In this document: piece by piece, positions 1 through 64,000 of the stretch
Layout: every line of letters begins with the position of its first letter
How positions within the stretch are numbered: the stretch's first letter is position 1
Source: a virus
Taxonomy: Duplodnaviria; Caudoviricetes
IMG/VR virus record: IMGVR_UViG_3300024346_000004
Length of the DNA stretch: 64,000 nucleotides
Direction: 5' to 3' (one strand)
Made by a program: the position numbers and the translations under genes
Notes under the pieces: generated by a model
The model's input: only the letters and a program-made list of their open reading frames with translations
Told to the model about the DNA's origin: nothing
Database searches by the model: none

Positions 1-904
1 ATTTCATTATTTTAGTGTAATCGTTTAAAGTGATATCTGTAAATTTAGCCACGTACTCTGCTGTAGTAAAATTATGTGGATTAAATGTATTGCCACTTAA
101 TATATCTTCTAAATAAGATAATGCTTTTTCTACAGTATCTCCATGCATAACATTATAAGTGTATTTGGAGTGTGACATTCTAAAAAATGGGTTTCTAGAA
201 TTAAAAGAGTCATGATTTAAAGATAGTGTTGGTGCTTTAATAATCTGACAATAATTATATAAATTATTTGGTACTGTAATTAAACATCTGGAATACTTTA
301 CTAGTTCAAAAAAGATCTCAGCACTATCTATCTCTCCCCTTAAATCCATGAAATTACTTGAAATAGGGGTGTTTTTGTTTTCTCCAATGACAACTATATC
401 TTTTCTGTCTGATATAGCGCTAATGAATGAATTCCAATGGGGATAATGACCATCTTGTTTATTAGTATGTAAACTTTGAGGTTGTAAAAGAATAAATTCT
501 AAAGGAAGCGATTTTATTATTTGTTCAGCTTTATCAATTGATTTTTTAGAAATGTTTACTTTGTCTGGTAATTGTGTTTCGTAATGAACACTAGTCCAGT
601 CTATAAGGCAATTTTTAATATCTTCTACATTACAAAAATCCATCTTATGATCTTTATGTAATTGAGATAAGTGATGTTGTTCATAAATTCTATTAGCTAA
701 GTTTGCTAATATTTTCATGTATTCAGCTTTATTACTATTATCATAATAATAGCACTTCACTTCTTTAATGAATGATTGCGCTTCTAAAAAATCTTTAATT
801 TCTGGATATGGACCAATATGAATAACTTTATCAATGTTATTTCTTTTCAATACATCCAAGGAAGCAATTGTATCTCCCCATGCAAATCCTATTAATCCCC
901 ACAT
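1..904 (-). CDS. Partial GT-B fold glycosyltransferase (GT9/heptosyltransferase-like), runs off the left edge
   Basis: Not in the ORF track; partly hand-translated from ATG 904: MWGLIGFAWGDTIAS...FLEAQSFIKEV...ILLQPQS...YPHWNSFI...VVIG...FMDLRG...LITVPNNL, the GT9-like motif order. Confidence 0.6.
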   Translation of the reverse strand, partial: MWGLIGFAWGDTIASLDVLKRNNIDKVIHIGPYPEIKDFLEAQSFIKEVKCYYYDNSNKAEYMKILANLANRIYEQHHLSQLHKDHKMDFCNVEDIKNCLIDWTSVHYETQLPDKVNISKKSIDKAEQIIKSLPLEFILLQPQSLHTNKQDGHYPHWNSFISAISDRKDIVVIGENKNTPISSNFMDLRGEIDSAEIFFELVKYSRCLITVPNNLYNYCQIIKAPTLSLNHDSFNSRNPFFRMSHSKYTYNVMHGDTVEKALSYLEDILSGNTFNPHNFTTAEYVAKFTDITLNDYTKIMK

Positions 905-921
905 AATAAGCATTGTAAAAG

Positions 922-947
922 AAAACCCTCCTTTTTAGGGGAGGGTT
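922..947 (-). terminator. Intrinsic terminator after nusG
   Basis: AACCCTCC/GGAGGGTT hairpin with a T-run on the minus strand. Confidence 0.7.
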
Positions 948-952
948 ATTAT

Positions 953-1486
953 TTAATTCTCTCTTGTTACTTGATGATACTCTAGTTCAATAGGTGTATC
1001 ACGTCCAAAGATTTGAATCATAACTTTCATCTTTTGCTTATCTTCAAAAATATCTTCCACTGTTCCCACAAGGTCGATAAATGGTCCTTTGGTGACACGG
1101 ATTTTATCGTTCTTATGCCATTTGAGCTTAGGCTTATTTTTCTCTGGATTCATAGCTTCTAGAATAACTTTGATATCAGCATCTTTGATAGGAGTAATTT
1201 TATTTGAAGCGGATGATACAAAACTTGCAACACCCGGTGTAGAACGAACAATATTTTGTGTATCTACATCAAGAATCATGTTAACAAATACATAACCAGG
1301 GTATATTTTTTTGTTAACTTGTACTTTCTTGCCGTTTCTGACTACTACATCAATTTCTTCTGGAGCGACAACCACCTTGAATAGACCACTTAGATTAGCG
1401 TGAGCCATTCTCTTTGTTAAGGTAGCACACACTGCTTTCTCTTTTTGAGGTAGAACATGAACAGCGTACCACTTAAAATCTGACAT
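953..1486 (-). CDS. nusG: Transcription termination/antitermination factor NusG
   Basis: NGN motifs WYAVHV, KKIYPGYVFVNM, TPGV; KOW motif IRVTKGPF; C-terminal IFGRDTPIELEY. Start moved to MSDFKWY. Confidence 0.95.
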   Translation of the reverse strand: MSDFKWYAVHVLPQKEKAVCATLTKRMAHANLSGLFKVVVAPEEIDVVVRNGKKVQVNKKIYPGYVFVNMILDVDTQNIVRSTPGVASFVSSASNKITPIKDADIKVILEAMNPEKNKPKLKWHKNDKIRVTKGPFIDLVGTVEDIFEDKQKMKVMIQIFGRDTPIELEYHQVTREN

Positions 1487-1487
1487 A

Positions 1488-1796
1488 TTACTTCTTTCTC
1501 TTAGGCAACTTATCGGAACTAATCCAGACCCAAGCGTGAACATAAGCTCCGTCCTTCATGATGGATACATTAGCATCATCATCAATTAGAACATTTTCTT
1601 CAGCGTTGGTGTACTTCTTACGAGCAACGGTGATATACTTTTCATTCAATTCATTAGTTTGGTAATTCTTCCAAACAGCAATTGAATCAGCAATGTCCCG
1701 CAACGAAGATTTGGATGTGTAGGTAAATTCCTTCAAAATAGTGTTAACCTGATTTACCGTAAGGCTAACATAACCACTAACAACATTATTGAGCAT
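1488..1796 (-). CDS. Hypothetical phage protein
   Basis: GGAG SD upstream; IDDDANVS..GAYVHAWVWI motif. Confidence 0.75.
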   Translation of the reverse strand: MLNNVVSGYVSLTVNQVNTILKEFTYTSKSSLRDIADSIAVWKNYQTNELNEKYITVARKKYTNAEENVLIDDDANVSIMKDGAYVHAWVWISSDKLPKRKK

Positions 1797-1857
1797 TTTG
1801 CTCCTCCATGCTATTAATGTACCATGATTTCAGGCAATCACAAATTTATTTTTAGAA

Positions 1858-3351
1858 CTATTTTGCGCCTGGGAATTCTGGAGTTGGTCTGTGTAAACCA
1901 TAGTCTTTGATGAACTTAAATCTCTTGCCTCTACTCTTAGGCATTCCTCTATAAACTTCATCCCAGTCACTATCATTACCAGTAAGCTTAGATATCTGGT
2001 GTAATCGGTCAATAAGTCCACGGTGAGCGACCATAGTAGGCATAGGTGTTTTCCCTACCTTACCTTTAGCTCTAGCTCCTGCCAAGAATTTAGCTCTAGA
2101 TCTAATAATTTTAGCAGCAAAATATTCGTCTAATTCTTGACTTGTAATTTTTTTGGACAACATTGCAATCATGTTGTCTATTTCAATTTTTTCTTGAGGA
2201 GTAGAAGTTAGGTTGAGAGGCTTTTGTTGTATACCTAAAGCGTCTCTGAGAATCATAGTAACCCAGCCTAAACCTGAATTAAACTTAATGTCTGCTAAAG
2301 CAATCGCTGTATTAGCTGGAAGTTTAGAAACACCTAATTCTTGCCAATCAACAAATGCTGCTTTTTCAGCTTCTTCTTTTGTTAATTTAAAGACTGATTT
2401 AGGTGGAAAGCCATAAGCTCTGACTAATCCATTATAATGTTTTTGTGTAATTCCAAAGTTTGTTTCCCCGCCTGGATCTGTTTTCATGTTAACAGCTCCA
2501 CCTTCTTGCTTGTTTCTGAAATCTTTGTAAATTTCATATACTTCTGCGGGATCAGTTTTAAATGGAAGACCTTTATTTTTCTTACTGTCAAATACTAACC
2601 AGTGTTTTTTGACTGATTTTCTTTCTCTGCCTGTTATTTTCCCAGAATCCAAATCTTCCATCATTTTGAGTTTGATTTTTCTTCTAGCTGGCATTTTAGC
2701 TTTAGGTCTAGCTATTTCTTTTTTGACAGGCTGCTTTATTTCTGGTTGTTCGATAATAGGTTGCGGAGCTGCTTGCTCTACTATAGGCTTATCGTACAAA
2801 GGATCCTGAACCATTTGCTCAGGTGTAGTTTCTTTTGGAGTTATTAGTTGTTCTATTTTAATTAAGTTTGAAAGATTTGGATCTTTAGGGTTATTTAGAA
2901 TAGCAGCTTTAAATGTTTGGCTATCTAAAACTCCAGTTGCAGATATGCTTTGAGCTCTTTGGAAAACTACAGTAGCATCCACGGTAGCTTGTCCGAAATC
3001 ATTATCTACATCAAGCCCGGCATTACTATTCGCATTTAGATAACTTTGCCACGCTCCAACAGCTGTATGTTTTGCGCCTTTACCAAAAGGTTTGAATTCT
3101 GTAATATTATAGTTTTGTAATATTTTTGCTGGATTTTCTAAATATGTTTGGATTAATTTAGTAGTTGTCCCAGCTACAACACCTGCTAATGTTAGAACTG
3201 CAAATAAAGTATTTTTATTATAGTACCAAGGCTCATTACCAGCTACTTTTGTAAATACATCATGTATTTTTGCAGCTTCTATGAGTTTACCTTGAGATTC
3301 TAAATCGCAGCAGATATTATTTAATTCAAGTAAAAGGGCATACCTATTCAT
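1858..3351 (-). CDS. Peptidoglycan hydrolase: leader peptide, hydrophobic segment, PG-binding domain and GH108-like lysozyme
   Basis: PG_binding_1-like DNDFGQATVDATVVFQ..TGVLD; GH108 motif EGG.VN..TDPGGETNFGIT. Confidence 0.8.
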   Translation of the reverse strand: MNRYALLLELNNICCDLESQGKLIEAAKIHDVFTKVAGNEPWYYNKNTLFAVLTLAGVVAGTTTKLIQTYLENPAKILQNYNITEFKPFGKGAKHTAVGAWQSYLNANSNAGLDVDNDFGQATVDATVVFQRAQSISATGVLDSQTFKAAILNNPKDPNLSNLIKIEQLITPKETTPEQMVQDPLYDKPIVEQAAPQPIIEQPEIKQPVKKEIARPKAKMPARRKIKLKMMEDLDSGKITGRERKSVKKHWLVFDSKKNKGLPFKTDPAEVYEIYKDFRNKQEGGAVNMKTDPGGETNFGITQKHYNGLVRAYGFPPKSVFKLTKEEAEKAAFVDWQELGVSKLPANTAIALADIKFNSGLGWVTMILRDALGIQQKPLNLTSTPQEKIEIDNMIAMLSKKITSQELDEYFAAKIIRSRAKFLAGARAKGKVGKTPMPTMVAHRGLIDRLHQISKLTGNDSDWDEVYRGMPKSRGKRFKFIKDYGLHRPTPEFPGAK

Positions 3352-3360
3352 GGATATATT

Positions 3361-3389
3361 TTTCTATCTAACAAGGAGGTTTACCCTTT
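3361..3389 (-). promoter_or_regulatory. Putative phage late-type promoter AAAGG-N18-TAGAAA
   Basis: Same bipartite motif upstream of several leader-bearing genes. Confidence 0.55.
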
Positions 3390-3627
3390 AGATTTTACGT
3401 ATTTCATCTAACAAAACATATGCCCCAATTAGATTAGAAGCAGAATCATTAATTTGTTGTACTAAACATTTTACTAAAATATATCTTTTTTGTGTATCTT
3501 CTTCAGACATAATAAGATTTTCAGCTTTTAAATCGCTGGCATATTTTTCCATAGCGTACATTGTTACTTTGAATTGTTTCGTAAGTAAATGTAAACTGTC
3601 GGTAAATTCTTTTTCTTTATCTTTCAT
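3388..3627 (-). CDS. Hypothetical protein
   Basis: 79 aa ORF coupled to the GT2 gene by an ATGA overlap. Confidence 0.65.
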   Translation of the reverse strand: MKDKEKEFTDSLHLLTKQFKVTMYAMEKYASDLKAENLIMSEEDTQKRYILVKCLVQQINDSASNLIGAYVLLDEIRKI

Positions 3628-4382
3628 TCTCTAATATTATGTCCAGGGTATGGATATTTTCTGTCCTTGTATGAAATAAAATATCCTATCTTTTCGTCAT
3701 TGAAAGGATAATTATATTTTACTGGTCTGCCATCACTATCCTTGGTAAATCCCCACTTATTATTGTAATATTCTCTTAATTTGGGGAAATATTTTTCTTC
3801 GTATGTATCTAATAGTCCATCAATAGAGTTCATACTAAAACTTCCAATATGTTTATGCTTGAATACAGTCTTAGATGGAACAAGATTTAATTTTTCTAAT
3901 CTAATCTCAAAATCAGTGTCTTCGTAATATGCTGGATATATATTTTCATCAAACATTCCAACAGTATCTAAGGCATATTGATTATAAATAAAACAAGCAA
4001 AATCCCATTCGCTTAATATAATAGGACAAGTATAATTCCTATGAGCGAATTTTATATAATCATTAAATCCAGTATCTACAAATGCAAAATCATCATTCAT
4101 AATAATGCAATGATCATATTTGTTCTCAATATAAGCAAATGAGATAGTGTCATTCCATGTTCTTGCTAATCCTCTATTTTGTCTATAATCAAAGCATCTA
4201 ATGTGTTTATATTTACTGGCTAAGGAATATATTTTTTTAGCTATTTCTCGATCTTCTGAATGATTAAATAACAATATTACTACTTCATGAGCTGCATTGT
4301 TAGAATTAATAATAGAAGTTACACATGTTTCTATTACTTCTGGATTACTAAAACAAGGTATACCTACAACAACATTTGCCAT
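3624..4382 (-). CDS. Glycosyltransferase family 2 (GT-A)
   Basis: VVVGIPCF, NRGLARTWN, IMNDD, VGMFDENIYPAYYEDTDF. Confidence 0.9.
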   Translation of the reverse strand: MANVVVGIPCFSNPEVIETCVTSIINSNNAAHEVVILLFNHSEDREIAKKIYSLASKYKHIRCFDYRQNRGLARTWNDTISFAYIENKYDHCIIMNDDFAFVDTGFNDYIKFAHRNYTCPIILSEWDFACFIYNQYALDTVGMFDENIYPAYYEDTDFEIRLEKLNLVPSKTVFKHKHIGSFSMNSIDGLLDTYEEKYFPKLREYYNNKWGFTKDSDGRPVKYNYPFNDEKIGYFISYKDRKYPYPGHNIRE

Positions 4383-4417
4383 AATAAAAATATACAGATT
4401 TCTTTTATAATAGGTCT

Positions 4418-4948
4418 ATGGATACTTTAAAATCATTGTGCGCTGATTTGAATTCTTTTACTGATAAAGATACTGTTCATTGTTATCTAGATGTTTATGA
4501 TCATCTTTTCTTACCATATAAAGATAAAGAAATTAATTTCTTGGAGATTGGGACAGATCGTGGTGGAAGTTTGATGTTGTGGGATAAATATTTCCCCAAT
4601 GCTAATATTTATGGATTAGATATTAAACATCCAGATCTTGAAATTCCATCCAGAGTAAACTTCTATCAATCAGACGCAACGGATTCTAATTGCTTAAATT
4701 TATTCCCAGAAAATATTAAATTTGATATTGTAATTGAAGATGCATCTCACTTATTAGAACATCAAATCCTTACATATTCGTTCATGAAAAATAGAATGAA
4801 CAATGGTGGATTATTTATTATTGAAGATATTCAGGAATATGGTATTGCTAAAATGAGAATGCAGCAATATTTTGGTGATTTTGATGTTTATGATCTAAGA
4901 TATATCAAAAATAGATATGATGATATCTTATTTGTTTTTAAACATTAA
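4418..4948 (+). CDS. Class I SAM-dependent methyltransferase (sugar O-methyltransferase-like)
   Basis: FLEIGTDRGGSL, IYGLDI, FDIVIEDASH, GGLFIIEDI. Confidence 0.85.
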   Translation: MDTLKSLCADLNSFTDKDTVHCYLDVYDHLFLPYKDKEINFLEIGTDRGGSLMLWDKYFPNANIYGLDIKHPDLEIPSRVNFYQSDATDSNCLNLFPENIKFDIVIEDASHLLEHQILTYSFMKNRMNNGGLFIIEDIQEYGIAKMRMQQYFGDFDVYDLRYIKNRYDDILFVFKH

Positions 4949-5496
4949 CCTCTTTGCACCATTTCGCACATAACATCAACTTCGTAGTCAGTGCAAATAT
5001 TACATAGTCTGTCTAGCTGATTTAAAATATTGATAGTAGATTTATTAACCTGCATCTGTTGATCTATTTTTTCTTCGGCTAGCATGATTTTAGATTTTAA
5101 GTATTTAGGGTGATAGTTTTTATTCTTGCTGATTTCCAGTATCCATAATAAAGCTAATATAAGTTCATTTTGCACTTCTACACAAAAATATTGCGATCTA
5201 ATATCTACTGCATGTAAATCTAATGTGTAACCAATTAAGTCTGATTCAACAATGATTATTTTCTTAAACAATACATCATCATATTCGTATTCATATTTGA
5301 TTGGAATGTTGTCAATTATGTCTACCCATTGTTTTAGTAGCATTCTATTATCATAGTTCAAGATTGCGTATGACAGACATTCCGATGCATCACTGCTATA
5401 ATTTGATGGTAAATGTAATGAAGATTTCCATAACACATTATCAATATTGTATTCATCGGATATTTTAGGTTCAAATTTTAAAATATTGTATGCCAT
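4945..5496 (-). CDS. Hypothetical protein
   Basis: 183 aa ORF; TATAAT 6 nt upstream of the ATG. Confidence 0.7.
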   Translation of the reverse strand: MAYNILKFEPKISDEYNIDNVLWKSSLHLPSNYSSDASECLSYAILNYDNRMLLKQWVDIIDNIPIKYEYEYDDVLFKKIIIVESDLIGYTLDLHAVDIRSQYFCVEVQNELILALLWILEISKNKNYHPKYLKSKIMLAEEKIDQQMQVNKSTINILNQLDRLCNICTDYEVDVMCEMVQRG

Positions 5497-5507
5497 AAAA
5501 CAATTAT

Positions 5508-5535
5508 AAAGGTTTCTTAAAATTTTTTATAAAAT
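5508..5535 (+). promoter_or_regulatory. Putative phage late-type promoter AAAGG-N17-TAAAAT
   Basis: Bipartite motif ending 8 nt upstream of ATG 5544. Confidence 0.55.
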
Positions 5536-5543
5536 ATATAAAT

Positions 5544-6386
5544 ATGAAAATAATTATTTCTAGTTGCAAATATCATGAATCTGTTGGAAATTTTCACCAA
5601 GCAGATATAAATGATAGGGTGTTACAAAAGATTGCTAAGACCCCTGAAGGCGAACCAATTATTGAAAAGTTAGATTGGGTCAATACTTCGCTCAAACCCA
5701 AGGACGTGATAAAAATGGAGTCAGATGTATATCCTCCTGATTTCCATGTATTTTCAGATCTGGAAGTACCATCTTATGTATATATGACTCCAGAACAACA
5801 AAAATTAATACCTAAACCTGCAAGAGACAAAATTTATAAAGAAATAAGAGAAAAAGCTGATGAATATCTTATAGAAGATGATAATGATAAATATATTGTA
5901 GATGGTATGAATGGGATATTCTATTTTATTTTATCTGTAAATAATAGAAAGAAAAAAATAGAAGTAGAAGATCTTACAGTTATTCCAGGTAACAGAAGAA
6001 CAAATTTGATGATAGCTTTAGACAGATTATATAAGCTTCTAATGCCTTATCAATCTCAAGGATTTTCAATTATAGGATCAGCTAGAAAAACAACATCTTG
6101 GCCTATGATTAAAAACATGGTCAAACAAGGATGGCTTATACCTGTTAGAGGCAAAAGAATAAAAAAAGTTGTCAAAGATGATCAAGGAAGAGTTGTTGAT
6201 ATGAAAACTAGCATGGATGATATTGGGGATGAAGAATTACATGAATTTGAATTCCAATTAAATCTTCCATCTGCTCTTCCAGATTATATTCAAAAAGCTG
6301 CTGCCGAGGCTTATGAAAAACTTAGTCCTAAAAAAACTTTTGTTAATAAAGGCATAGATAAGTTGAAAAGTTTTTTTGCAAGATAG
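5544..6386 (+). CDS. Leader-bearing protein, possible GNAT-like core
   Basis: N-terminal leader ..CKYHESVGNFHQADINDRVLQKIA; IEVEDLTVIP..ARKTTS pattern is weakly GNAT-like. Confidence 0.6.
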   Translation: MKIIISSCKYHESVGNFHQADINDRVLQKIAKTPEGEPIIEKLDWVNTSLKPKDVIKMESDVYPPDFHVFSDLEVPSYVYMTPEQQKLIPKPARDKIYKEIREKADEYLIEDDNDKYIVDGMNGIFYFILSVNNRKKKIEVEDLTVIPGNRRTNLMIALDRLYKLLMPYQSQGFSIIGSARKTTSWPMIKNMVKQGWLIPVRGKRIKKVVKDDQGRVVDMKTSMDDIGDEELHEFEFQLNLPSALPDYIQKAAAEAYEKLSPKKTFVNKGIDKLKSFFAR

Positions 6387-6422
6387 TAAACTAGTATAAA
6401 ATAAAATAGTTTAGGAGATATT

Positions 6423-6920
6423 ATGAATAGATCATTAGTAAAATTAGTAAAAATAGCTAATTTATTGGATTATAGAGGAATGCACGACGAAGCAGATAAA
6501 TTGACTCGTGTTGCTGTTAAAATGGCTCAAAATTTCGATAGTGAATACAGCAAGTATGAAATGCGTACTCAACGAGATCTTGATAAAAGTTTAGAAGATG
6601 GATTTGCTGGTGGAAACTATTCAAATGTATCATCTTTAGAAAATGACCCGATGTTGAAAAGATATAAAATGGAATATCAACAAGATCCAATGTCAGAGGG
6701 CGATCAAGAATTGGAAAATTCAGTTCAAGATAAACTAACGGTTGCATTATCAGGAACATATTTGGAAGACAGTGTTAAGAGTGGCGATACTTTATATATT
6801 TTAGAACCATGGCTTAATGATGAGATGTCTATTTCTGAAGCTTGTGAAAAATATGAATCTGATTTGAAAGAACAGAGAAATGATTTTGGAGATGATGGTT
6901 ACGATCCATTAGATGACTAA
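6423..6920 (+). CDS. Leader-bearing acidic protein
   Basis: Leader LVKIANLLDYRGMHDEADKLTRVAVKMAQ; AGGAG SD. Confidence 0.75.
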   Translation: MNRSLVKLVKIANLLDYRGMHDEADKLTRVAVKMAQNFDSEYSKYEMRTQRDLDKSLEDGFAGGNYSNVSSLENDPMLKRYKMEYQQDPMSEGDQELENSVQDKLTVALSGTYLEDSVKSGDTLYILEPWLNDEMSISEACEKYESDLKEQRNDFGDDGYDPLDD

Positions 6921-6926
6921 AATAAG

Positions 6927-6954
6927 AAAACCCCTCTGGAAAGAGGGGTTTTTT
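6927..6954. terminator. Bidirectional intrinsic terminator
   Basis: AAAACCCCTCT-GGAA-AGAGGGGTTTTTT between convergent genes. Confidence 0.85.
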
Positions 6955-6959
6955 AGTTA

Positions 6960-7523
6960 TTATTTATCAAAAATAAATTTCTGTTGTCCAGTATTTATGT
7001 TATCTAAAGCTTTACTATTATCAAATCCATAAAGAAAAATATTTCTCAAAGATCCCAAATCTTTTTTAGATAGTTCAAGCTTTAAAAATTTCACTAAAGC
7101 ATCAAATCTTTCTTCTAATTCATCTGGTGTAGAGATTGCGTTATGAAGAGCAAACATACCACTATCCATGCCTAAACTGTAAGCTTCAGGACTAAAACCA
7201 AACTTATCATAAAGCAAACCTCTATATGAGCTATTGTCTACAAAATAGTTTTTAAAGATAACATTTGTGATATAGAAGAATAACAATAATTGATTGTCCA
7301 TTTCTAAGGATTCAAAATATTCCTTAGCTTTTTGCTTATATTGCTCTAAAGCTTCTTCTTGACTTTTCAATATTTCTTTATGTTCATCTGAATTTGAATA
7401 TTCAGTGTAAGAATTATAAGTTTTGCCATTAAGCTCAAATGGATTAGAATTATTTGTCACTGGATTATTTGTACTTTCTCGAATTGATTCTTCTTTTCTT
7501 AGCTTTATATCATCCCAGTTCAT
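6960..7523 (-). CDS. Hypothetical phage protein
   Basis: 187 aa ORF overlapping the MTase stop; SYRGLLYDKFGF..AY..G..SG..ALHN motif. Confidence 0.7.
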   Translation of the reverse strand: MNWDDIKLRKEESIRESTNNPVTNNSNPFELNGKTYNSYTEYSNSDEHKEILKSQEEALEQYKQKAKEYFESLEMDNQLLLFFYITNVIFKNYFVDNSSYRGLLYDKFGFSPEAYSLGMDSGMFALHNAISTPDELEERFDALVKFLKLELSKKDLGSLRNIFLYGFDNSKALDNINTGQQKFIFDK

Positions 7524-8280
7524 TATTGTAAACCTTGCCTGTGAGAGTAGCGTATCTGCCTATTGATAACTGGTAATATTCTGAATCTAACTCACATCCA
7601 GCAAATTTTCTATTAAGATTATCACAGGCTATTAAAGTAGATGCAGTACCAGCGAAAATATCTAATACAACATCACCAGTATTAGTGTATGCGTTAATAA
7701 ATCTTTCCAGAATCATCACCGGCTTTTGAGTAGGATGCCAATTACAGTATTCTTTACTTGTAGTATGATTATTCTTTTCCCAAATACATGTAGGAATAGT
7801 GCCTTGAGCGTATTCATCACCAGTGCGAATATTTATCTTTTGCTTACGTTCTATCCTAATGCTGTCAGAATTAAATAAGAATGTTTTGCCTTTAGAATAA
7901 CACCAAATATATTCATGCTTTCTTGCAAAATTAGTCTTAGAACGCCCACCCCAATTATAATGCCAGACAATTTCATTCTGAGGAAGCATGTTAGGCATTT
8001 TATTCAAAATATCTAACTTATATTTTAAAAACGTATCATATTTTAGAGTACCAAAAACGCACATCATTCGGTCAGACTTTAATACTCTTACACATTCCTT
8101 AGTCCATTCTTCGCACCAATCTAAATAATCTTTTTCTGAAGACCATTGACTATCCCATCCTTTACCACCATCATAACCAATATAATATGGTGGGTCAGTG
8201 AGAATAAGGTCAACACTAGAATCAGGAAGAGATTTTAGGAAAGACATACAATCTTCATTTTTATAATTATGTTGCATCAA
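7510..8280 (-). CDS. Amino-DNA methyltransferase (N6A/N4C, beta class)
   Basis: LILTDPPY near the N-terminus, HPTQKP, VLDIFAGTAS SAM-binding motif near the C-terminus. Confidence 0.93.
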   Translation of the reverse strand: MMQHNYKNEDCMSFLKSLPDSSVDLILTDPPYYIGYDGGKGWDSQWSSEKDYLDWCEEWTKECVRVLKSDRMMCVFGTLKYDTFLKYKLDILNKMPNMLPQNEIVWHYNWGGRSKTNFARKHEYIWCYSKGKTFLFNSDSIRIERKQKINIRTGDEYAQGTIPTCIWEKNNHTTSKEYCNWHPTQKPVMILERFINAYTNTGDVVLDIFAGTASTLIACDNLNRKFAGCELDSEYYQLSIGRYATLTGKVYNNELG

Positions 8281-8285
8281 AATAC

Positions 8286-8822
8286 CTATTTACATTTTAC
8301 CATAGCTTGAATTGTTTTCTTACTAGTTTCATTCAATGCTTTTAACTGATTTAAAATATTATTACATTCGTTTTTTACATCAGAATATTCTTGAGTTTCA
8401 AACAATGTACACATGCTTTCCAATTTCTTGATAATAGTATCACGAGAGCAAATACATGTTTTAGGTATTGAATTTATTGATATTTGAGAACATTCAATAA
8501 CAACTTCATTATGTTGTCCTCTATTTTTAGATGCAGTGAGATTAAACACATCAAAAGGAGACAATACAGCCCATAATCCGCTTTTTCTAAAATAAACGAT
8601 TACTACTATACATTTAATCGCTCTAACTTGATTTATTCCACCTCTACTGTCAAGCTCTAAGTCTGTAGTTTTAACTTCATAAGTATAAGAAGAATTTTTA
8701 CCCTTATAAATACCATCGCCGTCTTTAGGGTGACACTTTTCATATTTAGGACCAAGTAATTTAAATAAAACTTCTTGACCTTTTGTACCAGTGGAATTTT
8801 GATCGTGCAGTCCGGTTAGCAT
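8286..8822 (-). CDS. PD-(D/E)xK nuclease, putative restriction endonuclease
   Basis: G..GQE..PKDGD..YEVKT motif; directly upstream of the MTase. Confidence 0.55.
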   Translation of the reverse strand: MLTGLHDQNSTGTKGQEVLFKLLGPKYEKCHPKDGDGIYKGKNSSYTYEVKTTDLELDSRGGINQVRAIKCIVVIVYFRKSGLWAVLSPFDVFNLTASKNRGQHNEVVIECSQISINSIPKTCICSRDTIIKKLESMCTLFETQEYSDVKNECNNILNQLKALNETSKKTIQAMVKCK

Positions 8823-8832
8823 AATGAAGCCT

Positions 8833-9417
8833 CTATAGTAAATCTAGATTACAAAAAGATTGACCAGTCCAATAATATTTTCTAAACTCATCAATCTCAT
8901 CATAATATTTGTGTCTATCAATGTAATAAATGATTCTAGCATCTTCGCCTAAATCATGCAATACTTTGTTGAAAATTAGTCTACCAGTGCGTCCATTACC
9001 ATCTATGAAAGGATGAATAATCTCAAACATATGATGTGAAATCCAAGCTGTATCAATTGGGTTTCTAGATTCATCATTCATTAGATTTTTAGTAGTTTTA
9101 AACCATGTATCAATCAATCCTGGAAACAAATATGGTTTTGGACATTCTTCATTGCCTATCCAAACATCTACTGTTCTATATTGACCTGAAGAATTATGAT
9201 TTTCAAAATAATCTATTCCTTTGGTCAAGAATCTATGAATATCTAATGGGGTCGATGAATTAATCTCCCATCCATCAGATAATACAAAATTCAAAGCATT
9301 CAAATGGTTATCATACATTTGACAACCTGGTTTAGCTCCATCATAACCTGGCTGCGGATCGATAGCATTTGATTGGACAATAAAAGCGTCTTTCCAACTC
9401 TTTGATAAATCTAACAT
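8833..9417 (-). CDS. Fic-domain protein (AMPylase)
   Basis: Canonical HPFIDGNGRTGR motif. Confidence 0.93.
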   Translation of the reverse strand: MLDLSKSWKDAFIVQSNAIDPQPGYDGAKPGCQMYDNHLNALNFVLSDGWEINSSTPLDIHRFLTKGIDYFENHNSSGQYRTVDVWIGNEECPKPYLFPGLIDTWFKTTKNLMNDESRNPIDTAWISHHMFEIIHPFIDGNGRTGRLIFNKVLHDLGEDARIIYYIDRHKYYDEIDEFRKYYWTGQSFCNLDLL

Positions 9418-9419
9418 AA

Positions 9420-9791
9420 TTAATAAGCCACTTCTACATCTTCGTCAAAGTAATAATCGCAATGACAATAATCTGAAAAAATCATAAATACATTCATCAT
9501 CAACGCATAGTCTTCTTTACTGTTACAATAGATTGAATATGATTGTAGAACTTTATCATAGCTTACTAAAAAAAAGTTCTTGTCATTCAATGCTACAGTA
9601 TAGTATGTATTTAGAGAAGCATCAATCTTAAATGCTTTGAATGTATTGATGCTTTTTTCCAATCTATTCCAATCAATATTCATTCTTATGTGAAAAGGGA
9701 ATACTGCATGAGAGATACATTTTAAGTGAAATACCTCTTTTACAGAAATAGATGTCTTGTTAGGTAAATTAAATATTTGTGACAACTTCAT
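9420..9791 (-). CDS. Hypothetical protein
   Basis: 123 aa ORF heading the Fic/R-M operon. Confidence 0.65.
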   Translation of the reverse strand: MKLSQIFNLPNKTSISVKEVFHLKCISHAVFPFHIRMNIDWNRLEKSINTFKAFKIDASLNTYYTVALNDKNFFLVSYDKVLQSYSIYCNSKEDYALMMNVFMIFSDYCHCDYYFDEDVEVAY

Positions 9792-9858
9792 GATTAATGA
9801 CCAATGTATTATATCATAAAAAAAAAGGGGTATATTTTTGTATACCCCTTTGAAAATT

Positions 9859-10494
9859 TTAGACTGTTTCTTCTAAATATTTTTCGTTATAGACAAAATG
9901 CTCATCAACTAGAGTGACTTTACCAGTTTTGATTAGGCGATTATTGATATTCTTCCAAAATTTAGCAATATATGCTGCGTTTTTATTGCCTGAAACTAAT
10001 CTTTCCTCAGAAGGGATATCATTTAGCATTTTATTATTGAATTCTTGCAATAGTTTATCTCTAGAAACCTTTTTCTTTGACTTAATATGATCAAGACTGA
10101 AATTCTCTATTCGATCAATTAAATCTCTCGACCACTTTTTGTTGACAAAGTTTTTGGACTTTGTATTACTATCTAGTTCAGATACTGAATCAAATACAGT
10201 TTCTTCTGATAAAACAATTTTATTATCTGTAAGATTGTCTTCTAATTCAGGTATATCTGAGTCAAGTGTATCTAAGACAAGTTGATGGTAAGTGGTAGTC
10301 GATTGAGTATTGATAGTCTCAAGAGCTGAAAAATCAGTTAGATTGTTCATAATATCTAATCTGGTTGTTAACAATAACGAGAAATCTGATGCTCCTTTAA
10401 TCTTAGAAGCTGTATCGAAGATAGAAGACGTTTCGTTATTACATACGTCTTTAATGTATTCTGATAGTAAAGTTTTTATTTGATGACTTAGCAT
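9859..10494 (-). CDS. Protein with C-terminal winged-helix (Mrr N-terminal-like) domain
   Basis: IPSEERLVSG..YIAKF..LIKTGKV pattern; resembles the C-terminus of 53505..54176. Confidence 0.5.
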   Translation of the reverse strand: MLSHQIKTLLSEYIKDVCNNETSSIFDTASKIKGASDFSLLLTTRLDIMNNLTDFSALETINTQSTTTYHQLVLDTLDSDIPELEDNLTDNKIVLSEETVFDSVSELDSNTKSKNFVNKKWSRDLIDRIENFSLDHIKSKKKVSRDKLLQEFNNKMLNDIPSEERLVSGNKNAAYIAKFWKNINNRLIKTGKVTLVDEHFVYNEKYLEETV

Positions 10495-10617
10495 ATTTCA
10501 TAATCCTTTTTTGTATTTGACATCTGACCACATTGCATAATCTTTTGATGTATATAAAATACAATCCAATATATCCTTATCTATAGCATTTGTCAATTAG
10601 GATTTTTAAAAATTTAC

Positions 10618-10720
10618 AAAAAAATGAACCTACAAGAAATTTACATTAGGCATGCTCGTAAGAACTTAAAATCTTATATTGTTCCAGTGTCTTTAATCTG
10701 CAAAAAATTTGAAGTTAATC
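10618..10720 (-). pseudogene. Decayed copy of the 3' end and half-terminator of the FN3-repeat gene
   Basis: 10641-10720 aligns without gaps to 13239-13318 and reads INFKFFAD*RHWNNIRF*VLTSMPNV; 10618-10640 matches 13155-13177 at 22/23. Confidence 0.85.
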
Positions 10721-10807
10721 TTTATTTAATAATACCATAAAAAAATAAATTGAAAAACACTTATAATAATATTGTCACATAAAGTTTTATAGCTTAAAGG
10801 AGCGCAT

Positions 10808-13150
10808 ATGTTTTTTAATAAGAAACTACCTACTGATTTTGACCAGGTGCAAGAAAAAGGCAGAGAAATTAGTGAAATTTTTTTCAAGCCAACACAAGAA
10901 TTACAACCAGATTTCAATTTGATTGATAAGGTAAACAAAAGCAAATTTGAAGATTTTCAAGCATCTTCATTAGCATCATTTTTTGAAAGACTTGAACTAA
11001 TCCCTACTGTAGATCTTGGAGATGTAAATTTAAAGATCAGAACTACAAATCCATCAGCTCCAATTGATGCTGATTTATGCCAAGTTTGGATGAGAAGAAC
11101 ATACACTAATCCAACAACAGGGCAAACAACAGAACAATGGCTTAATTGGGTTCCTAATGACGATGTAGCTAAAAAATATTTTAAGTTTAGTTTGTTTTCT
11201 GGAGAAACTCAAACATTTAACTTTGACATAAGTACATTTGATGTTGGAAAATATGATAGTTTTAGATTTATTTTCTTTACCAACCATTGGACAGTGCTTG
11301 CAGATCAAATGGCAGAAAATGTTTCATTTGAGATTACTACAAAACAAAAAAGAGTTAAGTCTCCATTTGTAGAAATTTTAGTTGATAAAATTCAAGATCC
11401 AGGTTCAGATGGCAAATTACATATTCCCTATGTAATCAAAATGCCACCTAAGACTTTTACTACTTGGGGTGGATGGTTCTTGTTAGGAAAAGGCGGATCA
11501 CTGTTTCAGCAGCCTTGGATTGCTTATGCTAAAAAAAATGGTTCTGATGTTCTTCCTGATGGTGCAACAAAAGTAGCTGATGGCCCAGACCCATATTGGT
11601 ATTCAGAGGGTGAACTAATATTTGATTATCCAAGTGTAAGTGGTATCCACAATTTACAGTTTGGTTTATTTGATTACAATTGGAAACTTCAAAACTGGGT
11701 TTGGCCAGGTATTAATATTCAAGTAGGTGGAGATAGCTGGGTTACAAAATGTCCAGATTCAAAATTACCACCAAGATTAAGAGTTAGTAATGGTCAGTTA
11801 GTTAAGCTTGATGGTACACCTTATAATATTTACGAAGGCACAACTGGAGCTAATGCAATCACAGCTATAAGAGGCGGTAATTACGGTAACCAATATTTAT
11901 GGTCAGAGGCACCAGATTATAATAGAACTGGATTCTTTAGCTCACTAAAATATCTTGGACATAAGTTCTTGAGATTTTTATTCAATCCAGACAAATATAT
12001 TGCTGATAAAATTTACAGAAATAGAATTCAAGACACAATTGGTAAAATGCTTAGTGCTGGCTGCCATGTTATTGTTGGGCCTCAGCATATTCCAACTGGA
12101 AATGATTTACATGATAAATCAGAAGGCTTCTATAAACTCGTTGAATTAATGGCAAATAACTGGAAGGGTTTACCAGTCTGGGTTTGTCTTACAAATGAGC
12201 CTAACGATATTGGCGATTGGAGTTTATGCAAGCCTATTCTTCAGAAAGCAGCAACAATTTATAGGTCTATTGATCCTGACGCTTTTCTCATTTGCCCAAC
12301 GTCTAAATGGTCAAAAGAAAATACTACCCCTGAAGCTAATGATTTAATTGATCCCCTATTAGTTGACGCATATGCTTACCATGCTTACAACGGTGCTACA
12401 GACGTTATTCCTAACCTTAAACCAATATTAGATAAGGGTGTTGCAGTGATTGTTGAAGAATATGGCTGCGGAGATGTTGAATGGCAAAAAGGCATTAACA
12501 TTGAGATGCAAAAGCTTTCAAAATTATATCCAAACCTTATAGCATTTGCTACTTGGGCTTGGACAAGAGCTGGAGAAGATGCTTGTCCAATGGTTGAAGA
12601 TGGGAATCTTGCTAATGTAAAATTAACTGCTACAGGCCAGATGCAAGCAAAGGATCTACAAACTTGGGACAGTGGTAATTTTATTAGTGAAGGAAGTGTT
12701 GTTCAGCCTACCCCTCAACCAAATCCACTACCTACACCATCTCCTGAGCCATCTCCTACACCTCAACCTGTTGATTCAATTTCTAAAACAGAAGTTGATA
12801 GCCTATTAGATACAAAGCTTAATCAATCATTAACTTTATTAAAAGAAGATTTGAAGATTTATATCAAAGACTCTATAGATGCTTATGATGTTCTTCAAGA
12901 TGCAGAAACAAAGCAATATTTTGATACTGCTGTAAGCAATTTAGAGTTAGTAGATATTATTGAAATTGATGCAAAATATACAGACGTAAGTGAAGTATCA
13001 GCATTGTCAGGTAAAGAAATTGTTAAGTTTAGAGCGGAACTATACAACAAGGTTCTTAGTGATTATAAACTTATGCTAAAGGCCCCAACAGTAGCAAAAT
13101 TATCTGCATATTTGGCCAAGTTTATTGAACACATTAAACCACCTGTCTAA
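10808..13150 (+). CDS. GH5-like (clan A) glycoside hydrolase with N-terminal beta domains, Pro/Thr linker and helical C-terminus
   Basis: LTNEP acid/base motif, AYHAY, VIVEEYG nucleophile, WAW; PTPQPNPLPTPSPEPSPTPQP linker; AAGGAG SD. Confidence 0.8.
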   Translation: MFFNKKLPTDFDQVQEKGREISEIFFKPTQELQPDFNLIDKVNKSKFEDFQASSLASFFERLELIPTVDLGDVNLKIRTTNPSAPIDADLCQVWMRRTYTNPTTGQTTEQWLNWVPNDDVAKKYFKFSLFSGETQTFNFDISTFDVGKYDSFRFIFFTNHWTVLADQMAENVSFEITTKQKRVKSPFVEILVDKIQDPGSDGKLHIPYVIKMPPKTFTTWGGWFLLGKGGSLFQQPWIAYAKKNGSDVLPDGATKVADGPDPYWYSEGELIFDYPSVSGIHNLQFGLFDYNWKLQNWVWPGINIQVGGDSWVTKCPDSKLPPRLRVSNGQLVKLDGTPYNIYEGTTGANAITAIRGGNYGNQYLWSEAPDYNRTGFFSSLKYLGHKFLRFLFNPDKYIADKIYRNRIQDTIGKMLSAGCHVIVGPQHIPTGNDLHDKSEGFYKLVELMANNWKGLPVWVCLTNEPNDIGDWSLCKPILQKAATIYRSIDPDAFLICPTSKWSKENTTPEANDLIDPLLVDAYAYHAYNGATDVIPNLKPILDKGVAVIVEEYGCGDVEWQKGINIEMQKLSKLYPNLIAFATWAWTRAGEDACPMVEDGNLANVKLTATGQMQAKDLQTWDSGNFISEGSVVQPTPQPNPLPTPSPEPSPTPQPVDSISKTEVDSLLDTKLNQSLTLLKEDLKIYIKDSIDAYDVLQDAETKQYFDTAVSNLELVDIIEIDAKYTDVSEVSALSGKEIVKFRAELYNKVLSDYKLMLKAPTVAKLSAYLAKFIEHIKPPV

Positions 13151-13159
13151 ATGAAAAAA

Positions 13160-13192
13160 AATGAACCGACAAGAAATACTTGTCGGTTCATT
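13160..13192. terminator. Hairpin terminator between convergent GH5 and FN3 genes
   Basis: AATGAACCGACAAG-AAATA-CTTGTCGGTTCATT, perfect 14-bp stem. Confidence 0.8.
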
Positions 13193-13227
13193 AATTCAAC
13201 TTGTAAGTAATCCTTACAAGTTCAAAA

Positions 13228-15921
13228 CTAAAACAATTTCACATTAGGGAAACTTGTCAATACTTCAAATCCCATATTGTCCCAGTGTCTTTCATCTGCA
13301 AAAGGTCTAAAGTTAATCCAATATGAGTTATCTGGTTGCCAAGTTCTTTGTTCACCAATTTCATTATAAGTGTGATAGATCAAGTGAGTATAGTTGACAT
13401 TGATTTCTTCAAATGGGAAATCAACAGGTAATGGAGAATCAGCAACTAAATATCCATCTTCTGTAACTACAACTCTGTTCTTTGAAACATATAAATCAAA
13501 CTTGACTCTTCTATCTAATCCCTGCCAAGTTCTATTTAAAGGATAATCTCTTCTTTCAACACTTGGTCTAAAGAAAATTTCACCTTCATATTTACCTGAA
13601 ACAGCATTCATAGTAGATCTATAAATAATTGCTCCTGAACGATTAGTGGAATAAACATCCATTAATTTATTTAACGATGCTTTTGATGTTTCTTTAATCC
13701 ACCAGTTATTAGGATTAAAATCAATGTCATCAATCATCTTAAATGTTTCAGGTGTCCATTCATATTCAGCAGCGCCACCAAATTCAGCAAATCTAATCCA
13801 GCCAGATTTTGGAGAATAATTTGACTCTAAATTGAAAGATGGAAACTTATTACCATCAAAAAACTTAGATGATAGCTTGACATTAACATCATTACCATTT
13901 TGAACTACAGAGTTAGCTACAAATGTACCTACCCTGTATTCAGTGAGATTATTGATGCTTCTATAAGGGGCTGGGTAAGAATAAATACTATGTCTATCAG
14001 CAAACTTCACTGGCACTGAATAAGATTTTCTTGAACCATCAGGATTATAACCAGTGTCAATGTTGATATTATGATGACCAGCACCAATCGCCCATCTAAA
14101 TAACTTACCAGACTTTGTGTTCATAGCAATTTTATCTGCTGCTTTACCTGAATAAACAGTTTCTCCAGCGGGTAATAAAAGTACATCACACCATCTTCTT
14201 CCAGAGAAATGCGGGTCAACTTCAAATGTAACGTGAAGAACTTTACCTCCACTTATATTTGCAGTTTTCTTAGGACTCATTAACATAACACCATTACTTA
14301 AGTGAGCCCAACCAGGAACAGGAAGTGAAGCACCATCATAAATAGTGTCCATAAAGTGAGAACCCATTAAGAACACAGTAGAATGGTTTGTATCTAAATC
14401 ATCTAAAAAGAAATTCCATTTGTCATTCTCAAACCATTTTAAAAATAAATGAGCTTCGTTTTTATATTGATTGTTTGGACCAAATCTAAAATCAAATATA
14501 TCTTGTTTTGTTGGCAATTGAACTATAGGCTGAAAATTTCTAAAGTTGTCAAAGAAAACTTGCTCTCCAGTTAGAACTCTTTGAAATGTAGTAACCTTAT
14601 ATGGATTAGATTTTGCAACAACATTAGGTTCATTAGAAGGATCTCCATGACCATTTACTGCTGCATGAATTTCTCCATTTGGCCCACTAGCCCCCGGCCC
14701 AATAATTCCATCAATTTTCTGATAAGGACCCATTTTATCAAGTGCTTCAACAATAATATTATATGATTGATTGCTTGTTAAACCATTCATTTCAATCATA
14801 TTAAATCCAGAAGAATATTTGACAGTATTTGAATTACCCTCAACATAAGCTCTGTAATCAATAGCACCCGGAACATAATCAAACTTTACAACTACACTGT
14901 CGTCATTAGGTTCGTTCCCAGTAATATTAATAGGAGTAGGAGATAAATCTTTAGGACCAAATGCTGTATTAATTTCAACAATTGGACCTAATGTTTCTTG
15001 AACTTTAAATTGATCCCTATTAACTGAACCAATTTGATATTTGTATGTCTTACCTGAAACAACATTTGTATCAATATAATATTGAGACCATAATCCAGAA
15101 CAAACTATGACTCCATCTCTATAGACATTGTAAGCATTTGGAGCATCTTGACCCCAAACTTGTTGATCTTGCCATTTGATGAAGTTTCTAGGTCTGCCTC
15201 TATTCCATTCAGGACTTACAACATATTTTCCAGGAGTTGACGGAGGATTTGTTCTCCAGCCAAAGTTGTAATTTGGTGCCCAACTTCCTCTTGCCATACC
15301 TAAATTTGATGGTAATGATTCTAATCCATATTTATCAACTGCTGTAACTGTATATGTCCAGTGATCTTGATAAATTAATTTACTTACAGTGAATGAGTTG
15401 GTCTTTGATGAACCAATTTTATTATCGTACCTGTAAATATTATAATAGGTAGCTTCGGGACTTGGTTCCCATTGCAGGATATCAAAAGGGCCATTATCCC
15501 AGAAACCAAATGTTCTTAAATTTGTAGGCGCTTCTGGATTCTTGAGAACTAATAACGGAATAGTAACAGTAGATTTCTCAGACATTTTAAGATATCCGCT
15601 TGGTACTAATCCTGCAACATAATAATCCCATTTTTGCTGATATTTGACGTTTCTATCAATGGTCATATTTTCGTTATTAGTCAATTTTGCAAAAGGTTTA
15701 TTATAATCAGGCTTAATTCCTTGTTGAACTCTGTATATATTATATCGAGTACATTTGGGTATTAAATCCCATTTGAGCTTTACATGATAATTTGACGGAG
15801 TGCCTACACAATAACACAATTCCACCTGCGTTGAGAAATTCTTCACTTGTGGTAGTTTTTGAGCATTTACTCCAGATATTATAATGTACAAGAGACACCA
15901 TAAAACAATAGCTTTCTTCAT
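13228..15921 (-). CDS. Secreted/surface protein with fibronectin type III repeats and a beta-rich C-terminal domain
   Basis: Signal peptide MKKAIVLWCLLYIIISGVNA; repeated W..YNIYR..Y.V.AV FN3 patterns; GGAGG SD. Confidence 0.8.
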   Translation of the reverse strand: MKKAIVLWCLLYIIISGVNAQKLPQVKNFSTQVELCYCVGTPSNYHVKLKWDLIPKCTRYNIYRVQQGIKPDYNKPFAKLTNNENMTIDRNVKYQQKWDYYVAGLVPSGYLKMSEKSTVTIPLLVLKNPEAPTNLRTFGFWDNGPFDILQWEPSPEATYYNIYRYDNKIGSSKTNSFTVSKLIYQDHWTYTVTAVDKYGLESLPSNLGMARGSWAPNYNFGWRTNPPSTPGKYVVSPEWNRGRPRNFIKWQDQQVWGQDAPNAYNVYRDGVIVCSGLWSQYYIDTNVVSGKTYKYQIGSVNRDQFKVQETLGPIVEINTAFGPKDLSPTPINITGNEPNDDSVVVKFDYVPGAIDYRAYVEGNSNTVKYSSGFNMIEMNGLTSNQSYNIIVEALDKMGPYQKIDGIIGPGASGPNGEIHAAVNGHGDPSNEPNVVAKSNPYKVTTFQRVLTGEQVFFDNFRNFQPIVQLPTKQDIFDFRFGPNNQYKNEAHLFLKWFENDKWNFFLDDLDTNHSTVFLMGSHFMDTIYDGASLPVPGWAHLSNGVMLMSPKKTANISGGKVLHVTFEVDPHFSGRRWCDVLLLPAGETVYSGKAADKIAMNTKSGKLFRWAIGAGHHNINIDTGYNPDGSRKSYSVPVKFADRHSIYSYPAPYRSINNLTEYRVGTFVANSVVQNGNDVNVKLSSKFFDGNKFPSFNLESNYSPKSGWIRFAEFGGAAEYEWTPETFKMIDDIDFNPNNWWIKETSKASLNKLMDVYSTNRSGAIIYRSTMNAVSGKYEGEIFFRPSVERRDYPLNRTWQGLDRRVKFDLYVSKNRVVVTEDGYLVADSPLPVDFPFEEINVNYTHLIYHTYNEIGEQRTWQPDNSYWINFRPFADERHWDNMGFEVLTSFPNVKLF

Positions 15922-16008
15922 AACATACCTCCCCAGGTTTATTTTTAAGTTGAGAGCTATTGTTTTATTCTTGTTTCACAGGTATACTTCTTTTAGAGGT
16001 ACGTGATA

Positions 16009-16374
16009 ATGCGATATGATAAGAATCAATTTCTTTGGAATTTTCTTTATGTTTGTATGACTAAAAATATTACTTTTAGTGATCAAGATTTTTATAATTT
16101 TTCCAAAGCATGCAATATTAAAGTTGATATGAATTATGCTATGGAAAACTTTTTTGATAATGGTGTATCAAAAACAGTAGTTGGGTCTACCTCAACTTTT
16201 GTAGCTAGTAAGTCTTTGCTGGGTCCTTGTTATATCCATCCCCAAGGAACAAATCCCAAAAATATTAAATATAATATTTCAAAGATTATTCACGAACTAA
16301 AGCTGTCTCAACAAAAACTAACTACAGATGAAAAACTAAAGAAAATTACAGATTACATTGATCTGTTAGGATAA
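16009..16374 (+). CDS. Hypothetical protein
   Basis: About 121 aa ORF, GAGG upstream, terminator downstream. Confidence 0.65.
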   Translation: MRYDKNQFLWNFLYVCMTKNITFSDQDFYNFSKACNIKVDMNYAMENFFDNGVSKTVVGSTSTFVASKSLLGPCYIHPQGTNPKNIKYNISKIIHELKLSQQKLTTDEKLKKITDYIDLLG

Positions 16375-16376
16375 AC

Positions 16377-16405
16377 AAAAACCCTCCATAAAGGAGGGTT
16401 TTTTT
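16377..16405. terminator. Bidirectional intrinsic terminator
   Basis: AAAAACCCTCC-ATAAA-GGAGGGTTTTTTT. Confidence 0.85.
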
Positions 16406-16637
16406 ATAACTTGTCTAATCCTAGATCATCATAAACTTCCCAAATTGGCCCAGCATTGTCTAATACTGTTTGATGCAATATAAAATAATCTTCCCAAGAA
16501 TTAAAAAACACATTTCCCATGCTGTCTATAATTTTTTCTTCATTCCGATATATATAATAGTCTTCAGGCCATCTTCTAGATCTAATTTTTAATCCTAAAT
16601 CTATCATTGGACGAGACATTTGACTAAATAATTTCAT
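16404..16637 (-). CDS. Divergent DUF2829/Tad2-like protein
   Basis: MKLFSQM..MIDLGLKIRSRRW..YYIY..WEVYD; GGGAG SD. Confidence 0.55.
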   Translation of the reverse strand: MKLFSQMSRPMIDLGLKIRSRRWPEDYYIYRNEEKIIDSMGNVFFNSWEDYFILHQTVLDNAGPIWEVYDDLGLDKL

Positions 16638-16730
16638 ATTATCTCCCACCAGTACATTATATCTTCTAAAGGTTATATCTTGTATAATTGACAAATAATA
16701 TCTATAATATTATTGCTTTTAGGTAACTTT

Positions 16731-19700
16731 ATGTCTCAAATCAAATTCGTCAACACATCTTCAATTGTAAGTATCAAAATAGCAAATATGTATGATTCTA
16801 TTGGTGATTATTCTTACTCAGATAAATTTGACAGATATGCGAATTTAATGCTCAAAATCGCACAACAAGAACAAAATGAAGAGACTGAAGATATTATTGA
16901 AGAAACACCTGAAAATGAACATGCGCAATATATTGTAGACCATCCTTTAGCTGATGAACAATCCTCTAAATTAAAATCTCAAATTAGTGAACAAGATCAT
17001 GATTTATTTGATGAATTTTATAATGCTTGGAGCTCAGGAAATACCATCAATGAATCTATCAAACAGCTATATGATCGAGTAAATAAACCGGAAAATAAGA
17101 GCCTTGGAAATTATTTAAGGGTTATAGTTGAAAATGTTATTCAAGCATTCTATAAAATTCCAGACTCATCATTGTATGAATTTACTGATCAATTTCTAAA
17201 AGGTAATCTTAAATTTGCTGAAGATGAGCTTTTATTATCTTTAAGATATTCAAAGCCAGAACAAATTATAAGATTTGACAAACAATATAAAATTGATTCA
17301 GCTGTTAAATATTTACCTGATGGTCATGCTAAAAAACTATTTTCAGAATATTTATATTATCATTCTAATCCAGAAAATTTAGGTCAAATATTTAATGATC
17401 TTATGAATCTTTATGATTTAGCTGATTATTTTGAAAATTCATCGGAACTTCAAGCTTACTTAAATGATGCGTCTGCATTTGATTCTAAAATTCCTGAAAT
17501 GAATAAAGAGGAAATTGTAAATTTCAAAAAAGCTGGATTATCTTTTTTACCTGGAAAAAATAACTACCAAGAACAACTTAACATCCGATGCCAAGATAAT
17601 AAGATATATTATTTTATAAAAAATATTATTTTTTTTAGAGGCATACAAGAACCTGTTCAAATCAGCAACAATGTGTTAGAACGATTGACTGCGCATTATT
17701 CTCCTGAACAAGTCAGAGTAATTTTTGATAATATTAAAAGTCTAATGAGAGATTCTGATGCAGAACATATCATCAGAATAAATACAATACTTCCATTTGA
17801 TCAAGCTATCGCTAAGTATAAAGAATTACAACATGATGGAACTGAACTAAACCTATATTACAAACAAGTTCTGGGCAAAGATTATGAATTATTTAATTTA
17901 GAGCCTGATCAAGTAAACCAGACCCTATATTTAGTTTTGATAGAAGCTGACAAAGAAAAAGCAGAAATATACATAGGATCATTATCTGATCTTTTAAATA
18001 ATTATGTTAGAAGTGCTATCACAAAATCTAATGCTAAATATTTCTTGGATTATATTACACAATTTGACAGAGACTATGTTCAACAATATTTAAAAACTTA
18101 TTATCTTTCTACTTACATCAAATTTCGCCCTGACAGATTACAAGAAATTCATCCTATTGAGATTCTGAAGCATAATAATCCTGACATTGTTTTAGCCTAT
18201 CATAAATCTAATCCAGAATTTTCAAGCTTAAGTGTAGATGATATTGAAAAGTATTCAGAATTTTATAAAAATAATTCAAATGCTGTAGATATTCCATATA
18301 AAGATTTAGAACCTCATATTGCAAATAAGAATGTTCAAAATTATATTTTGTTTGGTTCTACTGACCCTAATAAAGCTAAAATAGCTGACAAGATTTATAA
18401 AGCTAACAGTTATAGATCAAGAGAAATCGCAGCTCGTTTTAAAGACAGTGATATTATCGATATATCTAAGATAGGTTTACTAAATATAAGTAATCCAAGA
18501 TTTGCACATTTATCATTAACTGAATTAAATTTACTTTCTGATAAAGTAAACCATTTTGAGACATTAGAAAGAATTAAATTAGTTAAAGATAGTTTCAAGA
18601 ATCCTAGAAATACAGCATATCATAACTTTGAAGAAGGAAGTGCTGATTACAATAAGCTCTTATATATTTTATTTCATAATTATGATCTAAGAGGGCGAAA
18701 TCCTCAATTGCTTATCAAACTTTTAGATCTTCATGCAAAAGATGAAATGATAACAGAATTAGGACTAGATGATGTTAATCATATGATCCGTAATAGGGTT
18801 GCTTGTGATTTACCAAATATTAATGTTTCAGATGCAAAAATACATGTAAGAAATAGAAAAACTATTATACATGATATAGAAGTTAAAGTATACAATAAAT
18901 ACCATACAGCAATTAAAGCACAAAACACTGAGATCGCTAAATATCCTATAAATCAAATATTAGATTTCGTAACAAAATATGATAATGCTTTAAATACAGA
19001 TGAAGATGCTGAAAGTTATTTACCTAAAGGTGTAACAGCTAATCAAGCTGGTGATGCATTGCAAGCTATAAATGATGGGCATGGTTTATTAATTTATTTA
19101 AATAGAGAATCAATGATAAAATTTTATAAATTAATAATGGATAAAATTATTGGGATTAATCCTGATTATTCTGACTCTACTACTAAACTTATGCCTATAT
19201 ATGCAGCAACAGCTGCTACTGCAGATATAAATTATTATTTACCTGATGTCATAACAGAAGATTTTATAAAAGAAATTACAAGTACTCAAATTCCCAATAA
19301 ATTAAATATAGACTTTTCAAAAGCTGAAGTAAGGTTAAATTCAAATACACAACTAGAATATGTAAATGAATCTATGGCACTTCTCAGATTATTTAATAAA
19401 TCATTACCTAATTTTCTTGATAAATTTATTATCGCATCAGGAAAAGATTACGGTAAGATATTTAAATTTTCGGAAATGGATGATTATGTTCAAAGTATTG
19501 TAATACATTCTGCTGCGCAAAAGTTTGACAAAATTGATCCTGGTCCGGGTTTATCTGATTATATCATTCAGCAAATGAATAATAAAAATTTATTTCAACT
19601 TGCTAAAGTAGCGAGAATGTGGAATAAAGAAATAAATATTGCTGATGAAAAAATGAGTATAGCCTCCAAATCTCTCGTGTCTGAATTATCTAAAATGTAT

Positions 19701-20477
19701 GATGTAAGTGAACTCTCTGATTTAATTAAAACTTCATCATCATTAATTTTCTTCAGTAAGATTGAAGTGCAAGAACCTAGATTAGCAAAAGAATTTGATA
19801 AACATTTTGAATTTTCTGATAAACCGGATTTTCATGATCATTTAGGTATGGATGAAAATGATAGATTATTAAAAATGTATCAAAATATAGAAATATTATA
19901 CAAACATAGAACTAACTTTCCTCAGCCAGAGTGGTCAGATATTGAAGAAGAATATTACGGATATACAGCTAGATTCTTACACAGAAATGACACAAGAGGT
20001 ATGTTTATAGGAAATTATGCTGGATGCTGTCAACATCCAGATAGTTATGCTGCAACTCTTGCATTAGATGGTCAAATATCAGATAAATCTTCGTTCTTTA
20101 TAATAGAAGATCAAAAAGGTCAAATGATCCTGGGTAGTTATGTTTGGGAAGATGATAACGGCAATATCTGTTTTGATAGTTTTGAAACAATTGGAAGCAA
20201 ATTATTCGGTAGCGTAGAAGCACAAACAATAGTTGACAAACTTATTTATGATGTAGCAAAAAAAATGAACACTAATGTTAATTTTGGTTCTCAATCTAGC
20301 GGTGCATATAGACCAAGACAATTTAAGAAAGACACAAAAACACCATTTAAGAATAACGCTAGACCATGGGAAAATCCATACGTAAAAACTATATTAGATT
20401 TAAATTCAAAACAAATTAATACTAAGGACTTGTATGTAGCTGATTCTGAAAGCCAAATAATTATTATTCAACGATAA
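16731..20477 (+). CDS. Large leader-bearing protein with a C-terminal CCQ (PcfJ-related?) domain
   Basis: Leader IKIANMYDSIGDYSYSDKFD..LKIAQ; C-terminal YTARFL..IGNYAGCCQ..SYVW..CFDSFE shared with 34757..37132; AAAGG-N19-CAAAT upstream. Confidence 0.8.
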   Translation: MSQIKFVNTSSIVSIKIANMYDSIGDYSYSDKFDRYANLMLKIAQQEQNEETEDIIEETPENEHAQYIVDHPLADEQSSKLKSQISEQDHDLFDEFYNAWSSGNTINESIKQLYDRVNKPENKSLGNYLRVIVENVIQAFYKIPDSSLYEFTDQFLKGNLKFAEDELLLSLRYSKPEQIIRFDKQYKIDSAVKYLPDGHAKKLFSEYLYYHSNPENLGQIFNDLMNLYDLADYFENSSELQAYLNDASAFDSKIPEMNKEEIVNFKKAGLSFLPGKNNYQEQLNIRCQDNKIYYFIKNIIFFRGIQEPVQISNNVLERLTAHYSPEQVRVIFDNIKSLMRDSDAEHIIRINTILPFDQAIAKYKELQHDGTELNLYYKQVLGKDYELFNLEPDQVNQTLYLVLIEADKEKAEIYIGSLSDLLNNYVRSAITKSNAKYFLDYITQFDRDYVQQYLKTYYLSTYIKFRPDRLQEIHPIEILKHNNPDIVLAYHKSNPEFSSLSVDDIEKYSEFYKNNSNAVDIPYKDLEPHIANKNVQNYILFGSTDPNKAKIADKIYKANSYRSREIAARFKDSDIIDISKIGLLNISNPRFAHLSLTELNLLSDKVNHFETLERIKLVKDSFKNPRNTAYHNFEEGSADYNKLLYILFHNYDLRGRNPQLLIKLLDLHAKDEMITELGLDDVNHMIRNRVACDLPNINVSDAKIHVRNRKTIIHDIEVKVYNKYHTAIKAQNTEIAKYPINQILDFVTKYDNALNTDEDAESYLPKGVTANQAGDALQAINDGHGLLIYLNRESMIKFYKLIMDKIIGINPDYSDSTTKLMPIYAATAATADINYYLPDVITEDFIKEITSTQIPNKLNIDFSKAEVRLNSNTQLEYVNESMALLRLFNKSLPNFLDKFIIASGKDYGKIFKFSEMDDYVQSIVIHSAAQKFDKIDPGPGLSDYIIQQMNNKNLFQLAKVARMWNKEINIADEKMSIASKSLVSELSKMYDVSELSDLIKTSSSLIFFSKIEVQEPRLAKEFDKHFEFSDKPDFHDHLGMDENDRLLKMYQNIEILYKHRTNFPQPEWSDIEEEYYGYTARFLHRNDTRGMFIGNYAGCCQHPDSYAATLALDGQISDKSSFFIIEDQKGQMILGSYVWEDDNGNICFDSFETIGSKLFGSVEAQTIVDKLIYDVAKKMNTNVNFGSQSSGAYRPRQFKKDTKTPFKNNARPWENPYVKTILDLNSKQINTKDLYVADSESQIIIIQR

Positions 20478-20682
20478 TACATTCTGCTTCATCATGTCTT
20501 AAAATAATGTAATATCCTCTGATAAGTATTTCTATCGGGCCTTTATTATTTATATGTCTCACTATCATAACTATGGTATTTTTAGTAAATCCAAGTTCAG
20601 ACAATCTATTTCTAAAAGGCCCAACAACAGACGTTACTTTATATTCATGACCATCTGTCCCGCAGCATAATTTTGTAGACAT
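20464..20682 (-). CDS. feoA: FeoA (SH3-like) domain protein
   Basis: RNRLSELGF..GPIEILIRGYYIILRHDEAECI. Confidence 0.85.
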   Translation of the reverse strand: MSTKLCCGTDGHEYKVTSVVGPFRNRLSELGFTKNTIVMIVRHINNKGPIEILIRGYYIILRHDEAECIIVE

Positions 20683-20790
20683 ATTAGTATATTCTATTTT
20701 ATTGTGAGCTGTAGACGGTTTAGCAAGAAGAAAATCAAACACAGGTCTATAATATCATAATCCTGTAAAATATAGTAGGACAAAACAATT

Positions 20791-23304
20791 ATGTGGTATC
20801 AAAAAATAGTAGAAGCTGGTGCGTTAGATGAGTTGGCTGGTGGAATGGATACTAGTAAATCACCAGAAGATATATTATGGGAAATACGACATAATTATTC
20901 TATTTCAAAATTACCAAATTTTGAACATCTTTATAAATATCTTCTTGACTTGATTGACAACAAGTATACGAGTGATTATTTAACATCTGTTATAACACAC
21001 TTGATTTATATGTATTCGAAAGATGCTGAAACTGTACATAGAGCTAATAGATTAGTTCCGTTAATGATAAAGAATAATAAAATTTCTCAAAACGAAGAAA
21101 TGATGTTATTGCCTGACACTTTCTCACATATGGGTAGTACATTAGAGACACATAACACTGTATATAATTTCGGATATAATAAACTCTTAGCATACACAAA
21201 AGAAGGCATTGATCTTCCAAAGCGTGTTCGTATATATATAATGATGAATATGGACACACTATCTAGTTCAAGCATGCAACAGAGTGAAGCAAGAACAGAA
21301 ATTAAAAAATATATTACGGATAAAGATCCTATGTATGAATTTCTTAATGCTGATAAATATTCTGGAGAACAAATACTTAAAAATATTATTGATAACATAC
21401 AATCAGATGCTGGTAGGCAACTTTATTATGATGTTGTCCAATATTCTGGATTACCTATTGACGATTATTTATATTTATTAGATGAAGCTCACAATGAAAG
21501 AGTAATGGATGATCTACCCAAAGTTTATGATCTTTTAATAAATGATCAAAAATTTGATAAATATATAGAATATTTAGATAAAAATAAAAATAAATTTAGT
21601 CCAGAGCATTTTGAAAATAGATTCGTTGGTGCTTTCAAATACGGAATGACTTATTTTATGGGTGATTTTTGGTATGAAATATTTAAAAACAATAGACAAA
21701 TTATAAATGAAAAAATTTATCCTTCTTGTGAATATTATTACAAACCTTATTTACACAGATTAGGTGTTGGACCGAAAGAAGAAATAATCAAAGAATACAT
21801 AAAAGCTTCATTGGAAAATAAAGATTTAGCAAATAGGAAATTTAAAGAAATACCCACAAAAGAAGAAATTGATGCTTATGTGCAAAAAAACTCTGAAAAA
21901 CTTAATTCATATCAGTCTCAACGAGCTCAAAATACACAAACTCAAAATACAACACCACAAAGTGCTAATTCTCCTATACTCGATATATTTCAAAAAAATC
22001 TACAAAATGGATATATTGAAAAACATGATATTACTGGAGAATATGAAAAATTACTAAATGATATTCTAAATTCATTTGGATTCAATTCAGATGATCAAAA
22101 TATCATAAGTGATATTAAATCAAGATTAAAGATTTATGTATTTAAAAATTCTGAATTTTATAAAGATTTATTAAATACATCACTTCAAGAATATGGTTTT
22201 ATCACACCTACATTAATGAACTCTTGTGGATATTTTGTTCCTAGATTTTCGGATAACAATAATGGTCCTTCAATATTTATCAACGAATTTATATCTGAAG
22301 ACTATGTAAATAGTGACAATATTATTAACAATCTTGGAATAACCAAAGACATGATTAATATGTCTACAGCTGCTCATGAATTAGCCCATTTAGCAGATTA
22401 TGTTATCAAAGGCGGATCAGAAGTATTCAGTAATGTAGATCCTAAAACATCCTTAAAAGAAGGCGAAGCATACAATCAATCTAGATTGTATTTATCAGAC
22501 ATTAGAGAAATTGTTGCAAGAGTATATGGAAATACTTCTTATATGATTGAAATTCTGCATAAAAGAATTGAAGAAATGAGAACATCGGAAATCATTAGAA
22601 AAGCTGTTGTAGAAGAATTATCAGATATGCTGATGAGTAATGAAGCAAGCTGGTTGAATGCTACTCCTATGGTATCTGAACAAAAACTTCAAGAATGGGC
22701 AGAAAAAAGATTTGGACCTTATGAAAATTCTGAACAACCTTATACCCAAGCTACTGAAGATTACCTAAAACAAAAACAACTAGCAATTAAATTTTATGAA
22801 GAAGCTGGTAAGGTCAATCGAGAAGACATAAAAAAAGCTACTATCGAAGAAATACAATCATTAGAAGATCAAGCTGAAATATTAAAAACAAGAGTAAGTG
22901 AAGATAGCGAAGAATATAAAAAACTTCAAGAAGACATCAAAAAGTTAAAATTAAAAATCAGAAATATTGAAGCGGGTGCATTTGATCATGATATTTATAC
23001 TATCGTTAAATCTGTAGCGTCTTATATAGCATTTAAAGATATCAAAATAACTAATGAAATAGCTGCTGATCCTAATTATGTTTCTCCAATATCAATTAGA
23101 AAAGACCAGATGGCCGCAAATACAACGGGAGATACAACACCACTTTCAAATCAAGAACTTAAAACTATGAGAGATTTTGATTTAGGACAGGTCGCTCAAG
23201 GTACAGAAGGTGGTAAAACTTTAAAAGAACCTAAACCTTCATTTATGTCATATGATATCTATAATCCTAAATGGAGAGAAGAATATCCAGACACATTCAA
23301 ATAA
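20791..23304 (+). CDS. MWY-leader protein with a zincin metallopeptidase motif
   Basis: Starts MWYQKI; TAAHELAHLAD (HExxH) with a downstream E in REIVAR. Confidence 0.75.
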   Translation: MWYQKIVEAGALDELAGGMDTSKSPEDILWEIRHNYSISKLPNFEHLYKYLLDLIDNKYTSDYLTSVITHLIYMYSKDAETVHRANRLVPLMIKNNKISQNEEMMLLPDTFSHMGSTLETHNTVYNFGYNKLLAYTKEGIDLPKRVRIYIMMNMDTLSSSSMQQSEARTEIKKYITDKDPMYEFLNADKYSGEQILKNIIDNIQSDAGRQLYYDVVQYSGLPIDDYLYLLDEAHNERVMDDLPKVYDLLINDQKFDKYIEYLDKNKNKFSPEHFENRFVGAFKYGMTYFMGDFWYEIFKNNRQIINEKIYPSCEYYYKPYLHRLGVGPKEEIIKEYIKASLENKDLANRKFKEIPTKEEIDAYVQKNSEKLNSYQSQRAQNTQTQNTTPQSANSPILDIFQKNLQNGYIEKHDITGEYEKLLNDILNSFGFNSDDQNIISDIKSRLKIYVFKNSEFYKDLLNTSLQEYGFITPTLMNSCGYFVPRFSDNNNGPSIFINEFISEDYVNSDNIINNLGITKDMINMSTAAHELAHLADYVIKGGSEVFSNVDPKTSLKEGEAYNQSRLYLSDIREIVARVYGNTSYMIEILHKRIEEMRTSEIIRKAVVEELSDMLMSNEASWLNATPMVSEQKLQEWAEKRFGPYENSEQPYTQATEDYLKQKQLAIKFYEEAGKVNREDIKKATIEEIQSLEDQAEILKTRVSEDSEEYKKLQEDIKKLKLKIRNIEAGAFDHDIYTIVKSVASYIAFKDIKITNEIAADPNYVSPISIRKDQMAANTTGDTTPLSNQELKTMRDFDLGQVAQGTEGGKTLKEPKPSFMSYDIYNPKWREEYPDTFK

Positions 23305-23306
23305 AT

Positions 23307-23333
23307 AAAAGCCAGAGAATATTCTCTGGCTTT
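23307..23333. terminator. Bidirectional terminator
   Basis: Palindrome GCCAGAGAATATTCTCTGGC flanked by A and T runs. Confidence 0.8.
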
Positions 23334-23337
23334 CTTA

Positions 23338-23592
23338 TTATTCGTCAAATATTATCCAATCATCATTAACAATATCTTGAAGGTATGGACAATAAGCTTC
23401 AATACCATCCTGAAGATTGATTAAGAAAAATGTAGCATAATCAATCTCACTGGTATCTACAATAGTTTCATCAAATTCACCCTCATCATCTTGTTTTGTA
23501 TTACCTAAAGCAATCCAAGATACTTCATCCCAGCAAGTTCTACGAGCTTTGTATCCTTGCTTCAAATATTTAAGAGTCTGCACAAATTTCAT
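23338..23592 (-). CDS. DUF2829/Tad2-like protein
   Basis: MKFVQTLKYLKQGYKARRTCW..AYCPYLQDIVNDDWII. Confidence 0.8.
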   Translation of the reverse strand: MKFVQTLKYLKQGYKARRTCWDEVSWIALGNTKQDDEGEFDETIVDTSEIDYATFFLINLQDGIEAYCPYLQDIVNDDWIIFDE

Positions 23593-23660
23593 ATCTCACC
23601 TCTATGTATCTATTATATCATAGAAAGGTCATAAATGATTATATCTGTAAAAAAAGAACT

Positions 23661-24224
23661 ATGTGGTACAGATACGCAGCAATTACAATTAACAATAAAG
23701 AAATTCCAGAAGAAGATTTTTTTAATTCTTTTTCCAATGTTGCTTCTAATGAAAATGAACAACACTTCTGGATAGTAAATGGTGAGAAATATGCACCACC
23801 TAAAAATTATGGTCATCAACATACTTCAATGATGTTAAAATTAAAACATGGAATGATGCCAGGTGATGCAGATTTTGAAGAACATCCTATTGAATTTGTA
23901 GGGAGAGGCTTAGGACAATTTGCTCAAGGCGGAACAGTCAGAGTTACTAAAATGATAGATATGGCTGACATAACTATCTATGGCCCAACAAATGATCTCA
24001 CCCTAAATAATATTATAAAATTTGTTACTCCAGATTCAATCAACAAATGGGAAATATTAAATGTACCTAATAATCCGCATGGCAGAGGCTTTGATTCCTT
24101 AAAACAATCTATAAACAATCTCTCATTACAAAATACCACAAATGTAAAAGAAGATATTAATATTGCCCCTATACAAAGAGTTGATAATACACAATCTTTC
24201 TATAAAGGAAGATCAGGAGACTAA
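23661..24224 (+). CDS. MWY-leader hypothetical protein
   Basis: Start reassigned to MWYRYAA; AAAGG-N19-TAAAAA promoter at 23624-23653. Confidence 0.75.
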   Translation: MWYRYAAITINNKEIPEEDFFNSFSNVASNENEQHFWIVNGEKYAPPKNYGHQHTSMMLKLKHGMMPGDADFEEHPIEFVGRGLGQFAQGGTVRVTKMIDMADITIYGPTNDLTLNNIIKFVTPDSINKWEILNVPNNPHGRGFDSLKQSINNLSLQNTTNVKEDINIAPIQRVDNTQSFYKGRSGD

Positions 24225-24227
24225 GAT

Positions 24228-24926
24228 ATGTGGTACAGGACAGCAATTGATTTTGGAAAATTATTTGGTATTGAACAACCACAACAAACAAATACTCCTG
24301 AACCTATGGAAAAACCCGGAGTGCCTGATGATGTTTTTAGAGAAGTGGTGAGATCAAATATCCCTGATCCAGTAAATCAAATAGATCATTCCAAAGGCGA
24401 TTATCATTTAATTCTCACTGGAACTGGAGCTATTCATCAAGGTTCAAGCCATAGCAACTATATAGATAAAATATTAGATCAATCTCGTAAAAGTCTTCGT
24501 AATAATCCAGAAATATCAGAAAAATATAATATCAGAAACTTGCCAGACAAAGCTTATGGTCCAATGGATTATGCAGAAAGAATAAATTTTGATTCTGGAC
24601 CTGATCAACCTTTTTTAGCACAAGAAGATGCTGTCACTGAAATTCTACATGATTATTTTGACAAAGGTATAAGAATCAGTCACATGGGTTCAATGATGTC
24701 TGTAAATTCTGTACACGTTCCAACATATACACAAATGCAAAAGTTATTTGAAATTATTAATTTAATACAACCCGCAAATATAAGATTTAAAATTAATACT
24801 GGAAAAGGTTTGTTTGATAGAGTATATAATGTAAATAAAGTTGCTGATTTTAAAAATGACATTAAAGATTTTGAAATGAATAGAAAAAAAATACCATCTC
24901 TTATGAGTCAATGGAGAGATTATTAA
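24228..24926 (+). CDS. MWY-leader hypothetical protein
   Basis: Starts MWYRTA. Confidence 0.8.
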   Translation: MWYRTAIDFGKLFGIEQPQQTNTPEPMEKPGVPDDVFREVVRSNIPDPVNQIDHSKGDYHLILTGTGAIHQGSSHSNYIDKILDQSRKSLRNNPEISEKYNIRNLPDKAYGPMDYAERINFDSGPDQPFLAQEDAVTEILHDYFDKGIRISHMGSMMSVNSVHVPTYTQMQKLFEIINLIQPANIRFKINTGKGLFDRVYNVNKVADFKNDIKDFEMNRKKIPSLMSQWRDY

Positions 24927-24927
24927 T

Positions 24928-25287
24928 ATGTGGTATAGAATATCAGCAGACAATATAGATATCAAAAAAACATGGACAAAAACATCAAATAACCAAGAAT
25001 CAAATGAAGAATGGCTAGAAAGACATAAAGTAGATAGAGAAGGCGATAAATACGTTTTTTATCATGGCTCTAGATTAGACTTAGAAGAGCTTAGATCAGG
25101 CTCTTTATTAGCTACATCTCCACAAGAAGCTGAAGATTTTGGTAATACTAACTTTTGGAATGATAAAAGAAAAACATTCAAAGTATATAAAGTAGTAGTA
25201 AATGCGGATGAAATACACCCAGGATATTGGGCTAGTCTTGTAAATGATCATCCAGTAGAAATATTATATAAGAAAAGAAATATATAA
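24928..25287 (+). CDS. MWY-leader protein, ADP-ribosyltransferase-fold-like
   Basis: Starts MWYRISA; FYHGS..LLATSPQEAEDFG..VYKVVV resembles the ART strand motifs. Confidence 0.55.
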   Translation: MWYRISADNIDIKKTWTKTSNNQESNEEWLERHKVDREGDKYVFYHGSRLDLEELRSGSLLATSPQEAEDFGNTNFWNDKRKTFKVYKVVVNADEIHPGYWASLVNDHPVEILYKKRNI

Positions 25288-25288
25288 A

Positions 25289-25516
25289 ATGTGGTATTCA
25301 TTAGCTGCTAGAACTAAAACATATATCTACAATGAAGAAGAAAAAACATTGGCTGAACATTTAGAAGATATATTCCCTTATGCAAATTCGGTAGATATAT
25401 ATTATCTTAAATCAAATGTTCAAAAATTAGCTATGAATGATGAAGATGTAATTAGAATACTCAGAAAAGCAGATTACGGAGATATTTTTCCTACATATCA
25501 AAAAAGATGTAGATAG
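25289..25516 (+). CDS. MWY-leader small protein
   Basis: Starts MWYSLAA. Confidence 0.7.
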   Translation: MWYSLAARTKTYIYNEEEKTLAEHLEDIFPYANSVDIYYLKSNVQKLAMNDEDVIRILRKADYGDIFPTYQKRCR

Positions 25517-25519
25517 TAT

Positions 25520-25966
25520 TTACCACCAAAGTTCAAACCATAATTTAGAAAGATAGTCTACTGCTTTTCTAACATCATCAGTAAGTTGCTTTCTTTCTTC
25601 AATATCAGTAGATTCATAATATTTATTAGTAGTATAATAGTTTTCAAAAGCACTAATGATGAAATTTAGTTTTTCATTATAAGATTCTACTGTCTCACCA
25701 GTAGGGATACCATTATTAACTTCAATAAATCTCTTGAGTCTAGGAATAATAAATAATGCCATAGTGCGGTCAATATGCCACGTTTCAGTGTCGTCAAAAC
25801 CATTCTCAAATCTTTGTTGCTTGTACATTTCAAGTGTTGTAGGGTCCTTGCCATAACATTCTTCTGCAACACTGAAATTAATATTCTTAAGACCCTCTGG
25901 CTTTATAGATAATTGCAAGTAGTCTTTTGATTTCTTCAAGGTCGATTTTGATTTGTTTTCGCTCAT
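25520..25966 (-). CDS. Hypothetical phage protein
   Basis: GFDDTETWHIDRTMALFIIPRLKRF..FELWW pattern. Confidence 0.75.
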   Translation of the reverse strand: MSENKSKSTLKKSKDYLQLSIKPEGLKNINFSVAEECYGKDPTTLEMYKQQRFENGFDDTETWHIDRTMALFIIPRLKRFIEVNNGIPTGETVESYNEKLNFIISAFENYYTTNKYYESTDIEERKQLTDDVRKAVDYLSKLWFELWW

Positions 25967-26274
25967 CCAAGATCTTCCGCTTTTCTAAAATATGCTGATG
26001 CTGTACGAATAGCCCAAGCACATAATGCACCAAGAATAAAATCAGAAGTTAATCCACCAATCTTATTCCATGTAGAAATACCAATCATAATTCCACCAAC
26101 CATGAGAAGCCAGCCCATAGTACGTAGGTCATCGATTTTAGATTTTACTGTTTTTTCATGAACAACTAGCTTTTCAATTCTATCTTGTTCTTCAGGGGAT
26201 AACTGCAAAAAATCAGCTACAGAACCTACTTGAAATCCAGCTTCTTCTAATCGATTTTTCTTATCTTCATTCAT
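25963..26274 (-). CDS. Two-TM membrane protein with an antitoxin-like N-terminal peptide
   Basis: KKNRLEEAGFQVGSVADFLQLSPEE followed by two hydrophobic helices. Confidence 0.65.
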   Translation of the reverse strand: MNEDKKNRLEEAGFQVGSVADFLQLSPEEQDRIEKLVVHEKTVKSKIDDLRTMGWLLMVGGIMIGISTWNKIGGLTSDFILGALCAWAIRTASAYFRKAEDLG

Positions 26275-26677
26275 CTTCATTAGCCTCTTCAGAATCACCG
26301 TTAATAAAATCAATCAAATCTCCAGGAACCATATCCCACATTAGACCTTTTTCTTCAATCGTTTCTGTATCCCATTGGTCTAACTGGTCTAGCCAATCTG
26401 TATAGTCCTCATATTCTTCATCGAATTTTTCCTGAAGAGTATCAAAGTCTAATTGGAATTCTTTCTTGTAAAACTTCATAGCTTTATCAAAAATACCACA
26501 GTCAGAATCAATCTCCAAATAAGCATAACCCTCTTCGTTGAGAGTATCATTACTATTACCAAGATAAGAATATTCTGAAATAGCTTCGATAATATTAAGC
26601 TCGTTCAATAATTCTAAACTGACTTTCCAATAATCATGTCTATAGCAATCAATCGCCGGAATCGTAATCTTGCTCAT
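26267..26677 (-). CDS. Acidic hypothetical protein
   Basis: ISEYSY..AYLEIDSDCGIF motif; operonic. Confidence 0.7.
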   Translation of the reverse strand: MSKITIPAIDCYRHDYWKVSLELLNELNIIEAISEYSYLGNSNDTLNEEGYAYLEIDSDCGIFDKAMKFYKKEFQLDFDTLQEKFDEEYEDYTDWLDQLDQWDTETIEEKGLMWDMVPGDLIDFINGDSEEANEDE

Positions 26678-27102
26678 TAATCTTCCCATTTCTTTAGCAT
26701 ATCAATAATTACATGCTCAGGAACATTATGCGTTCTTTTTTGTCTTTCCGCAAGCTCTTTAATAAAATCATCTGAATAATTTGTAGGATCTAAAGTTTCA
26801 AATTTTACTTCATATCCTAATTCTTCAGCAGCATCAATATATTTTTCATATTGCCAACGCTGAACATTAGTATTATCGATTATTACAGGAGAAACACCAT
26901 CCTTCATAGATTGAATGGCTGCTTCTAAATTTTGCTGATGATAATCCTTAATTTTGTCAGGATTAAATTTGTATTCACCTGTATTTGGATCTGTTAAGAA
27001 AGAATCTGTAGAATGAATAACACCCTCTTCTAATAATTCTTTTGCTCTTGTTGATTTACCACTTCCAGGTAAACCTCTCATAATAATTAAAGTTTTATTC
27101 AT
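26677..27102 (-). CDS. P-loop kinase (AAA_33 / N4BP2-like polynucleotide kinase domain)
   Basis: LIIMRGLPGSGKST, STD, VIIDNTN, HNVP. Confidence 0.9.
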   Translation of the reverse strand: MNKTLIIMRGLPGSGKSTRAKELLEEGVIHSTDSFLTDPNTGEYKFNPDKIKDYHQQNLEAAIQSMKDGVSPVIIDNTNVQRWQYEKYIDAAEELGYEVKFETLDPTNYSDDFIKELAERQKRTHNVPEHVIIDMLKKWED

Positions 27103-27104
27103 AA

Positions 27105-27257
27105 TTATTCTTCTCTCTTTTTTGCCATTTTAACAAGCTTGATTATAATATTAACTAGTAAGGCAATTATTGCAACAGGTATTGCTAGCAAAACAATTAA
27201 AATAAAAGGTCCAAAAGGAATTATAAGCCAATGAGCAGTGTTAAGAAAATCTTCCAT
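27105..27257 (-). CDS. Small membrane protein (50 aa, below the ORF-track cutoff)
   Basis: MEDFLNTAHWLIIPFGPFILIVLLAIPVAIIALLVNIIIKLVKMAKKREE exactly fills the operon gap. Confidence 0.7.
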   Translation of the reverse strand: MEDFLNTAHWLIIPFGPFILIVLLAIPVAIIALLVNIIIKLVKMAKKREE

Positions 27258-27258
27258 A

Positions 27259-27471
27259 TTATTCGTCACTACATACTTTCTGTGGCTTGATTTCTAAACT
27301 ATAAGCCACTTTTTCTTCTTCAAAACAATATCTCAAAGCTTCAAGAAATTCTTTTCTATCATTGTAATAAAGGGATTGAAGCATCTTAACCATCTCTTCT
27401 TCTGGCACTTCTGAATCTTCATCAGCAGTAATATCAATATCAAAAGATAAGTTTAATCTGTACTTAGGCAT
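27259..27471 (-). CDS. Hypothetical protein
   Basis: Starts MPKYRL, overlapping the end of the upstream Tad2-like gene. Confidence 0.65.
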   Translation of the reverse strand: MPKYRLNLSFDIDITADEDSEVPEEEMVKMLQSLYYNDRKEFLEALRYCFEEEKVAYSLEIKPQKVCSDE

Positions 27472-27677
27472 TCTACTATTTCCCAATCATCACTCAAAAA
27501 TTCAGTAGCATCAACAACTTTACTAGTCCAAATAAGTCTTCCGCCAAAACCCCACCTTATTTCATTATGTTGATCTAAAACACCAAGCATCTGAAACAAA
27601 TACTCGCCTTTTTTCCAATGAATTCTTCGCACTTGATATCCTTTACGAATTGCTTTAAGTGCTTTTATTCCAGTCAT
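27453..27677 (-). CDS. DUF2829/Tad2-like protein
   Basis: MTGIKALKAIRKGYQVRRIHW..EFLSDDWEIVE. Confidence 0.8.
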   Translation of the reverse strand: MTGIKALKAIRKGYQVRRIHWKKGEYLFQMLGVLDQHNEIRWGFGGRLIWTSKVVDATEFLSDDWEIVECLSTD

Positions 27678-27952
27678 TCTACTATTTGCCAATCATCGTG
27701 TAAGAACTCACCCGCTTCTATCTTATCAAATAATCCAAAGAAATCATCAAAAGTAGTCTTAGTAAATGCAAAACTATTTTGAAATATTTTCTCTATTTCT
27801 TTATCTAAAATTTTATCATCCTGTACTTTTTCCAGATGTATAATCCATTTACCAAAGAAATCTAAGGCTTTACATTTTTCATGAGCTTCCCAGGATGTTC
27901 TTCTTAATGTTTTGCCATCTTTTAAAAGGGACAAAGCTTCGATTCCAGTCAT
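27674..27952 (-). CDS. DUF2829/Tad2-like protein
   Basis: MTGIEALSLLKDGKTLRRTSW..EFLHDDWQIVE. Confidence 0.8.
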   Translation of the reverse strand: MTGIEALSLLKDGKTLRRTSWEAHEKCKALDFFGKWIIHLEKVQDDKILDKEIEKIFQNSFAFTKTTFDDFFGLFDKIEAGEFLHDDWQIVE

Positions 27953-28167
27953 TCTACAACCTCCCAGAAGTCAGACATCAAATCTTTAGGAGTAAGATCT
28001 AGTGTTGAATAAAATTGTGTCCTACATACTTCTCCATCTAAGACTTCGTAGAAATCAAAAGTGTTATCTTCCTTGTCGTAGATTAAGAAAGCAGTAGTAC
28101 TTTCCCAATTGGTCTTACGCACACGCTTGCCAGACATTAATGAGTCAATGACATCAGCAAATTTCAT
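27949..28167 (-). CDS. DUF2829/Tad2-like protein
   Basis: MKFADVIDSLMSGKRVRKTNW..DLMSDFWEVVE. Confidence 0.8.
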   Translation of the reverse strand: MKFADVIDSLMSGKRVRKTNWESTTAFLIYDKEDNTFDFYEVLDGEVCRTQFYSTLDLTPKDLMSDFWEVVE

Positions 28168-28191
28168 TCTACTTCCTCCCAGTCCTGTCAT
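28164..28191 (-). pseudogene. Collapsed Tad2-like paralog (only the first and last codons remain)
   Basis: ATGACAGGACTGGGAGGAAGTAGAATGA reads MTGL in one frame and DWEEVE* in another. Confidence 0.6.
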
Positions 28192-28454
28192 TCTTCATCT
28201 ACCTTTTTGTTAGCGTCAACAATATGGTCTAAATCCCAAGTATCAATATCCCAATCTTCAGCAACAACATCACGGGGTTCTAAATCAAGACCGAATGTCC
28301 CTAATTCATAACCGTTTTCTGAATCATCTGCATAATATACATACACAAAAGAATCTTCTTCTTTGTCATAATACATATATTTGCCATTTTCCCAACCAGT
28401 GCGAGAAATTGGTTTACCTTCCATTAATGAATCAACTACTTCAGAGAATTTCAT
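28188..28454 (-). CDS. DUF2829/Tad2-like protein
   Basis: MKFSEVVDSLMEGKPISRTGW..DVVAEDWDI. Confidence 0.85.
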   Translation of the reverse strand: MKFSEVVDSLMEGKPISRTGWENGKYMYYDKEEDSFVYVYYADDSENGYELGTFGLDLEPRDVVAEDWDIDTWDLDHIVDANKKVDEE

Positions 28455-28669
28455 ATTAAAACATCCCAATCTTCAGCAATAATATCTTCTGGTTTTAAAT
28501 CAAGTCTATAGGTGATAAATTCGTAATCATCTTCTTCGTAATCTTCTTTGATATGATAAGCAAACCAATTTTGTTCTTTATCAAGATACAAAAATTTACC
28601 ATCAGGCCAAACGCTTCTCGATATTGGCTTGTATTGCATCAAAGAATCAATTACTTCAGAGAATTTCAT
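28451..28669 (-). CDS. DUF2829/Tad2-like protein
   Basis: MKFSEVIDSLMQYKPISRSVW..DIIAEDWDV. Confidence 0.85.
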   Translation of the reverse strand: MKFSEVIDSLMQYKPISRSVWPDGKFLYLDKEQNWFAYHIKEDYEEDDYEFITYRLDLKPEDIIAEDWDVLI

Positions 28670-28934
28670 CTACAACTTCCCAATCGTCTTCTAATAAATC
28701 CCCATTATCAATAACATCATAATAACTTACATAGCTGGAAAATTCAGGCTTTTCAGGAACCCATTGTGGAACTAAATGCGTGTCTAAAGCAAATAATATA
28801 GGGTCATCAATATTAATCTTAACAGACTTCATATCATCACTGAAATAAGCCTTACATTTTATATCAGGTTCCCAAGCTTTACGCCTAAGAATATATCCAG
28901 CTCGTAAAAGAGTTAATGCATCAGTTCCATTCAT
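28656..28934 (-). CDS. DUF2829/Tad2-like protein
   Basis: MNGTDALTLLRAGYILRRKAW..DLLEDDWEVVD. Confidence 0.8.
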   Translation of the reverse strand: MNGTDALTLLRAGYILRRKAWEPDIKCKAYFSDDMKSVKINIDDPILFALDTHLVPQWVPEKPEFSSYVSYYDVIDNGDLLEDDWEVVDEIL

Positions 28935-29154
28935 TTTTATTTTTTGTAACAGGCTCAAAACTATAAGAAGCATTAGGATCAAGAATCAATACATCTGCTG
29001 TAACCCAATTAGCCTCGATCAGATTCTCACCAAAAAAACAAGTCTCAAGCTTTTCGTCTAAGATTCTCCACTTAGAAATTCCATTATCATGTTTTTGAAC
29101 GACGATAAACCCCATTTTCAATTTATATGTAACATCAAAAGAAATATTAAACAT
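28921..29154 (-). CDS. Hypothetical protein inside the Tad2-like array, possibly a very divergent member
   Basis: KLKMGFIVV matches only the N-terminal half-pattern. Confidence 0.55.
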   Translation of the reverse strand: MFNISFDVTYKLKMGFIVVQKHDNGISKWRILDEKLETCFFGENLIEANWVTADVLILDPNASYSFEPVTKNKNEWN

Positions 29155-29403
29155 CTAATCCACTAGCTCCCATTCATTTTCAAATATATCACGCAAGAAT
29201 TCTTCTATAATTTCTTGATTATGTAAGTTAGTCCAAGGTGTAGAAGGATTCAAATTTGGAACCCTTGGAAACTCTTCTGACCTAACTGAAAAAGCATATC
29301 CAGAATAATCAGAATAATACAAATACCAATCCTTATTTTCCCAAGCTTTACATCTGATTTTACATCCTTTTTTAATAAATTGCAATGCTTCTAAACCATT
29401 CAT
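29155..29403 (-). CDS. DUF2829/Tad2-like protein
   Basis: MNGLEALQFIKKGCKIRCKAW..DIFENEWELVD. Confidence 0.8.
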   Translation of the reverse strand: MNGLEALQFIKKGCKIRCKAWENKDWYLYYSDYSGYAFSVRSEEFPRVPNLNPSTPWTNLHNQEIIEEFLRDIFENEWELVD

Positions 29404-29660
29404 TGATTTATATAATTCTCAATATTACCTTTGATATCTTTATCCCACAAATAACAAGCATCAAAGCCAAATTCACTATCTTCAAATGTCACCCAAATAA
29501 AATCACCTTTAGGATCAAGACGTACAGATTTAAAATCACCAAAATTTAATTCATCACATACAATTTTAGCAATAGATTCCATATACTTTTGAAACTTAAG
29601 ATAACTGTAAATTCTTCCACGGACAAAATCCTCAGAATAAATAAATTGTTCAGTACTCAT
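29400..29660 (-). CDS. Hypothetical protein
   Basis: 86 aa ORF overlapping both neighbours. Confidence 0.65.
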   Translation of the reverse strand: MSTEQFIYSEDFVRGRIYSYLKFQKYMESIAKIVCDELNFGDFKSVRLDPKGDFIWVTFEDSEFGFDACYLWDKDIKGNIENYINQ

Positions 29661-30348
29661 TTCTATCTTTCATAATCTGATCTTGCATTTCATCAACTTC
29701 AGCTACAACATCAACAACTTCCCAATCGTCTGCTAACAAATCTTCATATTTTATCATTAGTGAATTTGTATACATTCCAATACCCAAGTCAGAATGCCAA
29801 CTCTTACGTCTAATTGTTTTTCCAGCATACATATCATCTAATACATCCTTGAATGTTTTAAAATGAAAAATCTCCCAATCCTCAGCGAATAAATCTTCAG
29901 CAGTGATTTTAACATTAGAATTATCATAGTTATCAGGAGGAAATAAATAAATCTTTGGATTGCCTTCTCTTGTAACGATCTTCCCATGTTTAAGCATATC
30001 AAGAGCCCAATTAATATCTCTTTTCAACCTAATATCATTCTCTTCAGCAAAAGTATCAAAATCACTACCAACGAACTTATTATTAAATTTATTCTTAGGC
30101 ATAGGTAAAATCTTCCAATTATTATAGTTCTTCCAATGATCAAACCTTACAGGAATCAAAAAATCTTGTGTATTTAAATCGTACAGGTAGAAATCTTTAA
30201 ATTTACAAGCGATTACAGAGGATGAATGATTATCTTCACCAAAAGCAAAATATCTTCCAGAGAGTAGAATTCTTTTAGCTTCTTCAAAAGTAAAATTTCT
30301 TCCCTTATAATCTATCTCATTTAAATAACCAAAATATTTCTTTGACAT
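29650..30348 (-). CDS. Tandem multi-domain DUF2829/Tad2-like protein (two clear units and one degenerate)
   Basis: FTFEEAKRILLSG..NWKIL / INWALDMLKHGKIVTR..DLFAEDWEIF / FKDVLDDMYAGKTIRRKSW..DLLADDWEVV. Confidence 0.8.
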   Translation of the reverse strand: MSKKYFGYLNEIDYKGRNFTFEEAKRILLSGRYFAFGEDNHSSSVIACKFKDFYLYDLNTQDFLIPVRFDHWKNYNNWKILPMPKNKFNNKFVGSDFDTFAEENDIRLKRDINWALDMLKHGKIVTREGNPKIYLFPPDNYDNSNVKITAEDLFAEDWEIFHFKTFKDVLDDMYAGKTIRRKSWHSDLGIGMYTNSLMIKYEDLLADDWEVVDVVAEVDEMQDQIMKDRNEY

Positions 30349-30407
30349 TTAAGCCTCATAACATTCTACCACAAAAAAATAAAGGCCTGATTTCTCAAGC
30401 CTTTTTT

Positions 30408-30653
30408 TCACATATTCTTTTTAGCTTCTTGGAGAGCTTCAATAAGTAGATCAAGTTCTTCTTTATCTAAAACAACTAAATCTGAATAAGCAAATCCATC
30501 AAAAAGAATTTTCAATCTTTTCTTCCAATTTAACTTGCCATCATTGAAACCATAATTCCAAAGAGAAATGTCTACAGTTTTGGATTCTGTATCAGGACGT
30601 ATATGTAAAGAATGACATAAACAGTCACAATTAATAATAGTAGTTTTATCCAC
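30408..30653 (-). CDS. Small hypothetical protein with a CxCxxH motif
   Basis: INCDCLCH..NWKKRLK. Confidence 0.7.
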   Translation of the reverse strand: MDKTTIINCDCLCHSLHIRPDTESKTVDISLWNYGFNDGKLNWKKRLKILFDGFAYSDLVVLDKEELDLLIEALQEAKKNM

Positions 30654-31236
30654 TTGTATATCCTATGTTTAACCTACGAATAAGATGAGTGAATCTATAA
30701 TTAAGCACAAGATGATAAAGAAAATAAGCACGTCTACCTAATGAAAAAGCACGGAATTCTTCTTGTGTTTTAAATACCTGAGTTCCATCCTCATATTGAC
30801 TAGGAACTCTAATACCCTCTTTAGCCCAATCTTTCTGCTTATTAAATCTTTTTTCAATTACAGATAAAAGAAACTCCCATTCTTCTTGAGTATATCGTTT
30901 TTCTTTTGGCTCTAAAAACTCATCAAATTCAATCTTCTTGTGAGAAAATGAACTTCTATGAATTACTACATAAATTTCTTGTTTGTTAGCTTTTTCTACA
31001 GGAGGTAAACTAAGATTAAAACCAACATACTTGGATACACAATACTCAGGAGCAGAATGATTTTTTACTCTCATTTGACCTGTTACTAAATCTACTACCT
31101 GATCGATACAATAATGATCATGGAATTCAGGAACAGCATCAGAATCTGTTTCAATCGATTCTACAAATTTAAACTCAGATTTAAACTTTTCTGTACTAGG
31201 AACATATCGCCAAAAAGAATGCCTAAACTTTGACAT
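30646..31236 (-). CDS. Hypothetical protein
   Basis: GGAG SD before MSKFRH. Confidence 0.7.
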   Translation of the reverse strand: MSKFRHSFWRYVPSTEKFKSEFKFVESIETDSDAVPEFHDHYCIDQVVDLVTGQMRVKNHSAPEYCVSKYVGFNLSLPPVEKANKQEIYVVIHRSSFSHKKIEFDEFLEPKEKRYTQEEWEFLLSVIEKRFNKQKDWAKEGIRVPSQYEDGTQVFKTQEEFRAFSLGRRAYFLYHLVLNYRFTHLIRRLNIGYTSG

Positions 31237-31766
31237 TAAATCATCTCCAAAGAATAGGAACAAAGAGAAGACCAATAACTAAGAGCTTTTTCCAAATTAC
31301 TAAGATCAACTTCTTCATCCTTGTACTTCCATAACATTGCTTGAAATACACAATGAAAAGAAAGGTTAAATAAATCTTCCTGGGCTTTTTCAGATAAATC
31401 CCAATAATAAACTGAATGAGGTGGTTTAATCTCTTCAATTAAACAAGACATAAGAATAGCATAATTAGCCAAATCAATTACTGTATCTTCAGCCTTTTCA
31501 GAAATAACCAAATATTCTTTTTCTTTGAGGAAATTTTCAAGGCGGGACATCTTATCACCAATTCTAACTAAACATCCTCGCCAAGCATCAATACCAGCAT
31601 CCTCACACTTGCGCAAATTACCCATAGGAAGACCAGTAGCAGAATAATCATTATCCTTAGCCTCATAAACACTCTGCATGTTATCAAGAATATCTAAAGC
31701 TGTTTCATTAGTAAATTTAGCTTTCATATTACTTATTGTTTGATCATAAAATTTATTTCTTGACAT
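31236..31766 (-). CDS. DUF1599 / nucleotide-modification-associated domain 1 protein
   Basis: AKDNDYS..NL..RIGDKMSRL..DTVIDLANYAIL. Confidence 0.85.
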   Translation of the reverse strand: MSRNKFYDQTISNMKAKFTNETALDILDNMQSVYEAKDNDYSATGLPMGNLRKCEDAGIDAWRGCLVRIGDKMSRLENFLKEKEYLVISEKAEDTVIDLANYAILMSCLIEEIKPPHSVYYWDLSEKAQEDLFNLSFHCVFQAMLWKYKDEEVDLSNLEKALSYWSSLCSYSLEMI

Positions 31767-32220
31767 CTAATACCTCAATACTGTCTGCAAATTGTATCAT
31801 GCACTTTTGAATTTTATCTAATCCCACTTTACCTTGAGAAAAATAAAGATGCCAACTAATAACACAATAAATATCGTCTTCAACACCTTGCGAAATTCCA
31901 TACCAAAATCCATTACTATATATAGGGAACTTTAAATTAGCTTCTTTAGGGAATGAAAGATGAATTATATAAAATAATCTATCTAAATATTTCTTATCTA
32001 CAATGAAAGTAAAATAAGGGATTGAACCTTTTTCTCTTCCTAATAAATGACCCTGACAACTCCAAATAGTCCAAAGCCAACCACTACTATTAATCTTATA
32101 AATAGAATCTTTAATCTTTGGATCTAATTTTACTCTTTGTTTTTTAAGAGATCTAGGATCATACTTCGATGGATGATCTATGTAATTTAAAAAACTAGTT
32201 AAGTTGTCAGGGTTATTCAT
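31753..32220 (-). CDS. TYW3-like fold protein (paralog of 42572..43045)
   Basis: LDPKI..IN..WT..SCQGH..PY. Confidence 0.6.
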   Translation of the reverse strand: MNNPDNLTSFLNYIDHPSKYDPRSLKKQRVKLDPKIKDSIYKINSSGWLWTIWSCQGHLLGREKGSIPYFTFIVDKKYLDRLFYIIHLSFPKEANLKFPIYSNGFWYGISQGVEDDIYCVISWHLYFSQGKVGLDKIQKCMIQFADSIEVLDVKK

Positions 32221-32221
32221 G

Positions 32222-33202
32222 TTATCTCTTAGGTGGTAATGAATTTTGCTTTACTTCAAAAACACCATTACCAACAAAATCACCAAGCGTTTTATATCCA
32301 CTGTACGAAACTGCTGAAGATAGCCCACCCCAAAGCTCATCTACAAGAACTTCAAGAGGACGCAATTCATCAACAATAGCTACTTCTTTACCCTCAGAAT
32401 GACGATATACTTTACCAGTGGAGAGAATCTGTTGCTTATGAGATGCACCACCCCAATAGTTTCCGTCTCCTCTTAAATGAGTTTCTGCTTCAAACGCTCT
32501 AGCAAAATACCCACCCATCATAACATAATCCGCTCCAGCACCAAATGCCTTAGCAGCATATCCAGCATTCTTAATACCACCGTCAGCAATTACAAATGGA
32601 CCTGAATCATAAGTATATTCTTCAATTTCCATGATTTCAGTAATTGGACCACGATTGTATCCAGTAGAATCATTAGTAGCACAAGGACTTCCACCAGCAA
32701 TACCTACACGAATATATTTATCATGCTTGGAATTTAATTTAATTTTTGAAAGCAACTCAAATCCAAGAGCTGAATGAACATTACCCAACATTAAATCATA
32801 CACTGGAGCAATCTGTTCTAGCTTTTCAGTACATTCAGTAATTTCTTTGTGCATATAACCATTAGCCATATCAATTAGCCATTTATCAGCACCACAATCT
32901 TTTAATGCCTTGACCCTATCCCAATCATTCAAACCGATAGATACAAATACATTAGCTTTATTAGGTAAAGAATTATAAAGCTCAACCTGCTCCTCAATAG
33001 AACAAAAACGATGAAGACAAACTGTAAGACCAAGCTCATTAGCCTTTAGAGCAAATGTTTTACCAACAATAGCTTCCATAGGAGAAACTATGATTCTATT
33101 TAACTCTACAGGAATATCTTTACGAGACTTAACTTTACAAGGTTGAGCTACAAGATTTACATCATTATAATAAATAGACTTAGACTTGAGAATTTCTGCC
33201 AT
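32222..33202 (-). CDS. guaC: GMP reductase / IMPDH family protein
   Basis: IDMANGY, GNV, RVGIAGGSPCAT, IADGGI, GADYVMMG; no CBS domains. Confidence 0.85.
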   Translation of the reverse strand: MAEILKSKSIYYNDVNLVAQPCKVKSRKDIPVELNRIIVSPMEAIVGKTFALKANELGLTVCLHRFCSIEEQVELYNSLPNKANVFVSIGLNDWDRVKALKDCGADKWLIDMANGYMHKEITECTEKLEQIAPVYDLMLGNVHSALGFELLSKIKLNSKHDKYIRVGIAGGSPCATNDSTGYNRGPITEIMEIEEYTYDSGPFVIADGGIKNAGYAAKAFGAGADYVMMGGYFARAFEAETHLRGDGNYWGGASHKQQILSTGKVYRHSEGKEVAIVDELRPLEVLVDELWGGLSSAVSYSGYKTLGDFVGNGVFEVKQNSLPPKR

Positions 33203-33779
33203 TTTTCTTACTTTCAATTACACAATCAATAACACCATACGTTTTGGCTTCTTCCGCACTCATGTAATAATCTCTATCACAGTCTTTAGCAATCTGCTTC
33301 TTCGTTTTACCAGTGGAGAGAGAAAGAATATCGAATAATTGATCTTCCAACTTATTTGTCTCATTAACCTGAATACGAATGTCAGCAGATGTACCACGAA
33401 AACCAGAAGATACCTGATGAATCATAATACGAGAATGAGGCAAAGCAGATCGAGTACCAGTACCACCAGCTAAAAGAATAGCTCCCATACTAGCTGCCAT
33501 ACCTACACAAGTGGTATTAACAGGAGCAGAAATTGTATTAATAACATCATACAAAGCTAATCCCGCACTAACACTACCACCAGGACTATTAATATAAAAC
33601 TCAATCGGTCTATGACTATCTTCCTTGTCTAAAAATAACATCTGAGCGATAATCAAATTAATAATATAATCATCTACCTCTTGCCCTAAAAAGATAATTC
33701 GGTCTTTAAGTAATCTAGACCAAATATCATAAGCACGTTCACCGGTAGATGATTTTTCTAATACTGTAGGAATAATCAT
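33180..33779 (-). CDS. clpP: ATP-dependent Clp protease proteolytic subunit
   Basis: DIWSRLLKDRIIFL, INSPGG, GMAASMG, IMIHQ, DRDYYMSAEEA. Confidence 0.97.
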   Translation of the reverse strand: MIIPTVLEKSSTGERAYDIWSRLLKDRIIFLGQEVDDYIINLIIAQMLFLDKEDSHRPIEFYINSPGGSVSAGLALYDVINTISAPVNTTCVGMAASMGAILLAGGTGTRSALPHSRIMIHQVSSGFRGTSADIRIQVNETNKLEDQLFDILSLSTGKTKKQIAKDCDRDYYMSAEEAKTYGVIDCVIESKKNGRNSQV

Positions 33780-33848
33780 AAACCTATTTTACCACACACA
33801 AAAAAAGAGAGGCATAAAATACCTCTCTTCCTTAAGTAAAATTATGAT

Positions 33849-34340
33849 TTACTTAATTTTAATTTTCTTTACTGTTTCTTTAAGCTCTTCTTCTTTAAAA
33901 ACAATCTTCTTAAAAGCTAATTTAAGAATACCAGCTTCTAAATGACAAACTTCAGGGTCAAGCTCAAGATTGTCTGGTAATTGAATTGTTCTTGTAAAAG
34001 CAGATTGCTTCAATTCTTTAAGATGATAGAAATAACTCTTCTCTCTAAGGATTCTTGAATTTCCAGTGATTGTTAAAAGCTTAGTTTCTTTGACAACTTC
34101 AATGTCAAGATCTTTTTCTTCAACACCGGGTACAGCAAAGTCCAAACAGAAATAAGAATCATCTTCAAAGATATCCATTTTTGGATAAGAAGTGTTGGAA
34201 TGAATAAAGTTTTTACGATTACCTAAAAAATCGTCAAAAAACTTGTTGATAATCTGTTCATGTTGATCCATGATCACATTACGATTGGGCATTAAAATTC
34301 TACGCTGAGGTAGATTCAATACATCATCAATACTAGCCAT
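33849..34340 (-). CDS. Small heat-shock protein (Hsp20/alpha-crystallin)
   Basis: YPKMDI..AVPG..FTRTIQLP..GILKL; GGAG SD before MASID. Confidence 0.9.
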   Translation of the reverse strand: MASIDDVLNLPQRRILMPNRNVIMDQHEQIINKFFDDFLGNRKNFIHSNTSYPKMDIFEDDSYFCLDFAVPGVEEKDLDIEVVKETKLLTITGNSRILREKSYFYHLKELKQSAFTRTIQLPDNLELDPEVCHLEAGILKLAFKKIVFKEEELKETVKKIKIK

Positions 34341-34445
34341 ATAATTCTCCATTTGCGCCCATAAGGTACGCTCTAAAATAGGTGTCTAAAAGATCACCTT
34401 GGTTAATAACCTATATATATAATACAACAAATAACAAGATTTTAT

Positions 34446-34709
34446 TCACCAAGAACCCAAATGCTTAGTAATTACACCATCAGGATTTCTACTAATACTC
34501 GCAACCCACTCACTACCATCAAACACCATAGGAAAATAAACCCTACCCTTAGTCCAAAGAGTAAATGGCTCTCCCTCAATAGAACCATATGTATCATCAA
34601 ATAAATAATCTAACCACTTACCATCATCTGGAACATAACTAACTACATCTTCCCATTTCTCATTATATTCAGACATACAATAAACTATCAAATCTCTCCA
34701 TCTAACCAT
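34446..34709 (-). CDS. Hypothetical phage protein
   Basis: FDDTYGSIEGEPFTLWT..VYFP..DGSEWVASISRNP. Confidence 0.75.
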   Translation of the reverse strand: MVRWRDLIVYCMSEYNEKWEDVVSYVPDDGKWLDYLFDDTYGSIEGEPFTLWTKGRVYFPMVFDGSEWVASISRNPDGVITKHLGSW

Positions 34710-34756
34710 AACACACCCCCAAGGATAATATACCTTTTATAAATAAATTAAAGATT

Positions 34757-37132
34757 ATGAACAGATATAGCCAGATGCAAAATAAACTAGTAAATCTACA
34801 CACGATGATTCAAGGTTTTGATTTCCAAATTAGAGACCTTAATATATCTCAAGAACAAAAAGAAATTGCTAAACAAACAATAAGAAAAATAGAAGATAAA
34901 TTATCACAAGCAAAATATGTATTCTCTATATCAAGCCAGGTATCTATTCATCATATATTACTAGACGGTATTGCTAACCCAGAACAAGAAATAACAGACC
35001 TACTATCCCCAGATGAATTGTCAGCAGCATTATTACTAGATATTAATAAAATGGGTATAACTGACCTAATAACACAAAAATATAATCCTAGAGAAACATA
35101 CACGAATAATAAAATACAAGATGCAAAAAAATTAACATTAGAATTCTTTAATCACATAAAAGAAATAAATAAAGGCAAAGAAAAATATCTACCTGAATTC
35201 CTTATCCTAGCATCTACATTAACAAAAGATATAAACGAAAAATATACAGAAGAAAATAAAAACCACATATTCTTCAACTCACCAATAATACCAGAATTGT
35301 TTAACGTATTACAAGAACAAAATTTATCTGGAGCAAGTGTACCAGAAGATATGGGATACCTAATCAAAACAGCTAAAACACTAAACACCGATACAAAAGA
35401 AATATGGGAAAATCCTTACAGCCCTTACTATAACACAAGACCATATACCGCTGTTCACTTCTTTGGAGCTAATATAAAAGATAATAATTTCTCATTTAAC
35501 AAAGAAAGAAAAAAATATGTGCTCGATAACTTAAAAGCACCTGTACCCCTAAAAGAAATTAAAGATAAATTAATCCGCCAAGGAATAAATTACCCAGATC
35601 TACAACCAGATGAAAAACAAATAAAAGAATATACTGCTAGAATAAAAAAAGAAACACTGAGAAGCACACTAACAACATCACAACATTTAGACGAAATTAT
35701 AAATGTCATTAAAGATGGACAAGTGAAAAAAATAGCTGTAAGAGACCTAATAAGAACATCAACACCCAAAGCTACAGAAGAAGCTATAGCTATGGACAAA
35801 TTAATAAAAGAATTAAAACCAGAAGATATAAAAGATCAAACATTCTTCAAAATGTATTATAACTATACTAAACCATATTTTAATGCTAAAAACTTCATCA
35901 GCTTACAAAATCTATACCTAGAAAATAAAAATCAAATACCTATAAGAGATATTAATATAATATACCCAGATACAAAAAACGATAAAGTATACACAGCTAA
36001 ATTATTACCTAAAAATAATCCTACATATCTCTTTGCTGGAAATATAACCGACTGCTGCCAAAAAATAAATGGAGAAGCTGAATCCGTGGTTTGGGACACT
36101 GCACAAAATATGGACTCCTGGATATTCGCTATCTTCGACGACTCTAATAAAATAATCGTGCAATCCTATATATGGAAATCTGAAGATACATACACAATAG
36201 ACAGCATAGAATCACAAATAAAAACTGTAGCTGAAGACAATATAATATTACAAGACTTCTTTAAAATACATCTAGCAAATATATATAAACAATTTGCAGC
36301 AGAATTAGGTGACCTCGTATTTATAGGAAATAATAATACACCAGCTACAAATATTAAAACATTATCACCAAAAGTATACGAAAGAGAATTCAAAAACCAA
36401 ACCGGAATATATAAAGGCGACTCAAGTAAGAAAAAACTATTCCATATGGACTATTCTAGTATAAACCTAAACGATAAACCAGATAACACAAAAGATAAAG
36501 AATTGTACCTATATAAATTATTCGCCGCATTTAGAAATTCAAATTATCAACAAGGCAAATATATATATGAACTAGGTAAAACTAAAACTGACTTTACAAG
36601 CATGGATCGAATTACACTAGAAATAGATCTATTCCAAAAAGCACTTAAAGAAGAATTCAATACAGAACAATTAAAACAAACAGACCTCTACCAAAACTTT
36701 ACACCTAACGCTGACCAAAAAATATATGATGAAATTATGAGATTGATTATAAATGACATAGAAACAAATTATCTATATGAACTAATCAACCTATATATAA
36801 GAACAGACGCAAAACAAAGATTACTTAAAATATTACGAGAATGCTTTGAATGGGGTCAAGAAAATCAAATATCCACTAATATCAAAACTAAATATCAAGA
36901 CATAATACAAGATCCAAAAATAACAATATATCAATACCTAAAAGATAATAATATCAAATACGTAGCAACATCAGGAAATATACACATACTCGATACAAGA
37001 CCAATAACACTAAGCCAAAGAATACTAGACATAGCTTACTTTAATAAAATCAATATCACACAAAGATCCGGCGACATAGAAAACCCAATAGAACATAAAA
37101 AAATATTACCTAACAAAATAGAAATAGAATAA
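34757..37132 (+). CDS. Large protein with a CCQ domain (paralog of 16731..20477)
   Basis: YTAKLL..AGNITDCCQ..QSYIW..IDSIE; AAGG-N19-TAAATT upstream; extreme A/C-ending codons. Confidence 0.8.
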   Translation: MNRYSQMQNKLVNLHTMIQGFDFQIRDLNISQEQKEIAKQTIRKIEDKLSQAKYVFSISSQVSIHHILLDGIANPEQEITDLLSPDELSAALLLDINKMGITDLITQKYNPRETYTNNKIQDAKKLTLEFFNHIKEINKGKEKYLPEFLILASTLTKDINEKYTEENKNHIFFNSPIIPELFNVLQEQNLSGASVPEDMGYLIKTAKTLNTDTKEIWENPYSPYYNTRPYTAVHFFGANIKDNNFSFNKERKKYVLDNLKAPVPLKEIKDKLIRQGINYPDLQPDEKQIKEYTARIKKETLRSTLTTSQHLDEIINVIKDGQVKKIAVRDLIRTSTPKATEEAIAMDKLIKELKPEDIKDQTFFKMYYNYTKPYFNAKNFISLQNLYLENKNQIPIRDINIIYPDTKNDKVYTAKLLPKNNPTYLFAGNITDCCQKINGEAESVVWDTAQNMDSWIFAIFDDSNKIIVQSYIWKSEDTYTIDSIESQIKTVAEDNIILQDFFKIHLANIYKQFAAELGDLVFIGNNNTPATNIKTLSPKVYEREFKNQTGIYKGDSSKKKLFHMDYSSINLNDKPDNTKDKELYLYKLFAAFRNSNYQQGKYIYELGKTKTDFTSMDRITLEIDLFQKALKEEFNTEQLKQTDLYQNFTPNADQKIYDEIMRLIINDIETNYLYELINLYIRTDAKQRLLKILRECFEWGQENQISTNIKTKYQDIIQDPKITIYQYLKDNNIKYVATSGNIHILDTRPITLSQRILDIAYFNKINITQRSGDIENPIEHKKILPNKIEIE

Positions 37133-38606
37133 AACAATAACACCCCTACATAAAAATATAGGGGTGTTTCTTTTTTAATACCACTAACAAAAACATATAG
37201 ATAAAATAAACATCACTGAGAAGAATAATACATCCAAAAAATAACCTGAAATCTTTACAATAGAGCAATAAAATATACCAAAGAATACAAATACCCTAAA
37301 CGAATAAAATGTTGCTAGAGATACCCCTTTTTTATACTTAACACCTATAATTACCCCCGTAGTATAAATGAAATAATAAAAAATCACATAAGGAAATATA
37401 ACAAGAGACCGTAAACGAAATATAATAAAAAAATTATACAGATTAGCTTTAGGATTAGAAAGGAGCTGGGAAGTATGAAAAATAAGATAATTAGACTAAA
37501 CGTAAAAATATAATTCTTATATAGGATAATTAATAAAATTACAGTGGATAGTAAATGACATAGATAACCCAAATTCAAAATACTATATAGAAAAAAAGAA
37601 TAAAAATAAAAATCACAATGGAGACTGAGTGGAGACTAAAACCCAATTACATAAGAAAGAAACAAAATAACCCATATAACAAAAAACAAAAATTCGAGCA
37701 ATTACAATATAACAATAATTAATTTCCCTATATAAGAAAATAAAAGAAATTCACTTGGTTCTCTACTAATAACAATAAAACACATTACTACTAACTAATC
37801 ACATAGGAAACGATTGATAATAGCTATTGATACATTTTAGCTTATGAGGATAAAGATTTTCGAGTGATTATAAGATTTTCGAGCAATTATAAGAGAAGAA
37901 TAAATAATTACATATAAGGGAGAATATTTAATTTACTATATAGAAGAAATACAAATTAACCTATATGAGAAAAAGAATATTCTAAAAGATTATATTTATT
38001 ACCTAAGAACGAATAATAACTAATAGACAATAAAATAAAATCTATCCAATACTACAAAACAAAAAACAATATACTACAAATGAAGAAAAAAAAATAAATT
38101 AATACAATAGAGAAAAAACAAATAATAGAATAAATAAGAACAAATAAATATCTATGAAATAATACAATAATAACGAATAAGTGGCTTTTTAATACGGGAC
38201 GGTTAATCAGCACACATTCAAACGTCAAACAATAATCGACAGTTAAACTATAAAATTAACTGTAATTGTTAACATTCTGTGTAGCTTCAAATAATTCCTC
38301 TAAGCTTTATGTATATTTCCGAACCTATTCTTCAATACTTACTTATATGTTGTTCCGCCTTATGTTTATTTTTATTTACGTTCGATTAAAATATCCACTA
38401 ATCTTATAGAATTTCGAAGCTAAATCATAAGCCCTATTCTTCTTCTATATATTTTTGTATTCTTTTAATGTCCCTTATTATATATTATTATTTCTACACT
38501 GTATATTCTAGATACCTGCTAGACATATTTTGTATAATATTGTTACCTATGTAGAAGTGTCTATATATGTATTCTATCCTAATTTGTTTTATACCTGCAA
38601 CTTTTT
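37133..38606. other. Non-coding strand-skew switch: putative replication origin or genome-end junction
   Basis: A-rich left half and T-rich right half; gene polarity inverts here; central hairpin at 38228-38270; 19-bp tandem repeats near 37853-37893. Confidence 0.65.
37853..37893 (+). repeat. Iteron-like tandem repeat AAGATTTTCGAG(TG/CA)ATTAT x2
   Basis: 19-bp period; related copy AATTCGAGCAATTAC at 37691. Confidence 0.75.
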
Positions 38607-39173
38607 ATGTTAACCGGCAATATCCATTCTTATATTTCGAGTTCTTTTGTTAATGGTCCTGGAAATCGTTTTGTATTATGGTTTCAGGGTTGTTCTAAAG
38701 GTTGTCTCGGTTGTTTTAATCCTGAGACTTGGAACGATAGACCTGTTTCTCTTTATACTGTTCAAAGTTTAATTACCATAATAGAAAAGATTAATCCTAC
38801 TGGCATTACTATTTCTGGTGGTGATCCTTTCGAGCAATCTGAATTCCTATTAGAATTATTAAAAGAGTTATATAAGAAAGATTATAAGGATGGGATTATT
38901 GTATTTTCTGGTTTTACTATAGATGAGATTAATAGTGATAATACTATGAGGGATTGTTTAAATTATCTAGACGTTTTGATAGACGGTAGATTTGTTAAGG
39001 ATTGTATAACTAAAGATGGTTTAAGAGGCAGTAGTAATCAGAATATAATTTATTTTTCGAGTAAGGTTAAAGATCTTTTAATTGATCAAGAAGTAGAAGT
39101 AGGTTTTGATTACGTTACTGGTTTTCCTCTTATAAATAGTGAATTAATAAAGTTAGGAATTCGAGTAAAGTGA
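38607..39173 (+). CDS. Radical SAM protein, anaerobic RNR activase (NrdG)-like
   Basis: NGPGNRFVLWFQGCSKGCLGC, ISGGDP, DVLIDGRF, RGSSNQ. Confidence 0.88.
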   Translation: MLTGNIHSYISSSFVNGPGNRFVLWFQGCSKGCLGCFNPETWNDRPVSLYTVQSLITIIEKINPTGITISGGDPFEQSEFLLELLKELYKKDYKDGIIVFSGFTIDEINSDNTMRDCLNYLDVLIDGRFVKDCITKDGLRGSSNQNIIYFSSKVKDLLIDQEVEVGFDYVTGFPLINSELIKLGIRVK

Positions 39174-39745
39174 CTGAAACAAGTAAGAGTTATAATTTAA
39201 GAATTAGAGAGTGTCATTTCGAGAAGTATTTAAATGGTAAGGGAATTGATATTGGTTCTGGTCCTGATCCTTTAGTAGTATTAGATGGCACTGTTAAGAG
39301 TTATGATTTTAAGCAGGGTGATGCGAATTTTATGGAAGATCAGAAAGACAACATTTATGATTTTGTTTATTCGAGTCATTGTTTAGAGCATATGAAGAGT
39401 GTTAGAACAAGTTTATTTAATTGGTGTAGAATTTTAAAGCCTGGTGGATATTTATATATTACAATTCCAGATTTCGAGTTATATGAGAAATGTAATTGGC
39501 CGAGTAATTTTAATCTAGATCACAAATTTTCTTTTTCGAGTAATTATAAGAGAAGTGATGTTAATAGAATTAATCATTATAATATCTCCGAGGATTTAGA
39601 GCCGTTATTAAATTCGTATAATGTTAATCTAATAGAAGCTGTATTACAAGATGAAGGTTATGATTATTCTTTACCAGCTAAGATAGATCAAACTTTAAAT
39701 GGTGCTTTGGTGCAGATTAATATTATTGGACAAAAAAGATTATAA
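39170..39745 (+). CDS. Class I SAM-dependent methyltransferase
   Basis: GIDIGSG, YDFVYSSHCLEH, RILKPGGYL. Confidence 0.9.
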   Translation: MTETSKSYNLRIRECHFEKYLNGKGIDIGSGPDPLVVLDGTVKSYDFKQGDANFMEDQKDNIYDFVYSSHCLEHMKSVRTSLFNWCRILKPGGYLYITIPDFELYEKCNWPSNFNLDHKFSFSSNYKRSDVNRINHYNISEDLEPLLNSYNVNLIEAVLQDEGYDYSLPAKIDQTLNGALVQINIIGQKRL

Positions 39746-39755
39746 GGGGGATAAT

Positions 39756-40253
39756 ATGGGTAGATTAAAGAAAGTTGTTGAAGAGACTACTGTAGAAGCT
39801 GTGGAAGTTTTCGAAGATGTTGAAACTGTAGAAAACGTAGAAGTAATGGAAGATACAGTAGAAGCGTTAAGGGAGCCTGTTAATATTAGTACAGGTGAGT
39901 TTTATGCTGTTTTCGAGGATGATAGATTAATTGGATATGCTAGGGAAAATTCGAGTAGTTTAGCAAGATATCAAGAATCTAATTATAATGAGTTAAGTGA
40001 TATGTTAGAGAGATATAGTATTCCTTTCGAGAATGAGAAGGATATTTTATTTGCTAACCTTGGATCTGATGCTAATTTATATCAATCATGGGCACAGTAT
40101 CAGCATCAAACGGGAGTAGCGCCTTCTGTTCCACCTATTGTTAACTTACTAGGGTATCACGGTAAGAGACTTAATATCCAGGATCCAGAAGAAATTGTTG
40201 TTAGATCACATGCTTTTAAATATGTGTTCCAGGTTATTGAAGAACTTGATTAA
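39756..40253 (+). CDS. Hypothetical protein with a Glu/Val-rich N-terminus
   Basis: GGGGG SD before MGRLKK. Confidence 0.7.
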   Translation: MGRLKKVVEETTVEAVEVFEDVETVENVEVMEDTVEALREPVNISTGEFYAVFEDDRLIGYARENSSSLARYQESNYNELSDMLERYSIPFENEKDILFANLGSDANLYQSWAQYQHQTGVAPSVPPIVNLLGYHGKRLNIQDPEEIVVRSHAFKYVFQVIEELD

Positions 40254-40263
40254 TATAGTAGAG

Positions 40264-40470
40264 ATGACTGTTTATAGTTATAGTATTAAATTAAAATACT
40301 ATAACTATACTAATGAGTTTTTCGAGTATTTAAAAGGTAAAGAAGATAAGAATGATATTTATGATTTGCGATTTGATAACCATACAATATTTTTCTTTTC
40401 GAAGAGTAAATATACCGGCAATAAATTAATTCAAGAATTCGAGAAGAACAAATTAGAAGACATGGTATAA
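40264..40470 (+). CDS. Hypothetical protein
   Basis: Start reassigned to MTVYSY. Confidence 0.55.
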   Translation: MTVYSYSIKLKYYNYTNEFFEYLKGKEDKNDIYDLRFDNHTIFFFSKSKYTGNKLIQEFEKNKLEDMV

Positions 40471-40478
40471 TGTGTTAG

Positions 40479-40934
40479 ATGAAGCCAGATTATTTAGAAC
40501 ATAGAAATTATTTGGTTAATTATCTTTCTCTTATTTCGAGGGATAGATTATTAGCTGAAGATTTAGTTCAAAGTGTTTTAATTAATTATTGGATTAATAA
40601 ACCTGTAGTAAATAATGTTCGAGGTTATCTTAAAATGATGGCTAAAAACTCTTATATAGATTATTACAGGATTAAGAAACTTAGCATTGTAGATTTAGAG
40701 CAAGCTTATCTTATAAATAATGATGTAAATATTTCGAGAGAAGTGGAAGCTAAGGAAACGTTAAGATCTTTAAAAATCGAGATTGAAAAATTCGAGTCTA
40801 TAGATCGTGATATAATGTTATGTTTGTTAGAGGGATATAGTCTTAACGAAATAGCTGTTAATATGAATCTTAATTATAATACAGTTAAGGTTAAAGTATT
40901 TCGAGCTAGGAAGAAGTTAAGTGCTATATTATAA
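40479..40934 (+). CDS. ECF-type (group 4) RNA polymerase sigma factor
   Basis: Region 2 AEDLVQ..AKNSYIDYYR; region 4 GYSLNEIA..NTVKVKVFRARKKL. Confidence 0.88.
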   Translation: MKPDYLEHRNYLVNYLSLISRDRLLAEDLVQSVLINYWINKPVVNNVRGYLKMMAKNSYIDYYRIKKLSIVDLEQAYLINNDVNISREVEAKETLRSLKIEIEKFESIDRDIMLCLLEGYSLNEIAVNMNLNYNTVKVKVFRARKKLSAIL

Positions 40935-40945
40935 AAGGAAAAAAT

Positions 40946-41398
40946 ATGAAGATCTTTTTATCTATTGCAGCTTTATTGGCTGTTTCTAATTGTTATGCTT
41001 TAGAGTATGGTCCAGCAGCTCCACCTAAGGCACAATCATTTTTTGTCAAGCCTGGTTTTAAGGACGGCAAGATTCAGAGTGTTTCCATGGGTGTATCTTT
41101 AGATGGCCGAAACAGTAATGCTCTTCTTGTTACTAATCTTGATTCTTACAAGGTTTTTAATCGTACAGTAGAAACCGTAGCTACCGTTAGTACAGATCGC
41201 TATGGTAATAAGGCTGCTGTTGGTGCTGGTCTATTACTTCCATTAGGTGAGCATTTCGGTGTATCTCTTAAAGCTGGGGCCTATTTCGAAGGTACAGATT
41301 TAGCTGATAAGGGTCGTATTAGTAATCGTGTCGTTCCCGCAGTTACATGTAGAATCGATTTGAATAAGACACTATCCGTATTAGGTGTTCGTCTCTAA
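40946..41398 (+). CDS. Exported beta-rich protein (possible outer-membrane protein)
   Basis: Signal peptide MKIFLSIAALLAVSNCYA; amphipathic strands; ends SVLGVRL. Confidence 0.6.
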   Translation: MKIFLSIAALLAVSNCYALEYGPAAPPKAQSFFVKPGFKDGKIQSVSMGVSLDGRNSNALLVTNLDSYKVFNRTVETVATVSTDRYGNKAAVGAGLLLPLGEHFGVSLKAGAYFEGTDLADKGRISNRVVPAVTCRIDLNKTLSVLGVRL

Positions 41399-41432
41399 AG
41401 TGTAACCGTACTTAATCTGGAAATTATTATAT

Positions 41433-41747
41433 ATGATAATTTCCAGTTACACATTAAAATCTAAATGGGATCTCTGCAAAATTTGTGGAGATCCTTTTCT
41501 TACATGTACGTTTAGTAACATTTGTAAAAACTGTGAAAAATATGAAAAAGACAGAATAATAATAATAGCTAAATTAAAATTCATCTTATTATTATTTATT
41601 ATTATATATCCGATATTTGCTACAGGATTATTTTTCTTATTAGATTATTTTAAATCTAGTCTTATTCACAAGCTGGCCGGTCTATTATTTTTAATTCCGC
41701 CATTTGGATATATATTAAACAAGAAAATAAATAATACAACATTATGA
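41433..41747 (+). CDS. Zn-finger membrane protein
   Basis: CKIC..CKNC followed by two TM helices. Confidence 0.6.
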   Translation: MIISSYTLKSKWDLCKICGDPFLTCTFSNICKNCEKYEKDRIIIIAKLKFILLLFIIIYPIFATGLFFLLDYFKSSLIHKLAGLLFLIPPFGYILNKKINNTTL

Positions 41748-42358
41748 ATATTATCGTTTTATATACTCAAGCGAAATTATTAGCCCATATTGTAGGATCT
41801 TTTAAAAACGTAATAAAAGGAGATTTAATTTCTATTATCCCTTTATTAGAACAAAACATTACCGCAGCTGTTAATGAAGGTGAACTGGAAGAGATATTCA
41901 TTTTAAGATTACATAACTTAAAATATAATCTATACACAATACAAAAAGAAATAAAATATCTAAATGTATTACAGGAGAATAAAGTTATATTAGATCTTAA
42001 ACATAGATTAATACAATTCTCTAATAAGAATAAAAATAATCCTAATGTTGGTGAATCTTTTTATATAACATTAGAGGAACTGGACATTATAAGGGATTCA
42101 TTAAATTTCTATATTAATATTATGCTGGGAGATTTAGGTTCTGCTTTTAATATAGTAAAACCTTATAGAGATTTCTTCGTTGATTTTTCTATATATAATA
42201 ATCTCGCAAGTGGTTTTTTAGACAACGTTACCTTCCATAAAATAACATCAAAAAAGATATTCCGCAAAGTTAGATGGGGGTATGATATATATAGAGGATT
42301 ACTTCAGGAAGACCATAAATTAATTGGAACCTTACCTGGAATAAAAATAACAAGATGA
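41744..42358 (+). CDS. Hypothetical protein
   Basis: 204 aa, ATGA overlaps at both ends. Confidence 0.7.
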   Translation: MNIIVLYTQAKLLAHIVGSFKNVIKGDLISIIPLLEQNITAAVNEGELEEIFILRLHNLKYNLYTIQKEIKYLNVLQENKVILDLKHRLIQFSNKNKNNPNVGESFYITLEELDIIRDSLNFYINIMLGDLGSAFNIVKPYRDFFVDFSIYNNLASGFLDNVTFHKITSKKIFRKVRWGYDIYRGLLQEDHKLIGTLPGIKITR

Positions 42359-42579
42359 CATTATTAGATTTGACCGCTATTGATAGATTAATAGATTTAT
42401 ATGGAGATGACCAGTTAGTACGATTTTTAGAAAATGATAATGTGTACAGCCTTGAAGATTTCAGATTATTGTGTGAAGATAATAACTGGAATTTCTCTAT
42501 TGATGAGTTCCAAGTATCTGTCTCTGATTTCCCATTATCCCAAGAAGAACCAATTTTAGCCCTTGTAAAAAATGACTAG
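42355..42579 (+). CDS. Hypothetical protein
   Basis: 74 aa acidic ORF, operonic. Confidence 0.65.
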   Translation: MTLLDLTAIDRLIDLYGDDQLVRFLENDNVYSLEDFRLLCEDNNWNFSIDEFQVSVSDFPLSQEEPILALVKND

Positions 42580-43045
42580 CGATCTTTATCAACACGAATA
42601 TAATAACTTAAATCATTACAACCATAATCACTTGTCTAGATTTTTAGATAAGATTAATTACCCAGACCCAAGAAATGTAAACCCAAAAAACATAGATAAA
42701 AAGATTAGAGACGGTATAGTAAGAATCAATAAAAGCAATTGGGTTTGGACTGTATACTCATGTTCAGGTCATATGAATAAATTTTCTCATCCTTATATCG
42801 TATTTATTGTAGATAATAAATATAAAGGACTACTGTTAGAGAATATATATAATTCATTTAATAAAGACATTGATGATATTAACTTTCCTCTATTTGGCGG
42901 AAGAACATTTGAAATCTCTACCGGCTATTCTGATAATAAATTCTCTATGCTTTCTCTACATATATCTGGTTACAAACGAAGCCGACTAAAAGAATACCAA
43001 TCTATACTAAATAATATACTTTTGAACATTCTCCTTTCACCATAG
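42572..43045 (+). CDS. TYW3-like fold protein (paralog of 31753..32220)
   Basis: IDKKI..IN..WT..SCSGH..PY. Confidence 0.6.
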   Translation: MTSDLYQHEYNNLNHYNHNHLSRFLDKINYPDPRNVNPKNIDKKIRDGIVRINKSNWVWTVYSCSGHMNKFSHPYIVFIVDNKYKGLLLENIYNSFNKDIDDINFPLFGGRTFEISTGYSDNKFSMLSLHISGYKRSRLKEYQSILNNILLNILLSP

Positions 43046-43047
43046 AT

Positions 43048-43075
43048 ATATTATCATATGCTACATAGGATGCAA
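43048..43075 (-). promoter_or_regulatory. Inverted copy of the early sigma70 promoter family
   Basis: Minus strand TTGCAT-cctatgtagcatatga-TAATAT. Confidence 0.65.
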
Positions 43076-43191
43076 TATAATCCCTAATTTATTTTAGGGA
43101 TTTTTTGTTTTAATCCACAAGCCTAACCTCCAGTGTAACATAATAGAAATTTAGTGTTGCTAGTGTTATAGTAAATGTGATATATTAGGGC

Positions 43192-43443
43192 ATGAGAAAA
43201 ATGCGAGTGGTTTTTACAGCAGAGTTTGAAATACCAGATAATGTTGTAATTCATGACGGCGGAATATTCGAATGTGAAGGCGTAGTATTTGAACCTGAAT
43301 TAAACTTTAATTGTGTCGAAGTGGATGTTAATAATCCAGAAGAATTGATTCAGTTTCCTAATGATATCTGGTCTGTTAGTGAATATGAAATTAAACATAT
43401 TCGAGTAAATTCAACAATAGAGGTAGAGAATAATGAAGATTAA
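43192..43443 (+). CDS. Early hypothetical protein
   Basis: ATG 5 nt after TATATT; resembles the next gene (F...EIPD..V.H). Confidence 0.7.
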   Translation: MRKMRVVFTAEFEIPDNVVIHDGGIFECEGVVFEPELNFNCVEVDVNNPEELIQFPNDIWSVSEYEIKHIRVNSTIEVENNED

Positions 43444-43669
43444 TTTTTCAGTTACCGGCACTATGGAAATTCCTGATGATGCAGTTTTTCATCAAGATAT
43501 TTTAAATCAATTATATGCAGTTGAGTTTAATAATAAAATGTATATGCTTCAGGTATGTTTAGTTGCTGAAAGTCCTAATGGTGAATATGAAATGTTACAC
43601 CAATATGACGACATGGAAAAACATGATATTAAAAATGTTCGTTATGATTCAGCAGAGTTTAGCGAATAA
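43433..43669 (+). CDS. Early hypothetical protein
   Basis: GAGG SD; MKINFSVTGTMEIPDD. Confidence 0.7.
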   Translation: MKINFSVTGTMEIPDDAVFHQDILNQLYAVEFNNKMYMLQVCLVAESPNGEYEMLHQYDDMEKHDIKNVRYDSAEFSE

Positions 43670-43701
43670 AATATAGCCCAGAAAATAATCTGGGCTTTTT
43701 C

Positions 43702-43730
43702 TTGCTATCGTATGTAACAGGTGATACTAT
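43702..43730 (+). promoter_or_regulatory. Early sigma70 promoter
   Basis: TTGCTA-17-TACTAT with TG extension and TGTAACAGGTG spacer. Confidence 0.75.
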
Positions 43731-43762
43731 TCTTTGTTGGTGATTTTGATTAGGAGAATAAA

Positions 43763-44416
43763 ATGCCGAACTGGGTAATGAACGAACTAACCTGCATCTT
43801 CCAAACTAAGGAAGAGTGCGATTCTTTTATGAGCAAGGTAGATGAAGATAATTTATATCATTCTTTCTTCCCTATGCCTGAGATTTTGAGCGAAACACAA
43901 AGTCCTGATGTTAATGTAAATGCATTGATTCTTGATTACAATCGGGAAACAAATTCTACAGCAATGGGTCTCACTGAAATTATCAACAGTGGTCATTCTT
44001 TGTTTACAAGTATTGCACAACAGGCTCTCAAGAATCAACAAGCACAAATCGCTACTGGATTCACTAACTGGTACGATTGGTCTGTTGATAATTGGGGTGT
44101 CAAGTGGGATGCTTCTCAAGTTATAGTAAAAAAACTACCTGATTTCAATACAGTAATTTATTCTTTCAATAGTCCTTGGGATACTCCAGAGAAATTTGTA
44201 GAAGGATTGTCTAAACTGTATCCTAATGTTGTATTCGAGATGGTATCGGGTTCTATTGAAAATGATAACCATTATGAGTTTACCTGTAAGGATGGCAAAC
44301 TTGAAATAACCTGTTGCTATGGTTCATTTCGAGAAGCCGTAGAATGTGGTAAATGGGGCGGTATGGCTGAATGGGCTGAAGTATTTGAGGAGAGTGAAGA
44401 AAGTGACGCTGAGTAA
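43763..44416 (+). CDS. DUF1281 / YubB ferredoxin-like protein
   Basis: MPNWVMNEL..WYDWSVDNWGVKWDA..FNSPWDTP. Confidence 0.85.
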   Translation: MPNWVMNELTCIFQTKEECDSFMSKVDEDNLYHSFFPMPEILSETQSPDVNVNALILDYNRETNSTAMGLTEIINSGHSLFTSIAQQALKNQQAQIATGFTNWYDWSVDNWGVKWDASQVIVKKLPDFNTVIYSFNSPWDTPEKFVEGLSKLYPNVVFEMVSGSIENDNHYEFTCKDGKLEITCCYGSFREAVECGKWGGMAEWAEVFEESEESDAE

Positions 44417-44612
44417 ACTTATCGCAGAACTCCAGAAAATTAAAAAAGAGTATGGAGACGTTGATTGTGTCCTCTCTATTGACACATCTGATGCTTTTAA
44501 TGAGACTAACCTTCTTGATGTTGTAGTAAATAAATATGAAGCAATGGACACTAATGATGGTTATGTCTATAGTGTATGTCTTCACGGTGAACTGACCCAA
44601 CAAGAAGACTAA
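44403..44612 (+). CDS. Hypothetical protein
   Basis: GTG start; TLSKLIAELQKIKKEYGDV. Confidence 0.65.
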   Translation: MTLSKLIAELQKIKKEYGDVDCVLSIDTSDAFNETNLLDVVVNKYEAMDTNDGYVYSVCLHGELTQQED

Positions 44613-44620
44613 AAGATATT

Positions 44621-44659
44621 GGGGAGATGCTTGCATCTCCCCTTATCATATGTTATAAT
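44621..44659 (+). promoter_or_regulatory. Hairpin-embedded sigma70 promoter
   Basis: GGGGAGATGC-TT-GCATCTCCCC contains TTGCAT; 17 nt to TATAAT. Confidence 0.75.
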
Positions 44660-44664
44660 AAGCC

Positions 44665-44862
44665 ATGGAAAACCTTAAGTGGATATCAGCAATGTCAGAA
44701 CGATTGAGAGATGAACTTTCAAAAGAGTATGATGACGAAACTAAAGATTTAATTATTAGAGCATTTCGTAACGGGCTATTCCAAAATCCCGGTATTGTGG
44801 AAGAATTAAAATCTTCTTCTCTAATTGAATCAGATTATTTCGAGGATGCAGATGAAGATTGA
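44665..44862 (+). CDS. Hypothetical protein (leaderless candidate)
   Basis: ATG 5 nt after TATAAT. Confidence 0.65.
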   Translation: MENLKWISAMSERLRDELSKEYDDETKDLIIRAFRNGLFQNPGIVEELKSSSLIESDYFEDADED

Positions 44863-45073
44863 AAAATTTATCTATATGGCTGATGGCTTCTATGTTTATA
44901 AAATGGAAGATGGATATGCAGTCAAAGACCAATTCGGCTATACATTAAAAACAGCCAAGACAGTTAAGACTTGCGAGAGATATGTCCAACTACAATTACA
45001 AACAAGAAGAGTAGCAGAAAGATATGCAATTGAAAAAATTAATGACGAACACAAAAAAAATCGAGCAAGTTAA
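44852..45073 (+). CDS. Hypothetical protein
   Basis: GAGG SD before MKIEKF. Confidence 0.65.
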   Translation: MKIEKFIYMADGFYVYKMEDGYAVKDQFGYTLKTAKTVKTCERYVQLQLQTRRVAERYAIEKINDEHKKNRAS

Positions 45074-45103
45074 AGAACTAAAAGAACAAGGTATAATTTA
45101 AAT

Positions 45104-45352
45104 ATGTTGCCTATAATCAGTGTATTAATTTTATCTTCCTTAAACCCGATTAAGAATTTCGTATCATTAAAAACTTATATCTCTGAGAATGCTAAGATTC
45201 ATTGTCAAGTATATTTTATTGATGAAAATATCGCAGACTATCCTAGAGTAAATATAATCGAAAAATCCAAAGATGATTTTTTTATATATCTAGATTCTAT
45301 TGGGGTAGAACACAAACAACTAGGCGGATACTATTTTTTTAAGAAGAAATAA
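45104..45352 (+). CDS. Small exported protein
   Basis: Hydrophobic N-terminus; ATG 6 nt after TATAAT. Confidence 0.55.
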   Translation: MLPIISVLILSSLNPIKNFVSLKTYISENAKIHCQVYFIDENIADYPRVNIIEKSKDDFFIYLDSIGVEHKQLGGYYFFKKK

Positions 45353-45453
45353 TTCACAATGATGTATATTATTTTATTTGATATTATTGTAACAATTGTT
45401 ATACTTTTTGTTATTACTAGGTTGAAATCTAGATTGCGGTGATATAATACCTT

Positions 45454-46350
45454 ATGAACCTCTCCTTGTGTTGTATATCTAATGTCTTGGCTGAACAGGG
45501 ATATAAATTCCGCACCATGACATATAAATCTTTTTCTTCCAAACCGAGAGAGGAATCATTAGAAAAGTTATCTTCTATAATAAGTAATAATTTTTCTGTT
45601 GCTGAGAAGATAGTAAAGCATTGTTCTTCTTCTGGTATTAAAGGTTATCGTTTGTCTTCTGATTTATGTCCAGTAATTAAGCATCCTGATGTTATGTTAA
45701 ATTTAGAAGATTTGCCTAACTATGGATTTATTAAGTATGAGATAGATAAATTAAAAAGAACTATTAAAGAAACAGGTATTCGTGTTTCTGCTCATCCATC
45801 AGAATATATTACTCTTACTTCTGATGACCCTGTGAAAGTAAATCATTCTATTGTTGATTTGGAATTTCATGGGGAGATATTTGATAGATTAGAATTATCC
45901 CAAACGTATTATAATCCACTTAATATCCATGTACGAAAAGAAGGCGAAGCAGATGCATTAGCCAAAACATTCATGGATAATTATAATAAGTTATCTGACA
46001 GTGTAAAGAATAGACTTGTATTAGAAAATAATGATACAGGTAATACTTGGACTGTTGCTAATCTAAAGAAATATTTTTATTCTTCTCACGGTATTCCAGT
46101 AACATTTGATAATTTACATCACGAAATGTTAAATCATGGAACATCTTATTATGATGCTTTTTATGATGCTCTTTCTACTTGGACAGTTCAGCCTTTATTC
46201 CATTACAGTGAAGGAAAGAACGGTACAAGAGCGCACAAGGATATGGCGGAGCATTTACCTACACATTATGATGAAGATGTAATGTTTGATGTAGAGCTTA
46301 AGAGTAAAGACTATGCTATACTGGATATGTTGAGGAAAAACAATGGATAA
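45454..46350 (+). CDS. uvsE: UV DNA damage endonuclease (UvdE/UvsE)
   Basis: LCCI, YRLSSDL, RVSAHPSEY, RLVLENND, FDNLHH, HYSE, RAHKD, ELKSKD. Confidence 0.93.
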   Translation: MNLSLCCISNVLAEQGYKFRTMTYKSFSSKPREESLEKLSSIISNNFSVAEKIVKHCSSSGIKGYRLSSDLCPVIKHPDVMLNLEDLPNYGFIKYEIDKLKRTIKETGIRVSAHPSEYITLTSDDPVKVNHSIVDLEFHGEIFDRLELSQTYYNPLNIHVRKEGEADALAKTFMDNYNKLSDSVKNRLVLENNDTGNTWTVANLKKYFYSSHGIPVTFDNLHHEMLNHGTSYYDAFYDALSTWTVQPLFHYSEGKNGTRAHKDMAEHLPTHYDEDVMFDVELKSKDYAILDMLRKNNG

Positions 46351-46564
46351 AGTAATCTCGCAGTTAAAATCTTTTGATATCGTAAATAAGAATGAAGGTT
46401 TACAGACACAATCTATTTCATTCAGAGACAAAGATAATAATCTCCATATGATGATTCGAAATAGGATGACTTTTGATTCCTGTTCTCTTTATAGCAATGT
46501 GGATGGTGAGAATGTTAATATTGTAATTCCTAGAATCCATTTTGACACATATTGGAATTTCTAA
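46343..46564 (+). CDS. Hypothetical protein
   Basis: Overlaps the uvsE stop; GAGG SD. Confidence 0.6.
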   Translation: MDKVISQLKSFDIVNKNEGLQTQSISFRDKDNNLHMMIRNRMTFDSCSLYSNVDGENVNIVIPRIHFDTYWNF

Positions 46565-47078
46565 TGTGGATATTACATTAAAAGAATTATATGATAGATT
46601 AAATAATGAACCTTGGGGATGGGCAGTCTCTCCTATTTTAAATACAATAGGCGGGTCAGGCTTATTCCCCACTGTTGCTTTCTTCTTGTTAAAAGAACAT
46701 AAAGCAATATTAGGTTTAGGCGATAGAAATGAATCATCTGTCTTCGCATTACCAGATTTAGATTTGTCATCCACAGAAGCAACAAAATTATCTGTAAATA
46801 TGATGCAGTTAACCGCATTTGAAAAAGAAGCAGACGGTGTTGCTATTATTGGTGTGGGATACAAAGACGATGATACAGAAGAATATACCGCTTATTGTAG
46901 AATAGAAATGCCTAACAAACATTATTTATCTAAAACAAACAGCAATATAAAGAATAATAAATTAATATTCAACTTATCTAATCTATTCAATTTTATCGAA
47001 TATGATAATTTAAACTTAGATATGACATACTCCAGAATATTACCAAATAACTATATTGAAATAAATCCAGAAATTTGA
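46542..47078 (+). CDS. Hypothetical protein
   Basis: 178 aa ORF, TTG start. Confidence 0.6.
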   Translation: MTHIGISNVDITLKELYDRLNNEPWGWAVSPILNTIGGSGLFPTVAFFLLKEHKAILGLGDRNESSVFALPDLDLSSTEATKLSVNMMQLTAFEKEADGVAIIGVGYKDDDTEEYTAYCRIEMPNKHYLSKTNSNIKNNKLIFNLSNLFNFIEYDNLNLDMTYSRILPNNYIEINPEI

Positions 47079-47084
47079 TACACT

Positions 47085-47321
47085 ATGCAAGAATACAAAT
47101 TCTTAGTGGCTGGAACTATGAAGTCTAATCTAAAACCTCATAAAGACGAAAATGGGAATGTTATGTTAGAAGATGAATGTGGGAATTTATATCTCCCATG
47201 CTTAGGTGTAGTAAAATTAGATTCAAATAATAAAGAACATTTTATTAATGAATCTATACTAAACTCTATTGGTCTTGAATCAATAGAATATAATCAGAAA
47301 ACAGGAATCTATGGGAAATAA
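47085..47321 (+). CDS. Hypothetical protein
   Basis: 78 aa; weakly similar to 43433..43669 (F.V.GTM..Y..CL). Confidence 0.6.
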   Translation: MQEYKFLVAGTMKSNLKPHKDENGNVMLEDECGNLYLPCLGVVKLDSNNKEHFINESILNSIGLESIEYNQKTGIYGK

Positions 47322-47673
47322 TTATATCACTTACAATTCAAAAGGTGCTAAACCACAACCTGAAAGAATCGGAACTCATGCTAAACTAAATAGAGTAAGA
47401 TTAATTTATAACCAAAGAGTTCGTGAATTAAATTATAATAACGTTTCTGTATGCGATGTTATTACACAGAATGGCTACGTTATATCTTATCATAATCTAC
47501 TAACAATTTTATCAAGAGGAACGATGAACGCAAATCATATTAAACAATTGGCAAAAGCAATACAAGTAGATGAACATATGCTAGCAGAAGCCTGTATTAA
47601 AACATACAATAATTGGAAAAATAAAATAGTAGAAGACTATGGTGATGTTGACCAGTTTATAGATAACTTTTAA
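47311..47673 (+). CDS. Putative HTH DNA-binding protein
   Basis: ISYHNLLTILSRG..IKQLAKAIQV, XRE-like pattern. Confidence 0.55.
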   Translation: MGNNYITYNSKGAKPQPERIGTHAKLNRVRLIYNQRVRELNYNNVSVCDVITQNGYVISYHNLLTILSRGTMNANHIKQLAKAIQVDEHMLAEACIKTYNNWKNKIVEDYGDVDQFIDNF

Positions 47674-47718
47674 ATTATAAGAGAGACAATAATATGTCTC
47701 TCTTTTTTTGTCCCTACC

Positions 47719-47746
47719 TTGCAATGTGTAGCATATGTGGTAATAT
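47719..47746 (+). promoter_or_regulatory. Early sigma70 promoter
   Basis: TTGCAA-tgtgtagcatatgtgg-TAATAT; near-identical copy at 51517. Confidence 0.75.
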
Positions 47747-47766
47747 ATGTGTGAAGGGATTTTATT

Positions 47767-49767
47767 ATGATAGCAGAAACAACCAACAATGTTATTATTC
47801 GTAGTAACAATAGCGTAGAGACATTTTTCTCCATTAAAGAAGAGAATACAGCGCATATTTTCTCAATTCTCAGGGGACAACTATATTCTGATAAGATAAT
47901 GGCTATTATTCGTGAATACAGCACGAATGCCTTAGATGCTCATGTTGCTTCTGGTATTACAAAGCCTATCAACATTAGCCTACCGTCTTATTGGGGCGAT
48001 GGTAAGTTTGTAGTTCGTGATTATGGCACTGGTTTGTCCGATGATGATATTAAAAATGTCTTTGCATCCTATGGCGAATCTACAAAGCGAAATACAAATA
48101 ATCAAGTAGGTATGCTTGGTCTGGGTAGTAAATCCGCTTTTGCATATACTAGCACATTCCTTATTACCTCTTATCACAATGGTATTAAAAATGTATACAA
48201 TGCTTTTATCGATGAATCCAATAAAGGTGTAGTATCGCTCGTTTCATCTTCCGAAACAGATGAAACTGGATTAGAAATTACAATCCCAATAAAAGCACAA
48301 GACGCTAAAATATTATCTGATAAATGTTATTTCTTCTTCCGATATTGGGATAATATTCCTACCTTCAATAATGATAATATCGTCCGGCAGATTAACACAT
48401 TCAAGTCTTCATTCAAAACCCTAGAAGGCAATAACTGGTATATTGTTAAAAAGCACTATGGTGAACCGACTCTTATCGTTCATATGGGAAATATCGCTTA
48501 TCCTGTATCTACTGAAAATATTAATCTAGAATCTGATGATAGAAAAATATTAGACCAAAACGGTTACACTATTCATCTTAAAGCAGAAATTGGTGATGTT
48601 ACAAATTCAGCGTCTAGGGAATCATTAGAATTAAATGATAAAACCCAAAAATGGATTATCAACGCTATCAATAATATCAACGTGGAAGTGCAAAAAGTAA
48701 TACAGCAGAAGGTTACTAAATGCCGTAGTATCTTTGAAGCAAAATCAATCTATTATGATGTTTCGTTTGCAAGTATGGGAATTCCGTCTTATAAATATAA
48801 TGCTCATACTATAACAAATAATAATCTTTCATTAGACGGAGCGAAAGTAAAAGTATATTATAGTACTCTTGCTAATCGGGCTAGAATTCAAAAATATATT
48901 ATTTGCCAATCGAATACAGTCTATTATGTTGCTAGTCCTTGTACTCCAGAATATACTATTAAACAAAGATTAATCCAACATCTAGGTGATAGTGAAAAGC
49001 CTACATTAATATATTTCTCATCTGATGCAAAAGCGCAAGAATTTATTAATAGTCCAGATATGATTGGAGCAAATCTAGTTCATGTCAAAACCTTACCTGC
49101 TGTTCAATCGGTCAAATCCAAAACACCGAGAGTAGCAATGGCAGATGCAGAATATTATTCTTTCAATAGATATGGTAGTACTAACAGCGACCATTGGAAA
49201 GTTGCGAAAGAAGTAGACTTGGATGAACAGCGAATTTATGTTGTTATTTCCAGATTCTCCCCTGAACGCAACGGATTGAAATTTGATATCACTAACAGCA
49301 CTATTAACGATTTAGAACAATATGGTATTAAAAATATCATCGGTGTTAAACCAAAACATATTAAATCTGTAGGTGATTCTTGGCTTAGTCTTACAGAAGC
49401 GTTAAAGAAAAGTGCAGACGAACTATATTATAATAATGAACAGGAGATTAATAAACTCTTAGAAGCAGAACGTGTAGATGATTTATTCAAGTCCATTCAT
49501 AGATATAAAACGTCAAATACTAGTATCACAAATCCTGAATTGAAATATATTATGGAATTGCTTGATTTCGCTGATAATGATTACAAAAGCGCAAATGCTC
49601 TTCATAATATTAAAATGATAAAAGCGTATATTAATTATAATATTCCATACGAACCTTACATTGTTAAAGAAAAACAAGAAGTTCTAATGAAGGATGAAAA
49701 GATTAATATTATCTCCCAATACATTAGAAGCCCATTTTCAATATATAATCAAATAATGGAAATGTAA
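47767..49767 (+). CDS. rIIA: rIIA-like protein (GHKL ATPase)
   Basis: LYSDKIMAIIREYSTNALDAH, RDYGTGL, STK, GMLGLGSKSAFAY, MGNIAYP, SRESLE. Confidence 0.9.
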   Translation: MIAETTNNVIIRSNNSVETFFSIKEENTAHIFSILRGQLYSDKIMAIIREYSTNALDAHVASGITKPINISLPSYWGDGKFVVRDYGTGLSDDDIKNVFASYGESTKRNTNNQVGMLGLGSKSAFAYTSTFLITSYHNGIKNVYNAFIDESNKGVVSLVSSSETDETGLEITIPIKAQDAKILSDKCYFFFRYWDNIPTFNNDNIVRQINTFKSSFKTLEGNNWYIVKKHYGEPTLIVHMGNIAYPVSTENINLESDDRKILDQNGYTIHLKAEIGDVTNSASRESLELNDKTQKWIINAINNINVEVQKVIQQKVTKCRSIFEAKSIYYDVSFASMGIPSYKYNAHTITNNNLSLDGAKVKVYYSTLANRARIQKYIICQSNTVYYVASPCTPEYTIKQRLIQHLGDSEKPTLIYFSSDAKAQEFINSPDMIGANLVHVKTLPAVQSVKSKTPRVAMADAEYYSFNRYGSTNSDHWKVAKEVDLDEQRIYVVISRFSPERNGLKFDITNSTINDLEQYGIKNIIGVKPKHIKSVGDSWLSLTEALKKSADELYYNNEQEINKLLEAERVDDLFKSIHRYKTSNTSITNPELKYIMELLDFADNDYKSANALHNIKMIKAYINYNIPYEPYIVKEKQEVLMKDEKINIISQYIRSPFSIYNQIMEM

Positions 49768-49773
49768 CAAATG

Positions 49774-49816
49774 ATGACAGGAGGGCTTGCATCCCTCCTG
49801 TCATATGATATACTAT
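49774..49816 (+). promoter_or_regulatory. Hairpin-embedded sigma70 promoter
   Basis: ATGACAGGAGGG-CTTGCAT-CCCTCCTGTCAT, then TATACT. Confidence 0.75.
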
Positions 49817-49834
49817 TCTTGAAAGGAAATTAGT

Positions 49835-51106
49835 ATGGAACCTTCATTCACTTGTAATCCCGCCCCATCATCCGGATTCCTCACCGTGTTCATTGATTCT
49901 GAACAGTACACCATTACAGCGGAGAACGTAAACTTTCGTAATGCTATCAAGTTTCTCTCCGAAAAGAATTGGGAGGAACTGAAATTCGTTCTCAACCCTA
50001 CTCTTAAGTTTAATTCCCTCTACGCACAATATGAGAATATTATTGTTAAAGACGGCAATGTAACAATCGATGGGGAAATGGTAAACGGCATTATCGCATC
50101 TCGTATTATTAATCTCATGGCTAATAATATCGACTGTACACCGATTTTCAAGTTCATGACCCGACTACAATTAAATCCTAGCAAAAGAGCAGTGGATGAA
50201 TTGTATACATTCTTAGAGCATAGGAATTTGCCCATTACATCCAATGGCACAATTCAAGCCTACAAAGCAGTGAGAGCAAATTACACCGATTGTCATACTG
50301 GAACGTTTAATAATACGGTTGGTAATACTCTTCAAATGCCTCGTAACAAGGTCGATGATAACAAGGACGTAGGATGCTCCCACGGCTTCCATGCAGGGAC
50401 ATTTGATTACGCCAAAGACTTTATGCCTGAAGGCGGTCATCTGCTCATCGTGGAAATCGACCCTGCTGATGTTGTAAGTATTCCAACAGATTGTAATTTC
50501 CAGAAATTGCGTACCTGTAAATATAAGGTTACACAAGAATATAATGTAACCTTGGATGAAAATAAAATTCAGGATTCATATCTGGAAACAGACAATGATA
50601 CTTATGTTAATCAGAAATGGGAAAACAAACCATTAATGATGGATGTAATATCTGTATCCGATGTTGTTAATCTTCTTGACAAATGGGGAGAAGATGAAGC
50701 AGTACAAGATATTAAAAAAATATCCCCGACAGAAGATGTAATGCCTCTGGGTGTATTAAAAGATACTATATCTGAAAACCTCTTTGATGAACTAATGGAA
50801 GAATTCGAGGAGCAAGACCCTGAAGAATTCGAGCCGGAAGAACAAGACTCCGAGGAATTCGAGGATGATGAGGATGAGGATTCTTACGAGGAGATTACTG
50901 TAGACCTATCATCTCATATTGATATGAAGGCTACATTAAAGAACCTTGATGAAGCACAATATGTTAAGCTGAAGAACGCATTGGAAAAGGAATACAAAGA
51001 TTTCGAGTCTGTTCAAATGGGAGAAGTATTAAAATATATTGATTCCATCTATGACGATTCAGATTATATTTTCGATATCCTTCTGCAATATAAAGTAGAC
51101 GCATAA
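49835..51106 (+). CDS. rIIB: rIIB-like protein with an acidic C-terminal extension
   Basis: NPSKRAVDELYTFL, AYKAV, MPRNKVDD, CSHGFHAG, DVVSIPTD, KLRTCKY; adjacent to rIIA. Confidence 0.9.
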   Translation: MEPSFTCNPAPSSGFLTVFIDSEQYTITAENVNFRNAIKFLSEKNWEELKFVLNPTLKFNSLYAQYENIIVKDGNVTIDGEMVNGIIASRIINLMANNIDCTPIFKFMTRLQLNPSKRAVDELYTFLEHRNLPITSNGTIQAYKAVRANYTDCHTGTFNNTVGNTLQMPRNKVDDNKDVGCSHGFHAGTFDYAKDFMPEGGHLLIVEIDPADVVSIPTDCNFQKLRTCKYKVTQEYNVTLDENKIQDSYLETDNDTYVNQKWENKPLMMDVISVSDVVNLLDKWGEDEAVQDIKKISPTEDVMPLGVLKDTISENLFDELMEEFEEQDPEEFEPEEQDSEEFEDDEDEDSYEEITVDLSSHIDMKATLKNLDEAQYVKLKNALEKEYKDFESVQMGEVLKYIDSIYDDSDYIFDILLQYKVDA

Positions 51107-51114
51107 AGAATTTC

Positions 51115-51155
51115 GAGGGAGATTGCTTGCAGTCTCCCTCTTTCCATGTTACACT
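51115..51155 (+). promoter_or_regulatory. Hairpin-embedded sigma70 promoter
   Basis: GAGGGAGATTGC-TT-GCAGTCTCCCTC; TTGCAG-17-TACACT. Confidence 0.7.
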
Positions 51156-51160
51156 ACATT

Positions 51161-51529
51161 ATGATTCACTACCTCAAGAACTATGATACTAGCCTTGAAG
51201 AACGCAAGGATGATATAGAATATTTAAAATCTTATGTTCTAGACACATCCAAGTTGTATCATGTAGCGTCAGGTAATATAGCCTTCCCTGAGAACGACAT
51301 CATATCCCCGAAGAGATTGTGGATTGAATCACTATGCCTCTTCACCGATTCAGACATCCCGTTCTATGAAAGAAATATAATCACCCTATACCATTCCAAC
51401 CCAATAGGAATTAAATATGGTGATGTGATTGGGAATAATAAAATAGGATACGCTCTACGAATCCCATACCCAAATATATTCTTCCCAATTAAAATGATAG
51501 ATTTCTCATTCGACCCTTGCAACCTGTAG
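51161..51529 (+). CDS. Hypothetical protein (leaderless candidate)
   Basis: Start moved to the ATG 5 nt after the -10 box. Confidence 0.6.
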   Translation: MIHYLKNYDTSLEERKDDIEYLKSYVLDTSKLYHVASGNIAFPENDIISPKRLWIESLCLFTDSDIPFYERNIITLYHSNPIGIKYGDVIGNNKIGYALRIPYPNIFFPIKMIDFSFDPCNL

Positions 51530-51560
51530 CATATGTGATAATATATGTGTGGAGGAAATA

Positions 51561-52250
51561 ATGGAACCAAATCAAAACATCATCGAGAAGATTAAGAAAC
51601 TACTCGCCCTTTCAGCATCCCCTAATGAGAACGAAGCATCCACCGCCCTGAGAATGGCAATGGATATGCTCTCTAAACATAACCTCTCTATGACAGAAAT
51701 CAACGTAGAGAAAAAAGAATCTGTAGAACACGAAGAAGTAAAGTTCACCGGCAAGAGATTTTCTACATGGCGAACAGAATTGCTTAACTCTGTATCTGAT
51801 GCTCACTATTGTCACATCCTAAAAGTATCTGGCACTGGAGTATATTATATTATCGGCAAGCAAACGAACAGACAAGCAACTATCTTGATGTTTACATACT
51901 TAGCCAATGTTGTAGAATTTGAATGCAAAAGTCATATGGCTAGCCTGTCCCTTACCAAACAAGAAGGCAAGACATATGCTAACAGTTTCAAACTAGGCAT
52001 GGTTCATAGACTACGACAAAGATTGATGGAAAAGAAGAATTCTATTATCTTAGAGTCAAAGTCCAATGCTCTTATTAAAGTAGACCCATATACGCTTTCT
52101 AAGGCTGAAAACAACGACTACATAAGAAGCAAGTTTAGAGTAACACAACAGCAGGAGAGCAACAGTAGAATCAACGGTAGTGCTTATGCTCAAGGCGATA
52201 GAGCAGGTAATAGAGTTGGGCTTAATGGCTCTAGAGCGATAACAGCTTAA
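51561..52250 (+). CDS. DUF2786-domain protein
   Basis: IIEKIKKLLALSASPNENEA..A..MLSKHNL; GGAGG SD. Confidence 0.85.
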   Translation: MEPNQNIIEKIKKLLALSASPNENEASTALRMAMDMLSKHNLSMTEINVEKKESVEHEEVKFTGKRFSTWRTELLNSVSDAHYCHILKVSGTGVYYIIGKQTNRQATILMFTYLANVVEFECKSHMASLSLTKQEGKTYANSFKLGMVHRLRQRLMEKKNSIILESKSNALIKVDPYTLSKAENNDYIRSKFRVTQQQESNSRINGSAYAQGDRAGNRVGLNGSRAITA

Positions 52251-52360
52251 TAATAAAAACCTAATAGAAGGAGAGGCTAATACCCTCTCCTTATTTTTTT
52301 TAAAGGATTATTCCCTAAGCAACAGCCAAAAATAACAATATTACTCTTTGGAGATTACAT

Positions 52361-53317
52361 ATGGCTTTTGTATATGACCCGGCAACAATATTATCAATCA
52401 CTACAAATATAGGTAATGCGGATGCGACATTACAGGCAGAGGTTAATACTCTTCCTTCTACTTATATCATTGGAACTGTATCTGTTAGTAATACAGTAGT
52501 AACAGGAACAGGAACAACATGGCAAGTATCACCCTTTTTATCAGGGGCTAGAATTGGATTCGGTAGTACTAACCCAGATTTAATTTCTACTTGGTATGAT
52601 GTAACAGTGATTAATACAAATACACAAATCACATTATTATCCTCTGCTGGTATTATTGGTTCTGGTTCCTCCTATGTATTACAACAGAAAAGAAGCGGAT
52701 TAAAGCTTGGAACTGAAAATAGATTAACAGTAGCAGATTGTATTGCTGATAATAATATTGTTAATGCTGATTTTGATAGTAGCACAATATTAGCACAGAG
52801 CATGAGAACATCAGAAAACGCATTGTCCAGCACTTTGTCTTCTGTTTACGCATCTTATCAAACAGCATTAGATACATATGTTAACGCTAATAAATCAGCA
52901 ACAGTAAGAAATTATTATAATTCCTTATCCGTAGAAAGATCAGTAGCATTTACAGAAAATTATCGTAGTTTCTATAGAAGAATTAAATCAGAAGAATTGA
53001 TTGTAAAATTATATTCTAATACCAAATCCGTAGGTGTCTGGGGTTCTACTGTTAACCACTACTCTACTACTAATATGCTTGCTACTCTGCTGGAAGTTAG
53101 AACAGGGTCTCTCATCGGTGCTTCTGATGTTGTTGTTACCCTAGTGCCAATCAAATCAGATGGAACTAACGATTCACCAAAGACTTTAAATATACCAGCA
53201 ACAACAGCAAATAAAACTCAATACGCAATCAATGATACTACAAAATATAAAGGAATATTTTCTATTGGAATCACAGGCGGAACCAATGGAGATATTATTG
53301 AAGTTTGGATTAAATAA
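52361..53317 (+). CDS. Probable virion structural / fibre-like protein
   Basis: T/S/G-rich GTVSVSNTVVTGTGTTW; AAAGG-N20-CAAAAA late-type promoter. Confidence 0.6.
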   Translation: MAFVYDPATILSITTNIGNADATLQAEVNTLPSTYIIGTVSVSNTVVTGTGTTWQVSPFLSGARIGFGSTNPDLISTWYDVTVINTNTQITLLSSAGIIGSGSSYVLQQKRSGLKLGTENRLTVADCIADNNIVNADFDSSTILAQSMRTSENALSSTLSSVYASYQTALDTYVNANKSATVRNYYNSLSVERSVAFTENYRSFYRRIKSEELIVKLYSNTKSVGVWGSTVNHYSTTNMLATLLEVRTGSLIGASDVVVTLVPIKSDGTNDSPKTLNIPATTANKTQYAINDTTKYKGIFSIGITGGTNGDIIEVWIK

Positions 53318-53504
53318 AATAATATAGTATTACATCCTAAACCCTTATATTATTTTTAATATAGGGGTTTTTCTTTACCTAACCACCAGCACAAAATAAT
53401 ACGAATATCTCAAAATATCTGCTAATTGTCCTTGCATTGTCTGTAGCATTTGATACTATAGGACATCCAACCAATCTGGGCGGAGAACTTTGGGAGAAAA
53501 AAAG

Positions 53505-54176
53505 ATGAGTAATATTTTGAGCGAAATGACTGCTCTTGTGGACTATAAGAAAAAAGTCCAAGACACGACGAAGAAGGCTGTAACTGAGATTAACACATTG
53601 GCTAGTGTTAACACAAATCTTTCACGTAGTCTTGATAAAATCCAGAGCAAAGCAGACAAGAAGAAGCAGACTATTCAACGGAACTACGAAAAGCAACTGT
53701 TGAATATTGATAGCGAATTCAAAACCAAAATCCAGACCATCAGCAAGCAGATTGAAGAAAATAAACTTACAATCACTTCCCTCTATTCTGGTATTGAAAA
53801 TCTCAACGGCAGTATTGGTTTCGTTACTAGCGTAGAACCAGCATCTGATACTACAGAAGCCAAGCCCCGCCAAAAGTATGTCCGATATCAGTCTCAACTA
53901 ACAACACAAATGATTAAAAATATTATCATTGAACTTGTCAACAATGAAGAGAAAGGTGCTATCAAGATTAAGGTTGTTATGACCCAACTTGAAAAACGAC
54001 ACGGCAATATTATCACACATGAAGAACGTACGGGTGGTAGTAATAGCAGGTTGTATGGTCGTGTATATGCCATTCTGGGCAAAATGAGGAAAGATGGCGA
54101 ACTATACAAGGGAACTGGCGATGGTATTGTTGTCCGGAAAGTTTCTTCATTGGAACCCTTGACAGAGACAGCCTAG
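53505..54176 (+). CDS. Coiled-coil plus winged-helix (Mrr_N-like) protein
   Basis: Long heptad region, then IT.EERTGGS..LYGRV..LGKMRKDG. Confidence 0.6.
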   Translation: MSNILSEMTALVDYKKKVQDTTKKAVTEINTLASVNTNLSRSLDKIQSKADKKKQTIQRNYEKQLLNIDSEFKTKIQTISKQIEENKLTITSLYSGIENLNGSIGFVTSVEPASDTTEAKPRQKYVRYQSQLTTQMIKNIIIELVNNEEKGAIKIKVVMTQLEKRHGNIITHEERTGGSNSRLYGRVYAILGKMRKDGELYKGTGDGIVVRKVSSLEPLTETA

Positions 54177-54188
54177 TCTGGTAATATT

Positions 54189-54269
54189 AGTTGTCGCTGA
54201 TATACAAAATACTAAAAGAAAGTAAACCTTGCTTTAAAAGTTTTGTGCGATAAAATATCAGCGACAACT
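54189..54269 (+). ncRNA. Putative hairpin ncRNA
   Basis: 15-bp closing stem AGTTGTCGCTGATAT/ATATCAGCGACAACT immediately after a TTGACA..TAATAT promoter. Confidence 0.5.
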
Positions 54270-54306
54270 TTGGAATGATGGTATAATAGATATGTAAGTT
54301 TGGTGA

Positions 54307-54388
54307 GGCACCTTGGCGAAATTGGCATATGCGACAGCCTTAAAAGTTGTTGGGGCAACCCATGAGAGTTCGACCCTCTCAGGTGCTA
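54307..54388 (+). tRNA. tRNA-Leu(TAA)
   Basis: Cloverleaf; ACAGC-CTTAAAA-GTTGT anticodon arm; long variable arm; GTTCGAC. Confidence 0.85.
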
Positions 54389-54394
54389 TGGTTT

Positions 54395-54467
54395 GGGACG
54401 GTAACTCAGTGGCTAGAGTAGTCGCCTTTTAAGCGATTTGTCGTGGTTTCGAATACCACCCGTCCCA
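54395..54467 (+). tRNA. tRNA-Lys(TTT)
   Basis: GGGACGG/CCGTCCC acceptor; GTCGC-CTTTTAA-GCGAT anticodon arm. Confidence 0.9.
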
Positions 54468-54497
54468 TTGTTTGATTAAATTCTTTGGGAGATTAAA

Positions 54498-54794
54498 ATG
54501 GAAGTTTCTTTTAGTACTTTGGAAGATTTAAATACAGGATTACAAGGAAAGATGGATGAAGCGAAACGTCTTCATAAATCAGATGGCTTGTATAATGCTG
54601 AAGATATTAAAGTATACGTTGATATGTATCGCAAGTCAATTGTAAAGCATCAAGGTTCTGACTTTGCTTCTGGAAGAGTCAATCCTAATCAACTTGTTAG
54701 TGGAGCCAACTCTTACTTTGGTAAGGTCTTTGAGGTTACTAGGGTAGATGAATTTGATGCCTATCCTACAGTATGGCTTAAAGAAGTAAAATAA
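54498..54794 (+). CDS. Hypothetical protein
   Basis: GGGAG SD; 98 aa. Confidence 0.7.
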   Translation: MEVSFSTLEDLNTGLQGKMDEAKRLHKSDGLYNAEDIKVYVDMYRKSIVKHQGSDFASGRVNPNQLVSGANSYFGKVFEVTRVDEFDAYPTVWLKEVK

Positions 54795-54909
54795 TATCCC
54801 ACTTTCGTTTGGTTTACTCTTTTTCCAAACGAATAAAAAATCCCCCATTTTGTGTATGTGATGGGGGATTTTTTCTTGACATCATTGTAGCAGATGATAT
54901 ACTATAGCC

Positions 54910-55176
54910 ATGAACACAAAACACCGCCTGACAGATGAGATGATTGGTTTGCTTCTCGTCTCCTCTATCACTCTCGTCTCTATTATTCTTTTGTCTTTAG
55001 AGATTAAGAAGACACAATCTATCGCCAGAGCATATTATTATAAATATACTTTGGAAACATCTGAGAATCGATATATGCCGCAGATTGAAGATGCTCAAGT
55101 TATCAAATATCTTGATATCGAGAACCGAAAACAATTGGAAAATGATATCAAAAACTTGCAAGAGAACTATAGATAG
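54910..55176 (+). CDS. Membrane-anchored hypothetical protein (leaderless candidate)
   Basis: One TM helix; ATG 6 nt after TATACT of a TTGACA promoter. Confidence 0.7.
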   Translation: MNTKHRLTDEMIGLLLVSSITLVSIILLSLEIKKTQSIARAYYYKYTLETSENRYMPQIEDAQVIKYLDIENRKQLENDIKNLQENYR

Positions 55177-55190
55177 GATAAGATTAGCAT

Positions 55191-55676
55191 ATGACAAACA
55201 CCCCTACCTATAAAGTTGAAGTAGAGTTTGCTTGGAGTTATCCAAGCAAACCTATTCGAGTTATTAATAAATCAGGTTTACTACAGACAACAGAAACCGA
55301 AGATAGATTAATCGCTGAGAAGTTTATTAATTCTTTTATCAATGACTACAAGCATGGAATCTGTGAAGTTCGTGATTTGAGAATCTTGTCCATTAAAAGA
55401 ATATATACTTTTGATGACTGGATTGAAAAATATAATCCTGTTAAGAATGAATTTGAAAATACTAGTACATTGCAAGGCTTTGTGTTTGATTACACAGAGG
55501 AAGACCAATGGAAGTATATTAAAAAACAGAAAGCAGAAAACGTCTGGACTCTGGTTTGTACTGGAGACGATGATTATATTATTCCCGGTCTTCATTGGGT
55601 AAATAGAGAAAATTATCTTATCTCAAACGTCCCTGTAAAAGACGAAGATAAATATCAGGAATTCCTTGTAATCTGA
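55191..55676 (+). CDS. Hypothetical phage protein
   Basis: Y.PVKN..VWTLV..I.PGLHWVNR..Y motif. Confidence 0.75.
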   Translation: MTNTPTYKVEVEFAWSYPSKPIRVINKSGLLQTTETEDRLIAEKFINSFINDYKHGICEVRDLRILSIKRIYTFDDWIEKYNPVKNEFENTSTLQGFVFDYTEEDQWKYIKKQKAENVWTLVCTGDDDYIIPGLHWVNRENYLISNVPVKDEDKYQEFLVI

Positions 55677-55716
55677 TTAGCATATGATATACTACTCTTG
55701 AAAGGTTGGATAGACG

Positions 55717-56043
55717 ATGCAAACTTTTGTTAGAGGTATTGTTACTGTTCATTTTGAGTTAGAAATTGATACAGATAAGTTTGAAGAGATTTGTGAAATT
55801 TTTTCATTAAAAGCCGAGAATCATCAATCATTTACAGCAGACGATTGGGTGAAGATTCGTAAAGAATTCTTAGATACCTGTATTGATAATGAACTGCACC
55901 TTTCATACAACGACATTCACGACTATTCTAGGATGAGTGTAGACGAGGTTGCTATTGAACTAAAAGGCGATGTTACAGCAGTTCAATACGATGTAGAAAA
56001 TAAAGTAGATTCTGTTTACATTAACGACGAACAGATTATATAG
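55717..56043 (+). CDS. Hypothetical protein
   Basis: Own early promoter and AAAGG SD. Confidence 0.7.
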   Translation: MQTFVRGIVTVHFELEIDTDKFEEICEIFSLKAENHQSFTADDWVKIRKEFLDTCIDNELHLSYNDIHDYSRMSVDEVAIELKGDVTAVQYDVENKVDSVYINDEQII

Positions 56044-56046
56044 GAT

Positions 56047-56110
56047 TTACAAGAGGAACCGCTCATAGCCTCTTGTAACGCCCCCTTCTTCCGCTCATAA
56101 GGAAGGGGGC
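56047..56110 (+). ncRNA. Twin hairpins sharing the loop CCGCTCATA
   Basis: TTACAAGAGG/CCTCTTGTAA and GCCCCCTTC/GAAGGGGGC stems. Confidence 0.55.
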
Positions 56111-56262
56111 AACCCTTTCTCATCCTGTATTGCCTTTGGGGTAGGATATTAATATTTTAAAACAGGATGAGTATATCCCCTTATAGATTTATTTTCTATA
56201 AGGGTTTTTTATGAAAGATAGTTTGAAATTCACCTTGACATCTTCAGTAGACATGATAATAT

Positions 56263-56389
56263 AAGGGTGTTCAAGATGACTACAGCATCAAGAACAAAAT
56301 CCAGAATGTGGTGATTCTGGTATCAATGTGAGAAGAATGGTTATACTCCTTTCCGGTTGTGTTTTCCGCCCCATTCTTCTCACACCCTT
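56263..56389 (+). ncRNA. Putative multi-hairpin ncRNA with a pyrimidine (anti-SD-like) loop
   Basis: Follows TTGACA-16-TAATAT; three hairpins including a 14-bp TGTGAGAAGAATGG/CCATTCTTCTCACA stem. Confidence 0.5.
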
Positions 56390-56459
56390 AGGTGGTTAGC
56401 TTAATAGTAGAGCAAAGGAACATAAGCCTTCTGTATGGGTGCGAATCCTATACCACCTT
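56390..56459 (+). tRNA. Degenerate tRNA-like element (CAT in an aberrant loop)
   Basis: AGGTGGT/ACCACCT acceptor, D and T arms present; 4-bp anticodon stem with 8-nt loop AACATAAG; TGCGAAT T-loop. Confidence 0.55.
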
Positions 56460-56525
56460 TTTCCTGATTGATGGTTTGAAAATTTACTTGTAGGGGTATG
56501 AGTAAGGTCAATCAGGAAGGCAATT

Positions 56526-57020
56526 TTATAATATTAAGTCTGGATTGTGTCTTTCTCTATGGCAATTCGCACAGACTAATACACACTTGTTTACTTCTTC
56601 TACTAACCTATCCCATTTTGAACAAGAACATTTTCTTAAGTCAATACCAAATGATTTTTCTTCTGGATTAAGATGGTGAAATTCAAGGGCTGATATATTT
56701 TTATTATATCCGCAATCGCAACATTTTCCTCCAGCAATTTCAATCAATTGTTTTTTTCTTTCCAATCCTCTTGCTTGTTGTGCAGTATATACTTGATGTT
56801 TATGATTAGTGCTTTTTACTTTGCATTTAACTGAACAAAATTTAGTTTGATTTCCTGTTAGAGGAGTTTTACATATCTCGCAATTAATATTATTGATTTT
56901 TCCTAATTCATATTTTGCTACCCAATATCTGATAGAGGTCAGACTTTTGCCTGTGATTTTTGATATTTGAATTAAGGATTTATTTTCTCTTATCATGTTT
57001 ACTAATAATTCTTTTTCCAT
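56526..57020 (-). CDS. HNH (homing) endonuclease with N-terminal HTH and Zn-finger
   Basis: CCDCGY..ALEFHH..KCVLVCANCHRERH; free-standing, antisense within the tRNA region. Confidence 0.88.
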   Translation of the reverse strand: MEKELLVNMIRENKSLIQISKITGKSLTSIRYWVAKYELGKINNINCEICKTPLTGNQTKFCSVKCKVKSTNHKHQVYTAQQARGLERKKQLIEIAGGKCCDCGYNKNISALEFHHLNPEEKSFGIDLRKCSCSKWDRLVEEVNKCVLVCANCHRERHNPDLIL

Positions 57021-57125
57021 TTGTTTTCCTTTTACATAGATTATGAACATTGTCATAATTTTTTATACAAAAAAGTTAATTGATATTCCTTGCATTCAGT
57101 TTTAGATATGGTAATATATTGATAT

Positions 57126-57203
57126 GGCAGTTTAGCTTAGTTGTCCTAAAGCACTCGACTCATAATCGAAATATCGTAGGTTAGAATCCTACAACTGCCA
57201 CCA
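57126..57203 (+). tRNA. tRNA with CAT anticodon (Ile2-like or elongator Met), CCA encoded
   Basis: GGCAGTT/AACTGCC-A-CCA; TCGA-CTCATAA-TCGA arm resembles Ile2. Confidence 0.88.
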
Positions 57204-57228
57204 ATTTTTGTTAGAAAGATATAAAAAA

Positions 57229-57432
57229 ATGCCAAACGATACTCTCTCATATCTAGAAAATAAATCAGAACATGATTTACTGGTGATTCTTGAAGGTTTT
57301 AAAATGCTGTTGGCTGATTCAGAATTATTTGATATTTTGGCTGAGAAGTTAGATTATCCTGATGAGATGTTGTTGGAATTACGTGAGGATGTTAATAATT
57401 TTATTTCAGATATTCCTGATTCTGAACTATAA
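57229..57432 (+). CDS. Acidic hypothetical protein
   Basis: Start MPNDTL. Confidence 0.6.
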   Translation: MPNDTLSYLENKSEHDLLVILEGFKMLLADSELFDILAEKLDYPDEMLLELREDVNNFISDIPDSEL

Positions 57433-57556
57433 AAGATTTGTTTCTGGTTGGTGTTTGTTCTAATCTCCTTTCACTCATCCCCATATTAATTACTACAGAG
57501 ATAGTAAATATGGGGATTTTTTTTGACAACTACAATAACATATGATACATTAGATT

Positions 57557-57775
57557 ATGAAACTTGAACAAGTACTACCGATGCTTAGAAATGGTGAAAC
57601 GATTACTAGGACTAGGCTTTGGAACGGTCGTAGCAGAGTAGTTTATTTTGTCAAGATTATGGATGAACAACTAAAATTCAAGTTCATCGCTAGAGACGGA
57701 ACAACTACTTCTTGGCATATGTACAGTATGCGAGAACAAGATATTTTAGCAGAAGACTGGGAGATAGCAGGATGA
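57557..57775 (+). CDS. DUF2829/Tad2-like protein (early-region copy)
   Basis: MKLEQVLPMLRNGETITRTRLWNG..QDILAEDWEI. Confidence 0.82.
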   Translation: MKLEQVLPMLRNGETITRTRLWNGRSRVVYFVKIMDEQLKFKFIARDGTTTSWHMYSMREQDILAEDWEIAG

Positions 57776-58092
57776 CACAAGAGATTATTCAAAGAGCAAT
57801 GCAGGTTTTTCTATACACTGGTGGATTTCTAGCGTTTTGGCAGATTACAAAGAATATGCCAAAAGTACTATTTAACCTATTGGAATTCCTGATTGTTACT
57901 CCATTTTATCTTTTATGGATGTTTCCAATTGCAGGTTTGATAGAATACATCTTGGGTGGAAACTTTGACATGACATTCAATTTTGTCGGATGTCTTTGTG
58001 GAGTTAGTTTATTATCTGCTTTGTGGTTAGTATTTGTAGTTCTCTCCCGTGAATGGCAAGGCAAGAAACAATACAAATATAATCTGTTGTAA
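57772..58092 (+). CDS. Membrane protein
   Basis: About three TM helices; ATGA-coupled, SD formed by the DWE codons. Confidence 0.7.
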   Translation: MTQEIIQRAMQVFLYTGGFLAFWQITKNMPKVLFNLLEFLIVTPFYLLWMFPIAGLIEYILGGNFDMTFNFVGCLCGVSLLSALWLVFVVLSREWQGKKQYKYNLL

Positions 58093-58103
58093 AGGCGATA
58101 GAG

Positions 58104-58451
58104 ATGACAATAAAAGAATTGTGGGAATCGTCACCTATTAAATATAATCCTTGGCGATATGTTTATGAGAGAAATACACCATCTTTTAAAATAGAATGGA
58201 ATGGATTTCTTTTTCATAGTCCAAAAGTTCTAAGACATGAATCAGGTACGTTTATTTTAAAAGTACATTGTAGAGACGGAAGAACAGCATTAGTAAAAAT
58301 ATCTTCTAATCATCCTGTCCTACCATATAGTTTTAATTTCTATGATGAGGAACCAATCATACCTGAATCTGTTTTCCATAGTTTAGGAATATTAAAAAAA
58401 GAAGACGCTCCTAAATTTCAATATCAAGAAAATACTATCTGCGTCTTGTAA
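58104..58451 (+). CDS. Hypothetical protein
   Basis: 115 aa ORF. Confidence 0.65.
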   Translation: MTIKELWESSPIKYNPWRYVYERNTPSFKIEWNGFLFHSPKVLRHESGTFILKVHCRDGRTALVKISSNHPVLPYSFNFYDEEPIIPESVFHSLGILKKEDAPKFQYQENTICVL

Positions 58452-58479
58452 TCCCTGTAGCATATGGTATACTACATAC

Positions 58480-58671
58480 ATGAACAAAGTAGAGATTAGA
58501 TACGTTACCAACTTCCCTAAGATGAAGTTTACTGCACATTATAATGGATTGCTTCTTTCCTCTGGTTCCAATGCTCAAGAACTAGGTGAGATGTATGCTA
58601 AGAAATATAATACAGAATGGGTTCTTTGTGATAATAATAATATTTATTCACAAAGAGGAGTAAATAAATAA
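58480..58671 (+). CDS. Hypothetical protein (leaderless candidate)
   Basis: ATG 6 nt after TATACT. Confidence 0.65.
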   Translation: MNKVEIRYVTNFPKMKFTAHYNGLLLSSGSNAQELGEMYAKKYNTEWVLCDNNNIYSQRGVNK

Positions 58672-59072
58672 TGTCCACTAGAAGCCGAATTGGAATGATG
58701 TTGTCAGATGGTACTATTAAAAGTATTTATTGCCATCATGACGGAGATGTAGAATCTGTTGGTGAAGCACTTTTAAATCATTATAGTGATGAAGATAAAG
58801 TAAAAGAATTATTACTCTTTGGTAATCTTAGTGTATTAGAACAGAATATCTATCCAGAGGGTGAACATTCTTTTGATAACCCAGAACCAGATGTATGTAT
58901 TTTTTATAGCAGAGATAGAGGCGATGTAGATGAAGATGCTAGTATCCGCTCTATAGATGAATATTTAAATAATACAATGATTGAATATTTATATTTATAT
59001 TCTGGTAATGAATGGTCTGTCTACGATTGTTATGAAAAAGACGGTTGGAAAAAAGTAGAAGATTTGTTGTAA
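58671..59072 (+). CDS. Conserved phage early protein
   Basis: MSTRSRIG..SIYCHHDG..G..LL.HY..GNLS.L..Y.RDRG..EY.YLY pattern. Confidence 0.8.
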   Translation: MSTRSRIGMMLSDGTIKSIYCHHDGDVESVGEALLNHYSDEDKVKELLLFGNLSVLEQNIYPEGEHSFDNPEPDVCIFYSRDRGDVDEDASIRSIDEYLNNTMIEYLYLYSGNEWSVYDCYEKDGWKKVEDLL

Positions 59073-59115
59073 ATCTTCTTGCATTCTTCCCAGAGATGGC
59101 GTATTATATTGATGT

Positions 59116-59392
59116 GAGGTTGGAGCCGAGAGTACAACCTCCACCCAGTAAGAGTCCAGAACGGCTAGAATCTATTGCGAGATTCAAATAAGGGTAGCAA
59201 CCTTGGAGTAGTTAAATCTACAATCTCTTACTGATTCCTTGGCAGGGACTGACGCAAACTGTTATGTCAAGGCAAATAATTTGTGGTTGGATACTATGCT
59301 CTCTTAGGAGACACGGGTATCATCGGAGGCAGAGACCATCGAAAGAACTGCCCTAGTGTTCCGTACTGGTTGAAATCCAGCCAACCACAAAT
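59116..59392 (+). ncRNA. Cluster of structured, partly tRNA-like RNAs
   Basis: Promoter at 59079-59107; four closed domains, two with T-arm-like hairpins. Confidence 0.6.
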
Positions 59393-59465
59393 CCAATCTT
59401 TTCCAAAATATTTCTTGCTTCCATTTTAATACGTGATACAATGTTCTGTAAGAGAGGTAATAATC

Positions 59466-59795
59466 ATGTTGTCATTTAGAAAAGATTTCAAAGTATTTGA
59501 AACTACAGAAGAATTTGTCAAAGAAGCAATTTGGACAAAAAATGATTTGCTACTAAGGATTGAACACAACTACGGTCTCATTGATATTAAATTCAATCCT
59601 ATCACTTGCCTTTTAGAAGGTGTTGTTTACGCTGATATTACAGATGCAAAAGAAATGGTATTATCGGTAAAATCTGTAGATATTGCTGATTGTATGTTAT
59701 CTGCTTTACACATCTCATCAGCCCTTCATTCTTTTATTTCTGATGCTTATAAGATGGCTGGATTATTAAACGGTATACTCGTACAACCCAAATAA
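59466..59795 (+). CDS. Hypothetical protein
   Basis: GAGGT SD before MLSFRK. Confidence 0.65.
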   Translation: MLSFRKDFKVFETTEEFVKEAIWTKNDLLLRIEHNYGLIDIKFNPITCLLEGVVYADITDAKEMVLSVKSVDIADCMLSALHISSALHSFISDAYKMAGLLNGILVQPK

Positions 59796-59920
59796 TCCAA
59801 TCAAATCCCCCAAGTTTAGTGGTGTTTTCTTGGGGGATTTTTATTATTGGAGATATAAATATATTTTCTTGACATACAGTTCCACTTACTATATACTATT
59901 GGTGTAAGGGAGATAGGACA

Positions 59921-60211
59921 ATGACAGTAGAATGTTGGAAACTGACAGATATCTTTCATGACTGTGGTATTGATACAAAGTTCGCAGAGTCTTTTGTTAC
60001 TTGGGCTGATTGGGAATTTTGTGAAGGTGAACACGTATTGGTGTATGCACGTACAGTAATTCCACAGTTGATTTCTTATGTAGTGTATAATTTTTCAGAA
60101 ATCGTAGACACTAATGGCGAACAAATTGATGATACCGTAGTTCGCAAAGAAATTGAAAACTATTATGCTCAACATTTGTATGAAGGTTCACTAATCGACA
60201 TTGCAAACTAA
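59921..60211 (+). CDS. Hypothetical protein
   Basis: TTGACA..TATACT promoter, GGGAG SD. Confidence 0.7.
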   Translation: MTVECWKLTDIFHDCGIDTKFAESFVTWADWEFCEGEHVLVYARTVIPQLISYVVYNFSEIVDTNGEQIDDTVVRKEIENYYAQHLYEGSLIDIAN

Positions 60212-60291
60212 AAAGAACCCCAAGTGAAAATCTGGGGATTCCTATTGACAAGATTGTAGCATATGATATACTTAATCCAAGGAGATAGGGT

Positions 60292-60447
60292 ATGAAGAAT
60301 GCATACGGTAAGAAGTGTTGTTACTGTTCTTGCTGGGTAGAGCCAGAAGAGGGACGATGCTGGAGATGGGAAGAAGCGAAGCGTTGGATAGTAGCCTGTG
60401 AAGATTGCTACCAAGAGAAAAAAGAAGAACGCAAGAAACAAAAATAA
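60292..60447 (+). CDS. Small Cys-rich Zn-finger protein (51 aa, below the ORF-track cutoff)
   Basis: MKNAYGKKCCYCSCWVEPEEGRCWRWEEAKRWIVACEDCYQEKKEERKKQK; own promoter and AAGGAG SD. Confidence 0.8.
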   Translation: MKNAYGKKCCYCSCWVEPEEGRCWRWEEAKRWIVACEDCYQEKKEERKKQK

Positions 60448-60515
60448 TATACAGGGGAGACTAATCATCTCCCCTATTTTCTTGACATCATTGTAGCAGG
60501 TGATATACTAAAGAT

Positions 60516-60758
60516 ATGAAAGACTACAACGGCTGGAAGAACCAAGAGACGTGGTGTGTGAGTATGTTTCATATGCTCCACGTTGAAGAAGCGGTGAGAC
60601 GGAATATGGATATTGATGATATTAAATATTATATTATCAGCAAGAACAAAATGGATAAGATGAATATATTTGAAAGAGATATGTTTCAAATCGCTCTCGC
60701 TAATGTTGACTGGGAAACCTTAGCAAATCGAGCAAAGGAAAATATCGAGCAAAAATAA
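60516..60758 (+). CDS. Conserved phage protein (YNGWxNxETW motif)
   Basis: MKDYNGWKNQETW..VDWETLA. Confidence 0.75.
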   Translation: MKDYNGWKNQETWCVSMFHMLHVEEAVRRNMDIDDIKYYIISKNKMDKMNIFERDMFQIALANVDWETLANRAKENIEQK

Positions 60759-60803
60759 TATAGGTTTAGGATATAATAGATTATCTTACTTTGAGAGAAC
60801 TAT

Positions 60804-61661
60804 ATGTCCAAACCTTTATTCATATGGGCTGGCGGTAAAAATAAAATGTTAAAACATTATAAGCCGTGGATGCCTAAAACAGTAGATAAATATTTCGAGC
60901 CTTTCTTCGGTGGTGGCGCAATGTTTATCCACGTATTTAATAATTATAAACCTGATGAAATGGTGATTAATGATATAAATACAGATATAGTTAGAATATA
61001 CAAAACGATTAAATCAGATTGTAATTCTTTTATTAAAATATTAGACAATCTATCCCAACAATATTTACCATTAGATAAAGAAAATCGAAAAGAATTTTAT
61101 TATTCCTTACGACATACACACGCTTATGATTATTTAAAATGGGACGCAACAGAAGAAGCGGCTAATTTATATTTCTTAATGAAGACTGGATTCAACGGTA
61201 TATTCCAAGTTAATATAAATACAAATAATCGTTTCGGAACACCATCAGGATTATTAAACCAAAAAGATAAGGTGTTCGATAAGGATGTTGTTCTCTGGTG
61301 GAATAAAGCACTACAAAATACCACCATTCTTTCTGGAGACTGGAAAGAAACAACATCACTAGTAAAAGATATCCCTGACACATTTGTATTCTTAGACCCA
61401 CCGTATAGAGGCTCGTTTACTTCTTATGGTCAAACATTCAATGACAATGACCAAACAAACTTAGTAGAGTTCGCAAAGAAATTCGAGCATACTAGAGTGT
61501 TCTTATGTAATCGAGATATAGAAGATAATTTTTATGAAAATATCTTAGAGGACTTATTAATAAATAAATATCCTGTTACCTATACAGCAGGAAGAAGAAA
61601 AAAGACAGAAGATGGGTTTGAAGCGAAGAAAGCAACAGAAGTATTGATTAGAAATATGTAG
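60804..61661 (+). CDS. Dam-family (D12 class) N6-adenine DNA methyltransferase
   Basis: KPLFIWAGGK, YFEPFFGGG, INDIN, FNG, FLDPPY. Confidence 0.93.
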   Translation: MSKPLFIWAGGKNKMLKHYKPWMPKTVDKYFEPFFGGGAMFIHVFNNYKPDEMVINDINTDIVRIYKTIKSDCNSFIKILDNLSQQYLPLDKENRKEFYYSLRHTHAYDYLKWDATEEAANLYFLMKTGFNGIFQVNINTNNRFGTPSGLLNQKDKVFDKDVVLWWNKALQNTTILSGDWKETTSLVKDIPDTFVFLDPPYRGSFTSYGQTFNDNDQTNLVEFAKKFEHTRVFLCNRDIEDNFYENILEDLLINKYPVTYTAGRRKKTEDGFEAKKATEVLIRNM

Positions 61662-61690
61662 AATTATATTTACATGAAGGGAGGATTATA

Positions 61691-62332
61691 ATGATATTAC
61701 AAGTTAATCCTACAATCAATGTTTCTTTCAATGTGGCTCCCGGTTTGCTCATTAAACCTGAAGAAGTAATGGAGATTCCTCACACTGTTTATGTTAATAA
61801 CTTTGATGAGGAATCTTCTAAATTATTTTTAGAAGACTTTACTAGAGCAAGCAATTCATTTCAACCAATTATTCCTATTATTATTGATTCTTACGGCGGA
61901 GATGTTTACTCATTATTATCTATGATTGATGTTATAGAAAATTCGAGTAAACCAGTAGCAACCGTATGTGTCGGTAAAGCAATGTCCTGTGGTGCTATTC
62001 TGCTGTCTTGTGGGCATAAAGGACATAGATACATAGGTAATCATGCAACAGTTATGATTCACGATGTATCAGCTTATTCTGACGGTAAATTTGAAGAAGT
62101 AAAATCGAACGCTAGAGAAACTACTAGACTGCAAAAAGAAATGTTTAATATATTAGACAAAAACGCAGACAAGTTTACTGGCTATTTCGATAGATTAGTT
62201 TTTCGAAGAGGCAGAAGTGATTGGTATATGAAAGCAGAAGACGCACTAAAACATGGAATAGCAGACCACATAGGCGTTCCAAAGTTTACCGTAGATATTC
62301 TTACTGTTTGCAAATTCTCCCTTGACAAATAA
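61691..62332 (+). CDS. Divergent ClpP-family protease
   Basis: IDSYGG, GKAMSCG, VMIHD, DWYMKAEDALKHGIAD. Confidence 0.88.
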   Translation: MILQVNPTINVSFNVAPGLLIKPEEVMEIPHTVYVNNFDEESSKLFLEDFTRASNSFQPIIPIIIDSYGGDVYSLLSMIDVIENSSKPVATVCVGKAMSCGAILLSCGHKGHRYIGNHATVMIHDVSAYSDGKFEEVKSNARETTRLQKEMFNILDKNADKFTGYFDRLVFRRGRSDWYMKAEDALKHGIADHIGVPKFTVDILTVCKFSLDK

Positions 62333-62380
62333 AAAATACAAAGATACAATACAACATACCAACCCTTATAAGGAAATCGA

Positions 62381-62584
62381 ATGAAGAGCCAACACTTTTC
62401 ACACATTAAAAAAACAGTGGGAGAAGACGAATATAAGAAATTGAGAACTATTGTTTTGCAGCAACCTCTCAACGTCGCAATCCCAGGAAATAAAATCGCC
62501 ACTCATAGATTACTGCATATTCTTAAAGAACACACAGCATCTAAAATTATCAAATCTTGGAACGTTGATTTTATTGTTATGTAG
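62381..62584 (+). CDS. Hypothetical protein
   Basis: Promoter at 62322; AAGGA SD. Confidence 0.6.
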   Translation: MKSQHFSHIKKTVGEDEYKKLRTIVLQQPLNVAIPGNKIATHRLLHILKEHTASKIIKSWNVDFIVM

Positions 62585-62675
62585 GAATTAAATCCTAACA
62601 TATATAATAAAAATAATAAGCGACGAAGCCTATTAGAATTATCTAGTAGGCTTTTTGTCTTTTAAGGTGAAAACA

Positions 62676-62930
62676 ATGAATAAAAATCTAAAAGCGATTG
62701 ATGTATTACTTGGACTATTTTTCTTGTCTATTGGCTGTTTTTCAGGCTATTCTTTTGCTAATATCGAGCAACCAATTGAAAATAATAAACCATCTGTAGA
62801 AGCAATGGAATGTTATCGAGCAATGCATACATATTATAATAAAGAATATTTTGATAAATCGAGAAATGTTAAGACTCATATTACGAAGAAACAACCTTTA
62901 TTAAGCGACAAATATACTCAACGCAATTGA
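62676..62930 (+). CDS. Membrane-anchored or exported hypothetical protein
   Basis: AAGGTG SD; N-terminal hydrophobic helix. Confidence 0.65.
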   Translation: MNKNLKAIDVLLGLFFLSIGCFSGYSFANIEQPIENNKPSVEAMECYRAMHTYYNKEYFDKSRNVKTHITKKQPLLSDKYTQRN

Positions 62931-63153
62931 CACACACATATATTACAGGTAATATTAAGAGGATACTTGAAAATCTTATCGAGCCTAAGACAGAGTAAAG
63001 TATCATGGGGAAGAGGTAGAGCAATAGTTCCTTCTTCCCCTTTTTTCGAGTATAGATTATTTTCGAGTATTATTTCTCAATGTTTTCGAATATATAGTTT
63101 TCAAAATATGTCTTGACAACAGATTATTTGTGGTATAATATAGACGTAAATAA

Positions 63154-63225
63154 TCCAACTTAGCTCAGAGGTAGAGCAAACGGCTGTTAACCGTTCGGTC
63201 GATGGTTCGATCCCATCAGTTGGAG
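63154..63225 (+). tRNA. tRNA-Asn(GTT)
   Basis: TCCAACT/AGTTGGA acceptor; AACGG-CTGTTAA-CCGTT arm; GGTTCGATCC. Confidence 0.93.
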
Positions 63226-63480
63226 TTTTTCTTTCGGTAGTGTAATCGTAGCACAAAGGTAACAATGGATACCTTTAGATAGAGCCAGAGAATATGCTTG
63301 ATTAGTGCGGAATCTATATCAGGCTAGGGCAGAATGAGGTAGAATTCCTCTTTATCAACAGTGGTATTAATAACCCACTTGCGCTTTATGGTGAACTCAA
63401 GCCATCAAAACAAGATTGAATTGGTTTTGCCTTTTCCCCATAGTAAAATATGGGGATTTATTATTTAAAAAGATAATCCT

Positions 63481-63789
63481 ATGACAGAATTTCAAACTAG
63501 AATAATAAAAGATAAGGTGGAAGAAATAAATAATCTTTACTCACCTATCACTCTGCACTTTGATGCCGCCTGTATTAGAAAAGTGGAACAAGAAGATAAT
63601 TGGTTCGTCACAATAATACATCTCATAACAGAAGAAGATTGGATTCAATTCGCATCTTTAGAATATAATTATCATACTGTTATTGATAAACTAAAAGGCT
63701 GGGCTGATGCTTTAGAGGCAACCAAAGAATATATTAATATACATGGTTCCCTAAAAATAAATCCCAAGTCTGAAAGAAATGTGATATAA
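63481..63789 (+). CDS. Hypothetical protein
   Basis: 102 aa ORF. Confidence 0.65.
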   Translation: MTEFQTRIIKDKVEEINNLYSPITLHFDAACIRKVEQEDNWFVTIIHLITEEDWIQFASLEYNYHTVIDKLKGWADALEATKEYINIHGSLKINPKSERNVI

Positions 63790-63796
63790 TAATAAT

Positions 63797-63928
63797 ATGA
63801 ACAACCTTTACATTTATATTATCGGCGGAGTTTTATTTATGATGTATATTCCAGTCTTTTATGAAATTTATATGTTGCGAAAAATAATCAAATCAATCGC
63901 AAAAAAGACGGAAAAACTCGTAGACTAG
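63797..63928 (+). CDS. Small membrane protein (43 aa)
   Basis: MNNLYIYIIGGVLFMMYIPVFYEIYMLRKIIKSIAKKTEKLVD; ATG 6 nt after TATAAT. Confidence 0.55.
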   Translation: MNNLYIYIIGGVLFMMYIPVFYEIYMLRKIIKSIAKKTEKLVD

Positions 63929-63967
63929 TGGTATAATAGATTTGTAAGTTTGAAGAGACTTACATAC

Positions 63968-64000
63968 GCACCAGTAACTCAGTGGATTAGAGTAACAAGC
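63968..64000 (+). tRNA. 5' part of a tRNA truncated by the window edge (identity not visible)
   Basis: GCACCAG-TA-ACTCAGTGGATTAGAGT D-arm. Confidence 0.7.

Follow-up and report, generated by a model that had tools for sequence, protein, structure and literature searches.

Recurrent N-terminal tags on unrelated proteins of an uncultured jumbo phage as a possible head-addressing signal

The window analysed here, a stretch of 64,000 nucleotides, is part of a 166-kb fragment (165,921-bp contig) of an uncultured jumbo phage distantly related to Bacillus phage G. Among its nearest relatives, the capsid protein shows 47.5–49% identity to that of phage G (gp27), and more than 1000 homologs of this related capsid protein were found, on contigs of up to 420 kb. 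Phage G is the only cultured relative.

Ten leader N-termini (four long, five starting with MWY and one with MNRYSQ) had been listed in an earlier note on this DNA, and all ten were found where it placed them. The first long leader belongs to a 497-aa protein encoded on the minus strand (1858..3351), in which the tag (residues 1–38, DNA 3238–3351, ending KVAG) is followed by a membrane-spanning segment (about residues 49–70), a PG_binding_1 domain (95–149) and a GH108 lysozyme domain (281–360). The other three are encoded on the plus strand: a 280-aa protein (5544..6386) with a diverged two-helix tag (HMM i-E 6e-13; residues 1–32, DNA 5544–5639, ending QKIAK), a 165-aa protein (6423..6920) with a two-helix tag (residues 1–36, DNA 6423–6530, ending VKMAQ), and a 1248-aa protein (16731..20477), in which an extended two-helix tag (residues 1–45, DNA 16731–16865, ending LKIAQ) precedes an acidic linker. 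The cargo of the 280-aa and 165-aa proteins matched no family, and no Pfam, PHROG or PDB match was obtained for the 1248-aa protein. The cargo parts, described earlier as unrelated, were indeed unrelated by BLASTP, except for a peptidoglycan-binding domain common to two proteins.

The five MWY proteins of the window are all encoded on the plus strand. The 837-aa protein (20791..23304), starting MWYQKIVEA and carrying HExxH at residue 529, has orthologs that start MWYSRIIES in the related genome G002, where the gene adjoins the terminase/head module, and MWNYKRSKRIVEA in the related genome G003. The 187-aa protein (23661..24224) starts MWYRYAA; although another ATG is available in frame 19 codons further upstream (23604), a homolog on the contig L007 starts MMWYKFAA. 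In the 232-aa protein (24228..24926), the leader (MWYRTAI) is followed by a variable Pro-rich linker, the least conserved part of this family, and then by a conserved domain; (M/V)WYRxA was present in 96 of 96 full-length homolog clusters (in one of them as MWYKTA), with an overall identity of 47–92%. The last two are a 119-aa protein (24928..25287; MWYRISA, MWYKSAQ in the G002 ortholog) and a 75-aa protein (25289..25516; MWYSLAA, MWYRESG in the G002 ortholog). Of the functions previously proposed for the cargo, the lysozyme was confirmed by the GH108 and PG_binding_1 domains; the 837-aa protein proposed as a zincin is a possible zinc peptidase (one HExxH and weak structural leads) and the 119-aa protein possibly an ADP-ribosyltransferase (a weak lead from an ESM Atlas match to such families), while the GNAT-like assignment was unsupported by any search. 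The 791-aa protein starting MNRYSQ (34757..37132, plus strand) has a 76-residue stretch in common with the 1248-aa protein. Its start was correctly placed, but it was not matched by the two-helix tag HMM; it may belong to a looser short-leader set, x-(K/R)-aromatic-(A/S)-Q, and its membership is uncertain. The ClpP gene (33180..33779, minus strand; Pfam CLP_protease, E 3e-71) is mentioned as context and is not a tag member. The tagged genes of the window are dispersed among non-structural genes.

An HMM built from the four long leaders of the window was scanned against the whole contig, as the earlier note had proposed, and 9–10 further copies were found; the long tag is thus carried by at least 13 contig proteins (13–14), four of them inside the window. 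In a six-frame scan, all 14 hits were located at the start of an open frame. The profile matched 1402 protein clusters in metagenomes, and the tag matches in the databases were all unnamed metagenomic proteins. Among the best 150 of the 1402 clusters, 82 were tag-initial proteins, which represented at least 49 unrelated cargo families. At the same time, the long tag matched no family in Pfam, PHROG or NCBIfam. The tag system is far larger than first noted and is widespread in metagenomes.

The long tag comprises about 37 residues in two helices, placed N-terminally on otherwise unrelated proteins and kept at about 70–80% identity across cargo. The Met is located exactly 36 residues ahead of a conserved Ala in 79 of the 82 tag-initial database proteins, and the information content drops from 3.8 bits at this Ala to 2.2 at the Q behind it, 1.2 one position further and less than 1 beyond. 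The first five residues (MNKRQ) are unusually conserved, as are many polar surface residues of the hairpin. In the AlphaFold2 model of the first 45 residues of the 165-aa protein, helices were predicted at 3–17 and 21–43 (mean pLDDT 88.8), and the end motif falls within a predicted helix. The tag copies use different codons (TAT/TAC, AGA/AGG, GCT/GCA) and are preceded by unrelated DNA, which argues, in agreement with the earlier suggestion, for selection at the protein level. Judged from these sequences, the tags are modular, N-terminal and protein-selected, with an abrupt loss of conservation behind them.

The short tag consists of seven residues, MWY-K/R-x-A-Q, and MWY starts nine contig proteins, five of them in the window. 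The sequence ATGTGGTAY occurs ten times on both contig strands, and nine of these occurrences start ORFs of at least 75 aa, while the estimated chance expectation for the contig is about 3 anywhere and about 0.1 at gene starts. Of 34 MWY proteins taken from three genomes, 29 carry K/R at position 4 and 28 carry A/S at position 6, against backgrounds of 16% and 14%, respectively. The earlier note had staked its case beforehand on the motifs being more frequent at N-termini than internally, and this bias was observed for the end motif: [KR][IVLM]AQ was found ten times in the predicted proteome, always within the first 50 residues, and a wider pattern, allowing also F or T at the second position, was N-terminal in 11 of 12 cases (binomial p = 1e-6). 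Scrambled and reversed control motifs had no N-terminal bias. Moreover, MWY-(K/R)-h-A-Q corresponds to the final seven positions of the long tag, V-M-K-(K/R)-(I/L)-A-Q, and the long and short tags co-cluster. Both are present in the relatives G001–G005 (20 hairpin matches and about 11 MWY genes were counted in G003, which is 88% complete), and neither the hairpin tag nor the MWY leaders were found on searching phage G and LR756511 for both. Because the end motif matches, the tags co-cluster and the same phage clade carries both, what had been described as two separate leader families appears to be a single system with a long and a short form.

The head module of this phage itself lies off the contig, and the link to a maturation protease was therefore drawn from its relatives and phage G. 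In G002, the head module comprises, in order, the capsid protein, a 562-aa scaffold-like protein, a 1379-aa protein, the portal and the terminase. Over residues 89–246, the 1379-aa protein shows 38% identity to gp19 of phage G (PHROG 18299, E 4e-20), which is annotated as the head maturation protease. The 1379-aa protein contains six copies of the motif h-x-(K/R)-h-A-(Q/S) where 0.45 would be expected (P = 8e-6), the highest count among the 417 G002 genes, and its G003 ortholog contains four where 0.5 would be expected, again the highest in its genome; the sites, conserved from one genome to the other, lie on either side of the protease domain. The motif is short, and so the likeness between the tag end and these sites could be partly due to chance, despite the enrichment test. 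Additionally, the relatives retain one long-tag gene within the head-assembly module. In G002, a hairpin-tagged 146-aa gene and a 329-aa gene whose product starts MSENIRIAQ are located between terminase and portal.

Besides the capsid protein, the protease domain of gp19 and the portal (gp14, 28% identical) are homologous in phage G (Donellivirus gee). Its similar K-x-A-(S/A) motifs are likewise found on both sides of the protease domain (VKTAA in front, EKVAS and LKIAS behind) and again in neighbouring proteins of the head module. However, the phage G protease is a free-standing protein of 300 aa, whereas that of G002 forms the N-terminal part of the 1379-aa protein. Phage G has the same type of protease and similar K-x-A-S motifs in the absence of tags, so the protease alone does not explain the tags.

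Since the motif that closes both tags is found again around the head-maturation protease in the relatives, the tags probably serve as a head address that is subsequently cut off. The proposed code would have two parts. The folded hairpin of about 37 residues, resembling a single TPR unit, would dock onto a component of the assembling prohead, and the linear motif hydrophobic-x-(K/R)-aliphatic-Ala-(Gln/Ser), which ends the hairpin and alone makes up the seven-residue MWY-(K/R)-x-A-Q form, would be the cut site of the phage-G-type head-maturation protease. Cleavage would free the cargo inside the head, from which it would exit with the DNA at infection; known or suspected cargo comprises the membrane-anchored lysozyme, the possible ADP-ribosyltransferase, the possible zinc peptidase and many small proteins. 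By analogy with the capsid-targeting sequence (CTS) of phage T4, we prefer this reading of the tags as a head-addressing signal removed by the head protease, with our confidence in it evenly balanced. Against it count the location of the end motif inside a helix of the model and the dispersal of the window's tagged genes among non-structural ones. The broader proposal, that the code marks the whole set of proteins packed into the head and injected across a widespread uncultured clade of phage-G-like jumbo phages, is tentative, and we consider it less likely than not.

The internal proteins of T4 have in common only a short N-terminal CTS, which loads them into the scaffolding core (PMC3012670); it is found on IPI, IPII, IPIII and Alt and is removed by the prohead protease gp21 (PMC3012670, PMC9026906). 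The tags described here are similarly the sole common part of unrelated, fast-evolving proteins and end at a motif, possibly the protease site, that is also found in head proteins of the relatives and phage G; the cargo may likewise include an ADP-ribosyltransferase, and the cargo genes are scattered or in variable clusters. There is, however, no sequence similarity to the CTS. The putative cut site reads (K/R)-h-A-(Q/S), in place of (L/I)-x-E, and the main tag is a predicted folded hairpin of 37 residues instead of a 10-residue peptide. The putative cargo set is also far larger than that of T4, and the head genes are of the phage G type. No Pfam match to Peptidase_S77 or to the Gp23 capsid protein was found in the genomes G000–G004, an absence that is weakly shown because the controls also matched nothing in any genome.

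In the phiKZ-like jumbo phage SPN3US, N-terminal propeptides are removed from head proteins at a short protease motif, further copies of which are found inside the propeptides (PMC10052503), and the propeptides of head and ejection proteins are cut by gp245 after A-X-E (PMC10052503, PMC5694885). In both systems, some head proteins and also the protease contain the short motif several times, and the N-terminal propeptides on many head proteins there parallel the N-terminal leaders on many proteins here. At the same time, only a cut motif and no single conserved leader has been reported for SPN3US, the protease family and motif differ, and the present lineage is phage-G-like rather than phiKZ-like. 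A propeptide of the phiKZ/SPN3US type, cut at A-X-E (or S/A/G-X-E) by a gp245/gp175-type enzyme, was accordingly rejected, as the tag ends in (K/R)-h-A-(Q/S) and the protease is gp19-like.

The earlier proposal of a targeting and maturation code was thus partly supported, by the modularity of the tags and by the motif flanking the relatives' head protease domain; the hairpin itself, however, does not behave only as a propeptide. It was also found at the extreme C-termini of paralogs of about 900–1000 aa and at internal sites, with two or three copies within one protein, and at such sites the removal of a tag by cleavage makes little sense. In view of this independence of position, the hairpin behaves as a docking module, and it might be nothing else: a module for docking or oligomerisation that stays uncleaved, built as one TPR-like unit, through which varied proteins would be attached to a shared hub (for instance a chaperone, a membrane complex or a virion substructure), with the end motif as part of the binding surface. 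The many conserved polar surface residues would suit such a role. So would the apparent resemblance to the 42-residue TPR_10/TPR_12 type, with which the tag may have in common the helix-turn-helix pattern L..LA..L...G.y.EA; the tag profile cross-hits long proteins with 5–14 TPR-type repeats, and the top Foldseek rows are TPR proteins, although at E values above 1, which are not significant. No TPR family reached the threshold in Pfam scans of the tagged proteins. Unlike TPRs, the tag is one unit at a protein end, and its conserved (K/R)-h-A-Q is absent from the repeats; a tandem array (three or more units forming a superhelix) was rejected, there being one unit per tag and at most one to three scattered copies. 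We regard docking without cleavage as unlikely, for it leaves unexplained both the seven-residue MWY leaders, which are too short to fold yet carry the same motif with the same genome distribution, and the enrichment of the motif around the head protease.

The tags could instead be degrons or adaptor-like handles for a phage ClpX working with phage or host ClpP, in the timed destruction or remodelling of proteins during infection. This reading, absent from the earlier note, becomes a serious rival because the phage encodes both ClpX and ClpP. Outside the window (contig 16579–17955), directly upstream of three genes with tag-like N-termini, there is a gene for a ClpX homolog that is full-length and has a CxxC zinc module at its N-terminus (NCBIfam ClpX, E 5e-71, aligned over 8–452); it is the likely partner of the ClpP of the window, in which a second ClpP-like gene and an Hsp20 gene are also found. 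N-motif-1 of ClpX, reportedly described by Flynn et al. in 2003 as roughly polar-T/hydrophobic-hydrophobic-basic-hydrophobic, is resembled by W-Y-(K/R)-(L/I), and the unusual conservation of MNKRQ at the start of the hairpin would also fit a degron. The recognition by ClpX of short N-terminal degrons, in five classes, is already established (PMC12723719); like these, including the lambda O tag, the tags are N-terminal and aromatic or hydrophobic-basic-hydrophobic, and the MWY form could qualify as one of them. ClpX degrons are unstructured, however, whereas the long tag is confidently predicted to be a folded hairpin that carries the motif at its distal end. Moreover, the tags do not track ClpXP across genomes: phage G encodes ClpX and ClpP (PMC12484599) and has neither tag, and G003 has both tags and no ClpP match. 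A degron would also leave unexplained the enrichment of the motif in the protein carrying the head protease domain and its bracketing of that domain, and we consider this reading improbable.

Very improbable is the use of the tags as export or membrane-targeting signals for the host envelope, suggested by two tagged proteins with a hydrophobic segment and peptidoglycan-binding domains right behind the tag: the tag is amphipathic and charged, without a hydrophobic core, no signal-peptide-like region precedes the motif, and most cargo, including zinc-ribbon and DnaJ-domain proteins, has no membrane segment. A Sec/Tat or signal-anchor-release peptide (basic N-terminal region, hydrophobic core and A-x-A cut site) was rejected on the same lack of a hydrophobic core; only in the lysozyme was a membrane segment present, and it is located after the tag.

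Phage proteins that travel with the DNA act first in the new host and often disarm its defences, and, T4, P1 and the phiKZ-like phages apart, they are difficult to identify from sequence. If the head-addressing reading is true, injected proteins could be listed from sequence for a large and environmentally common clade of uncultured jumbo phages; under the broader proposal, hundreds of effectors, among them probable anti-defence and host-takeover proteins, could be catalogued in this way, and foreign proteins could be loaded into giant capsids by means of the tag. A head-protease specificity that is so far undescribed, (K/R)-h-A followed by Q/S, is also suggested by the tags and appears to be common to phage G. 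Even without head-loading, a 37-residue module attached to so many cargo families and absent from the family collections demands explanation. Note that G003 encodes, besides a protein composed of tag, membrane segment and GH108 domain, a separate untagged GH108 lysozyme, which fits the tagged copy serving a function other than lysis from within.

The ten N-termini listed in the earlier note were all found as described, and the leader HMM scan that it had proposed, run on the 165,921-bp contig (IMGVR_UViG_3300024346_000004, L001), extended its four long leaders to 13 clear N-terminal copies, with a few weak ones, after one HMM iteration. The long tag is a hairpin leader of about 37 residues ending in (K/R)-h-A-(Q/S), where h is hydrophobic; the short tag is the seven-residue leader MWY-(K/R)-x-A-Q. 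In a six-frame scan of the contig, all 14 long-tag matches (i-E <0.05) stood where an open frame begins, and the contig end clips one of them. ATGTGGTAY occurs 10 times on both strands of the contig, and nine of these occurrences begin ORFs of at least 75 aa, a few codons from an upstream stop; the number expected from base composition is about three in total, with about 0.1 at gene starts. The refuting outcome named in the earlier note, motifs no commoner at N-termini than internally, did not occur, as 10/10 occurrences of [KR][IVLM]AQ in the predicted proteome of the contig fell within residues 1-50. When the pattern was widened to F/T at the second position, 11 of 12 were N-terminal (p = 1e-6); scrambled and reversed pattern controls were without such a bias, and two relatives showed the N-terminal bias of the end motif as well (p = 8e-5 and 9e-4).

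The copies of the tags differ in codon choice and the DNA upstream of them is unrelated, and therefore selection acts at the protein level; a DNA-level repeat or a shared promoter cassette was ruled out as the origin on the same grounds. Recent gene duplication was likewise rejected due to the unrelated cargo (the protein part behind either tag): compared with each other by BLASTP, the cargo parts gave no match, except for a peptidoglycan-binding domain common to two proteins. The late promoter motif AGGA-N18-GAA was not enriched upstream of tagged genes in any of three genomes (p = 0.3-0.6), a weak test because many tagged genes sit within operons.

A search of 1.84 billion cluster representatives with a profile of 13 leaders (A1) yielded 1402 proteins at E <= 0.001. 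Among the best 150 of these, 82 begin with the long tag at residues 1-3, seven carry it just behind a start that was probably mis-called, and about 60, all long proteins, show 3-14 partial matches each, judged by eye to be a 42-residue TPR_10/12-type repeat. Also within the best 150, the 73 N-terminal-class proteins with a cargo of at least 30 residues fell into 49 single-linkage families. The tag-bearing database proteins that were looked up are all metagenomic and unnamed, no family in Pfam, PHROGs or NCBIfam covers the tag, and no description of it was found in the literature searched. In 79/82 database copies, the distance from the initiator Met to the conserved Ala is exactly 36 residues. 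Information content, inflated inside the tag by the choice of these 82 copies by profile score, was 3-4 bits over most of its length, 3.8 at the Ala, 2.2 at the next Gln, then 1.2, and below 1 beyond; the sharp loss past the tag is still informative because the profile ran seven positions further. AlphaFold2, using a 53-sequence alignment, predicted helices at residues 3-17 and 21-43 (mean pLDDT 88.8), with confidence dropping past residue 40, and a Foldseek search with the 45-residue tag model returned no significant match, its top rows being single TPR units.

The window comprises bases 84,646-148,645 of the contig, which has a G+C content of about 31% and a CheckV completeness of 46%. The relatives found via the tag are contigs of 129-358 kb with completeness of up to 89%. 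Judged by sequence, the phage is an uncultured jumbo phage distantly related to Bacillus phage G, because in the relative G002 the capsid protein is 47.5% (tblastn) or 49% (BLASTP) identical to phage G gp27, the protease domain 38% identical to gp19 (head maturation protease), and the portal 28% identical to gp14. One capsid homolog is filed in the database under a Bacteroidetes metagenome bin. The contig carries genes for rIIA, rIIB, ClpP and Hsp20, plus many of unknown function; the adjacent rIIA and rIIB homologs lie at window 47767-51106 (+ strand; PHROG E 4e-96 and 3e-64), and the top match of rIIA by E-value in the phage collection was LR756511, an uncultured phage of 595 kb (28% identity, E 1e-40). 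Five metagenomic relatives, G001-G005, contain both kinds of tag, with 6-23 copies of the long tag each, frequently in tandem clusters. Both kinds are absent from phage G and LR756511, where the tag profile search that was positive in G001-G005 found nothing; tblastn with the 45-residue tag against 50,697 phage records also found nothing, with low-complexity masking possible.

The earlier note had treated the two leaders as separate families. M-W-Y-(K/R)-h-A-Q aligns with the seven residues that close the long tag, V-M-K-(K/R)-(I/L)-A-Q, MWY genes adjoin hairpin genes in other contigs, and the two classes have the same distribution; on this comparison of sequences, they are read as one system. 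In 34 MWY proteins of three genomes, position 4 is K/R in 29/34 (background 16%), position 6 is A/S in 28/34 (background 14%), and position 7 is most often Q. MWY is kept in orthologs despite cargo drift to 23-40% identity. For the family of a 232-aa window protein, all 96 full-length homolog clusters start with (M/V)WYRxA (one with MWYKTA), and the Pro-rich stretch next to the leader is the least conserved part. Looser short leaders, such as MSKYRFAQ, MSENIRIAQ and MKTVIKRIAQ, have the same ending.

The window's contig has no head module of its own, and this module was therefore read from the relatives. Pfam Peptidase_S77, Gp23, Peptidase_S78 and Phage_capsid gave no match in G000-G004; PHROGs and comparison with phage G identified the head genes. 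The G002 module occupies 61.4-40.4 kb of the minus strand. It begins with the large terminase, a 329-aa protein (starting MSENIRIAQ) and a hairpin-tagged protein of 146 aa; after several proteins without a known function come the portal, a 1379-aa protein, a scaffold-like protein of 562 aa, one of 217 aa and, last, the capsid protein. The phage-G-type head protease is the N-terminal part of the 1379-aa protein (G002 43855-47994, L033:3855-7994, minus strand), unlike its phage G counterpart, which stands alone as a protein of 300 aa. Within the 1379-aa protein, residues 52-243 match PHROG 18299 "head maturation protease" (E 4e-20), and residues 89-246 align with gp19. Between relatives, the 1100-residue extension behind the protease domain shows about 69% identity, and it contains the putative cut motif repeatedly.

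Counted from residue 51 of each protein onward, with the motif written as [hydrophobic]-x-[KR]-[aliphatic or T]-A-[QSN], the G002 proteome (92,000 residues) has 31 such sites, six of them in the 1379-aa protein against 0.45 expected (P = 8e-6), which makes it the top of 417 genes for the motif and survives Bonferroni correction. Its ortholog in G003, with four sites against 0.5 expected, is also the top gene of its genome. In the window's contig, where the head module is absent, the strict motif is nearly all N-terminal, with only six internal sites in 39,000 residues. Sites kept between G002 and G003 flank the protease domain (LIKTAS at residue 28, AIRLAQ at residue 302), and phage G gp19 likewise has VKTAA ahead of the domain and EKVAS and LKIAS behind it; more copies occur in phage G gp4, gp7, gp13 and the portal, and none in the capsid protein. 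The self-processing prohead proteases of T4 and SPN3US and their substrates show the same pattern (PMC3012670, PMC10052503), and by this analogy, which falls short of proof, the motif would mark a self-processing protease and its substrates. The shared leaders of the earlier note were confirmed and extended as an observation; their interpretation as head-addressing tags cut off by the head protease is the preferred reading and plausible through the specific link to the phage-G-type protease, and every functional step is inferred.

The hairpin is also present at the extreme C-terminus of paralogs in G002 and G003 that are about 900-1000 aa long; one protein encoded by the window's contig has it there too, and some database proteins have two or three copies. 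These arrangements do not fit a simple propeptide, and because of them the hairpin behaves as a portable docking unit. That the tag is solely an uncleaved docking module is unlikely, though it deserves some weight. Since the end motif is common to short leaders and head proteins, a two-part code is proposed, in which the hairpin would serve as the portable docking unit and the linear end motif as the shared part. A complex prediction for the G002 capsid protein (A4) and the tag (A5) gave a score of 0.00 (mark 0.32), which weighs neither way on binding. A shared head-targeting leader is already known as an idea from T4; new here are the sequence family, the folded hairpin, the minimal seven-residue form, the putative cut motif and the scale.

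That the tags are N-terminal degrons for ClpX is quite improbable, even though the contig codes for a diverged ClpX homolog of full length whose N-terminus bears a CxxC zinc module (L001:16579-17955, + strand, outside the window; NCBIfam ClpX E 5e-71, under the curated threshold). Its gene heads an operon with a gene order that is kept in G002 and G003, and the three genes that directly follow it have tag-like N-termini. The window also carries ClpP (33180-33779, minus strand; Pfam E 3e-71), a second, diverged ClpP-like gene (61691-62332, + strand) and Hsp20 (33849-34352, minus strand); a protein of the IMPDH/GMP-reductase family is encoded nearby (32222-33217, minus strand). The N-motif-1 degron class resembles W-Y-(K/R)-(L/I). 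Short N-terminal degrons are recognised by ClpX (PMC12723719), but phage G possesses ClpXP (PMC12484599) and has no tags, G003 is tagged and has no ClpP match, the long tag is predicted to be folded, and a degron leaves the motif pattern around the head protease unexplained. Export signals are a very remote reading.

The cargo remains mostly unnamed: Pfam, PHROGs and NCBIfam named none of it except the lysozyme, and the PDB held no sequence match to the 837-aa, 1248-aa and 791-aa proteins or to the protease region. The isoelectric point of the cargo showed no consistent shift. The lysozyme claimed among the cargo is indeed the 497-aa protein, in which the tag is followed by one membrane segment, PG_binding_1 and the GH108 lysozyme domain. 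G003 has a tagged lysozyme of this kind and a separate untagged GH108 enzyme, which suits, without proving, an ejected wall-cutting role for the tagged one. For the proposed ART-like cargo, a 119-aa MWY protein, only weak ADP-ribosyltransferase leads were obtained; in another metagenomic relative (L007:8226-8735, + strand, and neighbours), MWY opens both a protein with a DnaJ domain and one of 563 aa that has a weak ART-PolyVal match, and these adjoin four hairpin-tagged genes. The supposed zincin, the MWY protein of 837 aa, contains a single HExxH, and weak structural leads connect it to peptidases of the zincin type and of "polyvalent protein" kind; no support was found for a GNAT-like cargo.

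Small head-module proteins of phage G (L067, phage G 1-26000) share a basic N-terminal pattern (for instance MKRLISKTAA, MSKKISRLKKTAL, MKKSRLKKVS), and similar starts occur in the present clade (MSRFKKVS, MSKYIKKIV, MSKWIKVSQ); this pattern may be a third, older leader class. At window 13228-15921 (minus strand), an 897-aa protein has a signal-peptide-like start, and its residues 116-199 match a family annotated as "major tail protein" in PHROGs; the protein may belong to the surface or to an appendage and contain Ig-like or FN3-like domains. Finally, about 1.5 kb at window 37132-38607 is free of any ORF of at least 70 aa and coincides with a sign switch of coding strand and GC skew, the AT skew reaching 0.3 just upstream.

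What the first reader, a model, noticed from the sequence alone, without database searches (positions are those of the whole stretch)
27453..30348. Large expansion of divergent Tad2/DUF2829-like genes: a candidate sponge array against nucleotide immune signals
Seen: eight genes in 2.9 kb plus copies at 16404, 23338 and 57557 (about 11 genes, 12-13 domains). They share N-terminal (F/G)xx(A/V)hxxhxxGxxhxRxxW and C-terminal (D/E)hhx(E/D)DWEhh, while the middles are hypervariable. Two subtypes are visible (MKFSEV.. and M[TN]GxEAL..). Established: DUF2829 is Tad2, an oligomeric sponge for Thoeris gcADPR that also binds cyclic dinucleotides; the examples I know are single-copy. Most copies here lack the usual WNGKxM and WxPSQxD segments. 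Inference: a diversified panel, possibly forming combinatorial hetero-oligomers, that binds other or unknown signals.
Basis: partly seen in the sequence, partly recalled or inferred. Interest (0 to 1): 0.9.

Follow-up and report, generated by a model that had tools for sequence, protein, structure and literature searches.

The report
Ten-gene Tad2-like array in jumbo phage
An uncultured freshwater/estuarine jumbo phage carries ten old, diverged genes (twelve domains) with the fold of Tad2, a phage "sponge" for bacterial alarm molecules, but nearly all lack the residues that hold the known ligand, so what they bind is unknown.

Summary
In 27453-30348 (minus strand), eight of ten back-to-back ORFs match Pfam PF11195 (Tad2-like): seven single-domain genes and a 232-aa head gene with three units. 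Copies at 23338 and 57557 are confirmed; the one at 16404 has only weak support. That gives 10 genes and 12 domains, all inside this window of a 166-kb virus record.

An AlphaFold model of one copy matches only solved Tad2 structures, and self-association is predicted above controls. The array is not a recent burst. At least 15 related viral contigs start with the same fusion gene and carry 1-8 Tad2-like genes nearby. Every array gene has an ortholog somewhere, and ortholog pairs show purifying selection (dN/dS 0.07-0.6), including in the "hypervariable" middles.

The canonical gcADPR pocket (WN plus W-x-P-S-x-T-D) is missing. Only the first Trp and the Asp survive, and only the 57557 copy is near-canonical. 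Family and fold are therefore secure, but sponge activity and ligands are inferred, and hetero-oligomers are untested.

Multi-copy Tad2 is rare but not unprecedented (Bacillus phage TP21T has five). This scan has noted similar arrays on other DNA, including a freshwater jumbo phage. Verdict: a new variant of a known kind, of moderate-to-high interest.

The parts
29650..30348 (-). Head gene of the array: a 232-aa single chain with three Tad2-like units (aa ~16-84, 108-163, 162-215) and a C-terminal helix (214-231)
   Evidence: Pfam PF11195 at 42.3 bits. Units 2 and 3 recovered by leave-one-out HMM. Unit 1 recovered by structure, VIA Z 8.2 to 8wjd and 7.9 to 8wje_A. At least 247 metagenomic homologs. 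It anchors the array in 16 IMG/VR loci.
30381..30404 (-). Terminator-like hairpin with a T-run directly upstream of the head gene, which may mark the start of a separate transcription unit
   Evidence: Consensus scan, 10-bp stem. This is a pattern match only.
29400..29660 (-). 86-aa gene, not Tad2-like by sequence, that follows the fusion gene in nearly all relatives
   Evidence: No Pfam or PHROG hit. hhalign negative. Orthologs at 34-47% identity lie next to the fusion gene in 14 related loci.
29155..29403 (-). Tad2-like paralog, MNG subtype, 82 aa
   Evidence: PF11195 at 24.9 bits, E 3e-5. Leave-one-out E 4e-7. Orthologs in L028 and L033.
28921..29154 (-). 77-aa gene, not Tad2-like by sequence; it belongs to a second small family that is itself multi-copy in relatives
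   Evidence: negative. blastp finds 1-3 copies per related locus.
28656..28934 (-). Tad2-like paralog, MNG subtype, 92 aa. The start is taken at the ATG at 28934; the longer TTG ORF reaches 28982.
   Evidence: PF11195 at 24.7 bits. Leave-one-out E 1.5e-11. Orthogroup OG2 is present in 11 of 15 loci. dN/dS 0.15.
28451..28669 (-). Tad2-like paralog, MKF subtype, 72 aa; this is the copy that was modelled
   Evidence: PF11195 at 29.1 bits. AlphaFold2 pLDDT 78.7. The top 24 Foldseek hits are all Tad2, TM 0.75. Four-copy model scores 0.43 against a best control of 0.00. dN/dS 0.27-0.32.
28188..28454 (-). Tad2-like paralog, MKF subtype, 88 aa, with an acidic C-terminal tail
   Evidence: PF11195 at 32.2 bits. 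Leave-one-out E 7.5e-14. dN/dS 0.38-0.61.
28168..28191 (-). Spacer that reads as the head (MTGL) and, in another frame, the tail (QDWEEVE-stop) of a lost MTG-type paralog
   Evidence: Read directly from the sequence.
27949..28167 (-). Tad2-like paralog, MKF subtype, 72 aa
   Evidence: PF11195 at 24.6 bits. Leave-one-out E 1.7e-11. Orthologs at 82-86% identity, dN/dS 0.20-0.25.
27674..27952 (-). Tad2-like paralog, MTG subtype, 92 aa, with a long middle insert
   Evidence: PF11195 at 25.5 bits. Leave-one-out E 3.9e-12. dN/dS 0.15.
27453..27677 (-). Tad2-like paralog, MTG subtype, 74 aa, last gene of the array
   Evidence: PF11195 at 24.7 bits. Leave-one-out E 5.6e-10. Ortholog in L028.
23338..23592 (-). 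Dispersed Tad2-like paralog, 84 aa
   Evidence: PF11195 at 36.1 bits. Orthologs in L017 and L019, dN/dS 0.07-0.15.
57557..57775 (+). Dispersed copy, 72 aa, and the most canonical one. It keeps W25, N26, H71, an aromatic residue (Y) at position 73, and D79 (SPO1 numbering).
   Evidence: PF11195 at 38.3 bits. Residue mapping.
16404..16637 (-). Doubtful, very diverged candidate copy (77 aa counted from the internal ATG)
   Evidence: No Pfam hit. Own HMM E 3.2. hhalign E 0.0019 on the N-terminal motif only. Orthologs in L017 and L019 hit the profile's N-terminal half. The third Atlas cluster carries PF11195 in 10% of its members.

Best explanation
This is a lineage-conserved operon of diverged Tad2-family (PF11195) small proteins, variable in copy number, in an uncultured jumbo phage of about 360 kb from fresh and estuarine water. 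The genes are tightly packed (overlaps of 4-19 nt) and probably co-transcribed and translationally coupled. Each product has the Tad2 fold: an N-terminal helix, a small antiparallel sheet and a C-terminal D-h-h-x-D-D-W-E-h-h strand. Each most likely self-assembles into an oligomer, as Tad2 does. The conserved ends supply the core, the helix used for tetramer packing, and two of the known pocket residues (the Trp after R-x-x and the Asp before the last strand). The paralog-specific middle corresponds to the insertion region that sets ligand choice in characterised Tad2 proteins. The most likely function is a battery of specific small-molecule sponges. These would sequester different host immune signalling nucleotides early in infection, with at most one copy (57557) still suited to gcADPR-like ligands and the others binding ligands that are so far unidentified. 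Shown here: family membership, fold, age and conservation of the paralogs, gain and loss between relatives, and loss of the canonical pocket. Inferred: oligomer state, ligand binding and an anti-defence role.
For: Pfam PF11195 matches 10 genes. The paralog profile hits solved Tad2 chains: SPO1 E 9e-9, ModTad2 1e-7, HgmTad2 2e-5 and SptTad2 6e-4. For the AlphaFold2 model of the 28451 copy, the top 24 PDB matches are all Tad2 (TM 0.75, rmsd about 2.2 A) and the next hits have E>3. Fusion unit 1 scores Z 8.2. The four-copy model scores 0.43 against a best control of 0.00; that mark was reached by 20 of 30 solved same-chain pairs and 1 of 23 single chains, runs agree in at least 50% of contacts, and partner pLDDT is at least 76. 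The interface uses helix 3-11 and residues 55-64, including the conserved Asp. Because Tad2 tetramers are solved, this may reflect likeness only. W25 is kept in 10 of 12 units and D79 (as D or E) in all 12. The variable middle lines up with the beta2-beta5 insertion that binds cyclic dinucleotides in HgmTad2 and SptTad2 (Li et al., 10.1101/2023.11.15.567273). The Tad2 family is known to cover CBASS, Pycsar and Thoeris I/II/IV signals, and decoy-molecule defences select for specific rather than broad sponges (Hadary et al.). Purifying selection acts on every paralog that has an ortholog (dN/dS 0.07-0.61). Relatives carry 1-8 Tad2-like genes next to the same fusion gene, with two core and many accessory orthogroups, a pattern typical of arms-race gene families. 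A collapsed-paralog footprint and a strain variant that replaces four genes show ongoing turnover.
Against: No ligand binding or anti-defence effect has been measured. The residues that hold gcADPR in SPO1 and HgmTad2 (N26, W73, S76, T78) are absent from nearly all copies. None of 120 metagenomic homologs or 51 clade members has the W-x-[PA]-[ST]-x-[ST]-D motif. Li et al. estimated that only about 1% of Tad2 proteins lack a functional gcADPR site, so these are atypical. Fusion units 2 and 3 (about 50 aa) lack the whole middle and cannot build the canonical pocket. The host and its defence systems are unknown. Several Pfam scores lie just below the gathering cut-off (24.6-24.9 against 25).
Confidence: 0.5

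Rival explanations
1. The Tad2 fold serves here as a scaffold for protein binding. Each paralog would inhibit or decoy a different host protein (a defence effector, sensor or other target) by direct contact, not by sequestering a small molecule.
For: The canonical ligand pocket is lost in almost all copies. Most copies are strongly acidic, with pI 4.0-5.0 and net charge down to -17, as many phage protein inhibitors and DNA mimics are. The minimal 50-aa units of the fusion lack the pocket-forming middle. In Hadary et al., 19 of 84 tested sponge homologs inhibited none of seven systems.
Against: No member of PF11195 is known to act by protein binding, and the reported AcrIIA7 anti-Cas9 activity was not reproduced (Li et al.). 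SPO1 Tad2 is itself acidic (pI 4.9). The invariant Trp and Asp are pocket residues in solved Tad2 complexes.
Confidence: 0.25
2. The paralogs bind ordinary cellular or phage-made nucleotides or second messengers (for example c-di-GMP, (p)ppGpp, or NAD- or GMP-derived metabolites). They would tune host physiology or the phage's own nucleotide metabolism rather than block immune signalling.
For: The array sits among nucleotide-metabolism genes: an AAA_33 kinase at 26677-27102, DUF1599 at 31236-31766 and an IMPDH/GMP-reductase-like gene at 32222-33217. HgmTad2 and SptTad2 co-purify with c-di-GMP.
Against: Gene neighbourhood in a jumbo phage is weak evidence. The patchy gain and loss between close relatives fits conflict genes better than metabolic ones. 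In Bacteroides the c-di-GMP bound by HgmTad2 is itself a CBASS signal.
Confidence: 0.12
3. The copies are mostly decaying or neutral duplicates without individual function.
For: Pairwise identity between paralogs is low, 18-54%. A collapsed-paralog remnant exists. Copy number varies between relatives.
Against: All copies are intact ORFs. Orthologs are retained across lineages that differ by dS 0.3 to more than 1, with dN/dS 0.07-0.6. Gene order is conserved and the two core orthogroups are nearly universal.
Confidence: 0.03

Closest known systems
SPO1 Tad2 (gp34.65; PDB 8SME/8SMF/8SMG, 8WJE), founding Thoeris anti-defence 2 sponge
   Same: Same Pfam family and fold, similar size (72-92 aa against 89 aa) and similar acidity. 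It shares the N-terminal helix, the R-x-x-W motif (W25), D79 and the C-terminal E-D-W-D-I-V strand. Self-association is predicted.
   Different: N26, W73, S76 and T78 of the gcADPR pocket are missing from all but the 57557 copy, and the five-residue W-V-P-S-Q segment is deleted relative to the paralog profile. SPO1 has one copy; this phage has ten genes.
HgmTad2 (AcrIIA7) and SptTad2 (PDB 8KBI-8KBM, 8WJC, 8WJD)
   Same: They hit the same profile (E 2e-5 and 6e-4). They show that the insertion between beta2 and beta5 creates a second pocket with its own specificity. That is the segment which differs between the paralogs here.
   Different: Those proteins keep the canonical gcADPR site and have a long, defined insertion domain. 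The paralogs here have short, unrelated middles, or none at all in fusion units 2 and 3.
MoTad2/ModTad2 (PDB 9EIB, 8V3E) and Tad2_71 (Hadary et al. 2025)
   Same: They are a precedent for one fold binding very different signals (His-ADPR and cUMP in separate pockets; N7-cADPR and 3'cADPR). They also rank among the top fold matches.
   Different: Each is a single multi-specific protein, whereas here many paralogs might each be specialised. No ligand is known for any copy here.
Multi-copy Tad2 in cultured phages (Bacillus phage vB_BthS-TP21T, 5 matches; phi4J1, 3 places)
   Same: More than one PF11195 gene in a phage, partly in tandem.
   Different: The TP21T copies are canonical, high-scoring Tad2 (68-90 bits). 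There are only three distinct sequences, and two pairs are inverted-repeat duplicates. They are not a diverged ten-gene set with a multi-unit fusion.
Tad2-like arrays noted earlier in this scan (a nine-unit array in a freshwater jumbo phage; 4-6 units in N4-like Klebsiella phages; 5 units in a 43-kb phage)
   Same: The same idea: tandem diverged mini Tad2-like genes lacking the ligand residues. I did not check these notes myself.
   Different: This array is the largest so far (10 genes, 12 domains). My own test of one N4-like phage (KP8) found a single PF11195 match, so that claim was not reproduced for that genome.

Membership tests
Pfam PF11195 Tad2-like (DUF2829) | Match to the family HMM at or above the gathering score (25 bits) | tested here: met
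   Above the cut-off: fusion 42.3, 57557 38.3, 23338 36.1, 28188 32.2, 28451 29.1, 27674 25.5. Just below: 29155 24.9, 27453 24.7, 28656 24.7, 27949 24.6. All span the full profile, with E no worse than 4e-5. Leave-one-out homology among the copies is E 4e-6 to 7e-14.
Pfam PF11195 Tad2-like (DUF2829) | Tad2 fold: N-terminal helix packed on a small antiparallel sheet, ending in the D-W-x-h-h strand | tested here: met
   28451 model: the top 24 PDB hits are all Tad2, with TM 0.75 and rmsd 1.9-2.4 A. Fusion unit 1: Z 6.8-8.2 over 62-66 residues, against 3.7 for the best unrelated chain. The other copies were not modelled.
Tad2 immune-signal sponges (SPO1, Hgm, Spt, Mo) | Homotetramer with ligand pockets at protomer interfaces | tested here: inconclusive
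   The four-copy model of the 28451 copy scores 0.43 against a best control of 0.00; that mark was reached by 20 of 30 solved same-chain pairs and 1 of 23 single chains, runs agree in at least 50% of contacts, and pLDDT is at least 76. This supports self-association, but stoichiometry is not established, the calibration used two copies, and solved Tad2 tetramers may be remembered by the model.
Tad2 immune-signal sponges (SPO1, Hgm, Spt, Mo) | Canonical gcADPR pocket: W25-N26(-G) plus W73-x-x-S76-x-T78-D79 (SPO1 numbering; W21/N22 and W87..S90/T92/D93 in HgmTad2) | tested here: not met
   W25 is kept in 10 of 12 units and D79 (D/E) in all 12. N26 is present only in the 57557 copy. W73 is replaced in every unit (Y in 57557 and in fusion unit 1), and S76 and T78 are not conserved. 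The motif is absent from 0 of 120 homologs and 0 of 51 clade members.
Tad2 immune-signal sponges (SPO1, Hgm, Spt, Mo) | Binds and sequesters a defence signalling nucleotide, and rescues phage from Thoeris, CBASS or Pycsar | not testable with these tools
   This needs purified protein with a ligand panel, and co-expression assays.
AcrIIA7 (anti-CRISPR annotation of HgmTad2) | Inhibition of Cas9 | not testable with these tools
   There is sequence relatedness to 8kbi and 9kzr (E 2e-5 and 6e-4). Li et al. could not reproduce Acr activity for HgmTad2.

The most novel reading that the evidence does not exclude
A clade of abundant aquatic jumbo phages keeps a pangenome-like magazine of mini Tad2 sponges: two core types, many accessory types and a three-unit single-chain form. 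Each type would be tuned to a different immune signalling molecule, several of them not yet discovered, and paralogs sharing the same N-terminal helix might mix into hetero-oligomers with hybrid pockets. The array would then be a ready-made set of affinity reagents for finding new bacterial immune signals.
Probability: 0.3. Interest if true: 0.85.

Novelty: new variant of a known kind. Interest (0 to 1): 0.6.

Why it matters
Sponge proteins have repeatedly led to the discovery of new bacterial immune signals: Tad1 led to cADPR isomers and MoTad2 to His-ADPR (Hadary et al.). Ten conserved Tad2-fold paralogs without the known pocket, in one phage, are ten candidate binders of unknown ligands. 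Their gain and loss among related phages gives a natural experiment that links repertoire to host defence. The work also defines a large, uncharacterised 'mini Tad2-like' subfamily. It has 2,402 cluster representatives at E<=1e-3, and nearly half of the best hits carry two or more units in one chain. This subfamily falls outside what has been tested so far. If the proteins turn out not to be sponges, that would show a second use for a fold currently treated as diagnostic of signal sequestration.

Tried and rejected
- blastn of the array and tblastn of two paralogs against 50,697 INPHARED phages gave no match, so the copies are visible only to profiles.
- The search for related loci failed with alignment A1 (no conserved stretch), and with P0001 peptide patterns it found nothing. 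The alignment of fusion homologs (A4) did work.
- The 380-kb NCBI contig behind L014 is not held for whole-record scans.
- dN/dS from the near-identical contigs L006-L013 was uninformative, because the array is 100% identical in all of them.
- PHROGs on ten large proteins of the record gave no taxonomic anchor beyond a RecD/Dda-like helicase and head-decoration-like domains. I did not pursue the host.
- The 77-aa and 86-aa ORFs inside the array were tested as cryptic Tad2-like genes. hhalign was negative and the Atlas gave nothing for the 86-aa ORF.
- The claim from earlier scan notes that N4-like Klebsiella phages carry Tad2-like arrays: Klebsiella phage KP8 shows one PF11195 match only. Other N4-like phages were not checked.
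- RNA evidence: one metatranscriptome (X20) holds short contigs (151-344 nt, about 99% identical) on parts of the array, while X22 and X23 match only a 32-nt conserved piece of ClpP. Contigs in an RNA library can derive from DNA, so this is no proof of transcription.
- Hetero-oligomer prediction was not run, because the single complex job went to the homo-oligomer.
- The reading of the array as 'decaying duplicates' was rejected on dN/dS and orthology.

Full report
**What is there**

The window is bases 84646-148645 of a 165,921-bp IMG/VR virus record that CheckV rates at about 46% complete. GC is about 31%. Related contigs reach 358-381 kb, so this is a jumbo phage of roughly 360 kb.

Between 27453 and 30348 the minus strand carries ten back-to-back ORFs. 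Pfam PF11195 (Tad2-like, formerly DUF2829) matches eight of them over the whole 73-position profile. These are seven single-domain genes of 72-92 aa and a 232-aa head gene. A scan of the whole record finds the same eight plus 23338-23592(-) and 57557-57775(+), and nothing outside this window.

Six genes score above the curated 25-bit cut-off and four sit at 24.6-24.9 bits. Leave-one-out profiles built from the other copies recover 11 of 12 units at E 4e-6 to 7e-14, so their mutual homology is not circular.

The head gene holds three units. Units 2 and 3 (about 50 aa each) are seen by sequence. Unit 1 (aa 16-83) is seen only in the AlphaFold2 model, where it aligns to SptTad2, SPO1 Tad2 and ModTad2 at Z 8.2-6.8, against 3.7 for the best unrelated chain.

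The total is 10 genes and 12 domains. The proposed copy at 16404 is not supported by Pfam or by my own HMM. It has only indirect support through an N-terminal motif match and through its orthologs in relatives. Two ORFs inside the array (77 aa at 28921-29154 and 86 aa at 29400-29660) are not Tad2-like by sequence.

**Family and fold**

A profile of the paralogs hits only Tad2 chains in the PDB:
- SPO1 gp34.65, E 9e-9
- ModTad2, E 1e-7
- HgmTad2/AcrIIA7, E 2e-5
- SptTad2, E 6e-4

The 72-aa copy at 28451 was modelled on 124 homologs (pLDDT 78.7). In the Foldseek search of the PDB its first 24 matches were all Tad2 structures (TM 0.75, rmsd 1.9-2.4 A), and the next hits had E above 3.

A four-copy model of that protein scored 0.43 against a best control of 0.00. 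That mark was reached by 20 of 30 proteins solved as same-chain pairs and by 1 of 23 solved as single chains. Runs agreed in at least 50% of contacts, and partner pLDDT was at least 76. The interface uses the N-terminal helix and residues 55-64, which include the conserved Asp. Because Tad2 tetramers are solved, this shows likeness more than proof, and the calibration used two copies rather than four.

**The pocket**

In SPO1 Tad2, gcADPR is held by W25, N26, W73 and D79, with T78, S76, H71, D67, I63 and T65 contributing (Yirmiya et al., bioRxiv 10.1101/2023.05.01.538930). The same WN and W..S.TD elements serve in HgmTad2. Li et al. judged the site so conserved that only about 1% of Tad2 proteins lack it (10.1101/2023.11.15.567273).

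I aligned the 12 units to SPO1 Tad2 taken from its genome record:
- W25 is kept in 10 units and D79 (as D or E) in all 12.
- The C-terminal Trp is invariant.
- N26 survives only in the 57557 copy.
- W73 is replaced everywhere: by Y in 57557 and fusion unit 1, and by L/I/K/D/V elsewhere.
- S76 and T78 are not conserved.

The W-x-[PA]-[ST]-x-[ST]-D motif is absent from all 120 metagenomic homologs retrieved and from all 51 single-domain clade members. These proteins are an atypical branch of the family. Only the 57557 copy (W, N, H71, Y73, D79) looks able to keep a gcADPR-like site.

**Age, selection and turnover**

The paralogs are 18-54% identical to each other. The identical array occurs in several metagenome assemblies, and at least 15 sequencing studies of lake, freshwater and 'marine'-labelled samples hold most of it.

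More distant relatives exist: a 380,750-bp NCBI metagenomic contig, a 261-kb IMG/VR record and a 22.7-kb IMG/VR record. The two IMG/VR records contain 9 and 11 Pfam matches.

Using the fusion gene as anchor, 16 IMG/VR loci were fetched. Within 8 kb they hold 1-8 Tad2-like genes, against 9 in the same span of this window. Clustering at 50% identity gives two nearly universal orthogroups (the 28188/28451 type and the 28656 type) and eleven patchy ones. Every array gene of the window has an ortholog in some relative.

Ortholog pairs give dN/dS of 0.07-0.61. The middles, taken separately, give mostly 0.08-0.25, with only the 28188 type relaxed at about 0.6. The genes are short and some dS values are saturated, so these figures are rough. 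The middles are thus old and paralog-specific, not hypervariable in the sense of ongoing diversification.

Turnover is nevertheless visible:
- The 20-nt spacer at 28168-28191 reads as the start (MTGL) and, in another frame, the end (QDWEEVE-stop) of a lost paralog.
- A lake-water contig replaces four genes with about 300 other bases.

**Organisation**

Genes overlap by 4-19 nt or abut. The conserved D-W-E codons place TGGGA(R) about 10 nt before the next ATG. A terminator-like hairpin lies just upstream of the head gene.

The module order is conserved in relatives: g81, the fusion, g86, then Tad2-like singles interspersed with g77-family genes, then g70, g54 and the AAA_33 kinase. Neighbours include DUF1599, an IMPDH/GMP-reductase-like gene, ClpP and HSP20.

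**How it most likely works**

Published work shows that one Tad2 fold can bind very different signals, sometimes in separate pockets:
- cGAMP and c-di-GMP, bound through the beta2-beta5 insertion
- cUMP and cCMP

It also shows that decoy-molecule defences favour specific sponges over broad ones. The segment that differs between the paralogs here is that same insertion region, while the conserved ends supply the core, the packing helix and two pocket residues.

I therefore favour a battery of oligomeric small-molecule sponges with paralog-specific ligands (confidence 0.5). Rivals:
- Protein-binding inhibitors built on the same scaffold (0.25). Loss of the pocket and strong acidity (pI 4.0-5.0) favour this.
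- Binders of housekeeping or phage-made nucleotides (0.12).
- Neutral relics (0.03), largely excluded by selection and orthology.

**Comparison and novelty**

By tblastn with SPO1 Tad2, 428 of 50,697 cultured phage records have a match, with 453 places in all, so single copy is the rule. Exceptions exist. Bacillus phage TP21T has five canonical matches (three distinct sequences, two pairs in an inverted repeat) and phi4J1 has three places.

No paper in the held library describes Tad2 or DUF2829 paralog arrays. That library is incomplete.

An exhaustive profile search finds 2,402 cluster representatives at E<=1e-3. Among the best 149, 69 carry two or more units in one chain and only 13 have the canonical motif. 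Multi-unit 'mini Tad2-like' proteins are therefore common and uncharacterised.

Earlier notes of this scan report similar arrays on other DNA, including a nine-unit array in a freshwater jumbo phage. I did not verify those, and one N4-like phage I checked had a single match.

I class the finding as a new variant of a known kind. The family and fold are known. The ten-gene, twelve-domain array with a three-unit fusion, a degenerate canonical pocket and clade-wide gain and loss is not described.

Noticed in passing
L012:1-8294 against window 25963-33779: In the ENA contig k141_390727, the block from the 196-aa gene through the whole Tad2-like array to the 103-aa gene is 100% identical to the window. 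The adjacent ClpP, IMPDH-like and 155-aa genes are only 78-82% identical at nucleotide level (dS 0.6-1.1). This is either recent recombination of the array block between diverged phages or a chimeric assembly.
   Followed up: partly
window 28921-29154 (-) and related loci L037, L028, L035: The 77-aa non-Tad2 ORF inside the array is itself a small multi-copy family in relatives, with up to three copies per locus at 27-75% identity. A second diversifying family is therefore interleaved with the Tad2-like genes.
   Followed up: partly
window 29400-29660 (-): An 86-aa gene of no known family follows the three-unit fusion gene in 14 related loci at 34-47% identity. It looks like a fixed partner of the fusion.
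   Followed up: partly
window 28164-28191 (-): The spacer between the 28188 and 27949 genes reads ATG-ACA-GGA-CTG (MTGL, the start of the MTG subtype). In another frame it reads QDWEEVE-stop, with the stop overlapping the next ATG. This is the footprint of a collapsed paralog.
   Followed up: yes
window 27453-29403 (-), gene junctions: The conserved D-W-E codons near each gene's end place TGGGA(A/G) about 10 nt upstream of the next gene's ATG, and the genes overlap by 4-19 nt. The conserved C-terminal motif may double as the ribosome-binding site of the next gene.
   Followed up: partly
library of 1.84 billion representatives (P0242-P0390): Among the 149 best hits to the paralog profile, 69 have two or more Tad2-like units in one chain (typical lengths 115-145 aa, one of 711 aa with four). 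Only 13 carry the canonical W-x-P-S-x-T-D motif.
   Followed up: partly
MK843319.1 (Bacillus phage vB_BthS-TP21T) 46135-46634 and 49936-50435: Two tandem canonical Tad2 genes occur twice as an inverted duplication, plus a fifth copy at 4466-4732. This is an unremarked case of multi-copy Tad2 in a cultured 52-kb phage.
   Followed up: partly
window 26677-27102, 31236-31766, 32222-33217, 33180-33779, 33849-34352 (all -): The array is flanked by an AAA_33 P-loop kinase, a DUF1599 (nucleotide-modification-associated) protein, an IMPDH/GMP-reductase-like protein, ClpP and an HSP20-like protein.
   Followed up: no
window 54307-54468, 57126-57203, 63154-63225; L005:614-687: tRNA genes for Leu(taa), Lys(ttt), Met(cat), Asn(gtt) and Arg(tct). 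The near-canonical 57557 copy lies 350 nt downstream of tRNA-Met.
   Followed up: no
window 22001-34500 against L006-L010: Twelve kilobases including the array are 100% identical in contigs from five different metagenome assemblies (JGI and ENA), and at least 15 studies hold most of the array. This is a very widespread and clonal phage population.
   Followed up: partly

What the first reader, a model, noticed from the sequence alone, without database searches (positions are those of the whole stretch)
34400..41000. Sharp strand-composition switch whose skew intensifies toward a 1.5-kb non-coding core
Seen: the plus strand is extremely A/C-rich from about 34.4 to 37.4 kb, even inside a plus-strand gene, and T/G-rich after 38.6 kb. 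The core is A-rich then T-rich around the hairpin AACAAT..ACAGTTAA-N9-TTAACTGT.ATTGTT (38228-38270). Bulk gene direction diverges here, and by eye the bias fades with distance. Inference: a bidirectional origin, or the joined ends of a linear genome, with prolonged single-strandedness nearby.
Basis: partly seen in the sequence, partly recalled or inferred. Interest (0 to 1): 0.7.

Follow-up and report, generated by a model that had tools for sequence, protein, structure and literature searches.

The report
Hairpin-centred strand-composition switch in jumbo phage
In an uncultured giant phage the base make-up of the two DNA strands flips exactly at a small conserved hairpin between two blocks of genes that point away from each other. 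This looks most like a local start point of DNA unwinding (a replication origin fired next to early promoters), but that has not been shown.

Summary
The largest step in G+T content in the 166-kb record (0.213, about 6 sd) falls at window 38260, inside the hairpin 38228-38270. The cumulative GC-skew minimum is at 38638.

At four-fold degenerate sites the plus-strand AT skew ramps from about 0 (20-23 kb) to +0.49, flips to -0.52, and returns to 0 by 42.5 kb. The 791-aa plus-strand gene (A4 0.61, T4 0.25) mirrors its minus-strand neighbours (T4 0.60-0.64). The bias therefore belongs to the strand, not to gene direction or codon choice.

Outside these arms the strand-level component is about 0, so there is no genome-wide replichore skew.

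A distant relative (NrdG-like protein 49% identical) has the same switch at its own 13-nt inverted repeat. It also has the same one-strand TTCGAG array starting there.

Best reading (about 0.4): a local origin or unwinding centre, perhaps transcription-primed as at T4 origins. Transcription-only asymmetry (about 0.3) is not excluded. Joined linear ends are unlikely, because at least six assemblies read through the site and the sign of the skew is wrong for resected ends. Recent substitutions do not show an ongoing bias.

The parts
25963..34709 (-). Left arm: 20 minus-strand genes (Tad2-like array, IMPDH-like dehydrogenase, ClpP-like protease, Hsp20, 87-aa protein). Their coding (outward) strand is T- and G-enriched at synonymous sites.
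   Evidence: T4 0.60 against 0.46-0.48 genome-wide. AT4 skew is -0.26 in the distal half and -0.42 in the proximal half. GC3 skew is mostly +0.2 to +0.6. Families.
34757..37132 (+). 791-aa gene in the 'wrong' orientation. Its coding strand is A- and C-rich, mirroring its neighbours. The protein has a central GNAT-like domain with an invariant G-x4-CCQ motif.
   Evidence: A4 0.61, T4 0.25, GC3 skew -0.63, AT3 skew +0.37. It is a real gene: homologues of 775-793 aa, dN/dS 0.27-0.47. No Pfam or PHROG hit. 239 remote hits to residues about 375-520. The model has pLDDT 80 and gives weak but consistent GNAT matches.
37139..37168 (.). G+C-rich hairpin with T-runs on both strands, just after the 791-aa gene. 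It looks like a two-way intrinsic terminator.
   Evidence: 13-pair stem reported on the minus strand. The plus-strand T-run is visible in the sequence. Conserved in relatives with compensatory variation.
37133..38227 (.). A-rich non-coding half of the core. It holds three plus-strand TTCGAG copies (37693, 37859, 37878), a 19-nt tandem repeat (37853-37890) and a conserved CACAATGGAGACT...GGAGACT block (about 37615-37640).
   Evidence: AT skew +0.30 to +0.42, GC content 18-27%. Repeats. One 19-mer copy is deleted in L009, and the GGAGAC block is kept in L012 and L021. The short minus-strand ORFs at 37184-37578 are probably spurious, because the alignment with L012 has indels that are not multiples of 3.
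38228..38270 (.). Inverted repeat (6+8-nt arms, 9-nt loop) at the exact switch point.
   Evidence: It is the best-conserved non-coding block in the 58%-identity relative L012, with one compensatory G-C to A-T change and one disruptive change. The switch maps to the same hairpin in L009 and L012, and about 40 nt from an unrelated 13-nt inverted repeat with a 9-nt loop in L021.
38271..38606 (.). T-rich non-coding half of the core, presumably carrying the rightward early promoter or promoters.
   Evidence: AT skew -0.15 to -0.24. 94% identical in L009. Sigma-70-like matches occur only at background frequency.
38607..41398 (+). Right arm: NrdG-like radical-SAM activase, class-I methyltransferase, acidic 184-aa protein, 91-aa ORF, ECF-type sigma factor, signal-peptide protein.
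   Evidence: T4 0.61, A4 0.24, GC4 skew +0.48 for 38607-40934. The skew is gone by 42.5 kb. Families.
37693..40905 (+). Dense one-strand array of WTTCGAG: 21 copies, none on the other strand. The 18 copies inside the right-arm genes use all three reading frames. The array ends where the strong GC skew ends.
Evidence: 18 observed against 0.4 expected in 38607-40934 (p about 7e-24). 45 plus against 7 minus in 166 kb, and 43 of the 45 lie right of 37693. Information is confined to W-TTCGAG. Conserved among strains, but positions turn over against L021.

Best explanation
The hairpin at 38228-38270 marks a local centre from which DNA is opened outward in both directions. It is most likely an origin of replication placed in the divergent early-promoter region, and possibly primed by transcription (R-loop) as at phage T4 oriF/oriG.

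On each side, the strand that runs 5'-to-3' away from the hairpin is the one left unpaired. It could be the displaced or non-template strand of an R-loop, or the lagging-strand template of an outward fork. Over evolutionary time that strand has become T- and G-rich at neutral sites, whatever the direction of the genes it crosses.

The effect would be strongest next to the centre and would fade with distance if only origin-fired forks have a fixed polarity and the rest of replication is recombination-driven with forks running both ways. That would explain why there is no genome-wide skew.

Shown: the composition pattern, its independence from gene direction, its exact position on the hairpin, and its conservation.

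Inferred: single-strandedness as the cause, and origin function.
For: - Sharp switch at the hairpin, which is the largest keto step in 166 kb, and the global cumulative GC-skew minimum.
- Strand-level effect, not gene-level. The 791-aa plus-strand gene has A4 0.61 / T4 0.25, against T4 0.60-0.64 on the coding strand of its minus-strand neighbours. Its AT4 skew of +0.41 lies outside the range of the 81 scored genes (at least 60 four-fold sites) outside 25963-40934 (max +0.23). Decomposition of the left arm gives strand components R(GC) = -0.49 and R(AT) = +0.30, with small gene-direction components.
- In L021, wrong-orientation ORFs on both sides of the switch obey the same strand rule.
- Graded ramp of AT4 skew over about 14 kb on the left, followed by a flip.
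- The non-coding core shows the same asymmetry, so codon usage cannot explain it.
- Origin-like anatomy: an A+T-rich stretch (18% GC), direct repeats, an inverted repeat, and flanking genes co-oriented with outward forks.
- Conserved in the 58% relative L012 and in a lineage whose NrdG-like protein is only 49% identical (L021, and the 129-kb record G001), where the site is again the cumulative GC-skew minimum.
- The sign fits a lagging-strand template, a displaced strand or a non-template strand (inference from established skew models).
- T4 origins combine a promoter, an A+T-rich unwinding element and a persistent R-loop that leaves the non-template strand single-stranded (PMC3016281).
Against: - No genome-scale strand component outside the arms: R is about 0 in five other regions of two records.
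- No DnaA-box cluster and no significant iteron enrichment.
- No replication gene lies next to the site. The adjacent 791-aa protein is GNAT-like, not an initiator.
- Polarised substitutions among strains do not show the expected ongoing bias. On the left plus strand, C>T is 43 against T>C 34, and A>G is 39 against G>A 18. Numbers are small and parsimony is biased.
- The left arm is about 14 kb here but only about 2.3 kb in L021. It ends where the early-looking genes end, which fits transcription units as well.
- The excess is mainly T over A, which simple cytosine deamination does not fully explain.
- Both records are fragments. G001 is about 36% complete by CheckV, and a 262-kb contig carries the 791-aa gene.
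Confidence: 0.4

Rival explanations
1. Transcription only. The core is simply the divergent early-promoter region. Very heavy outward transcription keeps the non-template strand unpaired, or early mRNAs are selected to be U/G-rich and C-poor. This gives the same sign of skew without any origin function. Leftward transcripts would have to run antisense through the 791-aa gene.
For: - The arms coincide with plausible early units. The right arm ends after the sigma-factor gene at about 40.9-41.5 kb, near a terminator-like hairpin at 41467-41495.
- The left arm ends near the convergent junction at 25516/25520.
- The left arm length differs between lineages in step with gene content.
- rIIA and rIIB lie in the right block, and anti-defence-like genes lie in the left block.
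- There is no genome-wide strand skew.
Against: - Three wrong-orientation genes in two lineages carry the strand's bias, not their own coding-strand bias.
- A terminator-like hairpin at 37139-37168 also reads as a terminator for leftward transcription and lies between the core and the 791-aa gene.
- The ramp appears to start inside plus-strand genes at 23.6-25.5 kb.
- Promoter-like matches are at background level.
- The rest of the genome shows almost no transcription-linked skew at third positions.
Confidence: 0.3
2. Selected polarity track. The T/G-rich outward strand and the one-strand WTTCGAG array are maintained by selection for a strand-reading machine, rather than by mutation bias. The machine could be a Chi-like signal for a host RecBCD/AddAB-type nuclease, a translocase, or a phage early factor. 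The core would be the boundary of an early 'polar domain' of about 33-41 kb.
For: - The WTTCGAG array starts at the core, is 43:0 for one strand to the right, and uses all three reading frames.
- It keeps its density and orientation while positions turn over between lineages.
- The same layout is seen in G001: a core, a 3-kb dense array, a GATC-poor block of about 27 kb, and a second TTCGAG cluster.
- Recent substitutions tend to erode rather than build the skew.
Against: - The skew is mirror-symmetric about the hairpin, but the hexamer is only on the right.
- The hexamer accounts for only about 18 of the roughly 260 excess G over C in the right arm (my arithmetic).
- No reader protein has been identified.
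- No known Chi sequence resembles TTCGAG or CTCGAA (from memory).
Confidence: 0.15
3. Joined ends or packaging site. The core is where the physical ends of a linear genome, or a short terminal repeat or pac/cos site, were joined by the assembler. The skew would then reflect end-initiated strand displacement.
For: - Transcription points inward from both 'ends', as in end-replicating linear genomes (general knowledge).
- The sign fits strand displacement from ends (inference).
- The contig of the 58% relative L012 stops about 35 nt after the hairpin.
Against: - At least six independent assemblies of the close lineage and two of a distant lineage read through with the same sequence.
- Contig ends of eight other assemblies cluster at 34162-34510, not at the hairpin.
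- No terminal overlap in the 166-kb record, and IMG/VR classes G001 as linear without end repeats.
- Resected or incompletely replicated ends would expose the 3'-ended strand, which gives the opposite sign (inference).
- Protein-primed replication is unknown in jumbo myoviruses, and phage G-type relatives package by headful (from memory).
Confidence: 0.08

Closest known systems
[quoted passage not shown]
   Same: - A non-coding, A+T-rich element next to early or middle promoters.
- The outward non-template strand is expected to be single-stranded.
- Origin firing followed by recombination-dependent replication would leave only a local polarity.
   Different: - The T4 minimal origins are about 100 bp, and I know of no report of a multi-kb compositional sawtooth around them.
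- Here no promoter, R-loop or initiation has been shown.
- This locus has a central inverted repeat and divergent arms.
GC-skew-defined origins of bacterial chromosomes and of huge phages (about 30% of huge-phage genomes show bidirectional skew; PMC7162821)
   Same: - Sign change of GC and keto skew at a non-coding site.
- Genes co-oriented away from it.
- Cumulative-skew minimum at the site.
   Different: - The strand-level skew here is very strong (four-fold AT skew about 0.5) but confined to roughly 18 kb.
- Third-position strand components are about 0 elsewhere.
- No DnaA boxes.
Vertebrate mitochondrial strand-displacement gradient (neutral-site skew proportional to time spent single-stranded; from memory)
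   Same: Graded neutral-site asymmetry that grows toward a defined point and ignores gene direction. The exposed strand becomes G/T-rich.
   Different: - Here the pattern is two-sided and short-range.
- It is dominated by T over A.
- There is no evidence that the replication mode is strand displacement.
Chi / KOPS-type skewed oligomers (short one-strand motifs co-oriented with replication; from memory)
   Same: WTTCGAG is short (7 informative positions), strongly over-represented, restricted to one strand, and independent of reading frame.
   Different: - It is clustered in a 3-kb array plus a domain of about 40 kb on one side only.
- The sequence is unlike known G-rich Chi or KOPS motifs.
- The reader protein is unknown.

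Membership tests
Skew-defined bidirectional replication origin | Sign change of GC/keto skew at the site, at a cumulative-skew extremum | tested here: met
   Cumulative GC-skew minimum at 38638. Keto minimum and largest step at 38260. The same holds in G001, L009, L012 and L021.
Skew-defined bidirectional replication origin | Replichore-scale strand skew that is independent of gene orientation | tested here: not met
   The strand component at third positions is -0.04 to +0.04 for GC and -0.08 to +0.04 for AT in five regions outside the arms. A sixth region rests on only 2 kb of minus-strand genes. In the left arm the values are -0.49 and +0.30.
Skew-defined bidirectional replication origin | Cluster of initiator sites (DnaA boxes or iterons) | tested here: not met
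   DnaA box with up to 1 mismatch: 22 matches against 24 expected, with no cluster. The A-rich 14-mer motif gives 54 against 41 expected. Only a 19-nt tandem pair plus one more copy was found.
T4-type R-loop origin | A+T-rich unwinding element downstream of a promoter | tested here: inconclusive
   An A+T-rich stretch is present (18% GC at 37900-38199). Promoter-like sites are at background frequency (44 against 44.2). The host and its promoter type are unknown.
T4-type R-loop origin | Persistent RNA-DNA hybrid that primes leading-strand synthesis | not testable with these tools
   Needs infected cells (DRIP, S1 or KMnO4 footprinting, 2D gels).
Physical genome termini / terminal-repeat junction | Assemblies or reads end at the site, or a terminal repeat is present | tested here: not met
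   Read through by the window, L007, L015-L018, L021 and L022. Contig ends cluster at 34162-34510 instead. No end overlap in the record. Read-level data were not available.
Protein-primed linear replicon (phi29/PRD1/adenovirus type) | Long inverted terminal repeats, terminal protein and a family-B polymerase | tested here: inconclusive
   Only a 14-nt inverted repeat lies at the switch, and longer inverted pairs are 70-74% A/T-rich matches. The polymerase gene was not found in the 166-kb fragment, but only a subset of ORFs was scanned.
Chi-like polar motif (for WTTCGAG) | Short, over-represented, strand-oriented oligomer | tested here: met
   18 against 0.4 expected. 43:0 to the right of the core. 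Information is limited to W-TTCGAG.
Chi-like polar motif (for WTTCGAG) | Recognition by the host RecBCD/AddAB, and skewed over-representation in the host chromosome | not tested

The most novel reading that the evidence does not exclude
A clade of uncultured jumbo phages carries a conserved 'polarity centre'. This would be a hairpin-marked origin whose long-lived outward strand displacement leaves a mitochondrion-like, distance-graded mutational footprint over several kilobases. From the same point a Chi-like one-strand heptamer (WTTCGAG) array extends over the roughly 33-41 kb early domain. Replication start, early transcription and protection of early DNA would then all be organised from one point.
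Probability: 0.2. Interest if true: 0.75.

Novelty: new variant of a known kind. Interest (0 to 1): 0.58.

Why it matters
Origins of replication are essentially unknown for uncultured jumbo phages. They are usually guessed from genome-wide GC skew.

This locus shows a different signature. The asymmetry is very strong, short-range, graded, and independent of gene direction. It is pinned to a hairpin and conserved between lineages whose proteins are only 24-49% identical.

If it marks an origin, it gives a sequence-level way to locate origins in phages that lack replichore-scale skew. It would also provide a natural record of how long DNA near an origin stays single-stranded.

If it is purely transcriptional, it would be an unusually strong case of transcription-linked strand bias that overrides the coding strand of embedded genes.

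Either way it defines the left boundary of the early domain that carries the TTCGAG array and the GATC-poor block.

Tried and rejected
- **RNA genes.** Rfam (E-value mode) and tRNA scans of the core gave only chance-level hits or none.
- **Promoters.** The sigma-70 promoter scan is at background.
- **DnaA boxes.** No enrichment.
- **Iterons.** The A-rich 'CTATATAGAAA' motif that looks repeated by eye is not significantly enriched (54 against 41), so I do not call it an iteron array.
- **Ongoing mutation bias.** I polarised substitutions among four close strains with L009 as outgroup. There were 220 changes on the left and 49 on the right. The spectrum does not support an active deamination-type bias and, if anything, erodes the skew. 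Parsimony bias and small numbers make this inconclusive.
- **Is the non-coding core unusually conserved?** No. The A-rich half is the most variable stretch against L009 (72-73% identity). Only the hairpin and the T-rich half are well kept.
- **Searches for more relatives.** The 791-aa protein and a sigma-factor alignment found nothing in viral contigs. There was no DNA match in cultured phages. The NrdG-like protein found only distant cultured hits. The 34 other NrdG-like loci lack the feature and served as negative controls.
- **791-aa protein as an initiator.** Rejected. It has no Pfam, PHROG or PDB sequence match, and its central domain folds like a GNAT.
- **Recent inversion of the 791-aa gene.** Rejected, because no gene elsewhere has such a coding-strand composition.
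- **Misassembly.** Rejected on the many concordant assemblies.
- **Literature.** A search for TTCGAG in phages found only primers.
Full report
**What the DNA is**

The window is bases 84646-148645 of a single 165,921-bp virus record with 32.6% GC. The record is a fragment. The same 791-aa gene sits on a 262-kb metagenome contig. A distant relative's 129-kb record is rated 36% complete. Earlier notes of this scan call it an uncultured jumbo phage distantly related to Bacillus phage G; I did not test that.

**Checking the observation**

- The plus strand is A/C-rich from 34.6 to 37.3 kb.
- The 1.0-1.5-kb non-coding core is A-rich, then T-rich.
- The plus strand is strongly G-rich from 38.8 to 40.9 kb.

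The cumulative GC-skew minimum of the whole record is at 38638. The change-point in G+T content is at 38260, inside the hairpin 38228-38270. It is the largest 1-kb step in the record: 0.213, against a step sd of 0.033 and a next-largest value of 0.107.

Gene calling by longest non-overlapping ORFs gives 21 minus-strand genes to the left (25520-34709) and 29 plus-strand genes to the right (38607-56043). The largest non-coding gap lies between them.

**The key result: the bias belongs to the strand, not to the genes**

At four-fold degenerate sites the genome average on coding strands is A 0.38, T 0.46. Against that background:

| Genes | Strand | A4 | T4 |
|---|---|---|---|
| Left arm, 25963-34709 | minus | 0.29 | 0.60 (0.64 in the half nearest the core) |
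| Right arm, 38607-40934 | plus | 0.24 | 0.61 |
| 791-aa gene, 34757-37132 | plus | 0.61 | 0.25 |

- The 791-aa gene is thus the mirror image of its neighbours. Its GC3 skew is -0.63, and its AT4 skew of +0.41 is beyond the range of the 81 scored genes (at least 60 four-fold sites) outside 25963-40934 (maximum +0.23).
- It is a real gene. Nineteen homologues of 775-793 aa keep the frame, one of them at 58% identity, and dN/dS is 0.27-0.47.
- I split third-position skew into a strand component and a gene-direction component. In the left arm the strand components are -0.49 (GC) and +0.30 (AT). In five other regions of two records they are about 0.
- In 1.5-kb bins, the plus-strand AT skew at four-fold sites climbs from 0.00 at 20 kb through +0.18, +0.26, +0.31, +0.35 and +0.45 to +0.49. 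It then flips to -0.52, -0.39 and -0.19, and reaches 0 by 42.5 kb. Bins outside the region have sd 0.14.
- The pattern is therefore a local sawtooth with a long left ramp and a short right one, and there is no replichore-scale skew.

**Conservation**

- Close strains (91-98.5% identical) and a 58%-identity relative (L012) keep the composition and the hairpin. L012 shows one compensatory and one disruptive change in the stem.
- A far more distant lineage (L021/L022) has an NrdG-like protein 49% identical, and acidic, lipoprotein-like and sigma-factor homologues 41%, 44% and 24% identical. It has the same layout: a 1.07-kb non-coding gap, an A/C-rich then G/T-rich switch, and an unrelated 13-nt inverted repeat with a 9-nt loop within about 40 nt of the switch. 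ORFs of the 'wrong' direction on both sides of its switch follow the strand rule.
- In its 129-kb record the switch is again the cumulative GC-skew minimum.
- Thirty-four other loci with NrdG-like genes lack all of this.

**A second polar feature starts at the same place**

- The hexamer TTCGAG occurs 45 times on the plus strand and 7 times on the minus strand of the record. Of the 45, 43 lie right of 37693.
- Twenty-one lie in 37693-40905. Of these, 18 are in the right-arm genes, against 0.4 expected, and they use all three reading frames.
- Only W-TTCGAG carries information.
- The distant lineage has the same hexamer in the same arrangement: 19 copies in 3.3 kb, and 48 against 2 over 22 kb. 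Positions have mostly turned over, so density and orientation are what is kept.
- The dense array ends where the strong GC skew ends (about 40.9 kb). It explains only a small part of that skew, and it has no mirror copy on the left.
- To the right follows the GATC/AGCT-poor block, 42581-71631 here and about 12-39 kb in the relative's record oriented like the window.

**How it most likely works**

The strand that runs 5'-to-3' away from the hairpin is T/G-rich on both sides. Three situations give that sign:
- the lagging-strand template of outward forks;
- the displaced strand of an R-loop or D-loop;
- the non-template strand of outward transcription.

Resected or incompletely replicated DNA ends would give the opposite sign, because they expose the 3'-ended strand (inference).

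The site has an A+T-rich stretch, short direct repeats and an inverted repeat, and it lies between diverging, early-looking operons. Phage T4 origins are of this kind: a promoter, an A+T-rich unwinding element and a persistent R-loop that leaves the non-template strand single-stranded. They are followed by recombination-dependent replication, whose forks have no fixed polarity (PMC3016281).

That combination would give a strong local footprint and no genome-wide one, which is what is seen. I therefore favour a local origin or unwinding centre, at about 0.4.

**Why I am not more confident**

- The arm ends coincide with plausible transcription-unit ends.
- The left arm is much shorter in the distant lineage.
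- No initiator sites or replication genes are nearby. The 791-aa protein has a GNAT-like domain.
- Polarised substitutions among strains do not show the expected active bias.
- The T-over-A excess is larger than cytosine deamination alone would produce.
- A transcription-only origin of the skew (0.3) needs antisense transcription through the embedded genes and past a terminator-like hairpin. This cannot be excluded without RNA data.
- A selected 'polarity track' (0.15) and a terminus or pac site (0.08) remain possible.

**Comparison with what is known**

Locating origins by GC skew is routine, including in huge phages (PMC7162821). What differs here is that the strand asymmetry is intense, graded and short-range, overrides gene direction, and is pinned to a hairpin. 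It also coincides with the start of a conserved one-strand heptamer array. I class it as a new variant of a known kind.

Noticed in passing
whole record G000 and relative G001: The tetranucleotide CGCG is completely absent from both the 166-kb record (39 expected from a second-order model) and the 129-kb relative (29 expected). GCGC occurs 53 and 44 times. This suggests avoidance of a CGCG-specific restriction enzyme.
   Followed up: partly
window 34162-34510: Contigs from eight independent assemblies (L008-L011, L013, L014, L018-L020) end within this 350-nt stretch, at the hsp20 start and the 87-aa gene. Others read through with no sequence difference. This is probably a mosaic boundary between co-occurring strains, not a terminus.
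   Followed up: partly
window 34757-37132: The central domain of the 791-aa protein (residues about 375-520, invariant G-x4-CCQ...D..E) recurs in 239 multi-domain proteins. It has no Pfam family and models as a GNAT-like fold.
   Followed up: partly
window 67605-68193; G001 (oriented like the window) 24-28.5 kb: A second dense TTCGAG cluster lies about 30 kb right of the core, with six copies in 600 nt. Several sit in the loops of short hairpins (for example AACACC-GTTCGAGA-GGTGTT). The distant relative has a matching cluster of about 19 copies 18-22 kb from its core.
   Followed up: no
window 42581-71631; G001 (oriented like the window) about 12-39 kb: The GATC/AGCT-poor block starts about 4-6 kb right of the switch, not at it. 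The TTCGAG-dense right arm has normal GATC density (4.4 per kb). The block has a similar length (27-29 kb) in both lineages.
   Followed up: partly
window 37853-37890: A 19-nt tandem repeat (AAGATTTTCGAGYRATTAT, two copies) varies in copy number among strains, with one copy in L009. The 58% relative L012 has seven TTCGAG-containing copies spread over about 900 nt left of its hairpin.
   Followed up: partly
L056 (IMG/VR 3300045988_127377), around 9000-13000: An unrelated phage contig shows another one-strand hexamer next to its NrdG-like gene: AATGCA 20 times against 1.5 expected, with 1 on the other strand.
   Followed up: no
L032, L034, L037 (three IMG/VR records): Three records of another phage lineage all end exactly 4060 nt downstream of their NrdG-like gene. 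This may be a fixed terminus or a recurrent assembly break.
   Followed up: no
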